A stretch of 64,000 nt of DNA from Somniosus microcephalus (taxonomy: Eukaryota). Every line of letters starts with the position of its first letter. Within the stretch, counting starts at the first letter, position 1. Made by a program: the position numbers and the translations under genes. Below, one piece after another: positions 1-64,000 of this stretch. The notes under the pieces were generated by a model. That model worked only from the letters and a program-made list of their open reading frames with translations, was not told the origin of the DNA and ran no database searches. The stretch covers positions 31,062,001 through 31,126,000 of the forward strand of contig JBMRGM010000043.1 of the NCBI GenBank assembly GCA_052327205.1, given 5' to 3'.

Positions 1-174
1 AAGTGCTCATCTGAATGCTTCTTGAATGTTGTGAGGGTTCCTGCATCTACCATTTCATGATGATATGGAAATATATGGAAAGCGTACTTATTCTGTGTCG
101 CTTTTATGCTTTCGCTAGTAAATCTGATGGGAGAGTGCATGGAGCACACTCCGACCATTCTGTTCTGCAATGAC

Positions 175-1225
175 ATATGGGGTGGGAGGAGGTGACTAGT
201 GGTGTTTTGCAAGGATCAGTGCTTGGGCACCAGCTATTCACAATAAATATCAATGATTTGGATGAGGGAACCAAATATAATATTTCCAAGTTTGCTGATG
301 AAATGACACGAGGTGGGATCGTGAGTTGTTATTAGGAGGCAAAGTGTCTTCAAGGAGATTTAGACAAGTTGAGTGAGTGGGCAAAACCATTGCAGATGCA
401 GCATAACGTGGATAAATGTGAAGTTATCCACTTCGGTTGGAAAAACAGAAAGGCAGAGTACTAAATAAATGGTGATAGATTGGGAAATGTTCATGTATAA
501 AGGGACCTGTGTGTCCTTGTACCCCAAACACTGAAAGCAAATATGCAGGTACAGCAAGCAGTTAGGAAGGCAAGTGGTATGTTGATATTCATTGCAAGAG
601 GATTTGAGTACAGGAGCAAGGATGTCTTTCTACAGTTATAGAGGGCCTTGGTGAGACAACACCTGGAGTACTGTGTGCAGTTTTGGTCTCCTTACCTAAG
701 AAAGGATGTACTTGACATAGAGGGAGTGCAGCGAAAGTTCACCAGACTGGTTGCCGGGATGGCAGGACTGTCGTATGAGGACAGACTGGGTCGACTAGGC
801 CTGTGTTCACTACAGTTTAGAAGAATGTGTGGATCTCATTGAAACGGTTAAAATTCTGGCAGGGCTACGCAGACTGGATGCAGGGAGGATGTTTCCCCTG
901 GCTGGCGTGTCTAGAACGAGGGGTCACAGTCTCAGGATACGGGGTAGGAAGTTTAGGACTGAGACGAGGAGAAACGTCTTCACTCATAGGGTGGTGAACC
1001 TGTGGAATTCTCTACCACAGAAGGCTGTGGAGGGCGAGTCACTGAATATATTTAAGAAGGGGATAGATAGATTTCTAGACACAAAAGGCATCAAGGGGCA
1101 TGGGGAGAGAGCTGGAATATGTTTGTGAGACGTAGGATCTGCCATGATCATATTGAATGGCAGAGCATGCTCGAAGGGCTGAATGGCCTACTCCTTCTCC
1201 TATTTTTCCATGTTTCTGTGTTTCT
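175..1225 (+). mobile_element. CR1 (HER1-like) LINE, 5'-truncated RT C-terminus and 3' tail, frameshifted
   Basis: Encodes QGSVLG..LFTININDLDEG / KFAD motifs. ORFs 648 (HLEYCVQFWSP) and 829 (RTRGHSLR..VVNLWNSLP) are typical CR1 ORF2 C-terminus. Ends in a short (tgtttc)-type tail. Confidence 0.93.
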
Positions 1226-1538
1226 AAGCTGGGTCCGGTGTAAATCACAAAATCCTGATTTGCATGGTGACAGAGGAGTACCGCCAGGAAAAGGCAGGTG
1301 CTTCTGCCGCCCAAAGGTCGGCCATTCTAAAAGTTTAAGCAGCCAGGGAGTTTCCGTTTACAACGTGCTGAGGTCGATATCAACGATGTAAAGTCATCAC
1401 CAACTCAAAAGATCGATCCATGGGCACCCGATAGGTAGCGCCCATTTTGGACAGCGACTAGAAATTCTCTGTAGTGGATATTGCACAGATTAGTTTCAAC
1501 AATTCTAATCAGAACATTATTTTATTTTCATTCTACAG

Positions 1539-1793
1539 CCCATGTCCCAGAAGTAGTCCTTAGCAATCCGAGCGATGGAATCGTGAAAGAAGGGGAGACA
1601 TTTTACCTGCATTGTCGATACAGAGGCATGAATCAATGGGCTTATTGGTATAAAGATGAGACTTATATTCATTATAAATATATGTTCTTTGAAAGATATG
1701 CAGATAGTCGCAGTGGAGCGTCTTACCAGTGTTCAGTGCCGCTGCTTTGGTCCTCCTCTGAGAAGAGTAAACCTCTGGATTTAGTCACCATTG
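1539..1793 (+). CDS. Gene 1 Ig exon A (C2-set, FcR D1-like)
   Basis: ttctacag| acceptor, G|gtaggt donor, 255 nt, phase 1-1. AHVPEVVLS..KEGETFYLHC..W..GASYQC..LDLVTI with canonical Cys/Trp/Cys. Confidence 0.9.
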
Positions 1794-3588
1794 GTAGGTA
1801 AACTTCGACACCAATGATCATAGCACAGTTTTAGTCGAGAAATGTGTCGCTTATAAAGGGGCCTCACAGTCAAATATAGTACAGGATATCAAGCACATGC
1901 AATACTGGGATAAAATTGGACCACTGGGCAGAAGTGTATCTTCATCCCTCCTCCTAACAGGGGGACCTCTCGGTTTCCCCAGAGTTGAAATATATGCCGC
2001 TATTTTGTGCGGTAGTATCAGCCAGTTTCACCTCCCATTTATATCACATTAACTTCAATTGAAATATCGCACAGAGTCTAAATCTACCCAAATTCTTACA
2101 TGTTGTTAGGTCAATCAAATGTTATTTATTTCAAGAGAGACCTTAAACCGCTAATTGTGCATGGAACAGCGGCTCTCTAAAACAGCAGATACGAGAAAGC
2201 CACCGTTAATATCTCCTAGAGTAATTTTAAGACTGTGTTGAAAGCTTAAATTCTATTTCCAAAGTTCAAACTACAAAATCTGTGATCTGCAAACTAGTTT
2301 ATATTAATAATAATGACATCTGAGAATTGCTGTGTCGCTGGTCTGATATGCAATGACTTCTCCATTTAAACATTACTTCATCCTCTGCGAAGTAGGTTGT
2401 AGGGTGACCCATCACAGGTTTAAAATCCAACTTTGGTGGAAGCACGTAATGGGCTCTACTCTCTCCAACCCTGTTACAAATCAAATGTAAAAGTCATAAA
2501 ACCGACTGCTGTTTCGTATTCGCTCATTTGCCGCCAATGTGTATTACAAATTTATACCGGAGTGGGAATAACTTTACCTTTCATCGCAGGGTGAAATAAA
2601 CAGGCGAGGTCCAATCAATCGCCATGTTTTAGATTCAGGTGGAGTCGCATTTCTATTTACTTCAGTGTTAAATAAATCGAGAGTGGTTTGAAACTTATGG
2701 CTGCTCCATTACTGCCCTTTGGCCTCTTGGCGGTAAAAGTGAAAAGTAGCTCAAGTGTATCCTCCCGGCGCTCCCCTGGGATCAGGATTGGTTGGAAGTG
2801 CATCTGCAGACCCGAGGCATGGTGAGAAGTGGAGTGTACATTTATCTTGTGTCTCTCAGAAAACAAATTATTATGAGGTGCAACGAATGCTTTTATCTAG
2901 GTAATAAGCAATGCTAGAAAAATTGTTGATAGGTGACTAACTAGGGGCGCTCCTTGAGCACTGCCACAAGTTTATTGTATGTGCAGTGCAAAAACCCTTT
3001 ACATACATAAATGGGGTTCCCTTCCGCACACCTGGCGAAGTTACAGCGGAGGAGCGAAGGCAGGAAATTGCCCTGTGTTTCCACAAAAGGTAATGGGACA
3101 ATGAGCAGCTAATTTGTTTGGTCTTGCTGGACGAACGAGCAATACCCCAGGACACTGGAACGACTTCTTCGTCTTGGCGTCGTTCAATGGGATTTTTAAC
3201 TGATATCAGAAGCACCTGAACAGGTGAAAGCGGCCACGGTTTTAATATCTTGATTGCACAACATTTACAAATACCAGACGTTTATTTAGAGAGGGCTGGG
3301 CATCTGCCTGGCTGTTGAATCGATCCTCGCCATTGAACTTCGTTGATGAAACCTTGAAGGGCAATATGAGCAGTGATAGCTCAGCATTAGAAAGGGAACG
3401 GTCACTCTCTGAACCAATAAACATTAGTTTGGCTTTTCAGGTCTTAAAATTACTTTTAGTTACTGAGGTGATACCGATTGCTCTGGATATTGAGCTGCAC
3501 TTTCAAGCCAATGTTTTTTAACATTGAAGAATGGTGCTTTAACATATTTTAATTTGTATTTCGTTCATATGTTTCACTTTTTTTGCAG

Positions 3589-3855
3589 CTTCTGATATGA
3601 ATTTAACTCTGGAAGTGAATCCAACATCCGCACTGTCATGTGACAGTATTATCCTGAAATGTTTGATGCCTTCCTGGAAATGGAGAGAAGGTTTTCCCTT
3701 CCTGTGGTATCGAGATAAACAGTTAATAGCAGAAACTGACGAATCTCAGTACACCATAGAAAACGCAAAAGAGTCAGATACGGCACCATATCGGTGTGAA
3801 CTCAAAATACGTTACAGGAAGTGGATCTCCCCGGATGTAACCATCACCATAAAAA
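3589..3855 (+). CDS. Gene 1 Ig exon B (C2-set)
   Basis: ttttgcag| acceptor, A|gttggt donor, 267 nt, phase 1-1. ASDMNLTLEVNP..ILKC..FLWYRD..DTAPYRC..VTITIK. Confidence 0.88.
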
Positions 3856-3944
3856 GTTGGTCACTGCTTTTCTTTTTCATTTTCTTTATTTGATCTGGTA
3901 ATGAGCTGTTGAAGGATGTGAAGTATTCTAAGAATCCTTGGCCT

Positions 3945-4235
3945 ATATATGACTGCACAACCACAGAAATGTGGTTGACTCTTAATCCCCTCTGAAATGG
4001 CCTGGCAAGCTACTAAGTTTTATCAAAGCACGAGAAAAAACTGTAAGATTAAAACTTGGAGGAACACCTGGCATTGAACTAGGCATCATATTCGGACACA
4101 GATAAGACACACAGTCAACCCTGCAAAGCCCTCCTCCCTAACATCTGGGGACTTCTGCAAAAATTGGGACAGCTGTCCCACAGACCAGTCAAGCAATAGC
4201 CTGTCATAGTGATGATCACAGAATCATACCTTCCA
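3945..4235 (+). mobile_element. LINE/SINE-derived repeat fragment
   Basis: ccacagaaatgtggttgactcttaa..ctgaaatggcc is shared with the repeat near 62320-62360. It sits where gene 2 has its D exon region. Confidence 0.5.
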
Positions 4236-4643
4236 ACCAATGTGGTGGCTGGGTGGTGACAGAGTGATGTAACTGTGAATATTTGCAGAATTCACAGTGA
4301 TCATAGTAGATGTTGAGACACAGCAGGGAATAGCGAAAAGAGCAAAGTTCTATTGAAGGATTCATACTTGAATAAGTCTTGCACAGCGTGGAGTTCCTGT
4401 ATCAGCAGAATATATTAAGCAGATTAAGTTCTCCGCAAACAAAGCAGCGAGTGCAAATCCATAACAATATAGTAATGCTGCCTACTGGAGTGTTCCACAA
4501 TACAGCTGCTGGTTACCATTTAGTACAGTCGCACCTCGTGGTGGTTCTTGGTATATCCTTGCTCTTGTTATCAATAATCTCTGCTATTTGTTTAACTATA
4601 TGAGATGAATTCTTACCTCCCAATCCATATTCTGTTTTCACCG

Positions 4644-4921
4644 AACTCTTCTCCAAACCTAAACTGAGGACTGAGCCTACAGTTAAAATATTTGAGGTAG
4701 ATCAGTTAAAATTCATTTTTTTTATTGAAACAATGCTGTTCAATATTAGGCTTCAATACACATTTCACAAAAATGGCAAAGCTCTGCAGTTGAATTCATA
4801 CATCAACTCTAAGCACATGGGGGCAGCTTCTTTGAAGGGCTCGGTGACTTAGCCTTGTTGAGCAAATGCTTTCTACCACCGTGATAACAACAGAGTGATG
4901 AGGTTTCCATTACGGTAGAAG
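4644..4921 (+). pseudogene. Gene 1 dead Ig exon C (FcR D3-like pseudoexon)
   Basis: Homologous to 41797-42072 and 47853-48131, but the acceptor AG is mutated to CG (ttttcaccg|aactc), there is a TAC>TAG stop near 4850, and the first Cys codon is lost. Confidence 0.85.
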
Positions 4922-6256
4922 GTAAATAGAACCAGCTGTAATTACTGTTCATCTTTCATTTAAAGAATTTTTCAGGGGATTATAGATAAATAAATATACG
5001 GGAGGGATCCAATGTGGAAAAAGATTTACTCCCAGCTTTATCACATAATAAATCAATTTTGGATGTGATCTGTTTAAATCAAAGCGCCACCTGGTTCTAT
5101 ATAAAATCCATACATTTACTGAAACCCACACTTGTAATAGCTGCAACGTTTGAAGACCAGTGTCCACTCCCAGTGGCTAATATTAGCTTCCTGCAATAGT
5201 GTCGAATGGGCGATACTGAATTTGCCTCCCATTATATGTCCCTCCCGTGTTTGCGTCGCATCATTATCATTGGACAGGAACATCGTGCGTGGTGTACAAT
5301 TGGTGCAAGATTCGATACCATGCGTTTTACACCATGGATCCAAGGTCAAGTTACCTCCTCTGTTTCTGTCTGACTGAATCAGCAACGAGCAGAACCTGGT
5401 CAGGAACAGCACGGTGTTTAATCAGACAGTGCCTTACCACTTACTAGTCCCGGCAATCGTTGCTAGCTGAAATCTCGGTGCTAAAATTTAACTTGGAGAG
5501 TGCAGTAGATAATTGGCAGACAAGGAAATCGAATTTCACCTGTGTGTAGATAGTATGGCCAATGAGCTACTACCGGTTTTGCACCCCAGACAAACTTGAA
5601 TTTCCACCCCTCCAATTTCAGTAGAGGGGGATGACGGGGTGGCAAAACGCCGGAGGCTATTGAAGGCTGAGCCCCTGATGTCCGGCCTCTCGATTGCGTT
5701 CAGTTAGAATCTGCCAATCATAACTCTATCTTTACATTTTAAAAGGAGCAGGCAATCAGAACACCAAGTGGGTGTTATCGATCCTGTGTCATCAGTGCAT
5801 TTTCAAAGAATTGCATTGTCCATAGCTGAGCGTTTAACATGAATGTCCTAAAATGTGAAGGTGCTGCAACAATGACCAATGAGGTTTCAGTATTTAAGAC
5901 TTGGGCATAAAGCATCGCCTGGGCGGAGAGCAGAGTCCAAAATCTGAGTGGGGGGAATGGGGTGGGCTGAAGAGGGATAATCTCACAGGACCCGCAGGGT
6001 GTTTCCTCCATTCATTTTAACGGAAGGGTTAACTTCTCCCCAAATCTAGCCACGAGAGTATGTTCAGATGTCGGTGTTCCAAAGTGCATCTTCCTATAAA
6101 CAGAGTGCAACCAAGGATTATTGAACGGCTCTTTCTTTGAACCGCTGTCAGCATTTCATTGCTCTGATCATTAACTTGTGTTATCCAAACAAATACTTTC
6201 ATAAATCTTTGAGAGATGCTTCAGCTGGTAAATCTATTTTTTACTCTATTTTATAG

Positions 6257-6535
6257 AGCTCTTCTCCAAACCTACATTGAGGGCTGATTCTGAAGCTCAA
6301 ATATTTGAGGGCCAACAGTTAAATCTCGCATGTTTGGTTGAAATATTTTGCTCCAATTCGTCTTTGAGATATGTATTTTTCAAAAATGAACAAGCTCTCA
6401 ATTCAGCGGCAGACCACAACTATTACATCAAGGAGACATCACTGCTGGACGATTCGGGGATTTACCAGTGTGAAGCAAGTACTTTGAACAGTGAGGTGAA
6501 GAAACTGAGTAATCAGGTTTCTGTTTCAGTCAGAC
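6257..6535 (+). CDS. Gene 1 Ig exon E (FcR D3-like)
   Basis: ttttatag| acceptor, C|gtgagt donor, 279 nt. ELFSKPTLRADS..EGQQLNLAC..YVFFKN..DSGIYQCEA..SNQVSVSVR. Confidence 0.9.
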
Positions 6536-7414
6536 GTGAGTACAATTTACTGTTAGAATTTAGCATCTTTCATCCACAAAATTCCCAGCAGGTTCGCACA
6601 CGGGGATTGATCCGTGAAGTAAGGGCCTTACCTATATGTTCAACATGCACTGAATACATAAATAACTAAATTATTGTCGCATAGACAACAGGGGAAAGGA
6701 AATAATAGCATGTTTATACAACACATTCGTGAGGCCACAGATACTGTGTCCAATGTCCTGCCTTCCATTTTAAAGAGAACAGTAAAATCACAGAAAACGG
6801 GCAGCGTTGATTCACCAGATGACGCCAGGGATGGAAAACTTTATTCACCAGAATAGACTTGAGCTACTGGCACGAACACTACCGGAGTAGCCATGGCTAA
6901 GAGTTATTTCATTACTGTTTATTACATGATAAGACCGAGATAGGGTGATAAGGGAATGGTATTTACTCTGATTGCGAAGACAGGAAGGAGGGATCATTGA
7001 TGTATAATTATCAATATAAGCGGGAGGATAGCTTAGAAGAACGTTCTTTATTCGAGGATTGCTGGAACAAAGAATGATTGGCCAAGTGGAGCAGTGGAGT
7101 TAGATGCAATTGCATTTAGGTAGATAGTGTTTATGGTACTGGAATAGTGCAGAGTTAGTAGGAATCAGTACCAGGCCAGAGATAGTAGGGTGGCCACTAG
7201 TGGATTGCAATAGGAATCATTGCAATTCCAGAATCAGTTTTTCCTCTATTAATTCCACTGACTGCTGAAGTAGGAGAGGGGCACGGGCGCCCAAGATTGG
7301 AGTGGTAACCTAAATGACGAGGCTCTTTATTTTGATGAGAGCCCTATTTCACTTTGAAAGTAATACTACAAATTCCACAAAAGCAATGTAATTGACAAAT
7401 GGTTATATTTACAG

Positions 7415-7702
7415 GAATCCCAGTGTCCAAACCGGAACTGGCAATCAGCCCTGGTAAAGAGTTACTGGAAGGCGACACAGCATCGTTAACCTGCTCAGTG
7501 TTCAACGGTTCTACCCCGATTACCTACATATTGTACAAAGGCCCAAATAAAGAACTCTTCCGAGAGGAGTCCAACCTAACCGAAATTACTTACCAAATCG
7601 GTAAAGTCAACCAAAGCACCCAAGGGGATTATATTTGTGGTGTTTCAAACGAAGCGACCAGACGTCCTCTACACAGCGATTTTGTTACGGTTGCAGTGCT
7701 AG
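7415..7702 (+). CDS. Gene 1 Ig exon F (membrane-proximal, FCRL D5-like)
   Basis: tttacag| acceptor, G|gtgagt donor, 288 nt. IPVSKPELAISP..EGDTASLTCSV..GSTPITY..GDYICGVSN resembles FCRL 'IPVSRPVL..GSPPILY' domains. Confidence 0.9.
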
Positions 7703-8094
7703 GTGAGTTATTATAAATACCTCTGAGGCAGAACGAAACAAGTGACTCAGTGAGAACAGTCCGGGAATCACTGCTTTTGCCAATAGCTTGGACGTTGTAA
7801 CATCTTCTTTGACATTCTTCTGTGTGAAGTGAGGCACTGCGCCATTTACATTAAACAGGTGAATGCCTAAAAAGAACAAGAATGTCATCTGATTGCATCA
7901 AGTATTGGTCTACAAACTGCAACTGTTAGTTGTAGATTTAAAACGGCTGATCAGTCTGTTTAATTGACAAATTGAGAGAAGTTATACGGAGAGGTTAATG
8001 ACGACTCAAATCTTAATACCATCGGCAGTAATTTTTGGGCTATAAATTTTAGAACATCATCTCTTAACCGTAGCTGCTAATACTTTTGTATTTG

Positions 8095-8200
8095 TATATG
8101 GGATTGGGCGTCGCTGGCAACATTTGCTTTAATTGGCCATCCCTAATTGCCCTTGAGAAGGTAGTGGTGAGCCACCTTCTTGAACCGCTGCAGTCCACGT
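8095..8200 (-). mobile_element. LINE 3'-end fragment (L2/CR1 superfamily)
   Basis: ccctaattgcccttgagaaggtagtggtgagccaccttcttgaaccgctgcagtcc. The same element occurs at the matching intron position of gene 2 (50975-51560) and in + orientation at 54230-54550 and 62420-62645. Confidence 0.7.
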
Positions 8201-8209
8201 GGTGATCAT

Positions 8210-8678
8210 CCAAATTCAGTACCCTGTCCCTGCTTTCTACCCACATCCCTTGATCCTGTTAGCCTTAAGCAACATATCTAACTCCTTCTTGAAAATAATT
8301 AATGAATTGGCCTCAACTTCCTTTTGTGGTAGAGAATTCCACAGGTTCTCCACTCTCTGGGTGAAGAAATTCCTCCTCATCTCTGTTCTAAATGGCTTAC
8401 CCCTTATCCTTAGACTGTGACCCCTGGTTCTGGACTCCCCGACTATCGGGAACATCCTTCCTGCATCTAATCTGTCGAGTCCTTTTAGAATTTTATACGT
8501 TTTATTGAGATCCCCTCTCATTCTTCAAAACTCCAGTGAATATAAGCCCAATTGACCCAATCACTCCTCATACGGCATTCCTGTCATCCCAGGTATCAGT
8601 CCAGTTAATCAGCGCTGTACTCCCTCCATGGCGAGAACATCCTTCCTCAGATAAGGAGAACATCCTTCCTCAGATAAG
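8210..8678 (-). mobile_element. CR1 LINE RT C-terminal fragment
   Basis: ORF 8237-8521 (MRGDLNKTYKILKGLDRLDAGRMFP..RTRGHSL..NLWNSLP). The 5' junction has a short direct duplication (agaacatccttcctcagataag x2). Confidence 0.9.
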
Positions 8679-8682
8679 TTAC

Positions 8683-8868
8683 TTGAGGGCCAACAGTTAA
8701 AACTCGCCTGTTTGGTTGAAATATTTCGCTCCAGTTCAGCGGCAGACCACAACTATTACATTAAGGAAACATCACGGCCTGACGATTCGGGGACTTACCT
8801 TGGTAAAGCAACTACTTTGCACAGCGAGGTGAAGAAACTGAACAATCAGGTTTCAGTTTCAGTCAGAC
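8683..8868 (+). pseudogene. Gene 1 truncated second E-type Ig exon
   Basis: Homologous to 6257-6535. The 5' part and acceptor are replaced by CR1, about 40 nt of the C-strand region is deleted, and the second Cys is lost (TYLG). The donor C|gtgagt is retained. Confidence 0.82.
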
Positions 8869-9061
8869 GTGAGTACAATTTACTGCAATTATCTATCATC
8901 TTTCATCCACTAAATTACCAACACATGCACACAATGGGATTCTTCATTCTGGCACAGGGCTTATCTATATGTTTAAGATGCACTGTATAAATAAATGAAT
9001 ATATCCGTACATACTTGAAACCGTATTATGTTATTCATGGGATATGTTTATTTTATTCCAG

Positions 9062-9163
9062 TGCAGATTCACACAACCGCGATCAGAGCCTCAGTTTTTA
9101 CACTTTTTCTTGTTGCTGCCCTGATTGCACTGGTACTCGTCAATCGTCCCAACAAGAAACAAG
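9062..9163 (+). CDS. Gene 1 transmembrane exon with Arg (VQIHTTAIRASVFTLFLVAALIALVLVNRPNKKQ)
   Basis: ttattccag| acceptor, G|gtgagt donor, 102 nt, phase 1-1. Hydrophobic stretch with an AGA Arg codon at 9085-9087. Same length as the gene 2 TM exon. Confidence 0.88.
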
Positions 9164-9687
9164 GTGAGTCATGTTTTACAGGCAGGTGATTGGCTCTATA
9201 GTCACGCGAAGGGCTTCAGTGTATTCTATATTCAGTTGCGACATTCAAAATGCAACCATATTATTTGGGCAAAAGAGGGATAGTCTGGGCTGGAAAAAGA
9301 AAAATGTTATTTGAAATGACGATCTCAGAACAGACAGGAGCTTAAGACTGGGGCGAATTTGCCCAGTTAAGTGTTTTTATTTCCCTTTGTGCTGTTCAGA
9401 ATTGATATGCATGTGGCCGAGGGGTAGAACAATAAGTGGCAGCATCATTCGTGGTTAGTGTGAGGAGACGATGCATCCTAAAGGATTTGTAACGCGGTAT
9501 ATGGTAATATCTTACATGTTTCTGTATATCTTTTCTGTATTGATTCTGTATTAATAAGTCATTTAATGCACGTTTGTAAAAGTTTAGATTTAATGTGAAT
9601 GAATACGTTTGCAGTTAAACAAATCCACCTGTACAGCAATATTTATTGTACAACTTGCTGAAGTAGGTCTCTTCCTGTTTTATCCAG

Positions 9688-9718
9688 AAAATTCTTCAAG
9701 AATTTCACAATCGTTTGG
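9688..9718 (+). CDS. Gene 1 cytoplasmic mini-exon 1 (ENSSRISQSFG)
   Basis: tatccag| acceptor, GG|gtaagt donor, 31 nt, phase 1-2. Paralog of 53059-53089. Confidence 0.8.
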
Positions 9719-10639
9719 GTAAGTCCACGCAATTTTTAGCTGAATAAGCCATAGCTATATCCCTGAATATACTCAGTCTCTGTATAGCTGAACTAAACGC
9801 GGTAAATGCTTGTGCGGTAGATTTTATCAATTGCATTGAACTTTAATCTGGCATTACGGATCAGCCTCCTGTTATAGAAAACACCATATTTTAATTTAAT
9901 TTGAGTTGAATGGGATTGAAAAACATGTGGTTTCTACAACGCGTGTCTGTTCTGCTACACCACTTTTTATTCCGGGCACCGAGTTGGAAAATCTGCCCCA
10001 TTGACGATAAGCCTTTACTGTAGCTCGCACTCAAACGATTACACTCCCTGCAGTCTATAAGGAGTGATCATTTTCTAAGTTATGTCAGTTGTACCTGAAC
10101 TTCCTAACTTAAACAGAGTGAAATTCGCCCTGCGTGGCACAGTAAAAGGGGTGATTACAAATCGTTTTACAGTCCGCAGATTAGATTCCAGTGACTTGTA
10201 AACAAATATTGGGCGGAGTGTAAAAACTGTTGGAGTTTCGTTTAACCCTGCTCTCCACCACCGCCCAAGAAGAAATTATACCCCAAACTCTTCAATCACT
10301 CAGTGAGCTGGACTATTCTTTAATCCTCCAATTTAATCCTCATGTAAATCACAGGGACCTGAAGCATTCTAGGATTTGGTGTGCAGGGCGATTGCGCATG
10401 TAGTTAATTTTAGTAACATTCACACAGTGACTATCTCAGGCAGTGGTCCATTTAACTGAACAAGCTTTTCTGGATACAGTTCTACTATTGATCAGCTTGA
10501 ACAGTGTTTGTTGGCTTGGAATATCTAGTCCCCTTGTGAATCCAGTCGCTGTTTATTTTCCGACTCCCCTATGCTGGACATCATTCCACATGTGTTTTAA
10601 CCTCTGACTGAATGTTGCTTGAACTTTCGATACGCTTGT

Positions 10640-12050
10640 GTGGCCCTCAATTTGAAACTGTGGCACTCTTCTAGAGCTTCGGTATGGAAGCACATCTCTA
10701 TACGCATTACCCAATCCTGTCATAACCATAAATAATAATTTTTAAAACTTCTCCATCTTCTTTCAAGATTGATTTTTTTTTAAATTACTCCAACTCCTTT
10801 CAAGGCTTTATCTCCCTGGTTTTGTAACTAATCTAGTGACCCAGCCTTTATATTCAACAAGCGTCTAGTATGTTTCTCTTATTAAAAAGATATCAACATT
10901 GTATTCACTGCGCCAGATGTGGGACATCTGCTGGGCAGAGCACAGAAAGGAAGATCTGGTCGGAATGATCTCTTGCTGAAAGCAGAAACGCTTGATTTCT
11001 GTTCCATTAAGTACCGTGAAAGGAAAATCCTGCATGTTCTGTAAAAGATGTGTTAACCTCTCCACCATATTCTCATCTTTGCATTCCTTCAACATGATTC
11101 TTAACAAACAAATGGCAGGAAAAATCATTGATACCCCATGAACTTGCATCAATACCAATTATAAATTTACGGTTATCTTTCTTGATTTCTGTGGCCCTCA
11201 ATTTGTAACTGTGGCACTCTTCTTGAGCTTCGGTATTAAAACGCATCTGTAAGCACATTCCACCATCCTGTCATAATCATAAATAATATTTCAAAAAACT
11301 TCTCATTCTTCTTTCAAGACTAATTTTTTCAAAATACTCCAACTCCTTTCATCACTCTGTCCCCTTGGTTTTGGAACTAATCTAATGATCCTGCCTTTAC
11401 ATTCATCAAGAGTCTAATATGTTTCTCTTATAAAAATGATATCAACACTGTACTCACTGCGCCAGATGTGGGACATCTGCTGGGCTGACAGCATAACGTA
11501 TGTTCAGTTGGAAGGTATCCCTTGCTGAACGCAGAACCGCTTGATATAAACACATATAAAACACATCTGTATGCACATTTCCCAAAAACCTCTTAATCAT
11601 AAATAATTATTGCTAAACTTCGCATTATTCTTTCAAGACTGAATTTTATCACAATACTCCAACTCCTTTCAAGGCTCTATCGCCCTGGTTTTGAATGTAA
11701 GCTCGTGACACGCCCTTTATATTCAACAAAAGAATCAATGTTTATTTTATTAAAATGATACCAGCACTGTACTCCCTGCGCCAGCTGTGGGACATCTGCT
11801 GGGCAGAACACAGAAAGGAAGCTTGGTTGGGAAGGAGCTCTTGCCGAAAGCAGAACCACTTGCTCCCTGTTCCATTAAGCTGCGTGCAAGGAAAATCCTG
11901 CCTGTTCTGTAAATGATGTGTGAACCTCTCCACCAGGTTCCTCTTTGATTTCCTCCAACGTGATTTTTAGCACAAAAATCATAGAAAAAATGTTTTTAAC
12001 AAAGGACATGCTCCAATACCAACTATAATTTTAAGGTTATCTCCCGTGAT
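10640..12050. repeat. Three diverged tandem copies of a ~0.55 kb unit (middle copy truncated)
   Basis: Recurring blocks: tgtggccctcaatttg (10640, 11190), tactccaactccttt (10786, 11335, 11655), gccagatgtgggacatctgctgggc (10911, 11461, 11780). Confidence 0.85.
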
Positions 12051-13053
12051 TTATAAGTTACACGGTGGTGATATATCTCAACATTCTCTACAGTTCCTAA
12101 TTCACTTTCAACACTGCACCCACTTTTTTTTTTAAACTGATACCCAAATATCAATGATACATTCTTCCTTTTATTTGGTATTGAATCCTCCCTTCCATTT
12201 AGGACACAATGGGTCAAATTTGCTTTTCCAATGGAGTTGAAAGCAGGTGGTAAGGGATGGCCGGCCAGTTTTACACACAGCCTACTTTCCATTTCCAAAT
12301 TCGGCTGGAGTGTAAGACGAGCGGCTGAGCCTTTACCACCCATATTCTGCTGGACGGTAAAAGTGAATATTAACTTCAACTTTCCAACTTGCCGCTCGGG
12401 CATAAACTGCCATTTCTGGTCAGCCGTCCAATTGAGATTGCGCCCGATTATCCTGTGAAACAATTTCGAAGCTATGAAAATCCGGCGAGTGCTGTTTCTT
12501 ACTGCCCAGCAGTAATGTGGATCATATACCCCCCGCCAGGAGACACTCTTACTACGTTACAATCTTCAACCATAATCAGTATAACTTAATTTGGGGCCGC
12601 AGCACACAGCGAGCACTAACGAATCTATTGCACATTTTGGACTCGACCGATTTTATTTTCCATAAATTTCAATGGATCAAAAATGATCTAGAGGATTTCT
12701 AAATGGACAGCCGATTCGCTACATTTCGCTTTGCGGTGTCTTCAAGGACCAATTTCTACTGAAGTGAGTCATGATAAGGGAAATCTGGAAAATATCTGAG
12801 GTAATTCAGGATCTGCTGAGAGAACGACGTTAGACCCCTGGGGAGGAAAGTGCCACGGATCGGCAACCTGTCTACCTTGAGCTTCTTCAACTGGTCCAAT
12901 GGATGTGGACTTGCAAGTTTAAGGTTATGTCTCTTGTAAACTGCTTGCTTGTTTTTGATATTTATTCTACTATTTCATCTTATTTGAAAGTAACATTTCC
13001 GTTGTCCACGATTATTGTTAAACTTTAATCTCTGTGAACATTTCCGCACTTAG

Positions 13054-13139
13054 GGAGGCAACTAGAAACAGACCTCCAAGTGAAGAGAATTCTGCAGACA
13101 ATTCCGAGTCTGCAGGTGTGCGATCAGCTCAAAGCACCG
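13054..13139 (+). CDS. Gene 1 cytoplasmic exon 2, tyrosine-less (EATRNRPPSEENSADNSESAGVRSAQST)
   Basis: cacttag| acceptor, G|gtaagt donor, 86 nt, phase 2-1, matching the previous exon. Paralog of 55121-55212. Confidence 0.8.
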
Positions 13140-13409
13140 GTAAGTTCAACCTGATCAGCATGTGATGAACCGTAGATTGTTTGGGGTAACATTTCCATCG
13201 GAAGTTCTCTCCAATATCGTTATCACTTCGGCAGAAGTTAGGCTACAACTCCAGAGAGATCACCCTTTCTGCAAGTTTTCCACGGAAATTCCACCAACGT
13301 TACGACGAGACATTGGGAAAAACCACATAGAGTTTCTATTTCCTTCTCTGCGTACACTCAGCACAATCTAGCGTTAGGTTTTCTTCTTCACTGTCTGGAT
13401 ATTGACCTA

Positions 13410-14100
13410 TTATATCTCTAACATTATCTCAAAGTCTATGTCAGTGGCTGGTCTACATCTATATCTGTGTCTATGTCTATGTCTCTCTCTATGTCTATTC
13501 CTATCTCGAACTCTATGTTGATCTCTATGTCCACCTCCATCAATCAGTCTTTACCTATCTCCATATCTATGTCTAGCTCTATCTTTATATCTCTACTTCT
13601 TTATCCACCTCCATCTCTCTATCTCTACGTATATCCCAGTCTCTCGCAATCTATCATCATGCCTCACTATATTTCTTTACATTTATCTCGCTTTCCATCG
13701 CTCCATCTCTCTCTCTATCTATCTATTTGTATCTATCTCTATTGATCACTCTGTCTTGCTGGTTACAACTCTATCTCTCTCTGTCTATGTCCATTTAGAT
13801 ATCGATCTCTAGCTCCCCTATCTCTACGTCTATGCCAGACTCTTTCTATATGTTTATGCACCTCTATTTGTATCAAATAATTTATTAGTATCTCTATCAC
13901 TGGCTCTAGTTATTTGTCTACCAGTAACTCCAAATTTATGTCCGTCTCAATCATCTCTCTGCCTCTGTGCCTATCAATATCTATTTCGATTTATATCCCT
14001 CTTTCTCTATATTCTATCTCTATCTTTATCTCTATCACTATCACTATCTCTGTCTCTATCTCTACCTCTGTCTAAAATCTCTACTCCCTATCTCTTTCTC
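13410..14100. repeat. Low-complexity (TATC/TC)-rich tract
   Basis: Degenerate tctatc/tatctc repeats. A comparable shorter tract precedes the ITIM exon of gene 2 (56750-56960). Confidence 0.85.
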
Positions 14101-14129
14101 TAAACCGTCATTAATCTCTGATATTACAG

Positions 14130-14170
14130 TCGTACTCTTATGGACACCTGTTGCTTGCGAAACTGTGTAA
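14130..14170 (+). CDS. Candidate terminal exon of gene 1 (VVLLWTPVACETV*)
   Basis: attacag| acceptor in phase 1, TAA at 14168-14170, AATAAA at 14202. The flanks resemble those of the gene 2 LVYSEV exon. Other acceptors (e.g. 13361) are possible. Confidence 0.3.
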
Positions 14171-15169
14171 ATCCTGAGTGAAATATGATGGCTCTCTACA
14201 GAATAAAATTGTGCCTTATGTAAAGAATCAGAAAGTTAAATTATACTAATATTGCAGTTAATTTACTTGGATACTCTTAAGAGCCGAGATGGATTTCCTT
14301 CTCCACCACTCGGTCGAACGAAATAAAAGTGATCTTACTGTCCTTAGATATCTTTTTCTTAATCTTTATATTCGATCTGATAATTAATTCCTTGTGAAAA
14401 CATATCAAACGAGTAACAGAAATGGACTCAAAATGTGCAATACAATAGAGAATTTTGCATTGATAGAATGTTAATTTCCTTTCATGGAAAGTTTGAATCT
14501 TCTGACTGTAACGAGGCTCATGTGACATGAATCATCAGCAACTGGAAGGCAATCGAGAGCCTGAGCACCAAGAAGATAAATACAGATGTTCGGAGTCTAC
14601 AGGAATCTACAGAAAATTCTGAAGGCAATAGTTGAAGCAAGCATGTTATTCCTACAAGTGACTAAAGAACAATATTGCTGGGGAGCACCTCAGTTCGTGA
14701 TGTTCATTCAAAGCAAAAACTGTCAATCGTCACGATTCAACCACGATTTGGATTTTTCTTCACAAGAGCCTCTATGTACAGAACCTGATTCATTTCATTG
14801 CTGTATACAGCTGTTGATGCCTCATCACAGAGAATAAGGGGCCCAAGTTGAATAACTTCAGCATCTGTTTCTGGATGTAGATGCCATGAGGCCAATGATC
14901 TAATGAAACTTTTGGTAAACTAGCTTCCTGACTGTGCCTGAAATATTTTCATTCTGACCTAAATGACTTTCGATCGCTTGGACATTTCGCTTGTATACGC
15001 CAGATTAATAACTGCTTACCTCCCAGATGTTTCGGGACATCTTCTGATTGATTGATTTCGCCTGGAGTTTCTGTATTGGTACTAATTGTCTGCTTATAAA
15101 CCTGGATGTATCATTTCAGCTACTGAAGAATTGGATTAGGTTCTGGACAGTTTCATGTGTAAGCCTTAT

Positions 15170-15275
15170 TCATAAGAACATAAGAAATAGGAGCAGGAGT
15201 AGGCCAATCGGCCCCTCGAGCCTGCTCTGCCATTGAATTAGATCATGGTTGATCTGATCCTAACCTCAAATCTAC
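15170..15275 (-). mobile_element. CR1 3' tail fragment
   Basis: aagaacataagaaataggagcaggagtaggcc..cgagcctgct..gatcatgg is the reverse complement of the CR1 3' UTR. Confidence 0.8.
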
Positions 15276-15589
15276 TTCCACTCTCCATCCCACCCGAACC
15301 TATGTGATCTCCCAGGAGAGGAGAAAAACCAGATAAAAAACCCAATGGCCAATTTGGGAGAAAAAATCTGGGAAATTCCTCTCCGACCTATCTAGGCGAT
15401 CGAAACTCGTCCAGGAGAGCACTCTGTCCATGTTATTCCTACAGTACTTACCTTCTGTAAAAGGTGACCTCCACCCCAGCCAGCAACAGGCCCAATTTAC
15501 TCTTGAAGGACACCTAGCTGGCAGCCTGTTCCCGAGGTCTCCACTAATTCCTGTGAATAGAACCATCTCCTGAAATGTAGCACAGAATT

Positions 15590-18500
15590 AGAACACAAGA
15601 AGTAGGAGCAGGACCAGGCTACACGGTCCCTGGGCCCACTCCGCCACCCACAGAGCCATGACCGATCCGAACCTAGACTCATGTCCAATTTCCTGCCCGC
15701 TCCCCGTAACCCCTAATTCCCTTTACTTCTAGGAAACTGTCTATTCCTGTTTTAAATTTATTTAATGATGTAGCTTCCACAGCTTTCTGGGGCAGCAAGT
15801 TCCACAGACCTACTACCCTCTGTGTGAAGAAGTTTCTCCTCATCTCAGTTTTGAAAGTGCAGTTTCTTATTCTAAGATTATGCCCCCTAGTTCTAGTTTC
15901 ACCCATCATTGGGAACATCCTCACCGCATCCACCCGATCAAGCCCCTTCACAATCTTATATGTTTCAATAAGATCGCCACTCATTCTTCTGAACTCAAAT
16001 GAGTAGAGTCCCAATATACTCAACCACCCCTCATATGTCCACCCCCTCATCCCCGGGATTAACCGAGTGAACCTTCTTTGTACTGCCTCGAGAGCAAGTA
16101 TGTATTTTCTTAAGTATCGACACCAAAACTGTATGCAGTATTCCAGGTGCGGTCTCACCAATACCGTGCATAACTGCAGCAATACCTCCCTGTTCTTATA
16201 TTTTATCCCCCTAGCAATAAAGGCCAACATTCCATTGGCCACCCATGCCAGACTATTTCCCCAATTCCATGATCATCTGCTGCACCTGCATACTAACATT
16301 TGGAGTTTCGTGCACCAGGACCCCCAGTTCCCTTTGTACTGCAGTACTTTCCAGTTTCTTGCCATTAAGATAATAACTTGCTCTATGATTTTTCCTGCCA
16401 AAGTGCATAACCTCACACTTTCCAGTATTGTATTCCATCTGCCAAATCTCTGCCCACTTATTAGCCTGTCTATGTCCCTTTGCAGGTTTTTTATGTCCTC
16501 CACACTCACTACTTTCCCTCCCATCTTTACATCTTCTGCAAACTTTGATATGTTACACTCGGTCCCCTCCTCCAAATCGTTAATATAGATTGTAAAGAGT
16601 TGAGGACCCAGCACCGACCCCTGCTGAACACCACTAGTTACTGATTGCCAGTCTGAGAATTAACCATTTATCCCAACTCTCTGCTTTCTGTTAGATAACC
16701 AATCCTCCACCCATGCCAGACTATTACCCCAATTCCATGATTTTTTATCTTGAGCAAAAATCTTTTGTGTGGCACCTTGTCAATTGCCTTTTGGAAGTCT
16801 AAATACACTACGTCCACTGGTTCCCCTTTAATCACCCTGTATGTTACGTCCTCAAAAAACTCAAGCAAATTTGTCAAACATGACTTCCCCTTCATAAAAG
16901 CATGCTGACTTTGTCCTATTAAATTATGTTTATCCAAATGTCCCGTTACTGTCTCCTTATTAATGGACTCCAAAATTTTACCAACCACAGATGTTGGGCT
17001 AACTGGTCTATAGTTTCCAGCCTTCTGCCTACTACCCTTTTTAAATAAGGGTGTTACATTAGCAGTTTTCCAATCTGCCGGGACCTTTGAATACAGGGAG
17101 TTTTGGAAAATTATTACCAATGCATCCACAACCCCTACCGCCACTTCCCTCAAGACCCTAGGATGTAAGCCATCAGGTCCAGGGGATTTATCCGCCTTGA
17201 GTCCCATTATTTTACCGAGTACCAATTCCTTATTGATTTTAATCGTATTTAGCTCCTCCCCCCCTAGAGCCCCCTGTTTGTCCAGTGTAGGGATATTCCT
17301 AGTGTCCTCTTCCATAAAGATTGAAACAAAATATTTGTTCAGCGTTTTTACCATCTCCATGTTTCCCACCATTAATATCCCTGTCTCATCCTCTAAGGGA
17401 CCAACATTTACTTTAACCACCCTTTAACTTTTTATATAACTATAGAAACTCTTGCTATCTGTTTTTATATTTTATTTAATTTACTTTCATAATCTATCTT
17501 CCCTTTCTTAATCAATTTTTTAGATACTTTTTACTGTCTTTTGAAGGCTTCACAATCTTCTATCCTCCCACTAGATTTGGCTACCTTATATGCCCTTGTT
17601 TTTAGATGGATACTTTACTTAATTACTTTACTTAGCCACGGATGGCTGTCATTTCTTTTACACCCTTTTTTCCTCAGTGGAATATATATTTTTTGAAAGT
17701 TGTAAAATAACTCCTTAAATGTACACCACTGGTCATGTACCGTCTTACCCTTTAATCTATTTTCCCAGTCCACTCTAATCAATTCCGCACTCATAACTTC
17801 ATAGTCTCCTTAATTCAAGCTCAGTACGCTTGTTTGAGATCCAACCTTCTCGCCCTCTAATTGAATATGGAATTCAACCATGTTATGGTCACTCATTACA
17901 AGGGGATCCTTTACTAGGACATTTTTAATTAATCCTGACTCATTAAACAGGACCAGATATAAGGTTGCTTGCCCCCTGGTCGGTTCAGTTGCATACTGCT
18001 CAAGAAACCCATCCCTAATGCACTCAATAAACTCTTCCTCAAGGCTGCCCTGCCCAATTTGATTTGTCCAGTTAATATGATAGTTAGAATCCCCCATAAT
18101 TATAGCTGTTCCCTTATTCCAAGCCCCAACTATTTCCTGATTAATACTCCGTCCAACAGATTTGCAACTTTTAGGAAGCCTATAGACTACGCCCACTAGT
18201 GTTTTCTTCCCCTTATTATTCCTTATCTCCACCCAAACTGTATCTCACAATCCTGATCCTTTGACCCAATATCATTTCTCTGTATTAGTGATTCCTTCCT
18301 TTATTAACATAGCCACCTCACATCCCCTTCCTTCCTGCCTGTCCTTTCTGATTGTTAAATACCCTGGTATGTTTAATTCCCAGTCATGGTCAACCTGCAG
18401 CCATGTTTCTCTAATGGCCACAAGATCATACCCATATGTAGTTATTTGTGCCGTTAACTCGTCCATTGCGTTACGAATGCTACATGCATTCAGATAAAGA

Positions 18501-18722
18501 ACATTCAAATATGTTTTGTATACTTAGTCCTTGCTTTTTCCCCTTTTACTACTTTACATTTTACTCCATACCTTCTGTCCCTTCCTGACACGCTCTGATT
18601 TTTAATTCCCCTACTGTTACCTAGGTCTATGACCTTCTCCGTTGTCATTTTTATTATTTGCTCTCTAGAAACCTCCCTCCTCCCCCCCACCACTTATTAG
18701 TTTAAAGCCCTCTCTACAGCCC
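15590..18722 (-). mobile_element. CR1 LINE with near-complete ORF2 (APE endonuclease + RT), frameshifted
   Basis: ORFs: 18272 (LYLNACSIRN..VAIRETW, endonuclease), 17810 (GVVYR..IIMGD..SDHN), 16668 (KSPGPDG..NYRPVS..YLDFQKA), 16273 (FTIYINDL..SKFAED), 15679 (C-terminus). 3' tail near 15590. Confidence 0.96.
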
Positions 18723-19662
18723 TGAAGCTATTCTTTCTGAAGCATTCCGAATATTTGTTACCCTAATAATTCTCTGCAGGACAATTTATTTCAGTGCTAT
18801 GTTTCCTTGAATATAACATATTGACGTTGGAGCACACCGATTGGCCGATTTTAACTTGGCTGTATCATTTCAGCTCCTGATCAGTTAGGTTCGGGCCTCG
18901 ATATTTTCACGTAATAGCTGATTGGCTTTATGTAAACTTGGCACTCTATTTTGGCAGCTGAATACATAATTTTAACCGGAATGATTCTCTGCTGGCTGCC
19001 CTCTTTCAGTGACGGGATATTCGAACATTTCTCATGGCATTCGGAGAAAACTGATTGGCTGATTGTAAGCACAGTGGGCTCTTCCAATATAAAAATAATC
19101 GCAATTACTATTGCAACACATATGATCAGGAATTTTGGTAACGTACCCGTCTGAAGTCTGTTCCCTATTACTGAATGAACAACACAGTACTGAGCGCATT
19201 CTGCTTTTCAATGGCAGGTGTAATCAATATCTTAGGAAGGGAATATTCTGACTGATCTGTAACATGAATCGTCTTTCTTATAAGATAACTAATTAGATGA
19301 ATGATTAACTATTAGTAAGCCTGAACATGAAATAGCTACGTTGGTTATTGTTGAACAGACTGGGGAAGGGGACGAATCTCTGGTTGAAAGGGTGAAGAAG
19401 TGCGAATTTTTGAAATAAATCTGAGTGTGGAGATGCCGTGTTGGATAGTTTGAACATGAGCGCCGGGTCTGATACACTTGTTTATTAACCTGACCTGTAT
19501 CACCCGTGACTTGACTCACTGAAAGTGATGGAGGGGTGGAGGGGGGGACTCTTGCATGTTTAACGCTGCTGTGTATGAAAATGTTGCTGCAGTTAGTCCA
19601 AGCACAGTATGTGACTTAAAGGAAGTCGACAGCGGTACAGGTAATTTACTGATACATTGGGT

Positions 19663-20595
19663 AAACATAGAGATAGGAACAGGAGTAGGCCATTCGGCCC
19701 TTCGAGCCTGCTCCGCCATTCAATGAGATCATGGCTGATCTTCGTCTGAGATCATAGCTGATCTTACCAGTTCAGTACCCCGTCCCCGCCTTTTCTCCGT
19801 AACCCTTAATCCCCTTAGCCTTCAGAAATATATCCAATTCTCTCTTGAAAATATTTATTGAATTAGCCTTCACAGCCCTCTGTGGCAGGGAATTCCACAG
19901 GCTCACCACTCTTTGAGTGAAGAAATTCTTCCTCATCTCTGTTTTAAATGATTTGCCCGCTATTTTTAGACTGTGGCCCCTGGTTCTGTGCTCCCCTGCC
20001 ATTGGAAACATTCTCTCTGAATTCAGCCTGTCCAGGCCTGCCATAATTTTATATGTTTCGATGAGATCCCCTCTCAACCTTCTAAACTCCAGTGAGTACA
20101 AGCCCAAACTATTCAATCTCCCCTCGTAGGTCATTCCCGCCATTCCAGGTATCAGCCTGGTGAATCGCCGCTGCACTCTTTCCATGGCAAGAACATCCTT
20201 CCGCAGATGGGGCGACCAAAACTGTACACAATACTCCAGATGCGGTCTCACCAGCACCTTGTACAGCTGTAGTAAGGTATCCCTATTCCTATACTCGAAC
20301 CCCCTTGATATGAAGGCCAACATACCATTTGCCTTCTTAATTGCCTGTTGCACCTGCATGCTCTCCTTCAGTGACTGGTGCACAAGAACACCCAGGTCCC
20401 TCTGCACTTCCCCATCTCCCAATCTATTGCCATTTAGATAATAATCCACCCTCCTGTTTTTACCCCCAAAGTGGATAACCTCGCATTTATCCACATTATA
20501 GTGCATCTGCCACATATCCGCCCATTCCCCCAACCTGTCCAAATCGCACTGTAGCCTCCTGACATCCTCATCAGAGCCCACCCCTCCTCCTAGTT
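19663..20595 (-). mobile_element. CR1 LINE, 5'-truncated, with uninterrupted 269-aa RT C-terminus
   Basis: ORF 19772-20581 has no stops. 3' UTR tail (tctatgttt) near 19665. Confidence 0.95.
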
Positions 20596-21299
20596 TACAA
20601 TTTCAGATGGATGACAGCATAAGTGCAGGCAGCATCATTGATTAGTGAGGACAATGATATTGAAGCATATTTAAAAGCTACTCACAGTTTGATGTGGTGT
20701 AAATGATTCACAGCATAATAGTTTCGCCACAGACTGAGGCAGGCAGGATTGGTGCTCGACACATGGCATTTTAGTGCCTTGAAGAAAGACTGGGGAGGAT
20801 AGTATTTTGTGACTGAATGTCGAGGAGAACTGAAGATTCGCTGACAGACTGCATTTTACAGACTGGAACAATGGTATTATCCTTTGCAGTTAAAATCCAG
20901 ACAAAGCGACATGGACAAGATTTAATTGGTTTATAACATATTAGTAAAAATATAACTTTTTAAATACAGGATAACAAAACTGAGTAAGTGTTATAATCAT
21001 TACTATTTAGATTGTTGTTAGACAACCGATATTCTGGTAATGCTTGGGACAGGAGTACAATTATTGATTCACAGCCAGCCTGCTCAGGGACACGAATTAT
21101 CAAAATAAAATAGAAGCTGATGGTGTGAATGACTTGCAGGCAGGTTGGGGATGAAAGTTATTACCAACATCCAAAGACTTGGACATCTGAAGTATAATTT
21201 GAGAACCAGCAATGGACAGGGTTGATGCCAGTATGAGAGCAGGAACTAATAGAGATGCAGCGGAGAGGGTCAATATTGGGACTGTACCCAAACTTATAG

Positions 21300-21785
21300 G
21301 GCAATTTAGAGAGGGTGCAGAAGAGATTTATTAGAATGGTTCCCGGGATCAGGGTTTACAGTTACGTGGATAGACTACAGTAGCTGGGGTTGTTCTCCTT
21401 AGAGCAGAAAAGGCTAAGAGGAGATTTGATAAAGGTATTTAAAATCATGAAATGTTTATGTAGATTAAATAATTGAAAATCTTTCCAATGACTGAAGGAT
21501 CGATAACCAGGGGGGAGAGAATTAAGTTGATTGGCATAAAAACAGACGCGACATAAGGAAAAATTATTTTAATGCAACGAGTGGTTATGATATTGAATTC
21601 ATTGCCCAATAGAGTGGTGGATGCAGATTCAATAGCAGCCTTCAATAGGGAATTGGATAAATACTGGTAGGAGAAACAAACTTCAGGGATATGGGGCATA
21701 AGCGGTGCTGTGGTACCTTGAAAGAGCCGGTGCAGATTCGATGGACCGAATGGCCTCCTTCTGTGCTGTACTATCCCATGCTTCT
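21300..21785 (+). mobile_element. Old CR1 3' fragment
   Basis: gagagggtgcagaagagattt..agaggagatttgataaaggtatttaaaatcatg..tggcctccttctgtgctgta tail. Confidence 0.85.
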
Positions 21786-21839
21786 ATAAAATTATATACC
21801 CGTGCCAGTAGGACACTGATATGGTTAATAGATTCATAC

Positions 21840-22190
21840 AGCACGGTGGCATAGTGGTTAGCACTGTTGCCTCACAGCGCCAAAGACCCGGGTTCGAATC
21901 CGGCCTCGGGCGACTGTCTGTGTGGAGTTTGCACATTCTTCCCGTGTTTGCGTGGGTTTTCTCCGGGTGCTCCAGTTTCCTCCCACAGTCCAAAGATGTG
22001 CGGGTTAGGTTGATTGGCTATGATAAATTGACCCTTAGTGTTAGGGGGATTAAATACGTGGGGTTACAGGGATCGGGTGGGACATGTGTTGGTGTAGGGG
22101 TTACGGGGATCGGGTGGGATATGTGTCAGTGCAGGCTCGATGGGCCGAAATGGCCTCTATCTGCACTGTGGGGTTTCTGTGATTTCTGTG
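21840..22190 (+). mobile_element. HE1-type tRNA-derived V-SINE, full length
   Basis: Pol III A box (tggcatagtgg) and B box (ggttcgaatcc), V-domain (gtggagtttgcacattcttcccgtg..ccgggtgctccagtttcctcccaca), LINE-like tail ending tttctgtga x2. Confidence 0.9.
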
Positions 22191-23526
22191 ACAACACATA
22201 CTCAGTAATTAGAATGTTACACCACCACAATAACAACTTGAATGGACACATTTTTTAAACACAGTCAGCACTGAATGTGTAAGATATTCCATTGCCCTGC
22301 ATGTCTGCAATTAAATGGCTAAACTTATCTAGAGTGCAAAAATTAACGTTAAATTATAATTAGAATATTGGCTCTGTAGAGCCAAGTTAACGGTTACCTG
22401 GAGTGAGCCAGATGCTGGGACGAGATTGGGCAGCTAAAGCAGATACACTGGATAAGCCTGTGTTTAGGCTTCAGTAATTTGTGAGTTGAATCGCCTCTTT
22501 GTAAAACACCGGGTTAAACTCTCGGGACTTTAATGGTTAATGGTGCCAGTGTGAAACACGTTCAGTGGTCACAGCTCACATTAGTTGCAGCCCTTCACCT
22601 CGGTTCCCTCTCAACCGTTGTGCCATGCCACACACACAGAGCGGGTCTGACCGCTTCCGTAAACCCGTGAAAATAACAAGCCTTCAGCCTGGGGCCACAG
22701 ATCAGTCCAGTCTATGTGTTAACGGTACAAGATGCGCTTACAATAAATCATGTTCAAAACAGTTTCCAGAGATGTCTCCGGCCTGTATTCCAACTGTTCG
22801 CTTCTGATAAGAATGTATTTTAAAACTGCCAGGGCTAATTTCACGTTTCAACGTTAGGGTGAACTCGTCATCACGGTTTAAGTTCCCCTTTTCTCCAATG
22901 TGGTCAGAAGTCACACTGATCTCAGTGCGCAGTCGCGTGGTGCATGGGCAGTGAGCTCCACAGCTGCAGACTGCTCTCGTGGAACTCGCTCCAGCCGCTG
23001 TCTCCTCATTCCCCATAAGTACAGACTCGGGATCTGCGCGTGTGGGCGTTTGGTACTGAAGAAGTAGAACAGTGTCATCGGCTGAATGTGGGCGGGTACA
23101 TTTGTCGGGAACAGGAGTGGGAAGCGGAGCAATGCGCTTGGGAATAGATTGTTCTGTGTTTGACGGAATCGATCTGTTCTGGCTCTCAGTGCAAATGTTC
23201 ACCCACACCTGACTAAATAGAGGCTGCATTGAAAAAAAAAAAAATATGATCCATGAGTTCTTAAAAATTGGCTTGGCTCTCTCGAAGGCGAGTGACTGTC
23301 TGCAAAGTGGAAAAATGCAATGATTTGGGGAAAGGGCAGGGGAGTGGGATCAGTTAGCAAGTGCTTTCGAAGATCCGGCACAGGCACCAAGGGCCGAATG
23401 GCCTCCTTTTGTGCTGTATGATTCTATGACCTCACTTTTCAGTTAAAATGAACTGAAAACAGCTGAACCGAAGCGAGCGGTTTCACAGATGGAATGGAGC
23501 TTCTGCTTGGAGCCCCCGCTTTCTAA

Positions 23527-23557
23527 ATGAAGAACATCTGTCGCCTTCTGATCCTCT
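23527..23557 (+). CDS. Leader exon S1 copy 1 (MKNICRLLIL)
   Basis: ATG + 31 nt, T|gtaagg donor, phase 1. Paralog of 32149-32179. Confidence 0.6.
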
Positions 23558-24124
23558 GTAAGGGAATCTCAAATATCACTAGTGCCTTTGAAAATCTGCG
23601 TCATTCACCCCGGACCCACAATCAGATTAATAAGGCTCATTCTGTAAAAGGCAGCGACGCACTAAATTGATATTGACAGTTTCTGAAAGTAAGACATTTA
23701 TTTAAAATGCGTTGAAATGTCCTTACTATGTTTCAATTTTAATCTGAATTTAGTGCAACAATACTGGGTTTGATTCATCAGGGTAACAGGATCTTTCTGC
23801 TCATCTAAAGAGATCCACTTTACTATAACAGGTTGCTTCTAAACAGCATAATATTTTTGCTTTACCAATTATTTAGCCTCACCTGCAGAAACAGCTTTCA
23901 AATGTCTAATTTTTTTAGTTTTGTTTATAAGTAGGAATTAACAGCTTATGCACTTCATATGAAGTGTCGGCATTGTCCCATTTGTTTCACTCTTACTAAA
24001 TGCTATTAATAAATGCGGTGAGCTTTGCAGTGCTAGGTTTCTGTGGCTAGCTGTTAATCTTGGTCTAAAGCATTGCTTCATGGTTTTGTGTGGCACAGGC
24101 TGGCTTCTTGTTTAACATCTGCTA

Positions 24125-24780
24125 TAGAGAGACTGGGATAAAGATAGATTTATAGAGAGATAGAGAGGGACAAACTTTCACACAGACACAAACACACACA
24201 CACAAGCAGATAACGAAAAATGCAGAGAGAGACCGAGACAGAGATAGAGTCAAAGAGAGAGAGATGGAGTCAATGAGTCAGAGTGAAAGAGGAAGATTAA
24301 CACACGAGAGAGACAGAGTCACAGAGATACCTCAAGTCATAGACACAGATGACTGAGAGAGAGAGACACACAAAAAGAGGCAGAGAGAGAGAGAGAACAT
24401 GAGGGAGAGACAAGGAGGTACAGACACATAGTTAAACACACAGGTAGAATGGAACAACATGCAGTGGCACAGATAGCCAATGAGAGAGAGAGAGCGTCAA
24501 ATAGACAGAGAGAGAGCAACAGAGAGTGACATGCAGACAGTTACACTGACATATAAGGCAAGTCAGAGAGAGAGTGAGACCGAGAGTTATAGAGGCAAAC
24601 AGATGAAGACCGGGAAAGTGTGACAGAGAAAGATTCAGCAAGGGACAGACAGAGAGAGCCAGAGACAGACAAGCAGAAGGCAAACATTCAGGGAGGCGGT
24701 GGGCTAAAGATTCCGTGAGAGAGAGCGAAAGAGAGAGAGGCAGAGCGAGAGACACACAGATAGGGACAGAGCGAGAGCAT
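24125..24780. repeat. GA-rich low-complexity tract
   Basis: Degenerate (GA)n/(GACA)n. Paralogous tracts at 29680-29850 and 32770-33440. Confidence 0.85.
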
Positions 24781-25831
24781 TAGTTTTTTTTCACTCACCT
24801 ATGAGCAAACATTATGATTATATTTTTTAAATTACTGGTGTAAGGGAGAGCAACATACCAGGCACCATTTTGAATTTCAGGCTCATTTAATATATGCTGC
24901 CAAACCTGGAGTTAACAAAGCTGAAGAGATAACAGTTACTTTGATTTAGCTTGAACTAAACTGACGGCTTCAAGGCTTTTGGCAACGAAATTTATAATTG
25001 TAGATCTTTAATGTTAATGTCTGATGCAATTTACTGGCATTTAGACTGGAGTGATTCCTTACGGTCAAATGTCATTGAGACTGCCTTGCTGTGAGATGCT
25101 GACGTCAGCGCTCTGTTGTCTGTTTAGCCAATGCACCACAAGAGATGAAAACAGGAACAAATAACGGGGTTTGCATCTTTAGTGTACCACAGGCTCTTTT
25201 AGCAGAACCTCATCTATTTTAATAACATGACATTAGTTGTGGGACCATGTCAGCCACAGCTAGTTCCACAGCTTAATGCGGTAAATCTTAAATGATGATA
25301 AGTAATTCTTAACTTGTCTGTTCTTGGCCTTATAATCGCCCCCATGTTTTATTTGTTGCACAGCACATAAAATCCACCTTGTGAAAATAATTGGCCAAAT
25401 TAAATACTTGAATCATTCACCTCATTGAATCCTAGCTGGACAAAAGGCCCAGGTTCTACATGCTAAACAATGAAATACACACACATCTGCATTGATCATT
25501 GACCTTTTTGCAATTATTTTTGAAAAGGTTGCAGCATTAGGCGTTGCCTTAGTAGTGTGATTCCTCTGGTCTGAGGCGTGATAAAATATTTCTGCAGCCA
25601 GCTGCTTGATCATGCACTGTCTTCACGAGCAACATTTGCCACCCAGTCAAAACTTGTGATGCTGATTAGGCTAAAGATGATTTAAATGATGATAGAAACA
25701 TTTGAAATGGAGTAGCCCATTCAGCCCTTCGAGGCTGCTGATTTTTCATTCAACTATACAATGGGTGATCTGTACCTCAACTCCAATGACCCCCTTTTGC
25801 TCAATATACATTGTTGCCCTCACTCAACTAG

Positions 25832-26225
25832 TGTCAGCCGTGGCTCAGTGAGCAGCATGCTCGACTCTGAGTCAGAAGGCTCGTGCATTCAAGTCGCACT
25901 CCAGAGATTTGGGCAAAAAATCTGGGATCAAACTCCAGTGCAGTGCTGTGGGAGTGCAGCATTTTCAGAGGTGCCGTCTTTCGGATGATACGTTAAAGCG
26001 AGGCCCCGTCGGGGAGATTATCCCCGGTGCCCTGGGCAATATTTGTCCTTCAGTCAACATAACATAAACAGATTATCTGGTCATTATCATCATCACTGTG
26101 TGAAAATTGACTGCTACTCTTCCTACAGTGACTACACTTCAAAAGTACTCCACTGGCTGCAAAGCGCTTTGGGAAGTCCTGAGGTTGTGAATGGCGCTCT
26201 AAAAATGCAAGTCTTTCTTTTTTTA
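25832..26225 (+). mobile_element. DeuSINE-like (SacSINE1-type) tRNA-derived SINE
   Basis: gccgtggctcagtg head, ccagtgcagtgctg..gaggtgccgtctttcggatga core, aaagcgctttggga..gcaagtctttcttt tail. Confidence 0.75.
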
Positions 26226-26786
26226 ACTAAAATATATCTTGATCGCCGTATTGGCCGTTCCAATTTACCACCAGATTCCACAGCGCTCTTACCGGAGTGA
26301 GTTGCAATTTCTCAATACACAATGCATGAAAAGGTGCTTCCTGATTTCCATCCTAAATGGACTATCACTAATTTTGAAGAAATGTTCTCTTCTCCATGAC
26401 AGAACAAACACACTCATTGGCTCTCAGAACAATGACTCATTTCAATCTTTGTCAGTTTCCTTTCATCCGGCAGCAACTTTCCCATGTAGTACTCAGACCA
26501 TTAGGATCTTCAACAATAAAAACATCTTATCTTTCTTCGTGAGATGGTCAATTGACATAATTCGATGTATTAATATTTTACATTTACATCAACAGAACTG
26601 AATACCTGGCAGAACGTATAGACTAGCAGCAAATGTGGTACCGCCTGTTTTGTGTCCCTGCCGAAGTCGAATTTCTCCCCCTGGGTATTTCCTCTATTCA
26701 GCTGCCTTACAGATGAGCAGCTTTGGTCAAATTTGAAGATGGTCTCAGATAATGAAACACATTTTACATTGTCTTCTCTCTTTCAG

Positions 26787-26816
26787 TGCAAGTTACTCAT
26801 CAGTCGAACACACAAG
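26787..26816 (+). CDS. Leader mini-exon S2 copy 1 (xQVTHQSNTQ)
   Basis: Strong polypyrimidine tract + cag| acceptor, G|gtatga donor, 30 nt, phase 1-1. Paralog of 36110-36139. Confidence 0.62.
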
Positions 26817-27589
26817 GTATGATGACAATAATCTGCATTATTGATAATCCAGTTTGTGGAATGAACGCTTCCAATTTATAGCTATAGGACAGCAGCAATC
26901 AAGCAATGAAGTCATTTTCAGCTTCCGCCCGAGCGTGAAACTGCGTTCTGGAATCGCCACCTATAATGGAAAAGCTCGATCATCATTTTCATTGATTCAG
27001 GGTGAATTGAAAGTGGGCGGTTTCTCTAATGGTCGGCCAATCAGAACCCCATTTGTAAGCCTCAACGTAAAGTTTAATGTCTACCACAATATATTAAAGA
27101 CAAAGTGACCTATAAATTGGTGTGGGTAACTGTCAGCTCATCAGCTGAGGATTGGAAGCGTGTAATCATAATTGAGTAAATAAATGGATGGATAGATCGA
27201 CAGGTCTAAGATGAAATAATAACAAATGTTGATGAAATTAGGGTGTTACTCTTGTGTTCCACATAATAGACTTGTTTGTGAAATAGAAATCAAAGTATTA
27301 AGGACAACATAAGGGGCGTCAGCTTATCATAAGAAGGGACACGTGACCTTCAATTGCCACGATTGTCGCTATGGCTTTTCGGGTTATAGATCTATTGGTC
27401 GTTAATCAAGTGCTTTTAAGGAAATATTCTAAAGGATGTCATACCTGTACTTTAACATATTCCAATATATACTTACTTTATATTTCTTCTGAGTAATATA
27501 CAACATTTTCAGTCTGTTGTTATCTACATATCGATGTATCTCTTTTTGATTGTCTTACCATCTATCTAAGTATCTGTCTGTTTATTCAT

Positions 27590-28300
27590 CGACAGTATAG
27601 CAAATAATCAAAGGCAGGCACCAATAGGACAGATTAGGTTCCAGTCATAAATTGTATCAGTAAAATAGTCCAGGTACTAACCATAGACCTGTATCATTAG
27701 GACAGTGTAATTGATAAACATAGGCCTGTATGAGTAGGAAATAAAGTTTGAAAAATGTGCCGATACCAAAAGGACAGTATAGTTACAAATCAAAAACCTG
27801 CAGCAATAGGACAACATAAACAGTCATCAAAATACCTCAGCCAGTATGACAGATAAGGTATTAATCATAGGCCTGCATCAATAGGACGGTATAGATAGAT
27901 AATGATTAGAGACATGCAGCAGTCGGACACTGCAGGCATTAATCATAGACCTGTATCAGAAGGACTGTGAATGTACTGAGCATTGACCAGCACCAGTAGG
28001 GCTATATATGTTGTAATTACTAACTGCATGAGTAGTAAATTAAAAGTTCCTTATCTAGTGCCTCTGTGTCGCATCCAGTTCTAGACCAACACCAATAGAA
28101 CTGTGGAGATTCTAAATAGATTTCACTGCAGTAGTATAGAGTTGGTATTTATCGGCGATCTGGGCAATGGGGACAGTATAGCTACTAAAAGCTGACCTGT
28201 ACTAGTGGTGGAGTCAAGTACTGATGACATACATTCTGCAGTGGGAGAGTCGAGGCAGCAATCATAGACCTGCACCAGTAGGTGAAACCTAGAGAGAGCT
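27590..28300. repeat. Degenerate minisatellite, ~36-37 bp unit (approx. atcatagacctgcatcagtaggacagtataggtacta)
   Basis: Recurring catagacctg/cataggcctg and taggacag words at about 36 bp spacing. Confidence 0.7.
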
Positions 28301-28342
28301 CCAGAGAGGAACAGAACTATGCGGCTCAAGGAGTTGCCCCAT

Positions 28343-31265
28343 ATAAGCCTGGTTTTAGGCTTCATTAATTTGAGTCGAATCACCTAGTTGCTAAACATTA
28401 CTGACTGGATTAAACTCTCGGGACTTAAATGGTTAATTATGCCAGGGTGCAACAGTTTCAGTGGTCTGATGTTTCACTGGTATTAGCACTTCGCCTCCGT
28501 TCCCCCTCTACAGATGTACCAGGCCACACACACACAGAGCTGGGGTGACCACTTCCCTAAGCCCTTGAAAAAAACAAGCCTTCAAACTGGGGCCACAGAG
28601 CAGGCCAGTCTCTCTTTTAACGTTATAAACTGCGGTTAGAATAAATCATATTGAAAACAGTTTCAAGCGATGACTCCGGCCTGGAATCCAACTGTTCTCT
28701 TCTGATAAAAATTAATTTTAAAACTGACAGGGCTCAGTTAACTTTTCAGCGTTAGGTTGGATTCGTCACCGTGTACGGTTTAATTTCCTCTTGTCTCAAA
28801 TGTGGTCAGAAGTCAAAGTGATCTCAGTGTGCAGTCGCCTGGAGCATGGACAGTGAGCCCCACAGCTGCAGACTGCTGTCGGGGCACTCGCTCCAGCCGC
28901 TGTCTCCTCATTCCCCATAAGTACAGACTCGGGATCTGCGTGTGCGGGCGTTTGGTACTGAAGAATTAGCACAGAGTCAGCGGCTGAATGTGATTCTATG
29001 ATCTCACTTTTCAGGTGAACAGAACTGAAAACAGCTGATCCGAAGCTCGCGTCTTCACAGAGGGAGGTGGACTGCTGCTCAGGTCCCCCGCATTCGAAAT
29101 GAAGCACATCTGTCGCCTTCGGATCTTCTGTAAGTGAATCTCAAATATATCCAGTGCCTTTGAAAATCAACGCCACTCACCCCTGACCGTTAATCAGGTT
29201 AATAAGACTCATCCCGTGAGAGGGATCATCACACTAAATTAATATTCAGAGTTTATTAAGTTCAAACATTCAATTATACTGCATTGAAATGTCATTTCCA
29301 TGCTTCAGTTTTAATCAGAATTTAGTGGAACAACAGAAATAAATTTGATTAGTCAGGCTAACAGGATCTTTCTGCTCATCTAAGGTTGCAGCCGACTTTA
29401 GACACATCTAAACGGTCCAATATTTATTATTTTACCAATTATTTACCCTCACCTGCAGAAACTGCTTGCACTTTTCTTATTGTTGTCGTTTTGTTAATTA
29501 AAAAAAAATATTTATGCGCTTCATATCAAGTTTCAGCGTTGGCTCAGTTGACTCACTCTTACAAATTGCTATTAATACATGCGGTGAGATTTACAGTGTG
29601 TGGGTTCTGTGGGTAGATGATAAACTTGGTGCACTTGATGATTTCGAGTGCGGCAGGCACGCTTCTTGTTAACAACTGCCACAGAGAGAGAGAGAAAGAG
29701 AGAGAGGGGGAGAGAGGCGGAGCGGGAGAGGGAGTCAGAGCGAGATACAATCAGATAGGGACAGAGAGAGACAGATAGACAGAGATTGTAAGAAAGTAAC
29801 AATGAAGCTGTCCACGAAGGAGAGTGACAGAGAGAGGGAGAGAGGGCAGGAGTTTTTTTTTCAACTCAGTTTTGCAGATTCACTATATGAAGGGCTTATT
29901 TTATTTTCTGTTGTGAGGGAGAAAATACACATTAACGGGACGACATCCCTTGAGTTAATAAAGCTGAGGAGAACAAATTTACTATGATTTTACTTGACCT
30001 AAACTGACGGCTTAAGGGTGTTTGGCAGGGAATTTTAAAATGCTGGATCTTTAAAATTAATTTCTGATGCTGTTTACTGGAATTTAGACAGAAGTGACTC
30101 TTTATGGTTACAGGACATTGAGGCTGCCTTCCTGTGAGATGCTGGCGTCAGCGCTCTATTGTCTTGTTAACCACTGGATCACAAGCCCAGCAAACAGGAA
30201 CAAACAACAGGGTTTGCATCTTTAATGTACCATCGACTCTTTCGCCAGAATCTCATCTATTTTAACAACTTGACATTAGTTGTGGGACCATGTTGGTCAC
30301 AGCTAGTTCCACAGATTAATGAGGTAGAGCTTAAAATATGTGGTTAATCTCAAATTGTTCTTTCTTGAGCTTATAATAAGCCACATGAGTTATGTGTTGC
30401 ACTGCACATAAAACCCACTTTTTGGAAAGAATTGTCCTAACTGAATGCTTCAATCATTCACCCTATTGAATCTTAGCTTGACAAGTCCCAGGTTCGACAT
30501 GTTGAACAATGAAATACAGACACATCTGCATTGACCATTGACCATTTTGCAATTATTTTTGCAAAGTTTGCAGCAACAGGTATTGCCTTAGTAGTGTGAT
30601 TCCTGTGGTCTGAGGCCGACAAAAGCTTTCTGCTGCTTTCTGCTTCTAGCTGCTGGGTCATGTACTGTCTTCACGAGTATCAGTTGCAACCAAGTCAATA
30701 CTTGTAATTCTGATTCGGTTAAAGATAAGTTAACTGATAATAGGAACATAACAACAGGAGTAGGTCATTCAGCCCTTCGAGGCTGCTCTGTCATTCAACT
30801 ATATCATGGTTAATCTGCACCTCCACTCCAATTACCCCACCTTGCTCAATATCCAATGTTACTCTTCCTCAACTAGTGTCAGCCGTGGCTCAGTGTATAG
30901 CATTCTCGCCTCTGAGTCAGAAGGTTCGTCCATTCCGGTCCCACAACAGGGACTTGAGCACAATCAACTAAGCTGACACTCCAGTGCAGTGCTGAGGGAG
31001 TGCTGCAATGTCGGATTTGCCGCCTTTCGGAGGAGACGCTAAAGTGAGGCCCCGTCAGGGGAGTTATCCCAGGTGCCCTGGCCAATATTTCACCCTCAAT
31101 CACCTAACAAAAACAGATAATCCTGTCATTATCAACATCACTGTGTGGAAATTGACAGCTACGTTTCCTACAGTGACTGCACTTCAAAGGTACTCCATTG
31201 GCTGCAAAGCGCATTGTGAAGCCCTGAGGTTGTGAACGGCGCTATAGGAATGCAAGGCCTTTTTT
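28343..31265 (+). pseudogene. Orphan FCRL-like gene relic 2: promoter + leader exon S1 (29099-29129, MKHICRLRIF) + part of intron 1
   Basis: Colinear with 22453-26225 and ends at the SINE tail. No S2 exon. Leu>Arg in the leader core. Confidence 0.72.
30878..31265 (+). mobile_element. DeuSINE-like SINE (duplicated with the block)
   Basis: Same element and position as 25832-26225 and 34435-34780. Confidence 0.75.
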
Positions 31266-31934
31266 CGTTGTCTGCAATGAGATGGGTAAACTTATCTAGA
31301 GTCAAAAAATTAATGTTAAAATATAATTAGAATATTTGTTCTGGTAGAGCAAAGTTAACGGTTACCTGGAGTGAGTCGGATAGGCGGAATAGATTGGGCA
31401 GCTCAAGCAGATACACTGGATAAGCCTGTGTTTAGAATTTATTTTAAAATTGCAAGAGCTCATTTCACTTTTCAGCGTTAGGTTGGAATCGTCATCACGT
31501 TAGGTTTAAGTTCCCCTTTTCTCCAATTTGGTCAGAAGTCATAGTGATCTCTGCGCGCAGTCGCATGGAGAATGGCCAGTGAGCTCCACAGCTGCAGACT
31601 GATCCTGGGGAACTCACTCCAGCCGCTGTCTCCTCATTCCCCGTAAGTACAGACTCGGGATCTGCGCGTGCGGGCGTTTGGTACTGAAGAAGTAGAACAG
31701 TGTCAGCGGCTTATTGTGGGCGGGTACATTTGTTGGGTGCAGGAGTGGGAAGCGGAGCCATGCGCTTGGGAATAGGTTGCTCTGTGTTTGATGGATTCGA
31801 TTTGTTCAGGCTCTCTGTGGAAATGTTAACCCAAATCTGAATAAATAGAGGCTGCATTGAAATAAACAGAATTATGATCCATGAGTTTTAAAAATTGGCT
31901 TGGCTCTCTTAAAGGCGAGCGACTGTCTGCAAAG

Positions 31935-32047
31935 TGGAAAAATGCAATGTTGGGGAATGGCAGGGGAGTGGGAACAATTAGCAAGTTCTTTCGAAGAACC
32001 GGCACAGGCATCATGGCCGAATGGCCTCCTTCTGTGCTGTATGATTT
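31935..32047 (+). mobile_element. CR1 3' tail immediately upstream of the gene 2 promoter
   Basis: ggggagtggga..ccggcacaggc..ggccgaatggcctccttctgtgctgtatgatt. Also present at 23325-23428. Confidence 0.75.
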
Positions 32048-32050
32048 TTA

Positions 32051-32090
32051 ATTTCACTTTCCAGATAAAAGGAACTGAAAACAGCTGATA
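32051..32090 (+). promoter_or_regulatory. Putative leukocyte promoter of gene 2: IRF/ISRE-like site, GATA, ETS-IRF composite (EICE) and E-box
   Basis: tttcactttcc (reverse complement GGAAAGTGAAA) at 32052-32062, agataa at 32063, GGAACTGAAA at 32071-32080, CAGCTG at 32082-32087. All lie about 60-100 nt before the ATG. Motif match only. Confidence 0.5.
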
Positions 32091-32148
32091 CGAAGGGAGC
32101 CTTTTCACAGAGGGAAAGGAGCTTCTGCTTGGAGCCCCCACTTTCGAA

Positions 32149-32179
32149 ATGAAGCACATCTGTCGCCTTCTGATTTTCT
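32149..32179 (+). CDS. Gene 2 leader exon S1 (MKHICRLLIF)
   Basis: aaATGa start, 31 nt, T|gtaagt perfect donor. Joins S2 and exon A in frame to give MKHICRLLIFLQITHQATTQ-APGPEV. Confidence 0.7.
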
Positions 32180-34434
32180 GTAAGTGATTCTCAAATATTG
32201 CCAGTGCCTTTGAAAATCTGCGTCACTCACCCCGGACCCACAATCAGAATAATAAGGCTCATTCTGTAAAAGTCAGCGATGCACTAAATTGATATTGACA
32301 GTTTCTGAAAGGAAGACATTCATTTAAAATGCGTTGAAATGTCATTTTCTATGTTTCTGTTTTAATCAGAATTTAGTGCAACAACAGACCTAAGTTTGAT
32401 TATTCAAGGTAACAGGATCTTTCCGCTCATCTAAGAGATCACTTTTGCTATAACAGGTTGCAGCTCAATAGGATTGCTTCTAAACAGCCTAATATTTTTT
32501 AATTTACCAATTATTTAGCCTCACCTGCAGAAACTGCTTTCAAATTTCTAATTCTTGTAGTTTTGTTTATAAGTAGGAATTAACATTTTTATGCAATTCA
32601 TACCAAGTGTCAGCGTTGTCCCAGTTGTTTCACTCTTACTAAATGCTATTAATAAATGCGGTGAGCTTTGCTGTGCTTGGTCTCTGTGGCTAGCTGTTAA
32701 TCTTGGTCTGTATCATTGCTTCATGATTTTGTGTGGCCCAGGCTGGCTTCTTGTTTAACATCTGCTATAGGGAGACAGGGAGATAGATGCATTTAAAGAG
32801 AGGGAGAAACTTTCACACATACACACACACACAGCTAACGAAAAATGTGGAGAGAGACCGAGGCAGAGATAGAGTCAAAGAGAGAGAGAGCAAAAGTGAG
32901 AGAAAGAGATGGAGTCAATGTGTCAGAGTGAAAGTGGAAGATTAACACACGAGAGAGACAGAGTCAAAGAGATACAGCAAGTCATAGACACACATGACTG
33001 GGAGAGACACACAAAAAGAGGCAGAGAGAGAGAAAATGAGGGAGAGACAAGGAGGTGCAGACTCAGAGTGAGAGAGACATAGATTGAATGAAACAACATG
33101 CAGTGACACTGATAGTCAATGAGAGAGAGAGCGTCAAATTGACAGACAGAGCAACTGAGAGTGACATTCAGAAAGTGAGACTGACATAAGGTAGGTCAGA
33201 GAGAGGGTGAGGCCGAGGGATCTATGGGCAAACAGATGAAGACTGGCAAAGTTTGAAAGAGAGAGATTGAGTCAGCGAGGGAGAGACAGAGAGAGCGAGA
33301 AACAGACAAACAGAAGGCAAACATTCAGAGAGGCGGTGGGCTAAAGTTTTCGTGAGAGAAAGCGAGAGAGAGCGAAAGAGAGATATGCAGTGCGAGAGAC
33401 ACACAGATAGCGACATAGCGAGACAGAGATAGAGCATTAGTATTTTTTTCAATGCAGCAATATAATTATATTTTTTTAATTCCTGGTGTAAGGGAGAACA
33501 AAATACAGCAATGTGCTAACCGGGCACCATTTTGAATTTCAGGCTCATTTAATATCTGCTGCCTAACCTGGAGTTAACAAAGCTGAAGAGATAACATTTA
33601 CTTTGATTTAACTTGACCTAAACTGGCGGCTTCAAGGATTATGGCAGCGAACTTTATAATTGTGGATCTTTAATATTAATGTCTGATGCAATTTACTTGA
33701 ATTTAGACAGAAGTGACTGATTATGGTCAAATGCCATTGAAACTGACTTGCTGTGAGATGCTGACGTCAGCACTCTATTGTCTTGTTAACCACTGGACCA
33801 CAAGAGCAGAAAACAGGAACAAACAACAGGGTTTGCATCTTTAGTGTACCACCGACTCTTTCACCATAATCTCAACTATTTTAATAACATGCCATTAGTT
33901 GTGGGACCATGGTAGCCACAGCTAGTTCCACAGCTTAATGCGCTAATTCTTAAATGATAATTAGTAATTCGTAACCTGTTTGTTCTTGAGCTTATAATCA
34001 CCCCCATGTTTCATTTGTTGCACAGCACATAACACCCACCTTGTGAAAATAATTGGCCAAATTGAATACTTGAAACATTCACCCTATTGAATCCAAACTG
34101 GACAGAAGGCCCAGGTTTTACATGTTAAACAATGAAATACAGAGACATCTGAATTGATCATTGAACCAGCATCAGATATTGCCTAATTAGTGTGATTCCT
34201 CTGGTCTGAGGCGTGAAAAAATCGTCCTGCAGCCAGCTGCTTGGTCATGTACTGTCTTCACGAGCAACATTTGCAACCCAGTCAAAACTTGACATGCTGA
34301 TTAGGATAAAGATGTTTTAAATTATGATGGAAACATATGAAAACGAGTAGCCCATTCAGCCCTTCGAGGCTGCTCTGTTATTGAATTATATCATGGTTGA
34401 ACTGTACCTCTACTCCAATGAGCCCCCTTTGCTC

Positions 34435-34780
34435 ATGTTCGTGGATTCAAGTAGCAGACCAAAGACTTGAGCACAAAAATCTGGGATCAAATTCCAGTGC
34501 AGTGCTGTGGGAGTGCTGCACTTTCGGTGGTGCCGTGTTTCAGATGATACGTTAATGCGAGGCCCCTTCGGGGAGATTATCCCTGGAGCCCTGGGCAATA
34601 TTTGTCCTTCAATCAACATAACAAAAACAGATTATCTGGTCATTATTATCAACACTGTGTGAAAATTGACAGCTATGTTTCCTACAGTGACTACACTTCA
34701 AAAGTACACCATTGGCTGCAAAGCGCTTTGGGAAGTCCTGAGGTTGTGATAGGCGCTATGGAAATGCACGTCTTTATTTT
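34435..34780 (+). mobile_element. DeuSINE-like SINE, 5'-deleted copy
   Basis: Paralog of 25832-26225 lacking the tRNA head. Confidence 0.7.
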
Positions 34781-35082
34781 ATTAACTAAAATCAATCTTG
34801 ATCTCCATAATCAAAGTTCCAATTTATGCGCAGATTGCACAGCGTTCTTAGCGGATTGAGTTGCAATTTCTCACTACGCATTGTGTGAAAAGGTGCTTCT
34901 TCATTTCCATTTTAAATGGCCTATCACAAATTTTAAAGTAAAATTTCCTTCTCCATGACAGAGCAAACACACTCAGTGGCTCTCGGAACAATGATTCATT
35001 TCAATCTTTGTCAGTTCCCTTTCATCTGGCAGCAACTTTTCCATGTAGTCCTCAGACCATTAGGATCTTCAAAAAAAACCTT

Positions 35083-35850
35083 GGCCCGTAAATTCGGTTC
35101 TCCACGGGTGAGCACGCATGGGGTACTCTCCCGTAAGCCCAATGGAAGTGCCGGTTTAGTGCAAGCACTTTGTATGCGGGGGGAGACCGGCGCTTCTGTT
35201 CCCCCGAAAGAAGGGATTCAGAGGTTGACAGCGTGCACGGGAGAAGCTGCGCATGCGCATCCAAGTTACGTTTATTTTGCAGATTTTCCCAGGAGGGTAT
35301 GTCTCCAGAAGTTACACGTTAAAAACCAGGTGTGAGGCCTGCTTTTTACAAGGTAAGTGCGGTGAATTAACTAAAATTAAAAAAAAATTTCCTCAGGTTT
35401 ATTATTTTAAAATACTTTAAAGCAAGGTAAGTTTATTTTTAAACCCGTTAGAAAATAAAATTATTCTTTTCATAAATGTAAATTATTGTTTAAAATAGTT
35501 ATTTCATGTAATTTATAGTTTATTTAAAAAACTGTGACGAATTTTTAAAATCATTTGAAGATTTAGTGATGTTTTGGGTCCCGTAGTATTGATAAGTTTT
35601 GACAGCTCTTCCTGTCAAACTTATGAATGGGCATTCCCTGCTCCGATTGGCTCTCCATGGCGCACGTGATCCGAGGGAATGCATTGAACTAACTGCGCCC
35701 TTGGGATACGCAAGCACTCTGCGCCGGCAGTTGGAGCATGCCCAGGATCGGAATTCCACGCGGGCCCACAGCTCAACGTCAGGCGCGCAAAGTAAGTGCA
35801 GGTCGGGGGCTTGCACCCGCGGGAAGCCCACGACCCGAATTTCTGGGCCC
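35083..35850. mobile_element. Non-autonomous TIR element (MITE-like), ~770 bp
   Basis: Imperfect TIRs (ggcccgtaaattcgg / ccgaatttctgggcc) around an AT-rich core. Absent at the paralogous site near 26525. Confidence 0.75.
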
Positions 35851-36109
35851 TTATCTTTGTTCGTGAGAGGGTCAATCGACATAATTCGATGTATTATTAT
35901 TTACATTCACATCACCTGAACTGAATACCTGGCGGCATGTATAGACTGGCGGCAAATGCGGTACCGCCTATTTTATGTCCCTGCCAAAGTCGAATTTCAC
36001 CCCCTCGGTGTTCCCTCTATTCAGCTGCATTACAGCTTAGCAGCTTAGGTCAAACTTGAAGATGGTCTCAGATAATGAAACATATTTTACATTGTCTTCT
36101 CTCTTTCAG

Positions 36110-36139
36110 TGCAAATTACTCATCAGGCGACCACACAAG
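36110..36139 (+). CDS. Gene 2 leader mini-exon S2 (LQITHQATTQ)
   Basis: tcttctctctttcag| acceptor, G|gtatga donor, 30 nt, phase 1-1. Confidence 0.72.
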
Positions 36140-36519
36140 GTATGATGACAATAATGTCCATTCGGTTTGTGGAATGAACGCTTCCAATTTATAGCTAAAG
36201 GACAGTAACAATCCAACAATTGAGTAATTTTCAGTTGTTCGCCCGAGCATAAAACTGACCTTCTGGATACGCGAAGTTAATTGATTCAGTGGGAATGTAA
36301 AGTGGGCGGTTTCTCTCACGGTCGGCCAATCAGAACCGCAGTTTTAAGCCTCAGCACCAAATTTAATGTCGACCACAATATGTTAAAGACAAAGTGACCT
36401 ATAAATTGGTCTGGGTAACTGCCAGCTCAGTCACCTGAGGATTGGCAGCGAGTAATAATAAATGAGTAATTATATGGATTGATAAATAAACAGTTCTTTG
36501 ATGAAGTAACAGCATGTGT

Positions 36520-37065
36520 TGATGAAATTAGTGCGTTAATGTTGTGTATAGGCTTTCAAAAAGCGCTTAATGAAGTTCCACATAACAGGTTTGTTAGCAA
36601 AATTGAAATCCATGTGAATAAGGGGAAGTGGCAGTGTGGATAAGAAATGGACTGAGACAAATAGCAGAGATTGGTTGTGAAGTGAATATTCAGTGGTGTC
36701 TGTATTGGGACCTCTGTTCTGTCTGATAATTATATATCACTAGGACTTGGGTATACAGGGGTACAATTACAAACCTTGCAGAAGTCATGAAGCTCGGAAA
36801 TGTAGCTAGCAATGCGAAAGATAGAAACAGACATCAGAAGGATAAAGACAGACTGGTGAAATGGGCAGACACATGGCTGATGCAAATGAATGCTGGAAAT
36901 TGCAAAGGACATTTACTAAAAGTGTACCAGGGACACGGGATTTCAGTTGCATGGAGAAACGAGAGCTGTTCTCCTTTGAGCACAGAAGTTTAAGGTGTGA
37001 CTTGATAGAGGTGTTCAAAATCATGAAAGGTTTTGATACAGTAAATAAGGAGACACTGTTTAAAT
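36520..37065 (+). mobile_element. Highly degraded CR1 RT fragment
   Basis: Remnants of FQKA..VPH, DRLVKWADTWLM and DLIEVFKIMKGFD. Confidence 0.75.
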
Positions 37066-37399
37066 TTAAGTTAATTGATAGATTTAAAACGCCTACCGCC
37101 TGATACAGGGAGGCGATTGTGCCGCCCAAACATTGGTCCTTGTGAAAATGGTAGGGGGCAGAGTGTCGGCGTTAAATGGATGGTAAGTCTACCGACCCCA
37201 TGTCGAGGCCGTTACCACCCGATTTCAGCAAGTTAATTTCACTTCATGAATAGAAATTTCGATCAATAGACACCCGATATGTCGCACCTGGTTGGGACAC
37301 TGAGTAGAAATTACCCACTGTACTTACTACAGTGTATAGTGCAAAGACTGGAAGTTTCCAAATTTCTAATCATAAATTCCATTTATTGTCCTTCTGCAG

Positions 37400-37651
37400 C
37401 TCCTGGGCCGGAAGTGCTGGTTAGTTTTCCCAGCAGTGGTGTGGTAAAGGAAGGAGAGGAATTTAAGCTGCAGTGTAGATACAGTGGCAAAGCTACTTAC
37501 ACTAATTGGTTAAAAAATAATATACATTTCCATGAACCTCAGAGTGAGTTTTATGAATCACTAGCAGACAGCAGCAGTGGAGGCTCTTACCAGTGTGATG
37601 TATGGTCAAACAAATCGGAGAGGAGTGAGGCTCTGGAAGTGGTCACAATCG
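37400..37651 (+). CDS. Gene 2 Ig exon A
   Basis: ttctgcag| acceptor, G|gtaggt donor, 252 nt. APGPEVLVS..KEGEEFKLQC..W..GGSYQC..LEVVTI. Confidence 0.9.
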
Positions 37652-37694
37652 GTAGGTGAACTTTGACACTTAATAGCATAGAAAATAGACAAAA

Positions 37695-38060
37695 GACAGA
37701 ATAAGAAGCATTCATATAGCGTCTATCACGACCTCCGATTGCACTGCACAGACAATTAATTACTTTTCAATATAGTCACTGATGTAACGTGAGATAAGTG
37801 ACAGCTAGTTCGGGCAGAGCAAAGCTCCCACAAAGAGCATTGTAATAATGACCAGATCATTTTACACTTCTATGCTTGCTCTAATGATTGCTCTTTCAAT
37901 TATTTTTGTTGGATTTTTGACGTCCATCTAAGTGGGGATATGGGGCCTCAGTATAATGTCTCATTCGAAAGGAACCGTTTCCTGCAATAACGACACCGGG
38001 AGTCTCTGGTGTGGGATTCGAACCAACGCCTTATTGTGGCAGAGGCGATTGAGCCACGCC
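37695..38060 (-). mobile_element. Degraded DeuSINE-like SINE
   Basis: Reverse complement of the tail (gcattcatatagcg) and head (ttgagccacg; gggattcgaacc B box). Confidence 0.6.
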
Positions 38061-38648
38061 TACTGTTGATTATTGGCTGCTGAGTCAATCCGCTGGAAGT
38101 GGCCACCATCAGTCTCTGAACTTTGACCCATAGTCAGCTCAGCTCTTGTCACGAAAATTTACTGTTTTAAAGAGGACTCTCAGTATATATTGTGAGACAG
38201 TGTATCAAACATATTACTTACTTGAGCAAAATTGCCAAGTGGACACTGGGATGAATGATACCATTCTGCCGCAACTCCCTTCAACCAGCTCTGCTCTAAA
38301 TAGAACAATCCCAGCTCCTTAAGTCTCACCACACCCAATGAACAAATACCAGTCGTTCCTTGAGAGAGTGCCGAGTTTGTTGCTGATTTGTAGAATCGGG
38401 TTTCGAAGTAAAAGTTATTTGATGAACGTTTGAAGGACAACATACGGGGCATCAGCTGAACATAAGAAGGGACACGTGACTTTCTAATGCCACATTTGTC
38501 TCTACAGCTTTTCGGGTTATAGGCCTGTTGTTCTTTACTGAAGTGATTACTATAGATGCACTCTAATGGAAATATACTATAGGATGTCATACCTGTAGTT
38601 TAACATATTACAATTTGTACTTACTTAATATTTCTTACATATTTTCAG

Positions 38649-38909
38649 CTTCTGATATGATTTTAACTCTTGAAGTAAAACCAAGAGCCACGCTGTCAGG
38701 TGAACGAATTATCCTGAATTGTTTGGTGTCTGACCAGAAAGGGAGAGGATACTTCCTGTGGTATCGGAAAGAAGAGATAATACATGGAAGTTCTCAATCT
38801 CAGTACATCATAACTAAAGCAGAAATTGCAGATGGGGCATCTTATCGGTGTGAATGCAAAATAGGCTACAGGAAGTGGGTCTCGCAGGAAGTAAACCTCA
38901 CCGTAACAG
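38649..38909 (+). CDS. Gene 2 Ig exon B
   Basis: ttttcag| acceptor, G|gttggt donor, 261 nt. ASDMILTLEVKP..ILNC..FLWYRK..DGASYRCEC..VNLTVT. Confidence 0.9.
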
Positions 38910-39289
38910 GTTGGTCGCTGGCTTTGCTGTTTTCCTCCCAAAGTTGCTGCTTGTTAATTTGCTGAAAGATAGAAAACGATGCGAAGAACATTCTTTGGCT
39001 GGACAATTTTTGTTTAAGTTGGTAAATATTTGCAATTACTGGGAAAACATTCCAAGCTGTGCATTGTAGGCAAGCTTCTGGGTCGCATGTGGCAAAATCA
39101 GACACTGCGTTAACTGTAAGGGCCCCATGAATCCGTAGGAGTGCATGTCTCCTTCTCGGTTGCTCCTGAGAATTATTATCGGGAAATGTCGTTGGAGTTC
39201 ATCTGCATTTCATTTCCGTGCTCTCACGCTGCTGGGCGATTGCATGGGCATCCCCGTGCTCATATCATTAGGCCTGCATATGGGCTAGT

Positions 39290-39510
39290 AATAAGAGGGT
39301 GGTTAGAATGTGGAACTCGCTCCCACAGGGAGTAGTTGAGGGAACTGCAATTAAGGTGAAGCTAGATAATTACATGAGCGAGAAAGGAATTGAAGGATAT
39401 CTTGATGGGGTAGATGATGAAGGCTGGGAAGAGACCCGTGTGGAAGATAAGCACCTGCATGGACCTATTAGGCCGAATGGCCTGGCTCTCTGCTGTAAAT
39501 ATCGTGTACA
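39290..39510 (+). mobile_element. CR1 3' fragment
   Basis: VVRMWNSLPQGVVE motif and ggccgaatggcct tail. Confidence 0.75.
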
Positions 39511-40494
39511 ATGTACTATGAGTCAGGAGGGATGTTTCTGGTCTTCCACAAAAGTTTCCTATTCATTTACAATGGCGGACCCCAAGAGAGGAGGGCTCTT
39601 GAAGGACACTGGTGGTGGAGCTTTCGTCCGCTTAATCTGCCAACCAAAGTCTTTGTGAGGATCCAAGGGCATCCTAAAGTGGTAGCAAGGTAGGTAGTTA
39701 TTTGAATTAAATTCTCACACCCCAAACTCCTGCCTGTCGATCGTAGGTATTGGAAGATTTTGAACTGCTAATTTGTGACTGCAACCAGAAAGCCCCATTT
39801 CAAAGTTAACATGAGTCTCCTGGCAGTGATCTCGGTCCTACTGATGTGTATGCAAACCAACGTAAGACCATCCCAACATAGGCGGATTTGATGCTAATGG
39901 ATGGAAGATTGTAGCTGGTTCAGGCTTATAGCTGAGGCCTGGAATATTTGGGGCACTCTTTACCTTATGTTGACAACGCATCTCTGGGACGTTGTGCCCA
40001 CTGGCCGATTCAGAAGGCAAAATGAGCTGGATGCACTCCTTCCAGAATCTGGTGCTGTGGATGGAATGCTCCTCAAAAAATCCGGCGTAATTTCCTTCTT
40101 TTGAAATCAAAAGTGTACATATACGGCGGGTTCAGTGAGCAATACGTGATCCTTTGTGCCGGATTTTCTATTCCCTTTTCTGCTTATGAGTTTCTTAACC
40201 GCCGTGCCCAACGTAGATTATTTTCAGTGTTCCAACCTAAGAGTAGCTGGGCCAAATGGTGGGGAAGTGCTGCAGGAGGAGAGCAATACCAATGAACCCA
40301 AATTGGAACCATCAGTATATTCAACAGCAACTGTCCACTGCTTCCTTTCTGTTCTGTATTTGCCCCAGCCTGGATTGGATTTGGGATTGGGATTATATAA
40401 CGTGTCCAATGTATTCGGGCTGTTGTCGAAGCAGTTCTTCGTTTGATTTAATCATTTGTTAAACTAAACTACGAAATTTTGTTCCCAACATTAG

Positions 40495-40749
40495 ATGGCG
40501 ATGTGGCCTTCCAGGTCGACCCACCTTCGGTTTTGGAAGGAGATGTTCTGAATCTGAATTGTCGGTACAGAAAATATTATTTGTGGAAAGATGTTGGCTT
40601 TTACAAAGGAAATAGAAGGATCCACTCAATGAAGTTGTATTATTGGAACGCTCTGCATAGCATTAGAGTGAATAGTTCAAAAGACAGTGGATCATACCAT
40701 TGTACTATTGACGAGAAAATTTATCGAAGTGTTCATGTTCACGTTCACG
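40495..40749 (+). CDS. Gene 2 Ig exon D (FcR D2-like)
   Basis: cattag| acceptor, G|gtacgt donor, 255 nt. DGDVAFQVDPPSVLEGDVLNLNC..VGFYKG..DSGSYHC..VHVHVH. Confidence 0.9.
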
Positions 40750-41796
40750 GTACGTATGCAAAATTTCAATTGCTGATACCCCTCTTTAATATTTATAAAT
40801 ATTACTGGTCCGAGAATTTCTGAATCTGTACAAAATTATATATAGTTCTGTGATCTCGGAATAATTTGTTCACGTTAGGTCATATGATGTTTGTCTAACA
40901 ACGTGCTACTTTAGTCGATATTTAACACGGGCGGGTCTCCTCCCATGCCAGCTCCAGCAGATTTCTTTCTCCTCCCGACCCACCTTTGAGGAGAATTTGG
41001 CGGCTTCCTCCATTACCACCATGTGACATCTAGAGGCTGACGGGCAGTTTTCTGCCACGAAACCGAAATTTGATGCTGCCTCTGTCCTTAATAAGCACGA
41101 TGAGTATATTTGACAAAGTACCAGCAGGTCCTCGTGAGACCCTGGAACGTCAGTGGTCGGTCCGCTGACGAACATTGTGGAAGGATAGAATAAGCAGTGT
41201 GCTCCTCTCCACTCTGTTTTGCTATTTTCACTTACGTGTTTGGCGCAAACTTCGCCACAGACCCCTAATAAACTATGGGAGCAGATTCCCTTGGATGCCC
41301 TTGTCATCGCAGCGGGTGTGTTATATCATCACTGATCCATCACCCTGGCCGTGAGAATCTGGAGTCTTTGTAAATTCAGATGGTGACAACGGAGCAGGGG
41401 GCTTTGTTGGGGACAGAGCGATTTTGCTGCGACCAATTGTGGAGTTCACCGTGGTCATAATAGATGGTGAGACACGGCAGATAATGGCTAAAAGAGAAAA
41501 GAGCTATGGGAGGATCCCTGCTGAAATATAAGTCTTGTCCTGGTTGGAATTTTTGTTTCAGCACTTTATATTAAGCAGATTAAGATCTCCGCAAACAAAG
41601 CAGCGAGAGGAATTCCACAACAATATAGTAATGCTTCCTGCTCTAGTGTTCCACAATACAGCTGCTAGTTACCGTTAATTGTAGACGCCCCTCGTGGCGA
41701 TTTGCGGTATTGCCTTGCTCCTATTAAAAAGCTCTGCTGTCTGTTTAACTCAGTGATAGGAAATGTTACCTGTCAATCCAGATTCTGCTTTCACAG

Positions 41797-42072
41797 AACT
41801 CTTCTCCAAACCTAAACTGAGGACTGACCCTGCAGTTGAAATATTTGAGGGACACCAGTTAGTATTCATCTGTATTATTGAAACAATGCCGTACAGTAAT
41901 GGGCTTCAATACTCATTTTACAAAAATGGCAAAGCTCTGATATTGACTTCATACAACACATTTAAGCTCACGGAGACAGCTTCTTTGAAGGACTCGGGGA
42001 CTTACCTGTGTGAAGCAAATATTTCCTACCGCGTTGTGAAAAAGAGTGATGAGGTTTCCATTGCGGTTAAAG
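41797..42072 (+). CDS. Gene 2 Ig exon C (FcR D3-like)
   Basis: ttcacag| acceptor, G|gtaagg donor, 276 nt. ELFSKPKLRTDP..EGHQLVFIC..LQYSFYKNG..DSGTYLCEA. Confidence 0.9.
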
Positions 42073-43401
42073 GTAAGGACAGCCAGCTGTAATTATTGTT
42101 GAATGAAAGAATTCTTCAGGGGATTATACTTAAATAAACATACGAGAGGGATCCAGTCTGGTAAAGGATTTACCCACAAGTTTATGACGTAATAATCAAT
42201 TTTGAATGCAACCTGCTAAATGACAGCGCCACCTGGTTCTTACACTATCCATACATTTGCTGAAAACCGAAGTTTTAAAAGCTGCTACGTTTGAGGACCA
42301 GCGCCCACTCCCAGTGGGTAATAGTAGCTTCCTGAAATAGTGTGTAATTGGGCGATATTGAATTTATCTCCCATTATATGTCCCGACCGTTTTTGCATCC
42401 ATTGATCTTCAATGGACAGGAATATCGCGCGTAGTGTAGAATTGGTGCAAGATTCGATGCCGTGCATTTTAACCCATAGCCCCAAGGTAAAGTTACCTTC
42501 CCTGTTTCTAACTGGCATATTCAGCAGCGAGCAGAACCTGGTCAGGAACAGCAGGGTGATTAATCAGCCAATGCCTTACCACTTACTAGCCCCGGAAATC
42601 TTCTATAGTTGAAAACTCGGGGGTAAAATTTAACATTGACAGCGCTAAAACTGAACGGCAGAAAATTGAATTGAAATTGGCCTGTGTTTATAAAGGATGA
42701 TCAATCTGCTACCACCGGTTTTTTACCCCAGACAAACTTGAATTTTCACCCCCTCCAATTTCAGTAGCGGTGGATGCAAAATGCCCGAGGTCACTAACGT
42801 CTGTGCCTCTGGTGCCCGGGGATTCCTTCCCAATCTTTTAGATCCGACCAATCATAACTCGAGCTTCGCATTTTCAATGGGGCAGGCAATCTGAAAACAA
42901 GGTGGGAGTTATCAATCCTGTGTCGGCAGTGGATTTCAGAAAAATTGTATTGATAGTAGCTGAGCGTTTAACATGAAGGTCCTAAAATTTGCAGTTGCTG
43001 CCACAACGACCAAGGATATTTCAGTATTTAAGACCCGGGAGTAAAGCATCGCCTGGGCTGAGAGCTGAGTTCAAATGATGGGGTTGTGGGGTTGGGGTGT
43101 TGGGGGATAATCTCACAGGACCCGCAGGATGTTTCTTCCATTCATTTCAATGGAAGGGTTAACTTGTTCCCAAATCTAGCCACGACAGGATGTTCAGACC
43201 TCAAGTGATAACTGTGTCAAGGTCCCGAACTGCATATTCCCGTAGCAGAGCGCAATCAAGGATTATTGAAAGCCTCTTTCTCTGAGCTGCTGTCGGCTTT
43301 TCATTCTTCTGCTCATTAACGTGAGTTGTCCAAACACATAAATTGTTAAGTCTGTGATGGATGTGGAACCCGGAAAATCCATGCATTATTCTATTTTATA
43401 G

Positions 43402-43680
43402 AGGTCTTCTCCATACCTACACTGAGGGCTGAGTCTGGAGCTCAATTATTTGTGGACCAACAGTTAAATCTCGCCTGTTTGGTTAAAATATTTCGATCCA
43501 ATACTTCCTTGAGACTCGTATTTTACAAAGATGGACAATCTCTCACTTCAGCGGCAGACAACAACTATTACATCAAGAAGGCATCTCGGCCGGACGATTC
43601 GGGGAATTACTGGAGCGAAGCAACTACTTTGAACAGTGAGGTGAAGAAACTGAGTAATCAGGTTTCCGTTTCAGTCAGAC
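43402..43680 (+). CDS. Gene 2 Ig exon E (open frame but lacks second Cys)
   Basis: ttttatag| acceptor, C|gtgagt donor, 279 nt. DSGNYWSEA instead of DSGxYxCEA. Confidence 0.8.
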
Positions 43681-44737
43681 GTGAGTACAATTTAAGACAA
43701 TGTTATAACACTTTTAAAGAGAACATGAAAATCATAGAATACGGGTAGCGCTGATTCAACAGTACACCAGGGAAGTAAAAGTGTATTCACCAGGATAGAC
43801 TTGAGGTATTGGGACTAACACTACCGGGTTAGCCATAGCTAAAGGTTATTTCATTAGTGGTTTTTAAATGCAAATTCCGAAATTGGGCGATTAGGGAAAG
43901 ATATTTTCTCTGATTGCGAAGACAGGAAGGAGGGATCAGTAATGTATAATTATCATTAAAGCGGGAGGGTAGCGCTTAGAAGGACGTTCCGAGTGCTGGA
44001 ACATAGAATGATTTGCCAGGTGGAGCGGTGGAGTTAGATAGAATTTTACAGTGAACCTGAGGCTAGTGGCAGTGCCCTCGGGCCTACTGATGTGCGCCTG
44101 TCACTGCCCTACAGAAACCAGCGTAAGCCCGTCCCAACATAGGCAGATCTCTTGCTAATGGATGAGAGAGTGTAGCTGAGGCCAGGAAGGTTTGGCGCAC
44201 TCTTTCCTTATCGTCACAACGCAACTCGGGCACTGTGTGCCCTCTGGGAGGCTCAGAAAGCAAAAGGAGCTGGATGCACACCTTCCATAATCTGGTCGGA
44301 GGGGGGGATGGAATGCACCTCACAGCATCCGGTGGAGTTTCCTTCTGTTGAGATCAATGGAGTACATTTACTGTGAGTTCGGTAAGCAATAAGTGATCAC
44401 TAGTGCTAGATTTTCTAATCCCTTATGTGCTCGGGCGTTGCTTAACCGTCGTTCCCAAAATAGTTTATTTTCAGTGTATCAAACTAAGAAGAGCTGGGCC
44501 AAATGGTGGGGAGCTGCTGCACGAGGATAGATTATCAATAAACCCCATTTACAACCATCAGTAAATTCAACACCACCCGACTGCTGTTTCCTTTCTGTTC
44601 TTCTTTTTCCCAGACTTGCCTGGAGTTGGGATTGGGGTTTTCTCGTGTCCAATGTATACGGGCTGTTGTGGAGCAGTTCTCAGTTTGAGTTAAGCATTTG
44701 TTAAGCTAAAACCGCCACATTTTGTTCCCAACATTAG

Positions 44738-44995
44738 ATCGCAAATTGGCCTTCAATGTCGACCCACCTTCGGTTTTGGAAGGAGGTGTTCTGAATCTGA
44801 ATTGTTGGTTCAGAATGCATTATTGGAGGCATAAAGATGTTGGCTTTTACAAGGGCAATATAAGGATTCACTCAATGAAGTTGACCGATCGGAGAGCTCT
44901 GCATAGCATTAGAGTGAATAGTTCAAAAGACAGCAGATCATAGCATTGCACTGTTGGCAATAAGGAATCACGAAGTGTTCATGTTCACGTTCAAG
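44738..44995 (+). pseudogene. Gene 2 Ig exon D' with premature stop
   Basis: Duplicate of 40495-40749 with splice sites intact. TAC>TAG at 44941-44943. Confidence 0.85.
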
Positions 44996-45131
44996 GTACG
45001 TCGGCAATATTTCAATTGGCGATATCGCTCTTGGATATTTATCCATATTACAGGTCCGGGAGGTTCTGAATCTGTCCACATTTATGCATAGCTGTGTGAG
45101 CTCGGAAGAATTTGTTCGTGTTAGGTCAGAG

Positions 45132-45850
45132 AGGCCTTGAATTTCCGTTCGGTGGTTTCCTGCCGGTAGATGCCTCCAATCGGAAACAAATCTACGAACT
45201 TACCTGCTGGTTTGGAGAGCCCGAGGCTTCCGATCCTGGGCCTCTCCTGTTGGAAATGCGCAGAGGCCCAGGTATCCCAGGGGCACATACGGTTTGCAAG
45301 CGCTCCTGGGATCACGTGAGAAAGGCGAACAAATCAAAGAAGGGAATCCCCCTTCATACATTTGACAGGTCTGTAGGGACTGAACTGTCAAAAGTATGAT
45401 TGGGAACCACATTTAAAAACACACTAAAACAGTAAATAAACTATTTAAAATTACAAAATTAAAATGAATTAAAATTCCATTTAATTAAATATTTTAAACA
45501 TAATTTATAGAAAAAAAATTAAACATTTTTACTGGGCTATAAATAATTTACCGTTTCAAGAGTATTTCTAACTTATAAGTGAGTGATCAAATTTGTTATT
45601 TCTAACTTTCATCACTCTTATGCCTACTTTTACCAGTCGGACGAATTCTACAGCCTTTCAGCTGCCGGAAGTTGTGCAAACTCTCCAGCCACAGAGGCTC
45701 TTTTCTTGGGCAAGTGGATCATCTGTCAAGAGAATTCTTGACAGATCGCAGGTGCCGGTTTTAAGCGCATACCTGAAATCGGTACCTGCAAGGCCCCTAT
45801 GGGTGAGTACACAGCTCGTATGCACCCGTGGGGGTTGGAAAACTTGGCCC
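45132..45850. mobile_element. MITE-like TIR element, same family as 35083-35850 in opposite orientation
   Basis: Ends are ggccttgaatttcc / ggaaaacttggcc. Internal agggaatcccccttcatacatttgacagg is the reverse-complement match of 35611-35639. Absent from the duplicate site near 40882. Confidence 0.72.
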
Positions 45851-46664
45851 ATGATGGCTGTCTAACACCGTGCTACTTTAGCCAATAATTAACCCAGGGT
45901 GGGTCTCCTCCCGTGCACGCACTGGCAGCTATCTTTCTCCTCCCGCCCCACCTCAGAGGAGAATTTGGCGGCTTCCCATTACCAGCCTGTTACATCAAGA
46001 GGCTGACGGGGAGTATTCCCCCACTAAACCGAAATATGATGGTGCCTCTCTCCCTAACAACCACGATGATGAGTTGACAAAATGCACCAGCAGGTACTCC
46101 TGAAAATTCAGTGGTGGGTCCGCTGATGGACTGTGTGGAAGGACACAATAAGCAGTGTGCTCCTCTCCCCTCTCTTTTGCCCTTTCCACTTACCTGTTTG
46201 GCATAAGCTTAATCACAGGCTCCTAATAAAATCTGTACGCTAATGCTGTTGGATGCCCTTATCATCGCAACGGGTGAGTTATATCATCACTGATCCATCA
46301 CCCTGGCCGGGAGAATCGGGAGTCTTTTTAATTTCAGATGGTGACAGCTGAGCTGGGGGCTGGCTAGGGACAGAGCAATGTAGCTGTGGATATTGGTGGA
46401 GTTCACCCTGGTCATACTAGATGGTGAAGACGCAGCAGAGAATGGCTAAAAGAGAAAAGATCTAAGGGAGGATATTCCTGCTGATAATTAAGCCTTGCCC
46501 AGTATGGAATTCCGGTTTCAGCAGAATAAATTAAGCAGGTTAAGTTCTCCGCAAACAAAGCAGCGAGAGGAAATCCATAAAAACATAATAATGCTTCCTG
46601 CTCTAGTGATCCACAATACAGCTGCTGGTTACCATTAAGTATAGGCGCCCATCGTGGCTATTCT

Positions 46665-47760
46665 CTAGATGTAATCTCTCCAAATTTGCAGACAACACAA
46701 AGCTTGCTGGGCGTGTGTGCTATGAGGAGGATGCCAAGAAACTCCAGGCTGATTTGGAGAGATTGGGTGATTGGGCAAAAGCGTGGCAGATGCAATATAA
46801 CGTGGATAAATGTGAGGTTATCCACTTTGGTGGCAAAAACAGGAAGGCAGATTATTATCTGAATCGCAATAGATTGGGAGAAGGGGAAGTGCAACGAGAC
46901 CTGTGTGTCCTTGTGCACCAGTCGCTGAAGGTAAGCATGCAGGTGCAGCAGGTGGTTAAGAAGGGAATTGGCATGTTGGCCTTCGTAGCGAGATGGTTTG
47001 AGTACAGGAACAAGGATGTCTTGCTGCAGTTATACAGGGCCGTGGTGAGACCACACCTTGAGTATTGTGTGCAGTTTTGGTCAGCTTATCTGAGGAAGGA
47101 TCACAGATCACAGAAACCCCACAGTGCAGATAGAGGCCATTTCGGCACATATCCGACCCAATCCCCGTAACCCCTACACCAAAACATATCCCCATTTAAT
47201 CCCCCTAACACTAAGGGTCAATTTATCATAGCCAATCAACCTAACCCGCCATGGAAGGAGTTCAGCGAAGATTCACCAGGCTGATACCTGGGATGGCAGG
47301 AATGACGTATGAGGAGAGATTGGGTCGATTGGGCTTGTCCTTGCTGGAGTTTAGAAGAATGAGAGGGGATCTCATTGAAACTTATAAAATTCTGACGGGA
47401 CTGGACAGACTAGATGCAGGAAGAATGTTCCCGATGGTCGGGCAGTCCAGAACCAGGGGTCACATTCTAAGGATAAGGGGTAAGCCATTTAGGACAGCAA
47501 TGAGGAGGAATTTCATCACCCAGAGAGTGGTGAACCTGTGGAATTCTCTGCCACAGAAGGCAGTAGAGGCCAATTCATTAAATATATTCAAGAAGGAGTT
47601 GTATATATTTCTTAAGGCTAAAGGGATCAAGGGGTATGGGGATAAAGCAGTGACCAGGTACTGAATTTGGTTGATCGGCCATGATCGCATTGAATGGCGG
47701 AGAAGGCTCGTGGGGCCGAATGCCAACTCCTGCTCCTATCTTCTATGTTTCTATGTTTCT
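46665..47760 (+). mobile_element. CR1 LINE, 5'-truncated, interrupted by an inverted HE1 fragment
   Basis: ORFs 46715 and 47251 are consecutive CR1 RT C-terminal pieces, with a (tctatgtt)x2 tail. Absent from the paralogous introns (near 41700 and 4545). Confidence 0.93.
47101..47248 (-). mobile_element. HE1 SINE 3' fragment nested in CR1
   Basis: Reverse complement of parts of 22000-22190 (aatccccctaacactaagggtcaatttatcatagccaatcaacctaacccg). Confidence 0.88.
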
Positions 47761-47852
47761 CGGTATTGGCTTGCTCTTATTATCAATCTCTGCTATTTGT
47801 TTAACACAGTGATAGGAACTGTTACCTATCAATCCATATTCTGTTTTCACAG

Positions 47853-48131
47853 AACTCTTCACCAAACCTAAACTGAGGTCTGAGCCTGCAGTTGAAATAC
47901 TTGAGGGAGACCAGTTAAAATTCATCTGTTTTATTGAAAATATACCGTCAAATATTTGCTTAAAATATTCATTTTACAAAAATGGCACAGCTCTGATCTT
48001 GACCCCATACTACAAATATATTCTCACTGAGGCAGCTTCATTGAAGGACTCAGGGACTTACCAGTGCGTAGCAAATGCTTTCGACTTTGGTGTGAAAAAG
48101 AAGAGTGATGAGGTTTACATTTCGGTAACAG
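47853..48131 (+). CDS. Gene 2 Ig exon C' (intact; not in supplied ORF track)
   Basis: ttcacag| acceptor, G|gtatgg donor, 279 nt. Manual translation is open: ELFTKPKLRSEPAVEILEGDQLKFICFIENIPSNICLKYSFYKNG..DSGTYQCVA..EVYISVT. Confidence 0.88.
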
Positions 48132-49319
48132 GTATGGACATCCAGCTTTAATTATTGTTCATCTTTCATTTAAAGAATTCTTCAGGGCATTATAGTTAAG
48201 TAACCATACGGGAGGGATCCGGTCTGGTAAAGGGTTAACCCTCAAGTTTATCGGGTATAAATCAATTTGAATGCAATCTTTTCAAATCTTATCACCACGT
48301 GGCTCTTATACAATCCTTACATTTGCTGAAAACCGCATTTGTAGGAGCTGCAAAATTTGAAGTCCAGTGCCCACTCTCAGTGGGTAACATTAGCTTCCTT
48401 CAGTAGTGTGGAAATGGGCGATTATGAAATTGCCTCCCATTATTTGTCCCGCCCGTTTTTGCTTCCCATCATCTTCAGCAGACAGGAAAATCGTGCGTGG
48501 TGTACAATTGGCGCAAGCTTCGATATTGGAAATTTTACCCCATGGCTCCAAGGTAAAGATACTTGCTCTGTTTCTGTCTGGCTGAATGAGAAACCAGCAG
48601 AACCTGGTCAGGAATAGCAGGGTGTTTAATCAGACAAAGCCTTAGCACTTACTAGTCCCGGAAATCTTTGATAGTTGAATACTCGGGGGTAAAATTTAAC
48701 TTTGAGAGCGCAGTAGCGGATCAGCAGACAATGGAATTGAAATTTGCCTGTGTTTATAACGGGAGGCCAATCTGCGACCACCGGTTTTGCACCCCATCGA
48801 AATTTGAAATTTCACCCCGTCCAATTTCAGTAGAGGTGGAAGAGGATGAGGAAAAACGCCCGAGGTCACTAAAGTGTGAGCCTTTGATGCCCAGGAATTC
48901 CGTTTCCACTCCGTTAGATCCGGTCAATCATAACGCTATCTTTGCATTTTCTATGGAGCAGGCAATCTGATGACAAGGTGGGAGTTATCGATCCTGTGTT
49001 GGGAGTGGATTTCCAAAGAATGGCATTGTCAGTTGCTGAGCTTCTAGCATGAATGTCGCAAAGTTTGCAGGCGCTGCAACAATGACGAAGGAGACTTCAG
49101 TATTTAAGGCCTGGGCGCAAAGCATCATCTAGGCAGAGAGCTGAGTTAAAATTCTGGATCAGGGGCGCGTTCTGGTGTTGTGGGCTAATCTCACAGGACC
49201 CGCAGGATGTGTCTTCCACTCAATGTTCCAAAGATTAACATTTGCTGCACAAATCCGAAATTGTAATGTCTGTGATAGTTGTGGAATCTGTCAAATCCAT
49301 AATTCGTTCTATTTTATAG

Positions 49320-49598
49320 AGCTCTTCTCCGAACCTACTTTGCGGGCTGATTCTGGAGCTCAATTATTTGAGGGCCAACAGATAAAACTCGCCTGTTTGG
49401 TAGAAATATTTTGATCCAATTCTTCCTTGAGACTCGTATTTTACAAAGATGGACAACCTCTCAATTCAGCGGCAGACCACAGCTATTACATCAGGGAAGC
49501 ATCTCGGCCGGAAGATTCGGGGATTTACCGGTGTGAAGCAACTACTTTGAACCGTGAGGTGAAGAAACTGAGTAATCAGGTTTCAGTTTCAGTCAGAC
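49320..49598 (+). pseudogene. Gene 2 Ig exon E' with premature stop
   Basis: Splice sites and both Cys are intact. TGA at 49412-49414 where the paralog at 43402 has CGA (CpG transition). Confidence 0.85.
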
Positions 49599-50288
49599 GT
49601 GAGTACAATTTAAGATAATTGTTTATCACTTTTAAAGAGAACAGGAAAATCATAGAGAACGAGTAACGCTGATTCAACAGATGATGCCAGGGAATGGAAA
49701 TTTTATTCAACAGGATAGACTTGAGCCACTGGGACTAACACGGGTTTGCCATGCCTAAGAGTTATTTCATCAGTGCTTAGTACATGCCAATTGCGAGATA
49801 GGGCGATTAGGGAAAGCTATTCCCTCTGTTTGCGAAGACAGGAAGGAGGATCAGTAAAGTATAATTATCACTAAAAGCGAGAGGGTAGCGCTTACGTGAA
49901 CATTTTATGTGTAGCTGACTGCTGGAAAGTAGAATTATTTGTCAGGTGGAACGGTGAAGTTAGATACCACTGCATTTAGGTAGAGTAATGTTTATGGTAT
50001 TGGAATAGTGCAGAGTTCCTGCTTTTCACTAGCAGAGTCAGGAGGAATAAGGACCAGGCCAACATAGTAGGGTGGCCATAAGTGGATTGCAGTAGGAATC
50101 ATTGTCGTTCCAGGATCAGGCTTTCCTCTATTAATTCCACCTACTGCTAAAGTAGGAGAGGGAGACGGGCGCCCAATATTGGTGTGGTAACCTATATGTC
50201 GAGCCTTCTTTATTATGATGAGAACCCTATTTCACTTTGAAAGTAATGCTACAAATTCTGCAAAAGCAATGTAATTAACAATTTGCAG

Positions 50289-50576
50289 GAACCCCAGTGT
50301 CAAAACCGGAACTGGCAATCAGCCCTGGTAAAGAGTTAATAGAAGGAGACACAGCGTCGTTAACCTGCTCAGTGTTCAACGGTTCTACCCCGATTACTTA
50401 CATTTTCTACAAAGACCCGGATAAAGAACTCTTCCGTGAGGAGTCCAACCTAACCGAAATTAATTACCAAATCAGTGAAATCAACCAAAGCACCCAAGGG
50501 GATTATAGTTGCGGTGTTTCAAACAAAGCGACAGGACGTCCTCTGCAAAGCGATGTTGTTACAGTTTCAGTGATAG
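50289..50576 (+). CDS. Gene 2 Ig exon F (membrane-proximal)
   Basis: tttgcag| acceptor, G|gtgagt donor, 288 nt. TPVSKPELAISP..LTCSV..GDYSCGVSN. Confidence 0.88.
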
Positions 50577-50974
50577 GTGAGTTATTATAAGTACCCCTGA
50601 GGCAGAACGAAACAAGTGGCTCAAAGTCAGATGAGCCCGGTAATCACTGCTTGTGCCATCAGCTTGGATGGTGTAACATTTTCTTTGACATTCCTCTATG
50701 TGAAGTGAGGCACTGCACCATTTACATTAAACAGGTGAATTACTAAAAAGAACTAGAATGTCATCTGATCGCATCAAGTATTGGTCTATAAACTGCAACA
50801 GTTATTTGTAGGTTTAAAAAGGCCGATCAGTATGTTTAATTGACAAATTGAGGGAAGTAATACGGATAATTTAAGGACTCAAAACTTAATGCCATAGGTA
50901 GTAGTTTCTGGGCTATATGTTTTAGACCACCATTTCTCGACAGTTGTTGCTAATATATTTGTATTCGTTTATGT

Positions 50975-51560
50975 GATGTGGGTATCTCTGGCAATGCCAG
51001 AATTTATTGCCTATCCCTAATTGCCCTTGAGAAGGTAGTGCTGAGCGGCCTTCTTGAACCGTTGCTGTCCGTGTGTTGACGGTACTCCCGTAGTGCTGTG
51101 AGGGAGGGAGTTCCAGGAATTTGACGCAGTGACGATGAAGGATCGGCGATAAACTTTTAAATCAGGATGGTAGATGATTTGTAAAGGATCTTACAGGTGC
51201 GGTGTCCCCATGCCTCTTCTGCTCTTGTCCTTCTAAATGGAAGAAGTATCGGGTTTGGGAGGTGCTGCCGAAGAAGTCTTGGCATGTTGCTGCAGTGCAT
51301 CTTGCAGATGGTGCACACTGCAGCCATGATACGCTGGTGGTGGAGGAAGTGAATTTGTTACTTGTTGGATGATGTGCCAATCAAGGAGGCTGCTTTGTAC
51401 TGGCTGGTGTCGAGCTTCTTGAGTGTTGTTGGAGCTGCACTTATCCAGGCAAGTGGAGAGTATTCCGTCACACGACTTACTTGTGCCTTGTAGATGGTTG
51501 AAAGGCTTTGGGGAGTCAGGAGGTGAGACACACGCCGCGGATTACCCAGCCTCTGCCCTA
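50975..51560 (-). mobile_element. LINE 3' portion (L2/CR1 superfamily)
   Basis: Longer copy of the element at 8095-8200. Confidence 0.75.
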
Positions 51561-52429
51561 TATCGATATCATGGTACCAGGTAGAAGTTTCATAAAACTT
51601 GATCTGATTTCATGAAATACTTTTCTTTCGACAACGCAAACAGTATATTGATTTCGTATGATTTATACGTCATAAAGGACACATCACACCTCAGGTGAAC
51701 ATTTATAAGTCTAGTTTCTGATTAAGAAATTGATCATAACTAGATGGAAATAGACCTGAAATAAACTAGCAGAATTTCCCACAAGCGCTTTAGAATTTGA
51801 AATTGATAAGGTCAAAAGCAGAGCCATGGTTATAAAGCGAGAGAGAGGGAGAGATTGGAAGGGGTGAGCAAAAAACTGGCTGCAAATATGGGTCTGGTAG
51901 GAAGTTTGAAGCAGGCTGTAGTAGAGATGTAAATGCGATTAATGAGATGGTTTAAGAGAGCAGAATCAAATTACTTTCACTAATGGTGTGACAAAGGAAG
52001 CGTATATGCCCAATCGGCCACAAATCAATTGACTAAACTGTGTAAAGACAGAGATAAAATTGGAGGAGATTTGTCAGAGATATAGTGAACAGGAGGACCA
52101 GGAGTTTAAGTTTATTACATTGGAGGACAGGGAGCTAGATGAAAACAATGGCGAGTAAGAATTTACGTGGGACAGGGACGTTTGGATTAGTTGGAATTAG
52201 TGGACAGCGGGGTCAGGAGCCCAGAAAGGAAGTCATTGTAATAATCGAGGCTAGAGCTTGCAAATCCACGGATCAGTGTTTCAGCGTGCAGGGGTTGAGG
52301 TGGGTAGAAAGGGAATCAATTTAGTGCAGATTAAAAAATAAAAATTAATTCTGCGTATGGTGCGAGGTTGAATTTGTTATGATTGGAACGGTTTTATATG
52401 ATTCATGGAATAATTTTGTTTGATTCCAG

Positions 52430-52531
52430 CACAAAGTCACACAACCGCGATCACAGCAGCCGTTCTTCCACTTTTTCTGATCGCTACCCTGATTGCACTG
52501 GTTTCCTTCAAATTTCGGAAAAAGAAACAAG
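52430..52531 (+). CDS. Gene 2 transmembrane exon, uncharged (AQSHTTAITAAVLPLFLIATLIALVSFKFRKKKQ)
   Basis: attccag| acceptor, G|gtgagc donor, 102 nt. Hydrophobic helix followed by a basic stop-transfer segment. Confidence 0.9.
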
Positions 52532-53058
52532 GTGAGCAGTGTCTTACGGGCAGCTGAGTGGCTTGACAGTTACGTGAGGGGATTCAATCCCCTCCATATT
52601 CAGATGCAGCATTCGAAATGTAACAGAATGATTTGAGAGGGAGACCAATAGTGTGGGCTGGAGAACGAAGACTTAATTACCAGGATAAGTTCGGATCATG
52701 AAGTCAGCTTACTGGTTTGAGGGTATTTTTCCACCTTCTTCCATTTTGAAAAGGTCTGCATCTTGGCGAGGGACAGACAAATAACTGGCAGGTGGTTAGT
52801 AAGAGAATGTGAAATCTGATAGCGGATGTCTAATGCCTGGTAACATCTTAAAGTTTCCCAGACGCTCTTTGTGCATTCGTCCTCTGTTTTAGTTAGTGAT
52901 TCATTTAAATGCACGTTTGCAACAGTTTCTGATTAATAATCAACGAAAAAGTTTACTGTTTGGAGATTACTTAAGGTAACTCAAGCCAGCTCTAGCCAGG
53001 AAGAGCGCAATATTTACTGCACAACTTGCTGAAATATGTCTCTTCCTATTTTATCCAG

Positions 53059-53089
53059 ACAATTCCTCAAGTGTTTCACAGCCGCAGGG
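53059..53089 (+). CDS. Gene 2 cytoplasmic mini-exon 1 (DNSSSVSQPQG)
   Basis: tatccag| acceptor, GG|gtaagt donor, 31 nt, phase 1-2. Confidence 0.82.
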
Positions 53090-53148
53090 GTAAGTCTGCA
53101 AAATATTTGTATTTGTCAGTCATAACTATATCCATGATTATACTGAAA

Positions 53149-53305
53149 GGGTGAAAATCGTCTTTGGCATGGTTGCAAATCAGGCGGTATTGCATCTACC
53201 ACCATTTATACGCCCCTGAATTGAACTGAATATTGGATGGACATTGATGGGCGGTAGGGGCACTTCAGTCAGTTATTCCTCCACGCCCAATTCGAATTTC
53301 TCCCC
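53149..53305. mobile_element. Short palindromic MITE-like element
   Basis: Inverted ends gggtgaaaatcg / cgaatttctcccc. Empty site at the paralogous gene 1 position (near 9775). Similar elements at 42620-42753, 48685-48818 and 10118-10284. Confidence 0.6.
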
Positions 53306-53429
53306 GTAGTATCTGATATAGCTCCGCTGGAGACAGTTACAATTTTTAAGAGCTAAATATTACCTTATTTTTGTTTTTGCTTTTTAGTTTATCAACAGGC
53401 CAGTCAGCCTAACATAGTTATTTGAAACC

Positions 53430-55015
53430 ATTATTACGGAAAAAATAAACTTTTATTTGGAAATCACGGTTTAATCAAGGAGATCCAACATGGATTTGTT
53501 GAAGGCAAATCGTGTCTGACAAACTCGATTGAATTCTTTGATGAGGTAACAGAAACTTTTGATCAAGGTAGTGTAGTAAATGTTGTGTATATATAGACTT
53601 TCGGAAGGCAGTCGACCGAGGCTTGTTAAAAAATATGTAAACTCATGGGATTAAGGGAACGTGGCGGTATGGATAGGGAATTGGCTCGGTGACAGGATGC
53701 AGAGTGTGGTGGTGGATGGATGTTTCTCAGACTGGGAGGTGGTTTTGCAGTTCTGTTCCCCAAGGGTCAGTTTGGGGTCCATAACTCTTTGCAATTGCAA
53801 TGAGCGACCGAGATTAAGGTGTAGGGGGCAACATTGTAAACTTGCAGATGACACATAACTTGGCCAGGTAGTAGATAGTGATGAGGATACTTGTAGTCTT
53901 CAGGGTAACATAGACAGGAATGGTTAAATGGGCAGAAGCATGGCAGTTGGAGTTCAACCCTGAGAACTGCGAAGTGATGTACTTCTGGAGAACTAATCTG
54001 GAAAGACAATATACAATAAAGGATTCGATTTTGAAAATGGTGGATGAGCAGAGATGACTTGATGTGCTTATAAACAAATTCTTAAATATGGCAGGACAAG
54101 TTGCTAAGTTGGTTAAAGCAGCATAGGGAACACTTGTATTTTTTAAATATCGGCTTAGAATATAAAAGCAAAGAGAACATGCTAGAACTTTTGAAATCAG
54201 TAGTTAGACCTCAGCTGGCCAATTCTAGGCAGCAACTTGCCAAGGCTCCTTCGACAGCACCTCCGAAACCCGCTATCTCTTCCACCTAGAAGGACAAGGC
54301 GCATCAGAACACCACCTCCGAGTTCCCCTCCAAGTCAAACACCATTCTGCCTTAGAAGTATATCGCCGCTCCTTAATCGTCGCTTGGGCCAATGTCCTGG
54401 AACTCCCTCCCTAACAGCACTGTGGGAGTACCTTCACCGCACGGACTGCAGCGGTTCAAGAAGGCGGCTAACCACCACCTTCTCAAGGGCAATTAGCGAT
54501 GGGGAGTATATGCTGGCGTTGTCAGCGACGCCCACATCCCAAATACAAATAAAATCACACTACAGGAAACATGCAAGAGGCAAAGAAAGCATACAGAGGA
54601 TGTTTACAGGATATTACCAGGGATGAGGGACTTTATTTACGAGGAGTGGTTGGAAAATTAGGAGGTGGAAGAGAGAAGGTTAAGGGGTGAGTCAATAGTG
54701 ATTTTCAAGAGGACGAGAGGTTTTGTTAGAGTAGATAGAGAAACAATATTCCCTCTTGATCAATAACTAGAGTTCATAGATTTAACATCATTGTAAAAAG
54801 ATCTTGAGGGGAGATGTGGAGAACTATTTTTCATTCAGAGAGTTGTCGGTATCTAGAACACTCCAACTGAAAATTTGGTGGAAGCGATTTCCATCAATAA
54901 CTTTAGCAGTTAATTGGACGGATCTTTGAGGATGAGGACCTTACAGGGCTGCAGACAAAAGCCAGGGATATGGGACTAAGCAAGATTGCTCCTTCACGGA
55001 GTTCGATGTTCTCTG
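53430..55015 (+). mobile_element. Degraded CR1 RT region with nested LINE 3' fragment (54230-54550)
   Basis: QHGF..KSCLTNSIEFFDEVT and KLADDT remnants. The insert matches the 8095/50975 family. Confidence 0.8.
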
Positions 55016-55120
55016 TAGCTACTGCTGAATGTTTCTATGATGCTGTAACATTTCGTTGAAAGTGAACTTTGAGTTGTTGATGCATGAATCCTTAATATCT
55101 AAGAATATTTTCGTGCAAAG

Positions 55121-55212
55121 GGTGACAACTGAAAATAGATCTGTACCTCCGAGTGAAGAAACATCTGCGAGCAATTTCGAGTATGCAGTTGGGGGATCAG
55201 CCCCAAATACTG
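55121..55212 (+). CDS. Gene 2 cytoplasmic exon 2 (VTTENRSVPPSEETSASNFEYAVGGSAPNT)
   Basis: gcaaag| acceptor, G|gtaagc donor, 92 nt, phase 2-1. Tyr at 55182-55184 in a non-canonical FEYAVG motif. Confidence 0.78.
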
Positions 55213-56193
55213 GTAAGCATGAACTGACACTTGAAAAATATGGTAGATTGTTCACGGTAACATTTGTTCTGCTGGTAACCCACTGTCACATCAGTGGAAG
55301 TTCAGTGAAAACTTTAGGGAGACGGCCGTTTCACATGACTTGCACCAATATTCCGCCGACATTGCGATGGGACATGGTGGAAATCGACCATGGACATTGG
55401 AGATCTTCATCTGCAAGCATTCAGCATACTCTAGTTAGATTTATAACTTACTGCCTGGACAGGTAGCATCGCATGGGTTGAGCATACGAAGGGAAATAGT
55501 TTGGGGTCGTTGGCACGGTCCATTTGAACCATGTTGATAGAAAGAAATGCAGGTGGTTCAGTAAAGGATGTGCCTGTTGCCCCAGCAGACTGAGCTGTCT
55601 GCGCTCTTTGCAGATGATGCTAACTGCTCCGACGCCAAGACAAAAAGCTACCCCTTATTCCCTTTTCCTTTTGAATTAATTATTTCCTCTACTTCTCATT
55701 CTTCTTTTTCTGAAGTTAGTGGGTCCCAATCGGCCGGGATTGATAGGAAGGCATCTGGGTGCTAGTCCATATGTGTTAATCTCAGAAACTGATAATCAGA
55801 CATAATGAGCAATATCTTGAGTACTCAATTGACATTGGGACCTGTCTCCTCACAACCACTACAAATCAAATTTCCAAGCAAAGAATGATGGAACTGGACC
55901 TCTCACCGCTATCTGGGTGAAAGGAATGGAGAGAATGAGAGAATGTGCTGCTCACCGCCACCCTGTTTATAAGCAAGTGACTCAGCCCAGCCCCATGGCT
56001 TGGGACCAAGACACTTCATGACTTTGCTCACGGGACTTTGGATCAGCTTGTATTGATCAGGGTAAATAGTTGCTAGCTTTTAAAACCAGTGAACACAGCT
56101 GTAAATTTCCAATCATGAATTGTAGGATGGGTCTGGTATCTAAGTGCTTCCTTGATTATCATTGATCGCAGTTTCCTCTTTCTCTCTCTACAG

Positions 56194-56250
56194 CTTCTAG
56201 TTCTGATCAGGTAACCTACAGTTTAGTAGAAGGCACGAAGCCCATGGAAG
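56194..56250 (+). CDS. Gene 2 cytoplasmic exon 3 with ITIM VTYSLV
   Basis: Long polypyrimidine tract + cag| acceptor, G|gtaagg donor, 57 nt. ASSSDQVTYSLVEGTKPME. Confidence 0.85.
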
Positions 56251-56999
56251 GTAAGGAATCGCTGTGTTACTTTGCTAGAGGGCTTGTTAACTACTGTAAG
56301 TGTAGCGTCTGTCTTCAGTTTGTGAGACGTCATCTGGGAAGAGCCTGAATCGATTGATGCATTATAGGACTGACACCACAGTACCAGTATTTGTAAAAGA
56401 AAAAATCACTATAGGCTCTTTGTAAGTTCCATCTCTCGGGATTAGTATCCTTAGAACCTGCACACAAACTCCCCTGTTCTGGTTTTTTGATAACATCATA
56501 ACTGGCCGGACTATTAATGTTGCCATAAACTGCAATGACGATAACAAATGCTTAATATAAGTCGATCGATACATTTGAAGGCAAATAATGTGTACTTTTG
56601 GTGGCAAACATCATCCATTCTTGGACATTTAAATCAATGCTATTCAATTAATGGTTATATATCATCCTTATTAAACTGATGGAAAAGACATGATCTATTC
56701 CCATGCACTATATTCATATTATGGATACTAATACGGTTGTCTCAATTCATTATCGCTATCAATTAATTTATATCAAGCAATCAATCAGTCTACCTTTGTA
56801 AATGGCTATCCATTTATCCATCAATATGTTTCTATCTATGTATCTATCTATCTTTATATCTATTTTCCAAATATCTATATCTTTCTATCTATCTCCCCGT
56901 GTCTTCCTCCCTATTTCTCTATATATATCTATCGTCTCTCTATCATCTATATATTAATCCCTCGATTTTGACTTGTTTTCTCTTTTTGTTTCTGTTTAG

Positions 57000-57065
57000 A
57001 TATTACCGGAAATGCTGCCAATTTAGTGTATTCGGAGGTCACTATCAGAAAGTCACGAGACTGTG
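57000..57065 (+). CDS. Gene 2 cytoplasmic exon 4 with ITIM LVYSEV
   Basis: tctgtttag| acceptor, G|gtaaat donor, 66 nt. DITGNAANLVYSEVTIRKSRDC. Confidence 0.85.
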
Positions 57066-57139
57066 GTAAATTCTGTGAATTGTTCGCTGCTGTTGCTAAG
57101 GGAGATGATAATTACAGTTCTAGATAATGTTGGGATATT

Positions 57140-60100
57140 CCTGTGCTTGGTATAGTGGGAATGAGGCACATGGACTGTAAACTAAATAGTGGGGGTTGGG
57201 AATCAGGTGAAGGGGAACTTCGAAAGTCAAAGAGAAGGTAGAAGGTAATAGTGCAAGGTAGCGATAGGGTTAATGATAACTAGAGAGTGACAGGAGGAGA
57301 TAGAGCATACAAACATAAACGTGCAACTACACATAGATTCAGAGTCGGTAAAAATGGTATAAAATAAATAAAAGTTATTTATCTGAATGCACACAGCATT
57401 CGTAACAAGATAGATGAGTTGGCGGCATGAAGAGAAATAAATGTGTGTGATCTGAAAGCCATTACAGAGACGGGGTTGCAAGGTGACCAAGGCTGTGAAC
57501 TGAATATTCAGGGGTATTTGACATTTCGGAAGAATAGGCAGAAAGCAAAAGGAGTTGGGTAGCTCTTTTAATAAAGGATGATATCAGTGCAGTGACGAGA
57601 AATGATATTGCCTCAGGAAATCAAGATGTAGATATAGTTTAAACGGAGAGAAGAAATAATAAGTGAAATAAGTCACTAGAGGGAGCAATCTATAGGCCTC
57701 GTAAAAGTACCTACACTGTAGGACAGAGTATAAATCTTGAAATAATATTGGCTTGTAAGAAATATACTGTGATAATCATGGGCAATTTTAATCTTTATAT
57801 AGATTGAACAAATCGAATTGACAAGGTTAGCCTTGAGGACGAGTTCATAGAATGGATTCAGGATGTTTTGCTAGAACAATACGCTGTGGAATCAACCAGG
57901 GAGAAGTCTATTTTAGACCTGGCAATATGTAATGAGGCAGGATTAATTCATGATCTCATGGTAAAGGATTCTCTAGGGAACAGTGATCATAGCATGATGA
58001 ATTTCTAATTCAGTTTGAGGGTGAGAAACTTGGGTCTGAAACTAGTGTCCTAAACTTAAATAAAGGCAGTTACAAAGGTATGAAGGCAGAGTTGGCTAAC
58101 GTAGACTGGGAAAATAGATTAATGAGTAAGACGGTAGAAAATCAGTGACAGGTATTTAAGGATATTTTTCGTAACTCTCAGCAAAGATTTATTCCAGCGT
58201 CAAAGGCAGACTCTACGAGAAGGATGAACATCTGTGGCTAACTAAAGAAGTTAAAGACGGTATCAAATTGAAAGAAAAGGCAGATAATGTTGCAAAAATT
58301 AGTGGTAGGTCAGAGGATTGGGAGATTTTTGGAATTCGGCACAGGATGAATAAAAAACTAATAAAGAGGAAGAAATAGATTATGAAAGGAAACTAGCACA
58401 AAATATAAAGAAACAGACAGTAAGAGCTTCTACATGTATATAAATGGGAAGAGAATAGCTAAAGTAAACGTTGGTCACTTAGAGGATGGGACTGGGGAAT
58501 TAATAATGGGAAACAGGGAAATGGCAGAGACTTTGAATACACTAAAAGCATCACAATAATAATTGGTAATCAAGGGCTATGTTCACAATATATATCAGTA
58601 ATTTAGGTGAGGGTACCAAATGTAATATTTCCAAGTTTTCTGACGTCACGAAACCAGGTGGGATTGTGAGTTGTGAGGAGGATGCAAAGAGGCTTCAAGG
58701 TGATTTGGAGAAGTTGAGTGAATGGGCAAATACATGGCAGATGCAGTATAACGTGGATAAATGTGAAGTTATCCATTTCGGTACAAAAAACAGAACGGCT
58801 GAATATTATTTAAATGTTGATAGATTGGGAAATGCTGAATTACAGAAGGACCTGGCCGTCCCTGTACACCAGTCACTGAAAGCAAACATGGAGGTGCAGC
58901 AAGCAGTTAGGATGGCAAATTATATGTTGGCCTCCATTGCAAGATGACTTAAGTAGAGGGAAAATGAAACCTTACTACATTATACGTGGCCTTGGTGAGA
59001 CCTTGTGCATTTTTGGTCTCCTCACCTAAGAAAGGATAAACTTGCCACAGAGGGAGTGCAGCGAATGTTCACCAGTCTGATTCCTGGGAAGGCAGGACTG
59101 TCGGATGAGCAGAGATTTGGTCGACTAGGCCTGTATTCACTAGAGTTTAGAAGAATGAGAGGGGATCTCATTGAAACGTATAAAATTCTGACAGTGCTAG
59201 ACAGACGGGATGCAGGGAGGATGTTTCCCTGGCTGGGCGGGTGGGGTCTAGAACGATGGGTCACAGTCTCAGGATGCGGGGTAGGACATTTAGGACTGAG
59301 ATGAGGAGAAATTTCTTCACTCAGAGGGTGGTGAACCTATGTAATTCTCTACCACAGATGGCTGTCGAGGCCAAATAACTGAATATATTTTTAGAAGGAG
59401 ATAGCTAGATTTCCAGACACAAAAGGCATCAAGGGGTATGAGTAGAGAGCGCGAATATGATATTGAAATAGATAATCAGCCATGATCACATTGAATGGCG
59501 AGCAGGCTCAAAGGGATGAATGGCCTACTCCTGCTACTAATTTTCAATTCACTATGTTTTCTAAATCAATGACTATCACTAGAGAAGAACTGCGAGGCAA
59601 ATTAATGAGACTAAAGACTGACAATTGCCCTGGACCTGATGGCCTACTTTCAAGGGTCTTAAAAGAAGAGGCTCCAGAGATACTGGATGCGTTGTTTGTA
59701 ATCGACCAAAATTCCATGGATTCTGGCGAGCTCCCAGTGCCTTGGAGAACCGCAAATGTAGCACTTCTATTAAAGAAAGGAGGGAGGCAAAAAGCAGGAA
59801 ACTATAGGCCAGTTAGCCTAACATCTGTCATTGGGAAAATGCGGGAATCCATTATTAAGGAAGTCATAGCAGGACATTTAGAAAATCCTAATGCAAACAA
59901 GCAGAGTGAACATGGTTTTATGGAAGGGAAATTGTGCTTGACAAATTTACCAGAGTTCTTTGAGGATGTAACGAGCAGGGTGGATAAAGGGGAACCATTA
60001 GATGTGGTGTATTTGAATTTCCAGAAGGCATTCGATAAGGTGCCACATAAAAGGTTACTGCACAAGATAAGAGCTCATGGGGTTGGGAGTAATATATTAG

Positions 60101-61150
60101 CATGGATAGTGGATAGGATAACTAACAGAAAAATGAAAAGCCGGGATAAATGGGTCATTTTCCAGTTGGCAAACTTTAACTAGTGGGGTGCCACAAGAAT
60201 CAGTGCTGGGGCCTCAACTATTTACACTCTATAGTAATGACCGGGCCAAATTTGCTGATGATACAAAGATAGGTGGGAAACAAATTGTGAGGAGTACACA
60301 ATTAGTTTGCAAATATAGATATGTTAAGTAAGTGGGCAAAAATATCGCAGATGAAGATTAATGTGGGAAAATGTGAGATTATCAACTTTGGTAAGAAAAT
60401 TAAAACAACAAATTATTATTTAAATGGAGGGAGACTATTTAATCCTGCCATACAGAGGGATCTGGGTGTCCTCGTATTTGAAACACAAAAGGTTAGCATT
60501 CAGGTACAGAAAGTAATTAGGAAGGCAAATGGAATGTTGTCCTTTATTGCCAGGGGGTGGAGCATTAAAGTAGGGAAATCTTGCTACAATTGGAGTACTG
60601 CATGCAGTTTTGGTCTCCTTATTTCAGGCGGGATATACCTGCATTGGAGATAGTTCAGAGAGGGTTCACTAGGCTAATTCCTGAGATGAAGCGATTGTCT
60701 TCTGAAGAAACGTTGAGCAGGATGGGCCCATACACATTGGAGTTTAGAAGAATGAGAGGTGATCCTATTGAAACATATAAGATTCTGAGGGAGCCTGACA
60801 GGGTAGATTTAGGGAGGATGTTTCCCCTCGTGGGGTAATCTAGAAGTAGGGGGCACAGTCTCAGGATAAGGGATCGCCCATTTAAAATGGCGATGAGGAG
60901 TAATTTCTTCTCTGAGGTTCGTGAATCTTTGGAATTCTCTACCCCAGTGAGCTGTGGAGGCGGAGTCATTGATTGTATTCAAGGCGGAGATAGACATATA
61001 TGTGAGCTACAGGGGAGCGAAGGGTTTTGAGGAGCGGATGGGAAAGTGGCGTTGAGGGCAATATCAGATGAGAAATGATCTTATTGAATGGTGGTGCTGG
61101 TTCGAGGGACCGAATGGCCTACTCTTGCTCCTATTGCTTATGTTTCTTAT
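57140..61150 (+). mobile_element. Degenerate near-full-length CR1 ORF2 (outer element, 57140-58577 + 59563-61150)
   Basis: Endonuclease start (YLNAHSIRNKIDEL) at 57380. RT motifs in ORF 59482 (PGPDG..NYRPVSLTS..YLNFQKAFDKVPH). C-terminal ORFs 60321 and 60581, tail at 61140. Confidence 0.92.
58578..59562 (+). mobile_element. Inner 5'-truncated CR1 nested in the outer CR1
   Basis: ORFs 58579 and 59005 are RT C-terminus with their own 3' tail. The outer element resumes at 59563 about where it broke off. Confidence 0.85.
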
Positions 61151-61438
61151 GAAATATCACGTAGATGTTATTAGCACATGTAATTTTTACCTTACTCAGC
61201 CTGGCCGAAAATGGACAGGGTCTGGTGAAATGCGGTTCTCAATCGCACCCATTTTTACCCTCCTACTACAATGGAGAGAAAATCCACTGGGGATAAACCC
61301 AGAAATTGTCCCGATCCCTTCAGTTTACCGGCAGGGTAGGTGAGATTAAAATGACCCCGGATTAGGCTGGATTTATCTAATTCTGTTCATCAACTTCCCC
61401 AGATTGTTTCATTTATAATGCGTCTCCTTTATTTACAG

Positions 61439-61470
61439 GTAATGATGGTGGCGCCTCAGGAAGGAAACAG
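61439..61470 (+). CDS. Gene 2 cytoplasmic mini-exon 5 (GNDGGASGRKQ)
   Basis: tttatttacag| acceptor, CAG|gtaagt consensus donor, 32 nt, phase 1-0. Continues the frame of exon 4. Confidence 0.65.
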
Positions 61471-62059
61471 GTAAGTTATCTTTATAGGGGAAAGATGCTG
61501 CTGATAAATACCACGACCAATGCGGGTACATTTCTAACTTACCTTCGCAAAGTAAAGTGTCAGCCATCAGTTATAGCAATGGCCCGATTGATACACACAC
61601 CCTTATTGAAAAGATAGTCGTTTGGACTGTGAACCGAGCAGCACATTCGCTGTCACCCGTTATGGTCCCACACTGCCCAAAAGCAATTTTAAACCTGATG
61701 TCTATTATTCTCTATCATTGGGGCAGATATTCTGCTTGCTTCTTGGGCTTAATAGAGGCAATCAGGATCTTTCACGCAGAATAGAAAACGCACACATTTA
61801 ATTTGCATTGATTTGAATTAAAAGTAGAATCCGGCGGTTCCGATCACTGCAAGTTTTAAGCCTTGACCCAATTTCTAATATCCACATCATTCTGTCTGCA
61901 AAGGTCATCACTAAACTGAATATATTGTCTCCACCCCACTCAAGTAGCCAGTGAATAGTAATTTAATTCCCGACGATTATTTTAAAAATTCAGTTACCAG
62001 TTGTTTACAAAATGGTAAAGACAATTGTAGATTCATTCCCCCGAAAGTTCATTGCAATC

Positions 62060-62645
62060 ATGGGTGCAGTAGCTTAGTGGTGACATAACTGGACTAATAA
62101 TCCAGAGGCTTCGACTAATGATCCGAAGAAATGAATTCAAATCCCACCACCGGCAGCTGGGGAATGTAAACTCAGTTAAATAAATAAATCTGGGATAAAA
62201 AGCTGATAACAGTAAAGGCGACCACGACACTCTCAGGTTGTTGTAAAACCCAACTAATGTCCTCCAGGAAGGAAATTGGCTGTCCTTACCTGGTCTACCC
62301 TATATGTGACTCCAGACCCACTGCCAATGTGGTTGACAGTTAACTGCCCCTGAAATGGCCGAGCAAGTGGCGCAATTGCAACAAACCATTACGAAAAGAT
62401 GTTACCCCTATGGTAACACCTTCCCCTCCAAGTCACACACCATCCTGACTTGGAAGTACATTGCCATTCCTTCATCGTCGCTGGGTCAAACTCCTGGAAA
62501 TCCCTGTCTAACAGCACTGTGGGATAACCTTCACCACACAGATGCAGCATTCCAAGAAGGCGGCTCACCACCACCTTCTCCAAGGCAATTAGGGAGGAGC
62601 AATAAATGCGGGCCTTGCCAGTGATGCCCACATCCTGTGAATGAA
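62060..62645 (+). mobile_element. tRNA-headed SINE followed by LINE-type 3' tail
   Basis: A box-like tagcttagtgg and B box-like aattcaaatccc. The tail ccaccaccttctccaaggcaattaggga..gccagtgatgcccacatcc matches the 8095/54230 family. Confidence 0.65.
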
Positions 62646-64000
62646 TAAAAAATTATCATCCCTTGTTTAAATTTAGTCGTTGGTTTATTCATTGCTCGTT
62701 TCATTCCAACCATTTTCTTTAATTTTTTTGCTATAAAATAAATTCAGAGAGGAATCATAAGTGTATTTTTGTGTGACCTCAGCCAGTTAATTGTCAGTAG
62801 TTTTGAACACACTGAAAATCGGGCGATATTGAATTGGCCATCCATTATCCATCTCTCCCGACTTCCCTTCCACTGAAATAACCACTGATTCTACCTCGCC
62901 AGCTGTGCACCACCGCCTGAGACCAATTTCAGCTTCCTGTTCATTAATTCCAGGCTAACAAGAATGGTCCCAACGACTATTGTGTCACATACGCCATAGT
63001 TAACCGTGCAAACACTGAAGCTAGTTTGGAAGGAGGCCCAATGGAAGAAGGCTGTGTCTACGAAAACTTTCCACGGAAATAAGAGCAAAGCAGGATTAAC
63101 AAGCATAGAAACAACAAAGAAAACAGAATGGAGGCAACGGCAATCAACTTGTGCTCTGCGCAAATTACCTGCCCTCAGGGACTTTAGTCTGAAGGCAGGT
63201 TAGGCCATTGTTCCTTGTGCAAGGCCTTCTAGGCACAGAGTTCGTGCCCGCCAGCCATTCAATTTATACGTATGTTTTACTCTGACAGGACTTTATATCT
63301 CTGCAGCTTATATTTTGCAGAGGGCTCCTACCTCTGGCTTTGGTGGTGCTACCTGCAAGACTATACTGTTTGTAAGACCATTACATCAGAATGTATACCC
63401 ATTTTATCCATGTTAAAATGCAATTAACTAACGGGCGTGTTGGGGCTCTTGCTCTAATATTCTGCCAGTGTTCTTGAATGCTTCCGTAACTGCAGAGGGA
63501 GATCAGTAGATCTTCTGGAGAAATTATGCAAATGGCCGAAGGTGGGAGAAAACCTGTAGCAATTTCCAGGGTCAATTTTTTCTTTAATAATGTTGTAAAA
63601 TGAATGCTATCAAATTGACCGCTTGTATAACCCCACGGCCTATTTACTTTTCCATTATTTTGAATAAAGGAAAAGCGGGCATGATGTACAATGGGAGCCT
63701 TGATTGATATCATACATTTCCCATCCTCGCCCAAATTCCAATCTATCTGACTGCCACAAATAAACTGTGTATAGAGTAACTGGTTACTGCTTAATCTTCA
63801 TCACCTTAGGGTTTAGCATTCGAGGGGCAGAGCGCAGGGTAATACATCTGGCGGGGAGGATGGCTTGTTACTTGCAAAACCCATCGAATTTTGCTTTCTT
63901 TCAGCCTTTAAACATCAGGCCATTCCGTTACCGGTATCCCTCTTGCCAAATCTTCCATCCACATTCTGGCGGTAAAGTCTGAACTCTACCTCACCATATA

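Follow-up and report, generated by a model that had tools for sequence, protein, structure and literature searches.

The question raised by this locus of Somniosus microcephalus was whether two adjacent genes for Ig-domain surface receptors belong to a paired activating/inhibitory system related to the FcR and FCRL families, as an original prediction had proposed. We analyzed a window of 64,000 nucleotides (contig JBMRGM010000043.1, positions 31,062,001 to 31,126,000), its chromosome, here C43, and related genes elsewhere. The locus is part of a tandem array encoding Ig-domain surface receptors, their domains being of FcR type, and the results make it likely that this array works as a paired leukocyte receptor system. 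An elasmobranch host, as predicted, agreed with the best per-domain identities (45-74%), which were to shark proteins. All exons given below are in the positive strand and numbered from the first position of the window.

The two leader exons of gene 1 lie outside the window, 3.6 and 0.8 kb upstream. Its first Ig exon (1539..1793) encodes a distal domain of no clear FcR subtype that varied among copies (see below), and the second (3589..3855) is of FcR D1-like type, as typed through its gene 2 homologue. Next come a D3-type pseudo-exon (4643..4921) with stops and a lost acceptor, predicted to be skipped; an FcR D3-type exon (6257..6535); a membrane-proximal Ig exon (7415..7702) resembling FCRL D5 and PECAM1 D6; and the remnant of a D3-type exon (8655..8880), its 5' part replaced by a LINE fragment. 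A D2-type domain is absent from gene 1. The transmembrane (TM) exon (9062..9163) encodes an Arg (AGA, 9085-9087) within the motif TAIR, and the tail exons C1 (9688..9718) and C2 (13054..13165) contain no Tyr, confirming the predicted combination of a TM Arg with a tyrosine-free tail. Judging from the sequence, the C2 donor is most likely read through and the tail closed by the stop codon 13163-13165; six of six Arg-type copies sampled have a double stop there, and this end was preferred to a candidate last exon near 14590, which was dropped. No homologues of the tail exons C3, C4 and C6 of gene 2 were aligned within 13140-23500, and three ITIM-like hexamers in candidate frames downstream of gene 1 were rejected as lying within LINE fragments or intergenic DNA. 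An AATAAA is present at 14202 in the gene 1 region.

Gene 2 is preceded by duplicated spare leader exons (23527..29129), with copies of leader exon 1 at 23527 and 29099 and a mini-exon copy at 26787. Its own leader is split into a 31 nt exon (32149..32179), which matches the N-termini of annotated shark relatives, and a 30 nt mini-exon (36110..36139). The Ig exons are D1 (37400..37651), the distal domain; D2 (38649..38909); D3 (40495..40749); D4 (41797..42072), of FcγRI/FCRL D3-type; D5 (43402..43680), D3-type with its second Cys replaced; D6 (44738..44995), D2-type; D7 (47853..48131) and D8 (49320..49598), both D3-type; and the membrane-proximal D9 (50289..50576), again similar to FCRL D5 and PECAM1 D6. 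Ig exons at the places given are in phase 1-1 with canonical AG/GT sites, and 10 of the 11 intact ones tested matched Pfam Ig models, the exception being gene 2 D5. D6 and D8 carry in-frame stops (TAG, 44941-44943, and TGA, 49412-49414), with the splice sites there intact; the copy of gene 2 seen here has probably been damaged.

The TM exon of gene 2 (52430..52531) is neutral, with a Thr (ACA, 52453-52455) in the segment. It is followed by C1 (53059..53089); C2 (55121..55212), with one Tyr outside the ITIM consensus; C3 (56194..56250), with the ITIM VTYSLV (56211-56228); C4 (57000..57065), with LVYSEV (57023-57040); C5 (61439..61470); and a terminal exon C6 (62954..63082), whose homologous end is found in ray and shark proteins and which encodes a third ITIM, VTYAIV (62984-63001), and YENF. 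The neutral TM and the two ITIMs first proposed were both recovered, but the third had been overlooked, and the gene does not end at 61470 as had been assumed. At the rate of 0.0021 ITIM consensus matches per codon in the forward frames of the window, the chance expectation for a tail of ~135 aa is about 0.3, against the three observed (Poisson P about 0.003). Relatives in rays and sharks have the C4 and C6 motifs as well.

The two genes were predicted to be paralogues with matching exons, and the phases and sizes of homologous exons bore this out (gene 1/gene 2: Ig exons 255/252, 267/261, 279/279 and 288/288 nt; TM exon 102/102; C1 31/31; C2 86/92). They are not, however, the matched pair: their distal domains are 50-51% identical and their domain content differs. 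Together they form one unit of ~70 kb within a larger tandem array. At least 45 TM exons of the array type are present on C43, and the gene counts are lower bounds, since the segment at 30.26-30.74 Mb and most of that at 25.42-25.66 Mb were left out. Across C43:30.74-31.89 Mb there are 33 gene models, 14 with an Arg TM, 17 with a Thr TM and two without TM, many of them near-copies whose class counts are not independent. A genome search with the D3-type was saturated with paralogues from C43 (150 of 152 scored) and was uninformative on other chromosomes.

All 14 Arg-TM models have short tails without exons C3-C6, and all 17 Thr-TM models have ITIM tails. The 16 distinct TM exons fell into two groups, Arg and Thr, with 100/100 support in a tree. 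The matched partners of gene 1 are four ITIM genes (models 4, 17, 20 and 28) with ectodomains 96-98% identical to its own. Model 28 has a distal domain identical to that of gene 1, yet an ITIM tail, and in model 4 the switch point from ectodomain to tail is within the D5-TM intron. The gene 1 TM exon itself is identical in nine copies and follows ectodomains of at least two types. The predicted logic of paired receptors is supported by these two TM/tail classes and by near-identical ectodomains on Arg/short and Thr/ITIM tails in one cluster. Among seven distinct Arg TM exons the motif was TAIR in five, TTIR in one and NTIR in one; the NxxR context appeared in just two models, both with broken Ig exons, and TxxR in most copies. 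This context, and the 18 apolar residues that come after the TM Arg and may place it at the outer edge of the membrane, speak against the paired reading. The genome has an FcRγ-like TM exon with an Asp on C40, 340 kb from NDUFS2. When the gene 1 TM was modelled together with an FcRγ-like TM dimer, the complex scored 0.07, which was counted neither way. Xenopus XFL receptors with an Arg TM are described as requiring FcRγ (PMC2413239).

Array copies are 98-100% identical, and some of the near-identical tandem copies could represent two haplotypes that the assembly has combined. Distinct variants were counted instead of using pooled pairwise dN/dS (3.35 for the distal domain), because copy pairs are not independent. 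The distal exon of seven gene 1-type copies had 12 amino-acid-changing and 0 silent variants, an excess relative to flanking introns (3/400; Fisher P=2.4e-4). This exon is one of 13 that were tested, the excess loses its significance when set against silent sites alone (P=0.13), and it may reflect a few block conversions. The gene 2 distal exon presented no amino-acid excess. The proposal of a rapidly changing receptor cluster was upheld. An alternative is that one or two ancestral inhibitory genes were multiplied, by segmental duplication or by inflation in the assembly, into a mostly non-functional array, which would suit the high identity of the copies, the many broken exons (five of the nine gene 2-type copies are damaged), the near-neutral patterns of several exons among close copies, and the trace-level RNA. 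Two RNA runs under the same species label were dominated by repeat reads, with depth <1 in repeat-free exon bins, and in them no exon-exon joint was found among the 15 listed (94 further). However, separate copies bear distinct lesions and insertions, and many models are open, including four of the nine gene 2-type copies and seven Arg-type models (2, 9, 11, 13, 18, 24 and 26; models 21 and 29, likewise of Arg type, have a damaged donor). The gene 1-type D5 had one changing and five silent variants (P=0.003). We regard a mostly non-functional array as very improbable.

Three domain types of the array showed FcR affinity. Gene 2 D2, D3 and D4 gave FcγRI D1, D2 and D3 as best PDB matches, in gene order, and in profiles the D2- and D3-types scored highest on FCRL/XFL domains, D1 being ambiguous. 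An AlphaFold model of a ray orthologue superposed on the three-domain FcγRI ectodomain (TM-score 0.86, rmsd 2.6 Å), with rmsd >16 Å for other multi-domain matches; this fit was obtained with the protein of a ray, and AlphaFold predictions may be drawn towards the solved FcγRI. The membrane-proximal domain scored 77 bits on PECAM1 D6 vs 48 on FCRL D5 in per-domain profiles, and FCRL5 was its top PDB match when summed over repeats. The proposed fit of the domain signatures to FcR/FCRL held for the D1-D2-D3 types; the PVSKP-type domain, cited as an FCRL signature, scored closer to PECAM1 D6. The split leader with a mini-exon, taken at first as an FCRL sign, is present, but its exons of 31/30 nt depart from the 30/21 rule, the mini-exon being 30 nt vs 21 nt in FCRL. 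Domain trees of 96 columns (quick and 33-row), which held one eel FCRL-like fragment and otherwise no LITR sequence, were mostly unresolved, with support of 36 for D3-type plus FCRL D3; neither the FCRL nor the PECAM1 placement was rejected by the AU test (P=0.14), and FCRL orthology was left unsettled by the trees. LILR matches in PDB were weak for one domain (26 bits) and none for four others, and no LRC-type domain was found among these five.

The proximal domain, which grouped weakly with PECAM1 in trees, raises the alternative that these genes are adhesion/inhibitory paralogues of PECAM1 and Allergin-1 and not FcR relatives, the Arg copies being degenerate by-products of duplication. Many relatives are automatically named PECAM-like, and none of the 27 TM-bearing relatives from other elasmobranchs had the Arg/short-tail form. 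There are also PECAM1-like genes on C21, beside another TTYH and CDC42EP paralogue; since paralogues of both are on C21 and C43, these segments are possibly paralogous. Yet the C21 genes are separate from the array, which has the D2- and D3-types matching FcR/FCRL in FcR order, and a divergent C43 member carries a clear FCRL D1 signature. The match of the array to PECAM1 is confined to the proximal domain, whereas a PECAM1 orthologue would be a single gene with six PECAM-type domains. The Arg module, moreover, persists in seven different TM exons, its stop conserved, and recurs behind several ectodomains. A PECAM1 origin seems improbable to us, and FcR-type receptors are the preferred reading.

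The chromosomal position differed from that implied by an FcR/FCRL placing. Between its two clusters on C43 the array has TTYH1 (PDB-confirmed) and a CDC42EP gene; PRPF31 and one CNOT3-like exon are at 16.3 Mb of C43, and a LILR-like exon lies 12 kb past the array. Synteny with LRC markers is partial: the distances are 0.7-9 Mb, and RPS9 is on C41 and the full CNOT3 on C28. The FcR-locus markers are off C43, with PRCC on C41 and NDUFS2 and an FCER1G-like gene on C40; linkage to 1q21-23 was judged from these three, with SLAM, IGSF9, DUSP23 and VANGL2 left out. D5-type and FCRL-D1-type searches on C40 and C41 found nothing.

A further question is what the receptors bind. The FcγRI-like three-domain geometry of the ray model would suit shark antibody Fc receptors (for IgM, IgW or IgNAR) paired as activating and inhibitory forms like FcγRIIA/IIB. 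Two Trp of the FcγR D2 sandwich serve Ig binding, but both are replaced in the D2-type domain (as in gene 2 D3). Gene 1 lacks this domain, the cassette has an extra distal domain in front of it, and distal-domain variation and copy turnover suit pathogen pressure over a constant self ligand. Genes under the names fcgr1a-like, fcrl3 and fcrl5, a likeness by name, are expressed in B cells of the bamboo shark (PMC11372145), and a 2026 review finds shark antibody-dependent phagocytosis unexplained (PMC13337447). That these genes are the antibody receptors of the shark seems unlikely. For gene 1 a pathogen or cell-surface ligand would be likelier than Ig, and the better candidates for Ig binding would be the receptors of gene 2 type, in which the D1-D2-D3 cassette is retained.

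For a paired leukocyte system the following mechanism can be proposed. Thr-TM members are predicted to be inhibitory via their three ITIMs, recruiting SHP-1/2 or SHIP on binding self ligand, and Arg-TM members to be activating via an FcRγ adaptor. The ITIM form would be ancestral, because other sharks and rays showed no other form. The activating module may have arisen from one replacement of Thr by Arg and a truncation of the tail, and unequal recombination in the pre-TM intron may have placed it behind several ectodomains. Microbes exploiting ITIM members would be countered by activating twins sharing the distal domain, which would account for the amino-acid variation of the gene 1 distal domain.

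Elasmobranch RefSeq proteins from 15 named shark and ray species share the domain types, their order and the ITIM tail, and annotated relatives show the inhibitory exon chain of the array. Databases already name this family 'Fc receptor-like 2-6' or 'PECAM-like', automatically and without curation. We found no published description of the paired array. The XFL genes form a similarly large, intermingled FcR-type cluster with split leaders, phase-1 Ig exons, Arg-TM short-tail and neutral-TM ITIM classes, and pairs with similar ectodomains (PMC2413239). However, their activating TM is a separate NxxR type with TM and tail in one exon, whereas a one-codon change relates the shark Arg TM to its inhibitory counterpart, and two tail exons are retained with it; XFL genes are linked to SLAM/IGSF9/DUSP23 and the array to TTYH1; and their leader is 30/21 vs 31/30 nt, the 30/21 rule being one that only a fraction of XFL follow (PMC2413239). 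Mammalian FCRL1-6 and FcγRI share the D1-D2-D3 order and fold, a D5-like proximal domain and a multi-exon ITIM tail with YEN at its end. The array differs from them in the extra distal domain, repeated D3 types, a proximal domain nearer PECAM1 D6, the missing Trp sandwich, the 30-nt mini-exon and a position off the PRCC and NDUFS2/FCER1G chromosomes.

Paired logic and ectodomain-tail shuffling are also known from LILRA/LILRB, PIR-A/B, KIR2DL/2DS and chicken CHIR, and the location near TTYH1 and a CDC42EP gene and the N-terminal TM Arg, as in LILRA, recall the LRC, but the Ig domains of the array are FcR-type. The PECAM1 tail is encoded by many small exons; the array shares with PECAM1/Allergin-1 such a tail, the proximal domain type and a VYSEV-like ITIM, whereas the D1-D3 cassette and the activating class are foreign to PECAM. 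Teleost LITRs are likewise expanded paired Ig receptors in fish with FcR/FCRL affinity (PMC4810170), and activating KIR are described as derived from an inhibitory TM (PMC6557307).

A 2014 survey and the 2026 review regard cartilaginous fish as lacking FcR-like and LRC-type C2 receptors, and treat shark use of antibodies for phagocytosis as an open question (PMC4016189, PMC13337447). A family of FcR type with at least 45 TM exons and both signalling classes contradicts that absence, although the surprise is lessened by the FCRL-like database labels, by the use of such labels in one single-cell paper, and by a 2021 paper in Immunogenetics that reportedly found two fcrl-like genes and one LRC-like gene in the elephant shark. 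The array members now offer named candidates in which Ig binding and adaptors can be tested. If the Arg module did originate by a one-codon change, it would add an independent instance in which activating receptors evolved from inhibitory ones, and the array's place among LRC markers bears on a shared origin of the FcR and LILR/KIR clusters. We tentatively raise the possibility that sharks kept FcγRI-shaped paired receptors in the ancestral LRC, beside LILR-type exons, with FcR and LILR/KIR descending from one cluster that predates bony fish, the activating arm arising in this shark lineage from one substitution of Arg for Thr, and the missing shark antibody receptors being among the members.

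We placed the exons of both receptor genes by splice sites and phase. Gene 1 (1539-13165), with its leader exons a short distance upstream of the window, had four intact Ig exons, one pseudo-exon without acceptor, a transmembrane (TM) exon with an Arg codon and a two-exon tail. Its in-frame reading gave 464 aa and a tail without Tyr. Read-through of the donor of the second tail exon (C2) reached a double stop within a few codons in all six Arg-type copies sampled, whose C2 exons were mutually 82-100% identical, and the DNA downstream of the gene 1 tail held nothing homologous to the ITIM exons; we therefore infer that the tail terminates at this double stop. Gene 2 (32149-63082) presented a split leader (31 and 30 nt), nine Ig exons (D1 to D9, distal to proximal), a neutral TM and a tail of six exons, which encode three ITIMs and then YENF at the end. 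Its C-terminal ending was shared by proteins of ray and shark relatives. The ITIM tail of the original prediction held, its sixth exon having been overlooked. The window's gene 2 copy carried stops in D6 and D8 with unbroken splice sites, so that it would be either a pseudogene or dependent on skipping both exons. Nine gene 2-type copies were examined, four fully open and five broken, and two open ones translated to 998 aa.

The window spans 31,062,001-31,126,000 of contig C43 in a 6.4 Gb host genome. The receptor domains were 45-74% identical to Heptranchias, Pristiophorus and Heterodontus proteins and less so to those of rays, which supports a shark host. The long ORFs were for the most part LINE reverse-transcriptase fragments. 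LINE fragments, which we take to be CR1-type, lie at 192-1227, 8203-8662, 15590-18520, 19660-20600, 46670-47760 and 57370-61150; these drew almost every RNA read mapped on the window. Reads of two RNA runs bearing the same species label were mapped, roughly one quarter to one third of either run. Over gene 2 (37300-57200), repeat-free exon bins had depth below 1 and most unique bins free of exons had none; at this depth (<1) the joints listed included no exon joint. In 22300-36550, promoter and leader segments occurred twice or three times in diverged form (76-88% identity), and this duplication left surplus leader exons 5' of gene 2.

A genome search found 40 TM exons on C43 and a scripted scan five more, which makes at least 45. 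They comprise a single exon at 21.5 Mb, a cluster spanning 25.27-25.66 Mb and, at 30.27-31.89 Mb, the main array. Two signalling classes were present among the 33 models in the 1.14 Mb read continuously: all 14 Arg-TM models had just two short tail exons, all 17 Thr-TM models had ITIM tails, and two lacked a TM; the 31 TM models are not independent cases, since many of them derive from close copies of one ~70-kb unit. A tree of 16 distinct TM exons separated the Arg from the Thr group with 100/100 support, the codon differing by a single base. Ectodomains were shared between the classes: in four models an ectodomain 96-98% identical to that of gene 1 preceded an ITIM tail, and one of the four had a distal domain identical to gene 1's. 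The switch point was the intron preceding the TM exon, and the gene 1 TM exon had nine identical copies attached to differing ectodomains. Receptor modules are shuffled within the array. The predicted paired feature was real and had been under-described; genes 1 and 2, proposed as a matched pair, were ~50% identical in their distal domains, and matched pairs therefore sit elsewhere in the array. Seven copies of the gene 1-type distal exon held 12 amino-acid-changing variants and no silent one, one copy being left out owing to a length difference (P=2.4e-4 against flanking introns, 3 of 400; P=0.13 against silent sites alone; 13 exons tested).

A divergent four-Ig member at C43:25.27-25.30 Mb (segments L103-L106), with a copy at 30.27 Mb, showed a clear FCRL D1 signature and an Arg TM; the N-terminus of Pristiophorus protein P0163 resembles it, yet that protein has an ITIM tail. 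One member, at C43:25.41 Mb (L117:~9615-9917), retains an additional Ig exon between proximal domain and TM, present in most other-shark relatives and lost from the window genes.

Relatives were found in 15 named shark and ray species under the automatic names FCRL2-6 or PECAM-like. Among 33 proteins with at least 48% identity to the proximal domain, 27 had a TM; 26 of these carried ITIM-like tails and none the Arg/short-tail form, in a survey where database clustering could mask activating twins. A lineage-specific origin of the Arg form is likely and, from the distribution across species, the ITIM form would be ancestral and the Arg form derived. Database searches recovered no chimaera member. 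A 2021 paper reportedly treats LITR/FCRL synteny, including elephant shark genes.

The best PDB matches of gene 2 D2, D3 and D4 were FcγRI D1, D2 and D3, respectively; LILR matched weakly, for one domain. The divergent member at 25.27 Mb matched FCRL/FcγR D1 strongly. An AlphaFold model of a ray orthologue (mean pLDDT 73.8, pTM 0.46) fitted the three-domain FcγRI ectodomain with TM score 0.86 and rmsd 2.6 Å; PirB was top by E-value, but with rmsd >23 Å. Against this, the proximal domain scored 77 bits on PECAM1 D6 versus 48 on FCRL D5. Domain trees did not resolve the placement. The leader mini-exon, at 30 nt, and the lack of the Trp sandwich also speak against FcR/FCRL membership. What can safely be said is that the array receptors belong to the FcR/FCRL-PECAM1 group and carry a D1-D2-D3 cassette of FcR type; orthology to FCRL goes beyond this evidence.

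TTYH1 (26.9-27.1 Mb; the sole PDB match for its exon) and a CDC42EP gene (26.38 Mb) lie between the two receptor clusters of C43, and PRPF31 with a CNOT3-like exon at 16.3 Mb. PMC6557307 and PMC4536121 give TTYH1, CDC42EP, PRPF31 and CNOT3 as frame genes of the mammalian and frog leukocyte receptor complex (LRC). The FcR-locus markers are off C43: C40 carries NDUFS2 together with an FcRγ-like gene, and C41 carries PRCC. A degenerate Ig exon 12 kb past the array (L154:2291-2542, C43:31.898 Mb) matched LILRB1/LILRB2 and no FcR. The LRC-like position is only partial, because RPS9 is on C41, complete CNOT3 is on C28, marker distances on C43 are megabases and a single genome is concerned. The receptors are FcR-type in their domains and may be LRC-like in position and TM. 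The CNOT3-like exon (C43:16.31 Mb, L124) is diverged and adjoins PRPF31, which, with the full gene on C28, suggests relocation or an old duplicate. RPS9 occurs twice, at an interval of 26 kb (C41:30.93 Mb, L123); PRCC is on this chromosome too, so that markers of 19q13 and of 1q23 are combined there. The DNA directly beyond the array also contained 7TM receptor genes, a copy of histone H3 and other degraded Ig-like frames.

An FcRγ-like adaptor gene is present. Two ζ/FcRγ-family TM exons were seen, at C40:10.607 Mb (L102) and C14:86.66 Mb (L101); the former, 340 kb from NDUFS2, is probably FCER1G, which a 2014 survey (PMC4016189) reports as not found in sharks. By analogy with LILRA and XFL (Xenopus FcR-like; PMC2413239), Arg members would pair with FcRγ for activation and ITIM members would bring in phosphatases. 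We consider a paired leukocyte receptor system, working much as XFL and LILR pairs do, a well-favoured reading. Full-text searches of the open literature, which largely miss subscription journals, gave no account of a paired shark array of FcR-like receptors. PMC4016189 reports sharks without detected FcRL, FcRγ or C2-only LRC homologues, as restated by PMC13337447 (2026); PMC11372145 names fcgr1a-like, fcrl3 and fcrl5 in bamboo shark B cells, PMC5278576 gives GO terms only, and PMC4810170 deals with teleost LITRs.

Two PECAM1-like genes lie in tandem on C21 (69.78 and 69.90-69.92 Mb; L129, L132-L133). A two-Ig gene on C28 (42.237-42.243 Mb; L121:7325-7606, L122), 190 kb from complete CNOT3, gave mixed PDB matches (FCRL5, Robo, OSCAR). 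Its Pristiophorus orthologue, 82% identical, combines an Arg in the TM with a tail of 10 aa and so resembles OSCAR, GPVI and NKp46 in architecture.

Follow-up and report, generated by a model that had tools for sequence, protein, structure and literature searches.

The window, by which we mean the whole 64,000-nucleotide stretch of Somniosus microcephalus DNA that was analysed (G000:C43:31062001-31126000, within a 6.4-Gb genome), contains most of gene 1, which has an Arg-bearing transmembrane (TM) exon, and gene 2, which has a Thr-bearing one. The two make up approximately one unit of a tandem array, and TM exons of the Arg class and the Thr class alternate along the contig. The elasmobranch proteins matching the Ig exons are mostly named Fc receptor-like by NCBI, some being PECAM-like, and the best solved-structure matches (PDB) of the shark homologue P0003 were FCRL5 (E 1.6e-57), FCRL4, and Fc-gamma-RI; both the names and the structures place the ectodomain closest to FCRL/FcR Ig domains. 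The features are as follows.

Just upstream of the window: two signal-peptide exons of gene 1, 31 + 30 nt
1539-1793, + strand: gene 1 Ig exon D1, 100% identical to the Thr gene at C43:31.76 Mb (the Thr twin)
3589-3855, + strand: gene 1 Ig exon D2, 99.3% identical to the Thr twin and 73.9% to gene 2
4644-4920 (end approximate), + strand: dead Ig exon D4 of gene 1, with acceptor CCG and two stops
6257-6535, + strand: gene 1 Ig exon D5, 98.2% identical to the Thr twin and 88.9% to gene 2
7415-7702, + strand: gene 1 Ig exon D6, 98.6% identical to the Thr twin and 90.3% to gene 2
8203-8205, no strand: junction of Thr-gene ectodomain and Arg module, an identity switch at a repeat edge
8203-8868, + strand: 5' end of the Arg module, a LINE fragment and a cut D5 exon remnant
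9062-9163, + strand: gene 1 TM exon, Arg class, 102 nt, phase 1, AG/GT-bounded, with AGA at 9085-9087
9689-9719, + strand: gene 1 cytoplasmic exon 1, 31 nt, predicted from splice sites and homology to gene 2 53059-53089
13054-13139, + strand: gene 1 cytoplasmic exon 2, 86 nt, Tyr codon lost (SESAGV)
14100-14330, + strand: start of a 3' region confined to the downstream side of Arg-class tails (20 matches; acceptor lost in some copies)
52430-52531, + strand: gene 2 TM exon, Thr class, 102 nt, phase 1, AG/GT-bounded, with ACA at 52453-52455
53059-53089, + strand: gene 2 cytoplasmic exon 1
55121-55212, + strand: gene 2 cytoplasmic exon 2
56194-56250, + strand: gene 2 ITIM exon (VTYSLV), absent behind Arg TMs
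57000-57065, + strand: gene 2 ITIM exon (LVYSEV)
62954-63082, + strand: gene 2 last coding exon (VTYAIV ITIM, VYEN)

Gene 1 has two signal exons, four open Ig exons, and canonical splice sites, and its predicted chain of nine exons reads through 456 codons without a stop. The signal peptide is split into exons of 31 nt and 30 nt, compared with the 30/21-nt rule of FCRL genes. The D4 exon, which is also stopped in the Thr twin, is likely skipped in gene 1. The LINE fragment of the Arg module lies on the minus strand at about 8203-8660, and the cut D5 remnant (8674-8868), found in 11 of 11 gene-1-type copies, is in frame if spliced in, giving 521 codons. Two further exon candidates were dropped for lack of conserved splice sites or RNA support: one near 10027, a last exon with a stop, and one of 37 nt near 14129. 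The region at 14100-14330 is not a conserved exon and is possibly 3' UTR. The intron between the gene 1 tail exons contains three degenerate direct repeats (10636-12052), which measure approximately 400-550 nt and resemble one another at 78-83%. In gene 2, two Ig exons (44737-44994 and 49322-49600, approximate) have in-frame stops and splice sites that look intact, and its Ig exon near 43400 is missing the second Cys; of three sister copies examined, two are free of these stops. Upstream of gene 2, duplicated blocks contain three copies of the first signal-peptide exon (23527, 29099, and 32149).

The two TM exons were aligned over their full length. An earlier note on this DNA had given the exon bounds, the positions of AGA and ACA, and a 15-mer common to both exons (9070-9084 in gene 1, 52438-52452 in gene 2), all of which we find as described. 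It had also held that a single nucleotide, ACA versus AGA, sets the two TMs apart. Between the two exons, however, 24 of 102 nt and 13 of 33 amino acids are different and 78 of 102 nt are shared, and the one-nucleotide title is therefore overstated. Among the further differences, Thr replaces the TM Pro in gene 1 and the Lys/Arg cluster directly after the helix is absent, so the alignment bears out the note's observation that gene 1 lacks the Pro and part of the basic juxtamembrane stretch. The introns flanking the TM exon are alignable between the two genes and thus homologous. The gene 1 TM exon has at least 11 genomic copies identical over 181 nt.

At least 46 paralogous TM exons were pooled from two genome searches, each of which scored the best 40 of 46 candidates. 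The codon at the Arg/Thr column is AGA in 21 and ACA in 25. The Arg class comprises 8 distinct sequences, on average 11% apart and all with AGA, and the Thr class 13 distinct sequences, all with ACA; a sequencing error or a rare allele, either of which would have undone the earlier proposal, is thereby ruled out for the Arg. The classes are completely separated at 11 nucleotide columns and 6 amino acid columns. A tree built from the introns only (29 distinct rows, two of them long) gave the Arg/Thr split a support of 99/100. In a tree of 80 columns, the seven Arg rows form one clade (support 100/99), whose placement is weak: its sister support, with Heptranchias, is 85/74, Thr monophyly has 33/76, and nesting of the Arg clade inside the Thr class is not firmly given.

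The change was polarised across paralogs and orthologs, the check that had been suggested. The outgroup set consisted of the 30 elasmobranch proteins with a TM out of 46, leaving out 6 without a TM, 9 sturgeon proteins, and 1 toad protein. At the column they have T in 11, A in 8, V in 4, M in 3, S in 3, L in 1, and R in 0, although the proteins are automated annotations in which Arg-type genes may be missed. Eight further shark-like proteins, read by eye, also have no Arg there. Because no Arg occurs at the column in the 30 other-elasmobranch proteins, this distribution gives good support to Arg being the derived state. The idea that the Arg TM came from the family's own neutral exon, and not from a separate exon, fits the homologous exon and introns as well as the outgroups; the gene 1 TM exon matches that of gene 2 at 78 of 102 nt and the genome's separate NxxR-like exon at 28 of 102. 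An origin within this receptor family is thus very probable. A point change does not make up the whole difference, since 11 nucleotide and 6 amino acid columns separate the classes.

The tails divide along the same line. Gene 2 has three ITIM-consensus motifs, all in distal exons. A VTYSLV exon follows 25/25 Thr exons and 0/21 Arg exons at a distance of up to 15 kb; the search returned 29 matches, including two duplicates and two from copies without a TM. The last ITIM exon gave 27 matches, which by eye were assigned to the 25 Thr TMs and these two TM-less copies. As in the activating members of paired receptors, the tail of the Arg class is depleted of ITIMs, the distal ITIM exons being absent behind 21 of 21 Arg TMs. 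Arg genes retain the first two tail exons. Among seven Arg lineages, tail exon 2 has S-E-Y-x-x-V in five, is frameshifted with an altered motif in one, and has lost the Tyr in the gene-1 type; an ITIM-like single motif is thus still present in five Arg genes, and the predicted tail of gene 1 has no Tyr in the 46 residues known so far. Extra tail matches were considered as missed TM exons and rejected, as they belong to TM-less partial gene copies. Three such copies have tail exons and no TM exon (L089, L090, and L091-L092), and it is possible that they represent soluble forms or pseudogenes.

We then compared the ectodomain of gene 1 with those of other genes in the genome. Window positions 575-8205 match a Thr gene with ITIMs, located at C43:31.76 Mb, with 99.4% identity, 575 being the start limit of the compared stretch and not of the identity, and from 8203 onward the window is 96.3% identical to another Arg gene. 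The gene at 31.76 Mb has its ITIM exons present. Gene 2 exons are 74-90% like those of gene 1 where alignable, and the twin of gene 1 is therefore the 31.76-Mb gene; gene 2, which had been set beside gene 1 in the earlier note, is not its paired partner. Near-identity to an ITIM-bearing partner, as expected of a paired receptor, amounts to 98-100% in the four Ig exons.

Arg and Thr genes are mixed in trees of the ectodomain, in which 14 Arg and 12 Thr genes were examined: the D6 tree (23 rows) has 4 Arg/Thr changes, at least 3 of them forced, and the D5 tree (32 rows) has 7, at least 4 of them forced. Among the 11 identical TM copies, six have an ectodomain of the gene 1 type and five one of another type, and the two types match different Thr genes, at 99.4% and about 93%. 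The Arg module was also found elsewhere. At 25.3 Mb it follows a divergent FCRL ectodomain of five domains, and a neutral TM candidate is present in the native paralogue (89%) of that ectodomain. At 21.5 Mb it is located 14 kb downstream of a two-Ig gene, where the only recognised intervening frames are of a transposon. The linkage of this two-Ig gene to its downstream Arg TM is an inferred one. The two-Ig gene itself (L107:8108-8470 and 4499-4834, minus strand, 14 kb upstream of the Arg TM) has a second domain that matches CHIR-AB1, PIR-B, and LILRA2 weakly over its length (E 0.013-0.09), and its 95% paralogue has no convincing TM exon within 50 kb. Judged from these identities, gene 1 is a chimera of a Thr-gene ectodomain and an Arg module, and the trees and the shared module show swapping between genes.

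The position of the Arg was compared with a standard of eight FCRL-like proteins that have NxxR TMs. In all eight distinct Arg exons 18 apolar residues follow the Arg, compared with 16-17 in seven of the eight NxxR TMs and 19 in one. The best 19-residue hydropathy window begins 1-2 residues after the Arg here and 2 residues before it in 7/8 NxxR TMs. The Arg of gene 1 is thus 1-2 residues further from the cytoplasmic end and just outside the best hydropathy window, a register call that was made with a simple hydropathy scale and may be off by 1-2 residues. The earlier note had placed this Arg in the same register as the NLIR-type Arg: it does lie at the N-terminal edge of the helix, but the register is not identical, being 1-2 residues further out. 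A profile of the eight NxxR TMs with the Arg column removed matched the Arg exons no better than shuffles (p 0.47-0.72, 8/8), whereas for the genome's TM1-like exons none of 2000 shuffles was as good (6 of 12 loci evaluated).

The Asn three residues before the Arg, which the note had reported as absent, is replaced by Thr in gene 1 and in seven of the eight distinct Arg exons, and is present in one (two copies). The gene 1 TM also has no likeness to the NxxR/TM1 type beyond the Arg (DYT-type start, His/acidic end), its Arg is by hydropathy not inside the helix, and its tail lies in exons separate from the TM (at 9689 and 13054) where the NxxR/TM1 type has a single exon. Because of the longer core and the absence of profile likeness, we conclude that the gene 1 TM falls by sequence outside the NxxR type, although it may function in a similar way. 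Directly after the helix, seven of the eight NxxR-type TMs have no basic residue. Lys or Arg 1-2 residues before the column also occurs in four ITIM-bearing outgroup proteins, and therefore an edge charge alone is not diagnostic. The Arg, which is fixed in 21/21 Arg-class exons but at the outer edge, is a candidate for the basic TM residue of activating paired receptors.

Several related TMs were noticed during this comparison. Two of the 21 Arg exons (L020:1542-1640 and L021) read N-T-I-R, a full NxxR motif that appears convergent; the copy checked has a frameshifted ectodomain, and the N-T-I-R copies are nested in the Arg clade. A TM1-like exon (L152:435-545, L160-L171; C43:23-42 Mb) reads P-L-V-R followed by 16 apolar residues and then E-H, with 38 matches. 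These TM1-like exons lie downstream of LRC-like Ig exons, a family separate from the Arg/Thr one and found on several contigs when the best 150 of 708 candidates were scored; it has the appearance of a large shark family of LRC-type receptors. Sturgeon proteins P0034, P0038-P0040, and P0043 have G-Y-R at the TM and a short tail without a Tyr motif, and P0042 and P0044 have a homologous TM with G-F-S, one of them with three ITIM-like motifs. The sturgeon G-Y-R TMs are possibly another independent origin of an Arg TM.

A receptor of this kind would require an ITAM adaptor in the same species. Akula et al. 2014 (PMC4016189) reported sharks as lacking FcRL, FcR-gamma, or LRC-type genes. A search of the genome with the Pfam zeta family profile picked out two exons above the cut-off, each encoding Cys and Asp, so that such an adaptor is present at the level of TM exons. 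An FcR-gamma-type TM exon (L048:1489-1596, minus strand) scored 46 bits to FcR-gamma and 38 to CD3-zeta, and a CD3-zeta-type TM exon on another contig (L047:1492-1581, plus strand) scored 45 to CD3-zeta versus 36 to FcR-gamma; a candidate distal ITAM-half exon lies 10.5 kb downstream of the former. According to PMC7801909, R209 of FcalphaRI pairs with D11 of FcR-gamma. A complex prediction for the TM peptide and two FcR-gamma TM chains, run without folded controls, scored 0.07 against a mark of 0.34, which speaks neither for nor against pairing. In catfish LITR 2.6b, adaptor binding did not need the TM charge, as PMC4810170 describes it.

A comparison within the Arg class gave no sign of selection (pN 0.119 versus pS 0.125), and on the exon tree the probability that AGA survived by chance is approximately 0.43. 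A lower estimate of 0.04, by which AGA would have been kept beyond chance, was abandoned because insertions inflate the intron tree (length 1.39) on which it was based. Many Arg genes look decayed: two have frameshifts or stops, one of these having also lost the TM donor, two have a frameshifted second tail exon, and one has no ectodomain within 20 kb. Two RNA runs, of which 24% and 31% were read, left the TM exon uncovered at 92% likeness and put a few reads into two bins of Ig exons; at 80% likeness the same partly read runs gave one TM-exon read with 7 differences, with no joints listed. Searching proteins with the region of the Arg exon, which is a weak test, gave 0 of 69 candidates at E up to 10.

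In the interpretation that we favour with moderate confidence, the exon at 9062-9163 belongs to an ITIM-poor Arg tail module that would derive from the family's inhibitory tail and, placed on sister ectodomains, form activating twins that dock FcR-gamma or CD3-zeta. FcR-gamma-coupled activation by the Arg class is somewhat more probable than not. Three findings beyond those of the earlier note strengthen the activating reading: the whole Arg class has lost ITIM exons, modules have been swapped, and FcR-gamma is present in the genome. The pattern is that of a paired-receptor system whose activating tail was likely derived from an inhibitory one, as in KIR and Ly49. All the TM exons are homologous and fall into two clades, and the outgroups suggest an ancestor of the Thr type with ITIMs. 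On one branch ACA would have changed to AGA and the TM Pro to Thr, the basic cluster would have been reduced, and the three distal ITIM exons lost. The switch was presumably stepwise, given that five Arg genes keep the membrane-proximal S-x-Y-x-x-V that gene 1 lost. Gene 1 may then have been made by unequal crossover at a repeat, to which its 99.4% ectodomain identity points. At the outer membrane edge, the Arg is predicted to pair with an Asp in the TM of the FcR-gamma dimer, which would then signal through its ITAM.

That the Arg class consists of ITIM-less decoy or non-signalling receptors, with an incidental Arg that rode along with tail truncation, is rather unlikely. The Arg lies beyond the best hydropathy window without NxxR likeness, a signal of selection is absent, and inhibitory outgroups have edge charges as well; once the cytoplasmic basic cluster was lost, the helix could have shifted inward so that the Arg stayed outside. 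Nevertheless, NxxR-type TMs also have no basic residue right after the helix (7/8), an 18-residue core would still put the Arg within reach of the interface, and the Arg, the basic-cluster loss, and the ITIM loss coincide on one branch, which is the KIR/Ly49 pattern. We give less credit still to the view that the module is a remnant in decay, which unequal crossover has spread neutrally through a tandem array rich in repeats, and that gene 1 makes no protein. Most older Arg genes have defects, dead exons and TM-less partial copies occur throughout the array, and the 11 identical copies expanded jointly with neighbouring Thr genes, but in gene 1 both signal exons are present, four Ig exons are open, the splice sites are canonical, and 456 codons read without a stop, and the account in PMC2213150 would lead one to expect a short life of activating genes anyway.

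The older, one-Tyr members may also be read as dual receptors, with KIR2DL4 as the model. More broadly, the Arg class would then be activating or dual through a DAP10/DAP12-type adaptor or through Arg-independent FcR-gamma binding, which we regard as improbable. The register differs from that of NxxR, five Arg genes retain S-x-Y-x-x-V, and binding in catfish LITR is charge-independent as described in PMC4810170; an N-terminal Arg is, however, the FcR-gamma pattern in the accounts of PMC2413239, PMC6557307, and PMC7801909. The remaining explanation, in which the Arg TM goes back to an old NxxR/TM1 exon whose Arg was lost in the Thr type, is largely refuted and deserves hardly any weight. It could draw on the separate NxxR TM exon of Xenopus FCRL-like receptors, as given in PMC2413239, and on the N-T-I-R of 2/21 Arg exons, but those copies are nested in the Arg clade, 0/30 outgroups have Arg, the Arg exon shares 78/102 nt with the Thr exon compared with 28/102 with the genome's TM1-like exon, and the introns are homologous. 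TM1 genes, as far as PMC2413239 describes them, also have the TM and tail in one exon, which are separate in the Arg class.

The activating module derived from the inhibitory tail would be an independent stepwise case of an inhibitory receptor giving rise to a likely activating twin, in cartilaginous fish. Tentatively, a cartilaginous fish may have turned an inhibitory FCRL tail anew into one that docks FcR-gamma, arriving convergently at the Arg and in one instance at N-x-x-R. This tail would serve as a mobile cassette for two or more FCRL subfamilies and possibly for an LRC-like gene, in a genome whose large LRC-like family keeps the ancient TM1 helix. If true, FCRL, LRC-type TM1, and FcR-gamma coupling would all be older than bony fish. 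Shark FCRL-like proteins are already present under automated NCBI names, and the genome adds FcR-gamma and the TM1-like exon family. In the literature covered, which did not extend to most subscription journals, we found no description of paired FCRL-like receptors in sharks. The ectodomain pairs, 98-100% identical, are ready to assay, and an edge Arg without the NxxR context allows a direct test of its sufficiency for FcR-gamma docking; the conservation of that context is left unexplained in PMC6557307.

Human FCRLs signal mostly through their own tails. Gene 1 resembles mammalian FCRL and Fc-gamma-RI genes in its split signal peptide, with a first exon of 31 nt, and differs in a second signal exon of 30 nt instead of 21. 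Like FcalphaRI, GPVI, LILRA, NKp46, and OSCAR as described in PMC6557307 and PMC7801909, it has the Arg at the outer end of the helix, and FcR-gamma with a TM Asp is present in the shark genome. It differs from this group in its ectodomain family and in having no TM homology beyond the Arg, with no Asn, no DYT, and no acidic helix end. The XFL receptors of Xenopus, in the description of PMC2413239, likewise form a large FCRL family with two intermingled signalling classes in similar numbers, an Arg near the N-terminal TM edge, and domain shuffling. In XFL, however, TM1 is a separate LRC-type exon encoding TM and tail (PMC2413239), whereas here a neutral exon has been modified, two tail exons are kept, the Asn is missing, and the core is longer.

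The closest parallel is that of KIR and Ly49, in which, according to the account in PMC2213150, activating receptors arose from inhibitory ones by TM charge and ITIM loss and then spread by recombination. The shark family shares with them a charged TM residue and ITIM loss on one branch, spread onto other ectodomains, and intermediates that combine the charge with an ITIM (PMC2213150). KIR uses Lys and DAP12 (PMC2213150), whereas an edge Arg is found here, and whole ITIM exons were lost in place of a stop inside the ITIM. The ectodomains here are of the FCRL type, the animal is a cartilaginous fish, and the activating function is a predicted one. The inhibitory-to-activating process is thus one already known from KIR and Ly49, and the shark FCRL-like case is a variant of it.
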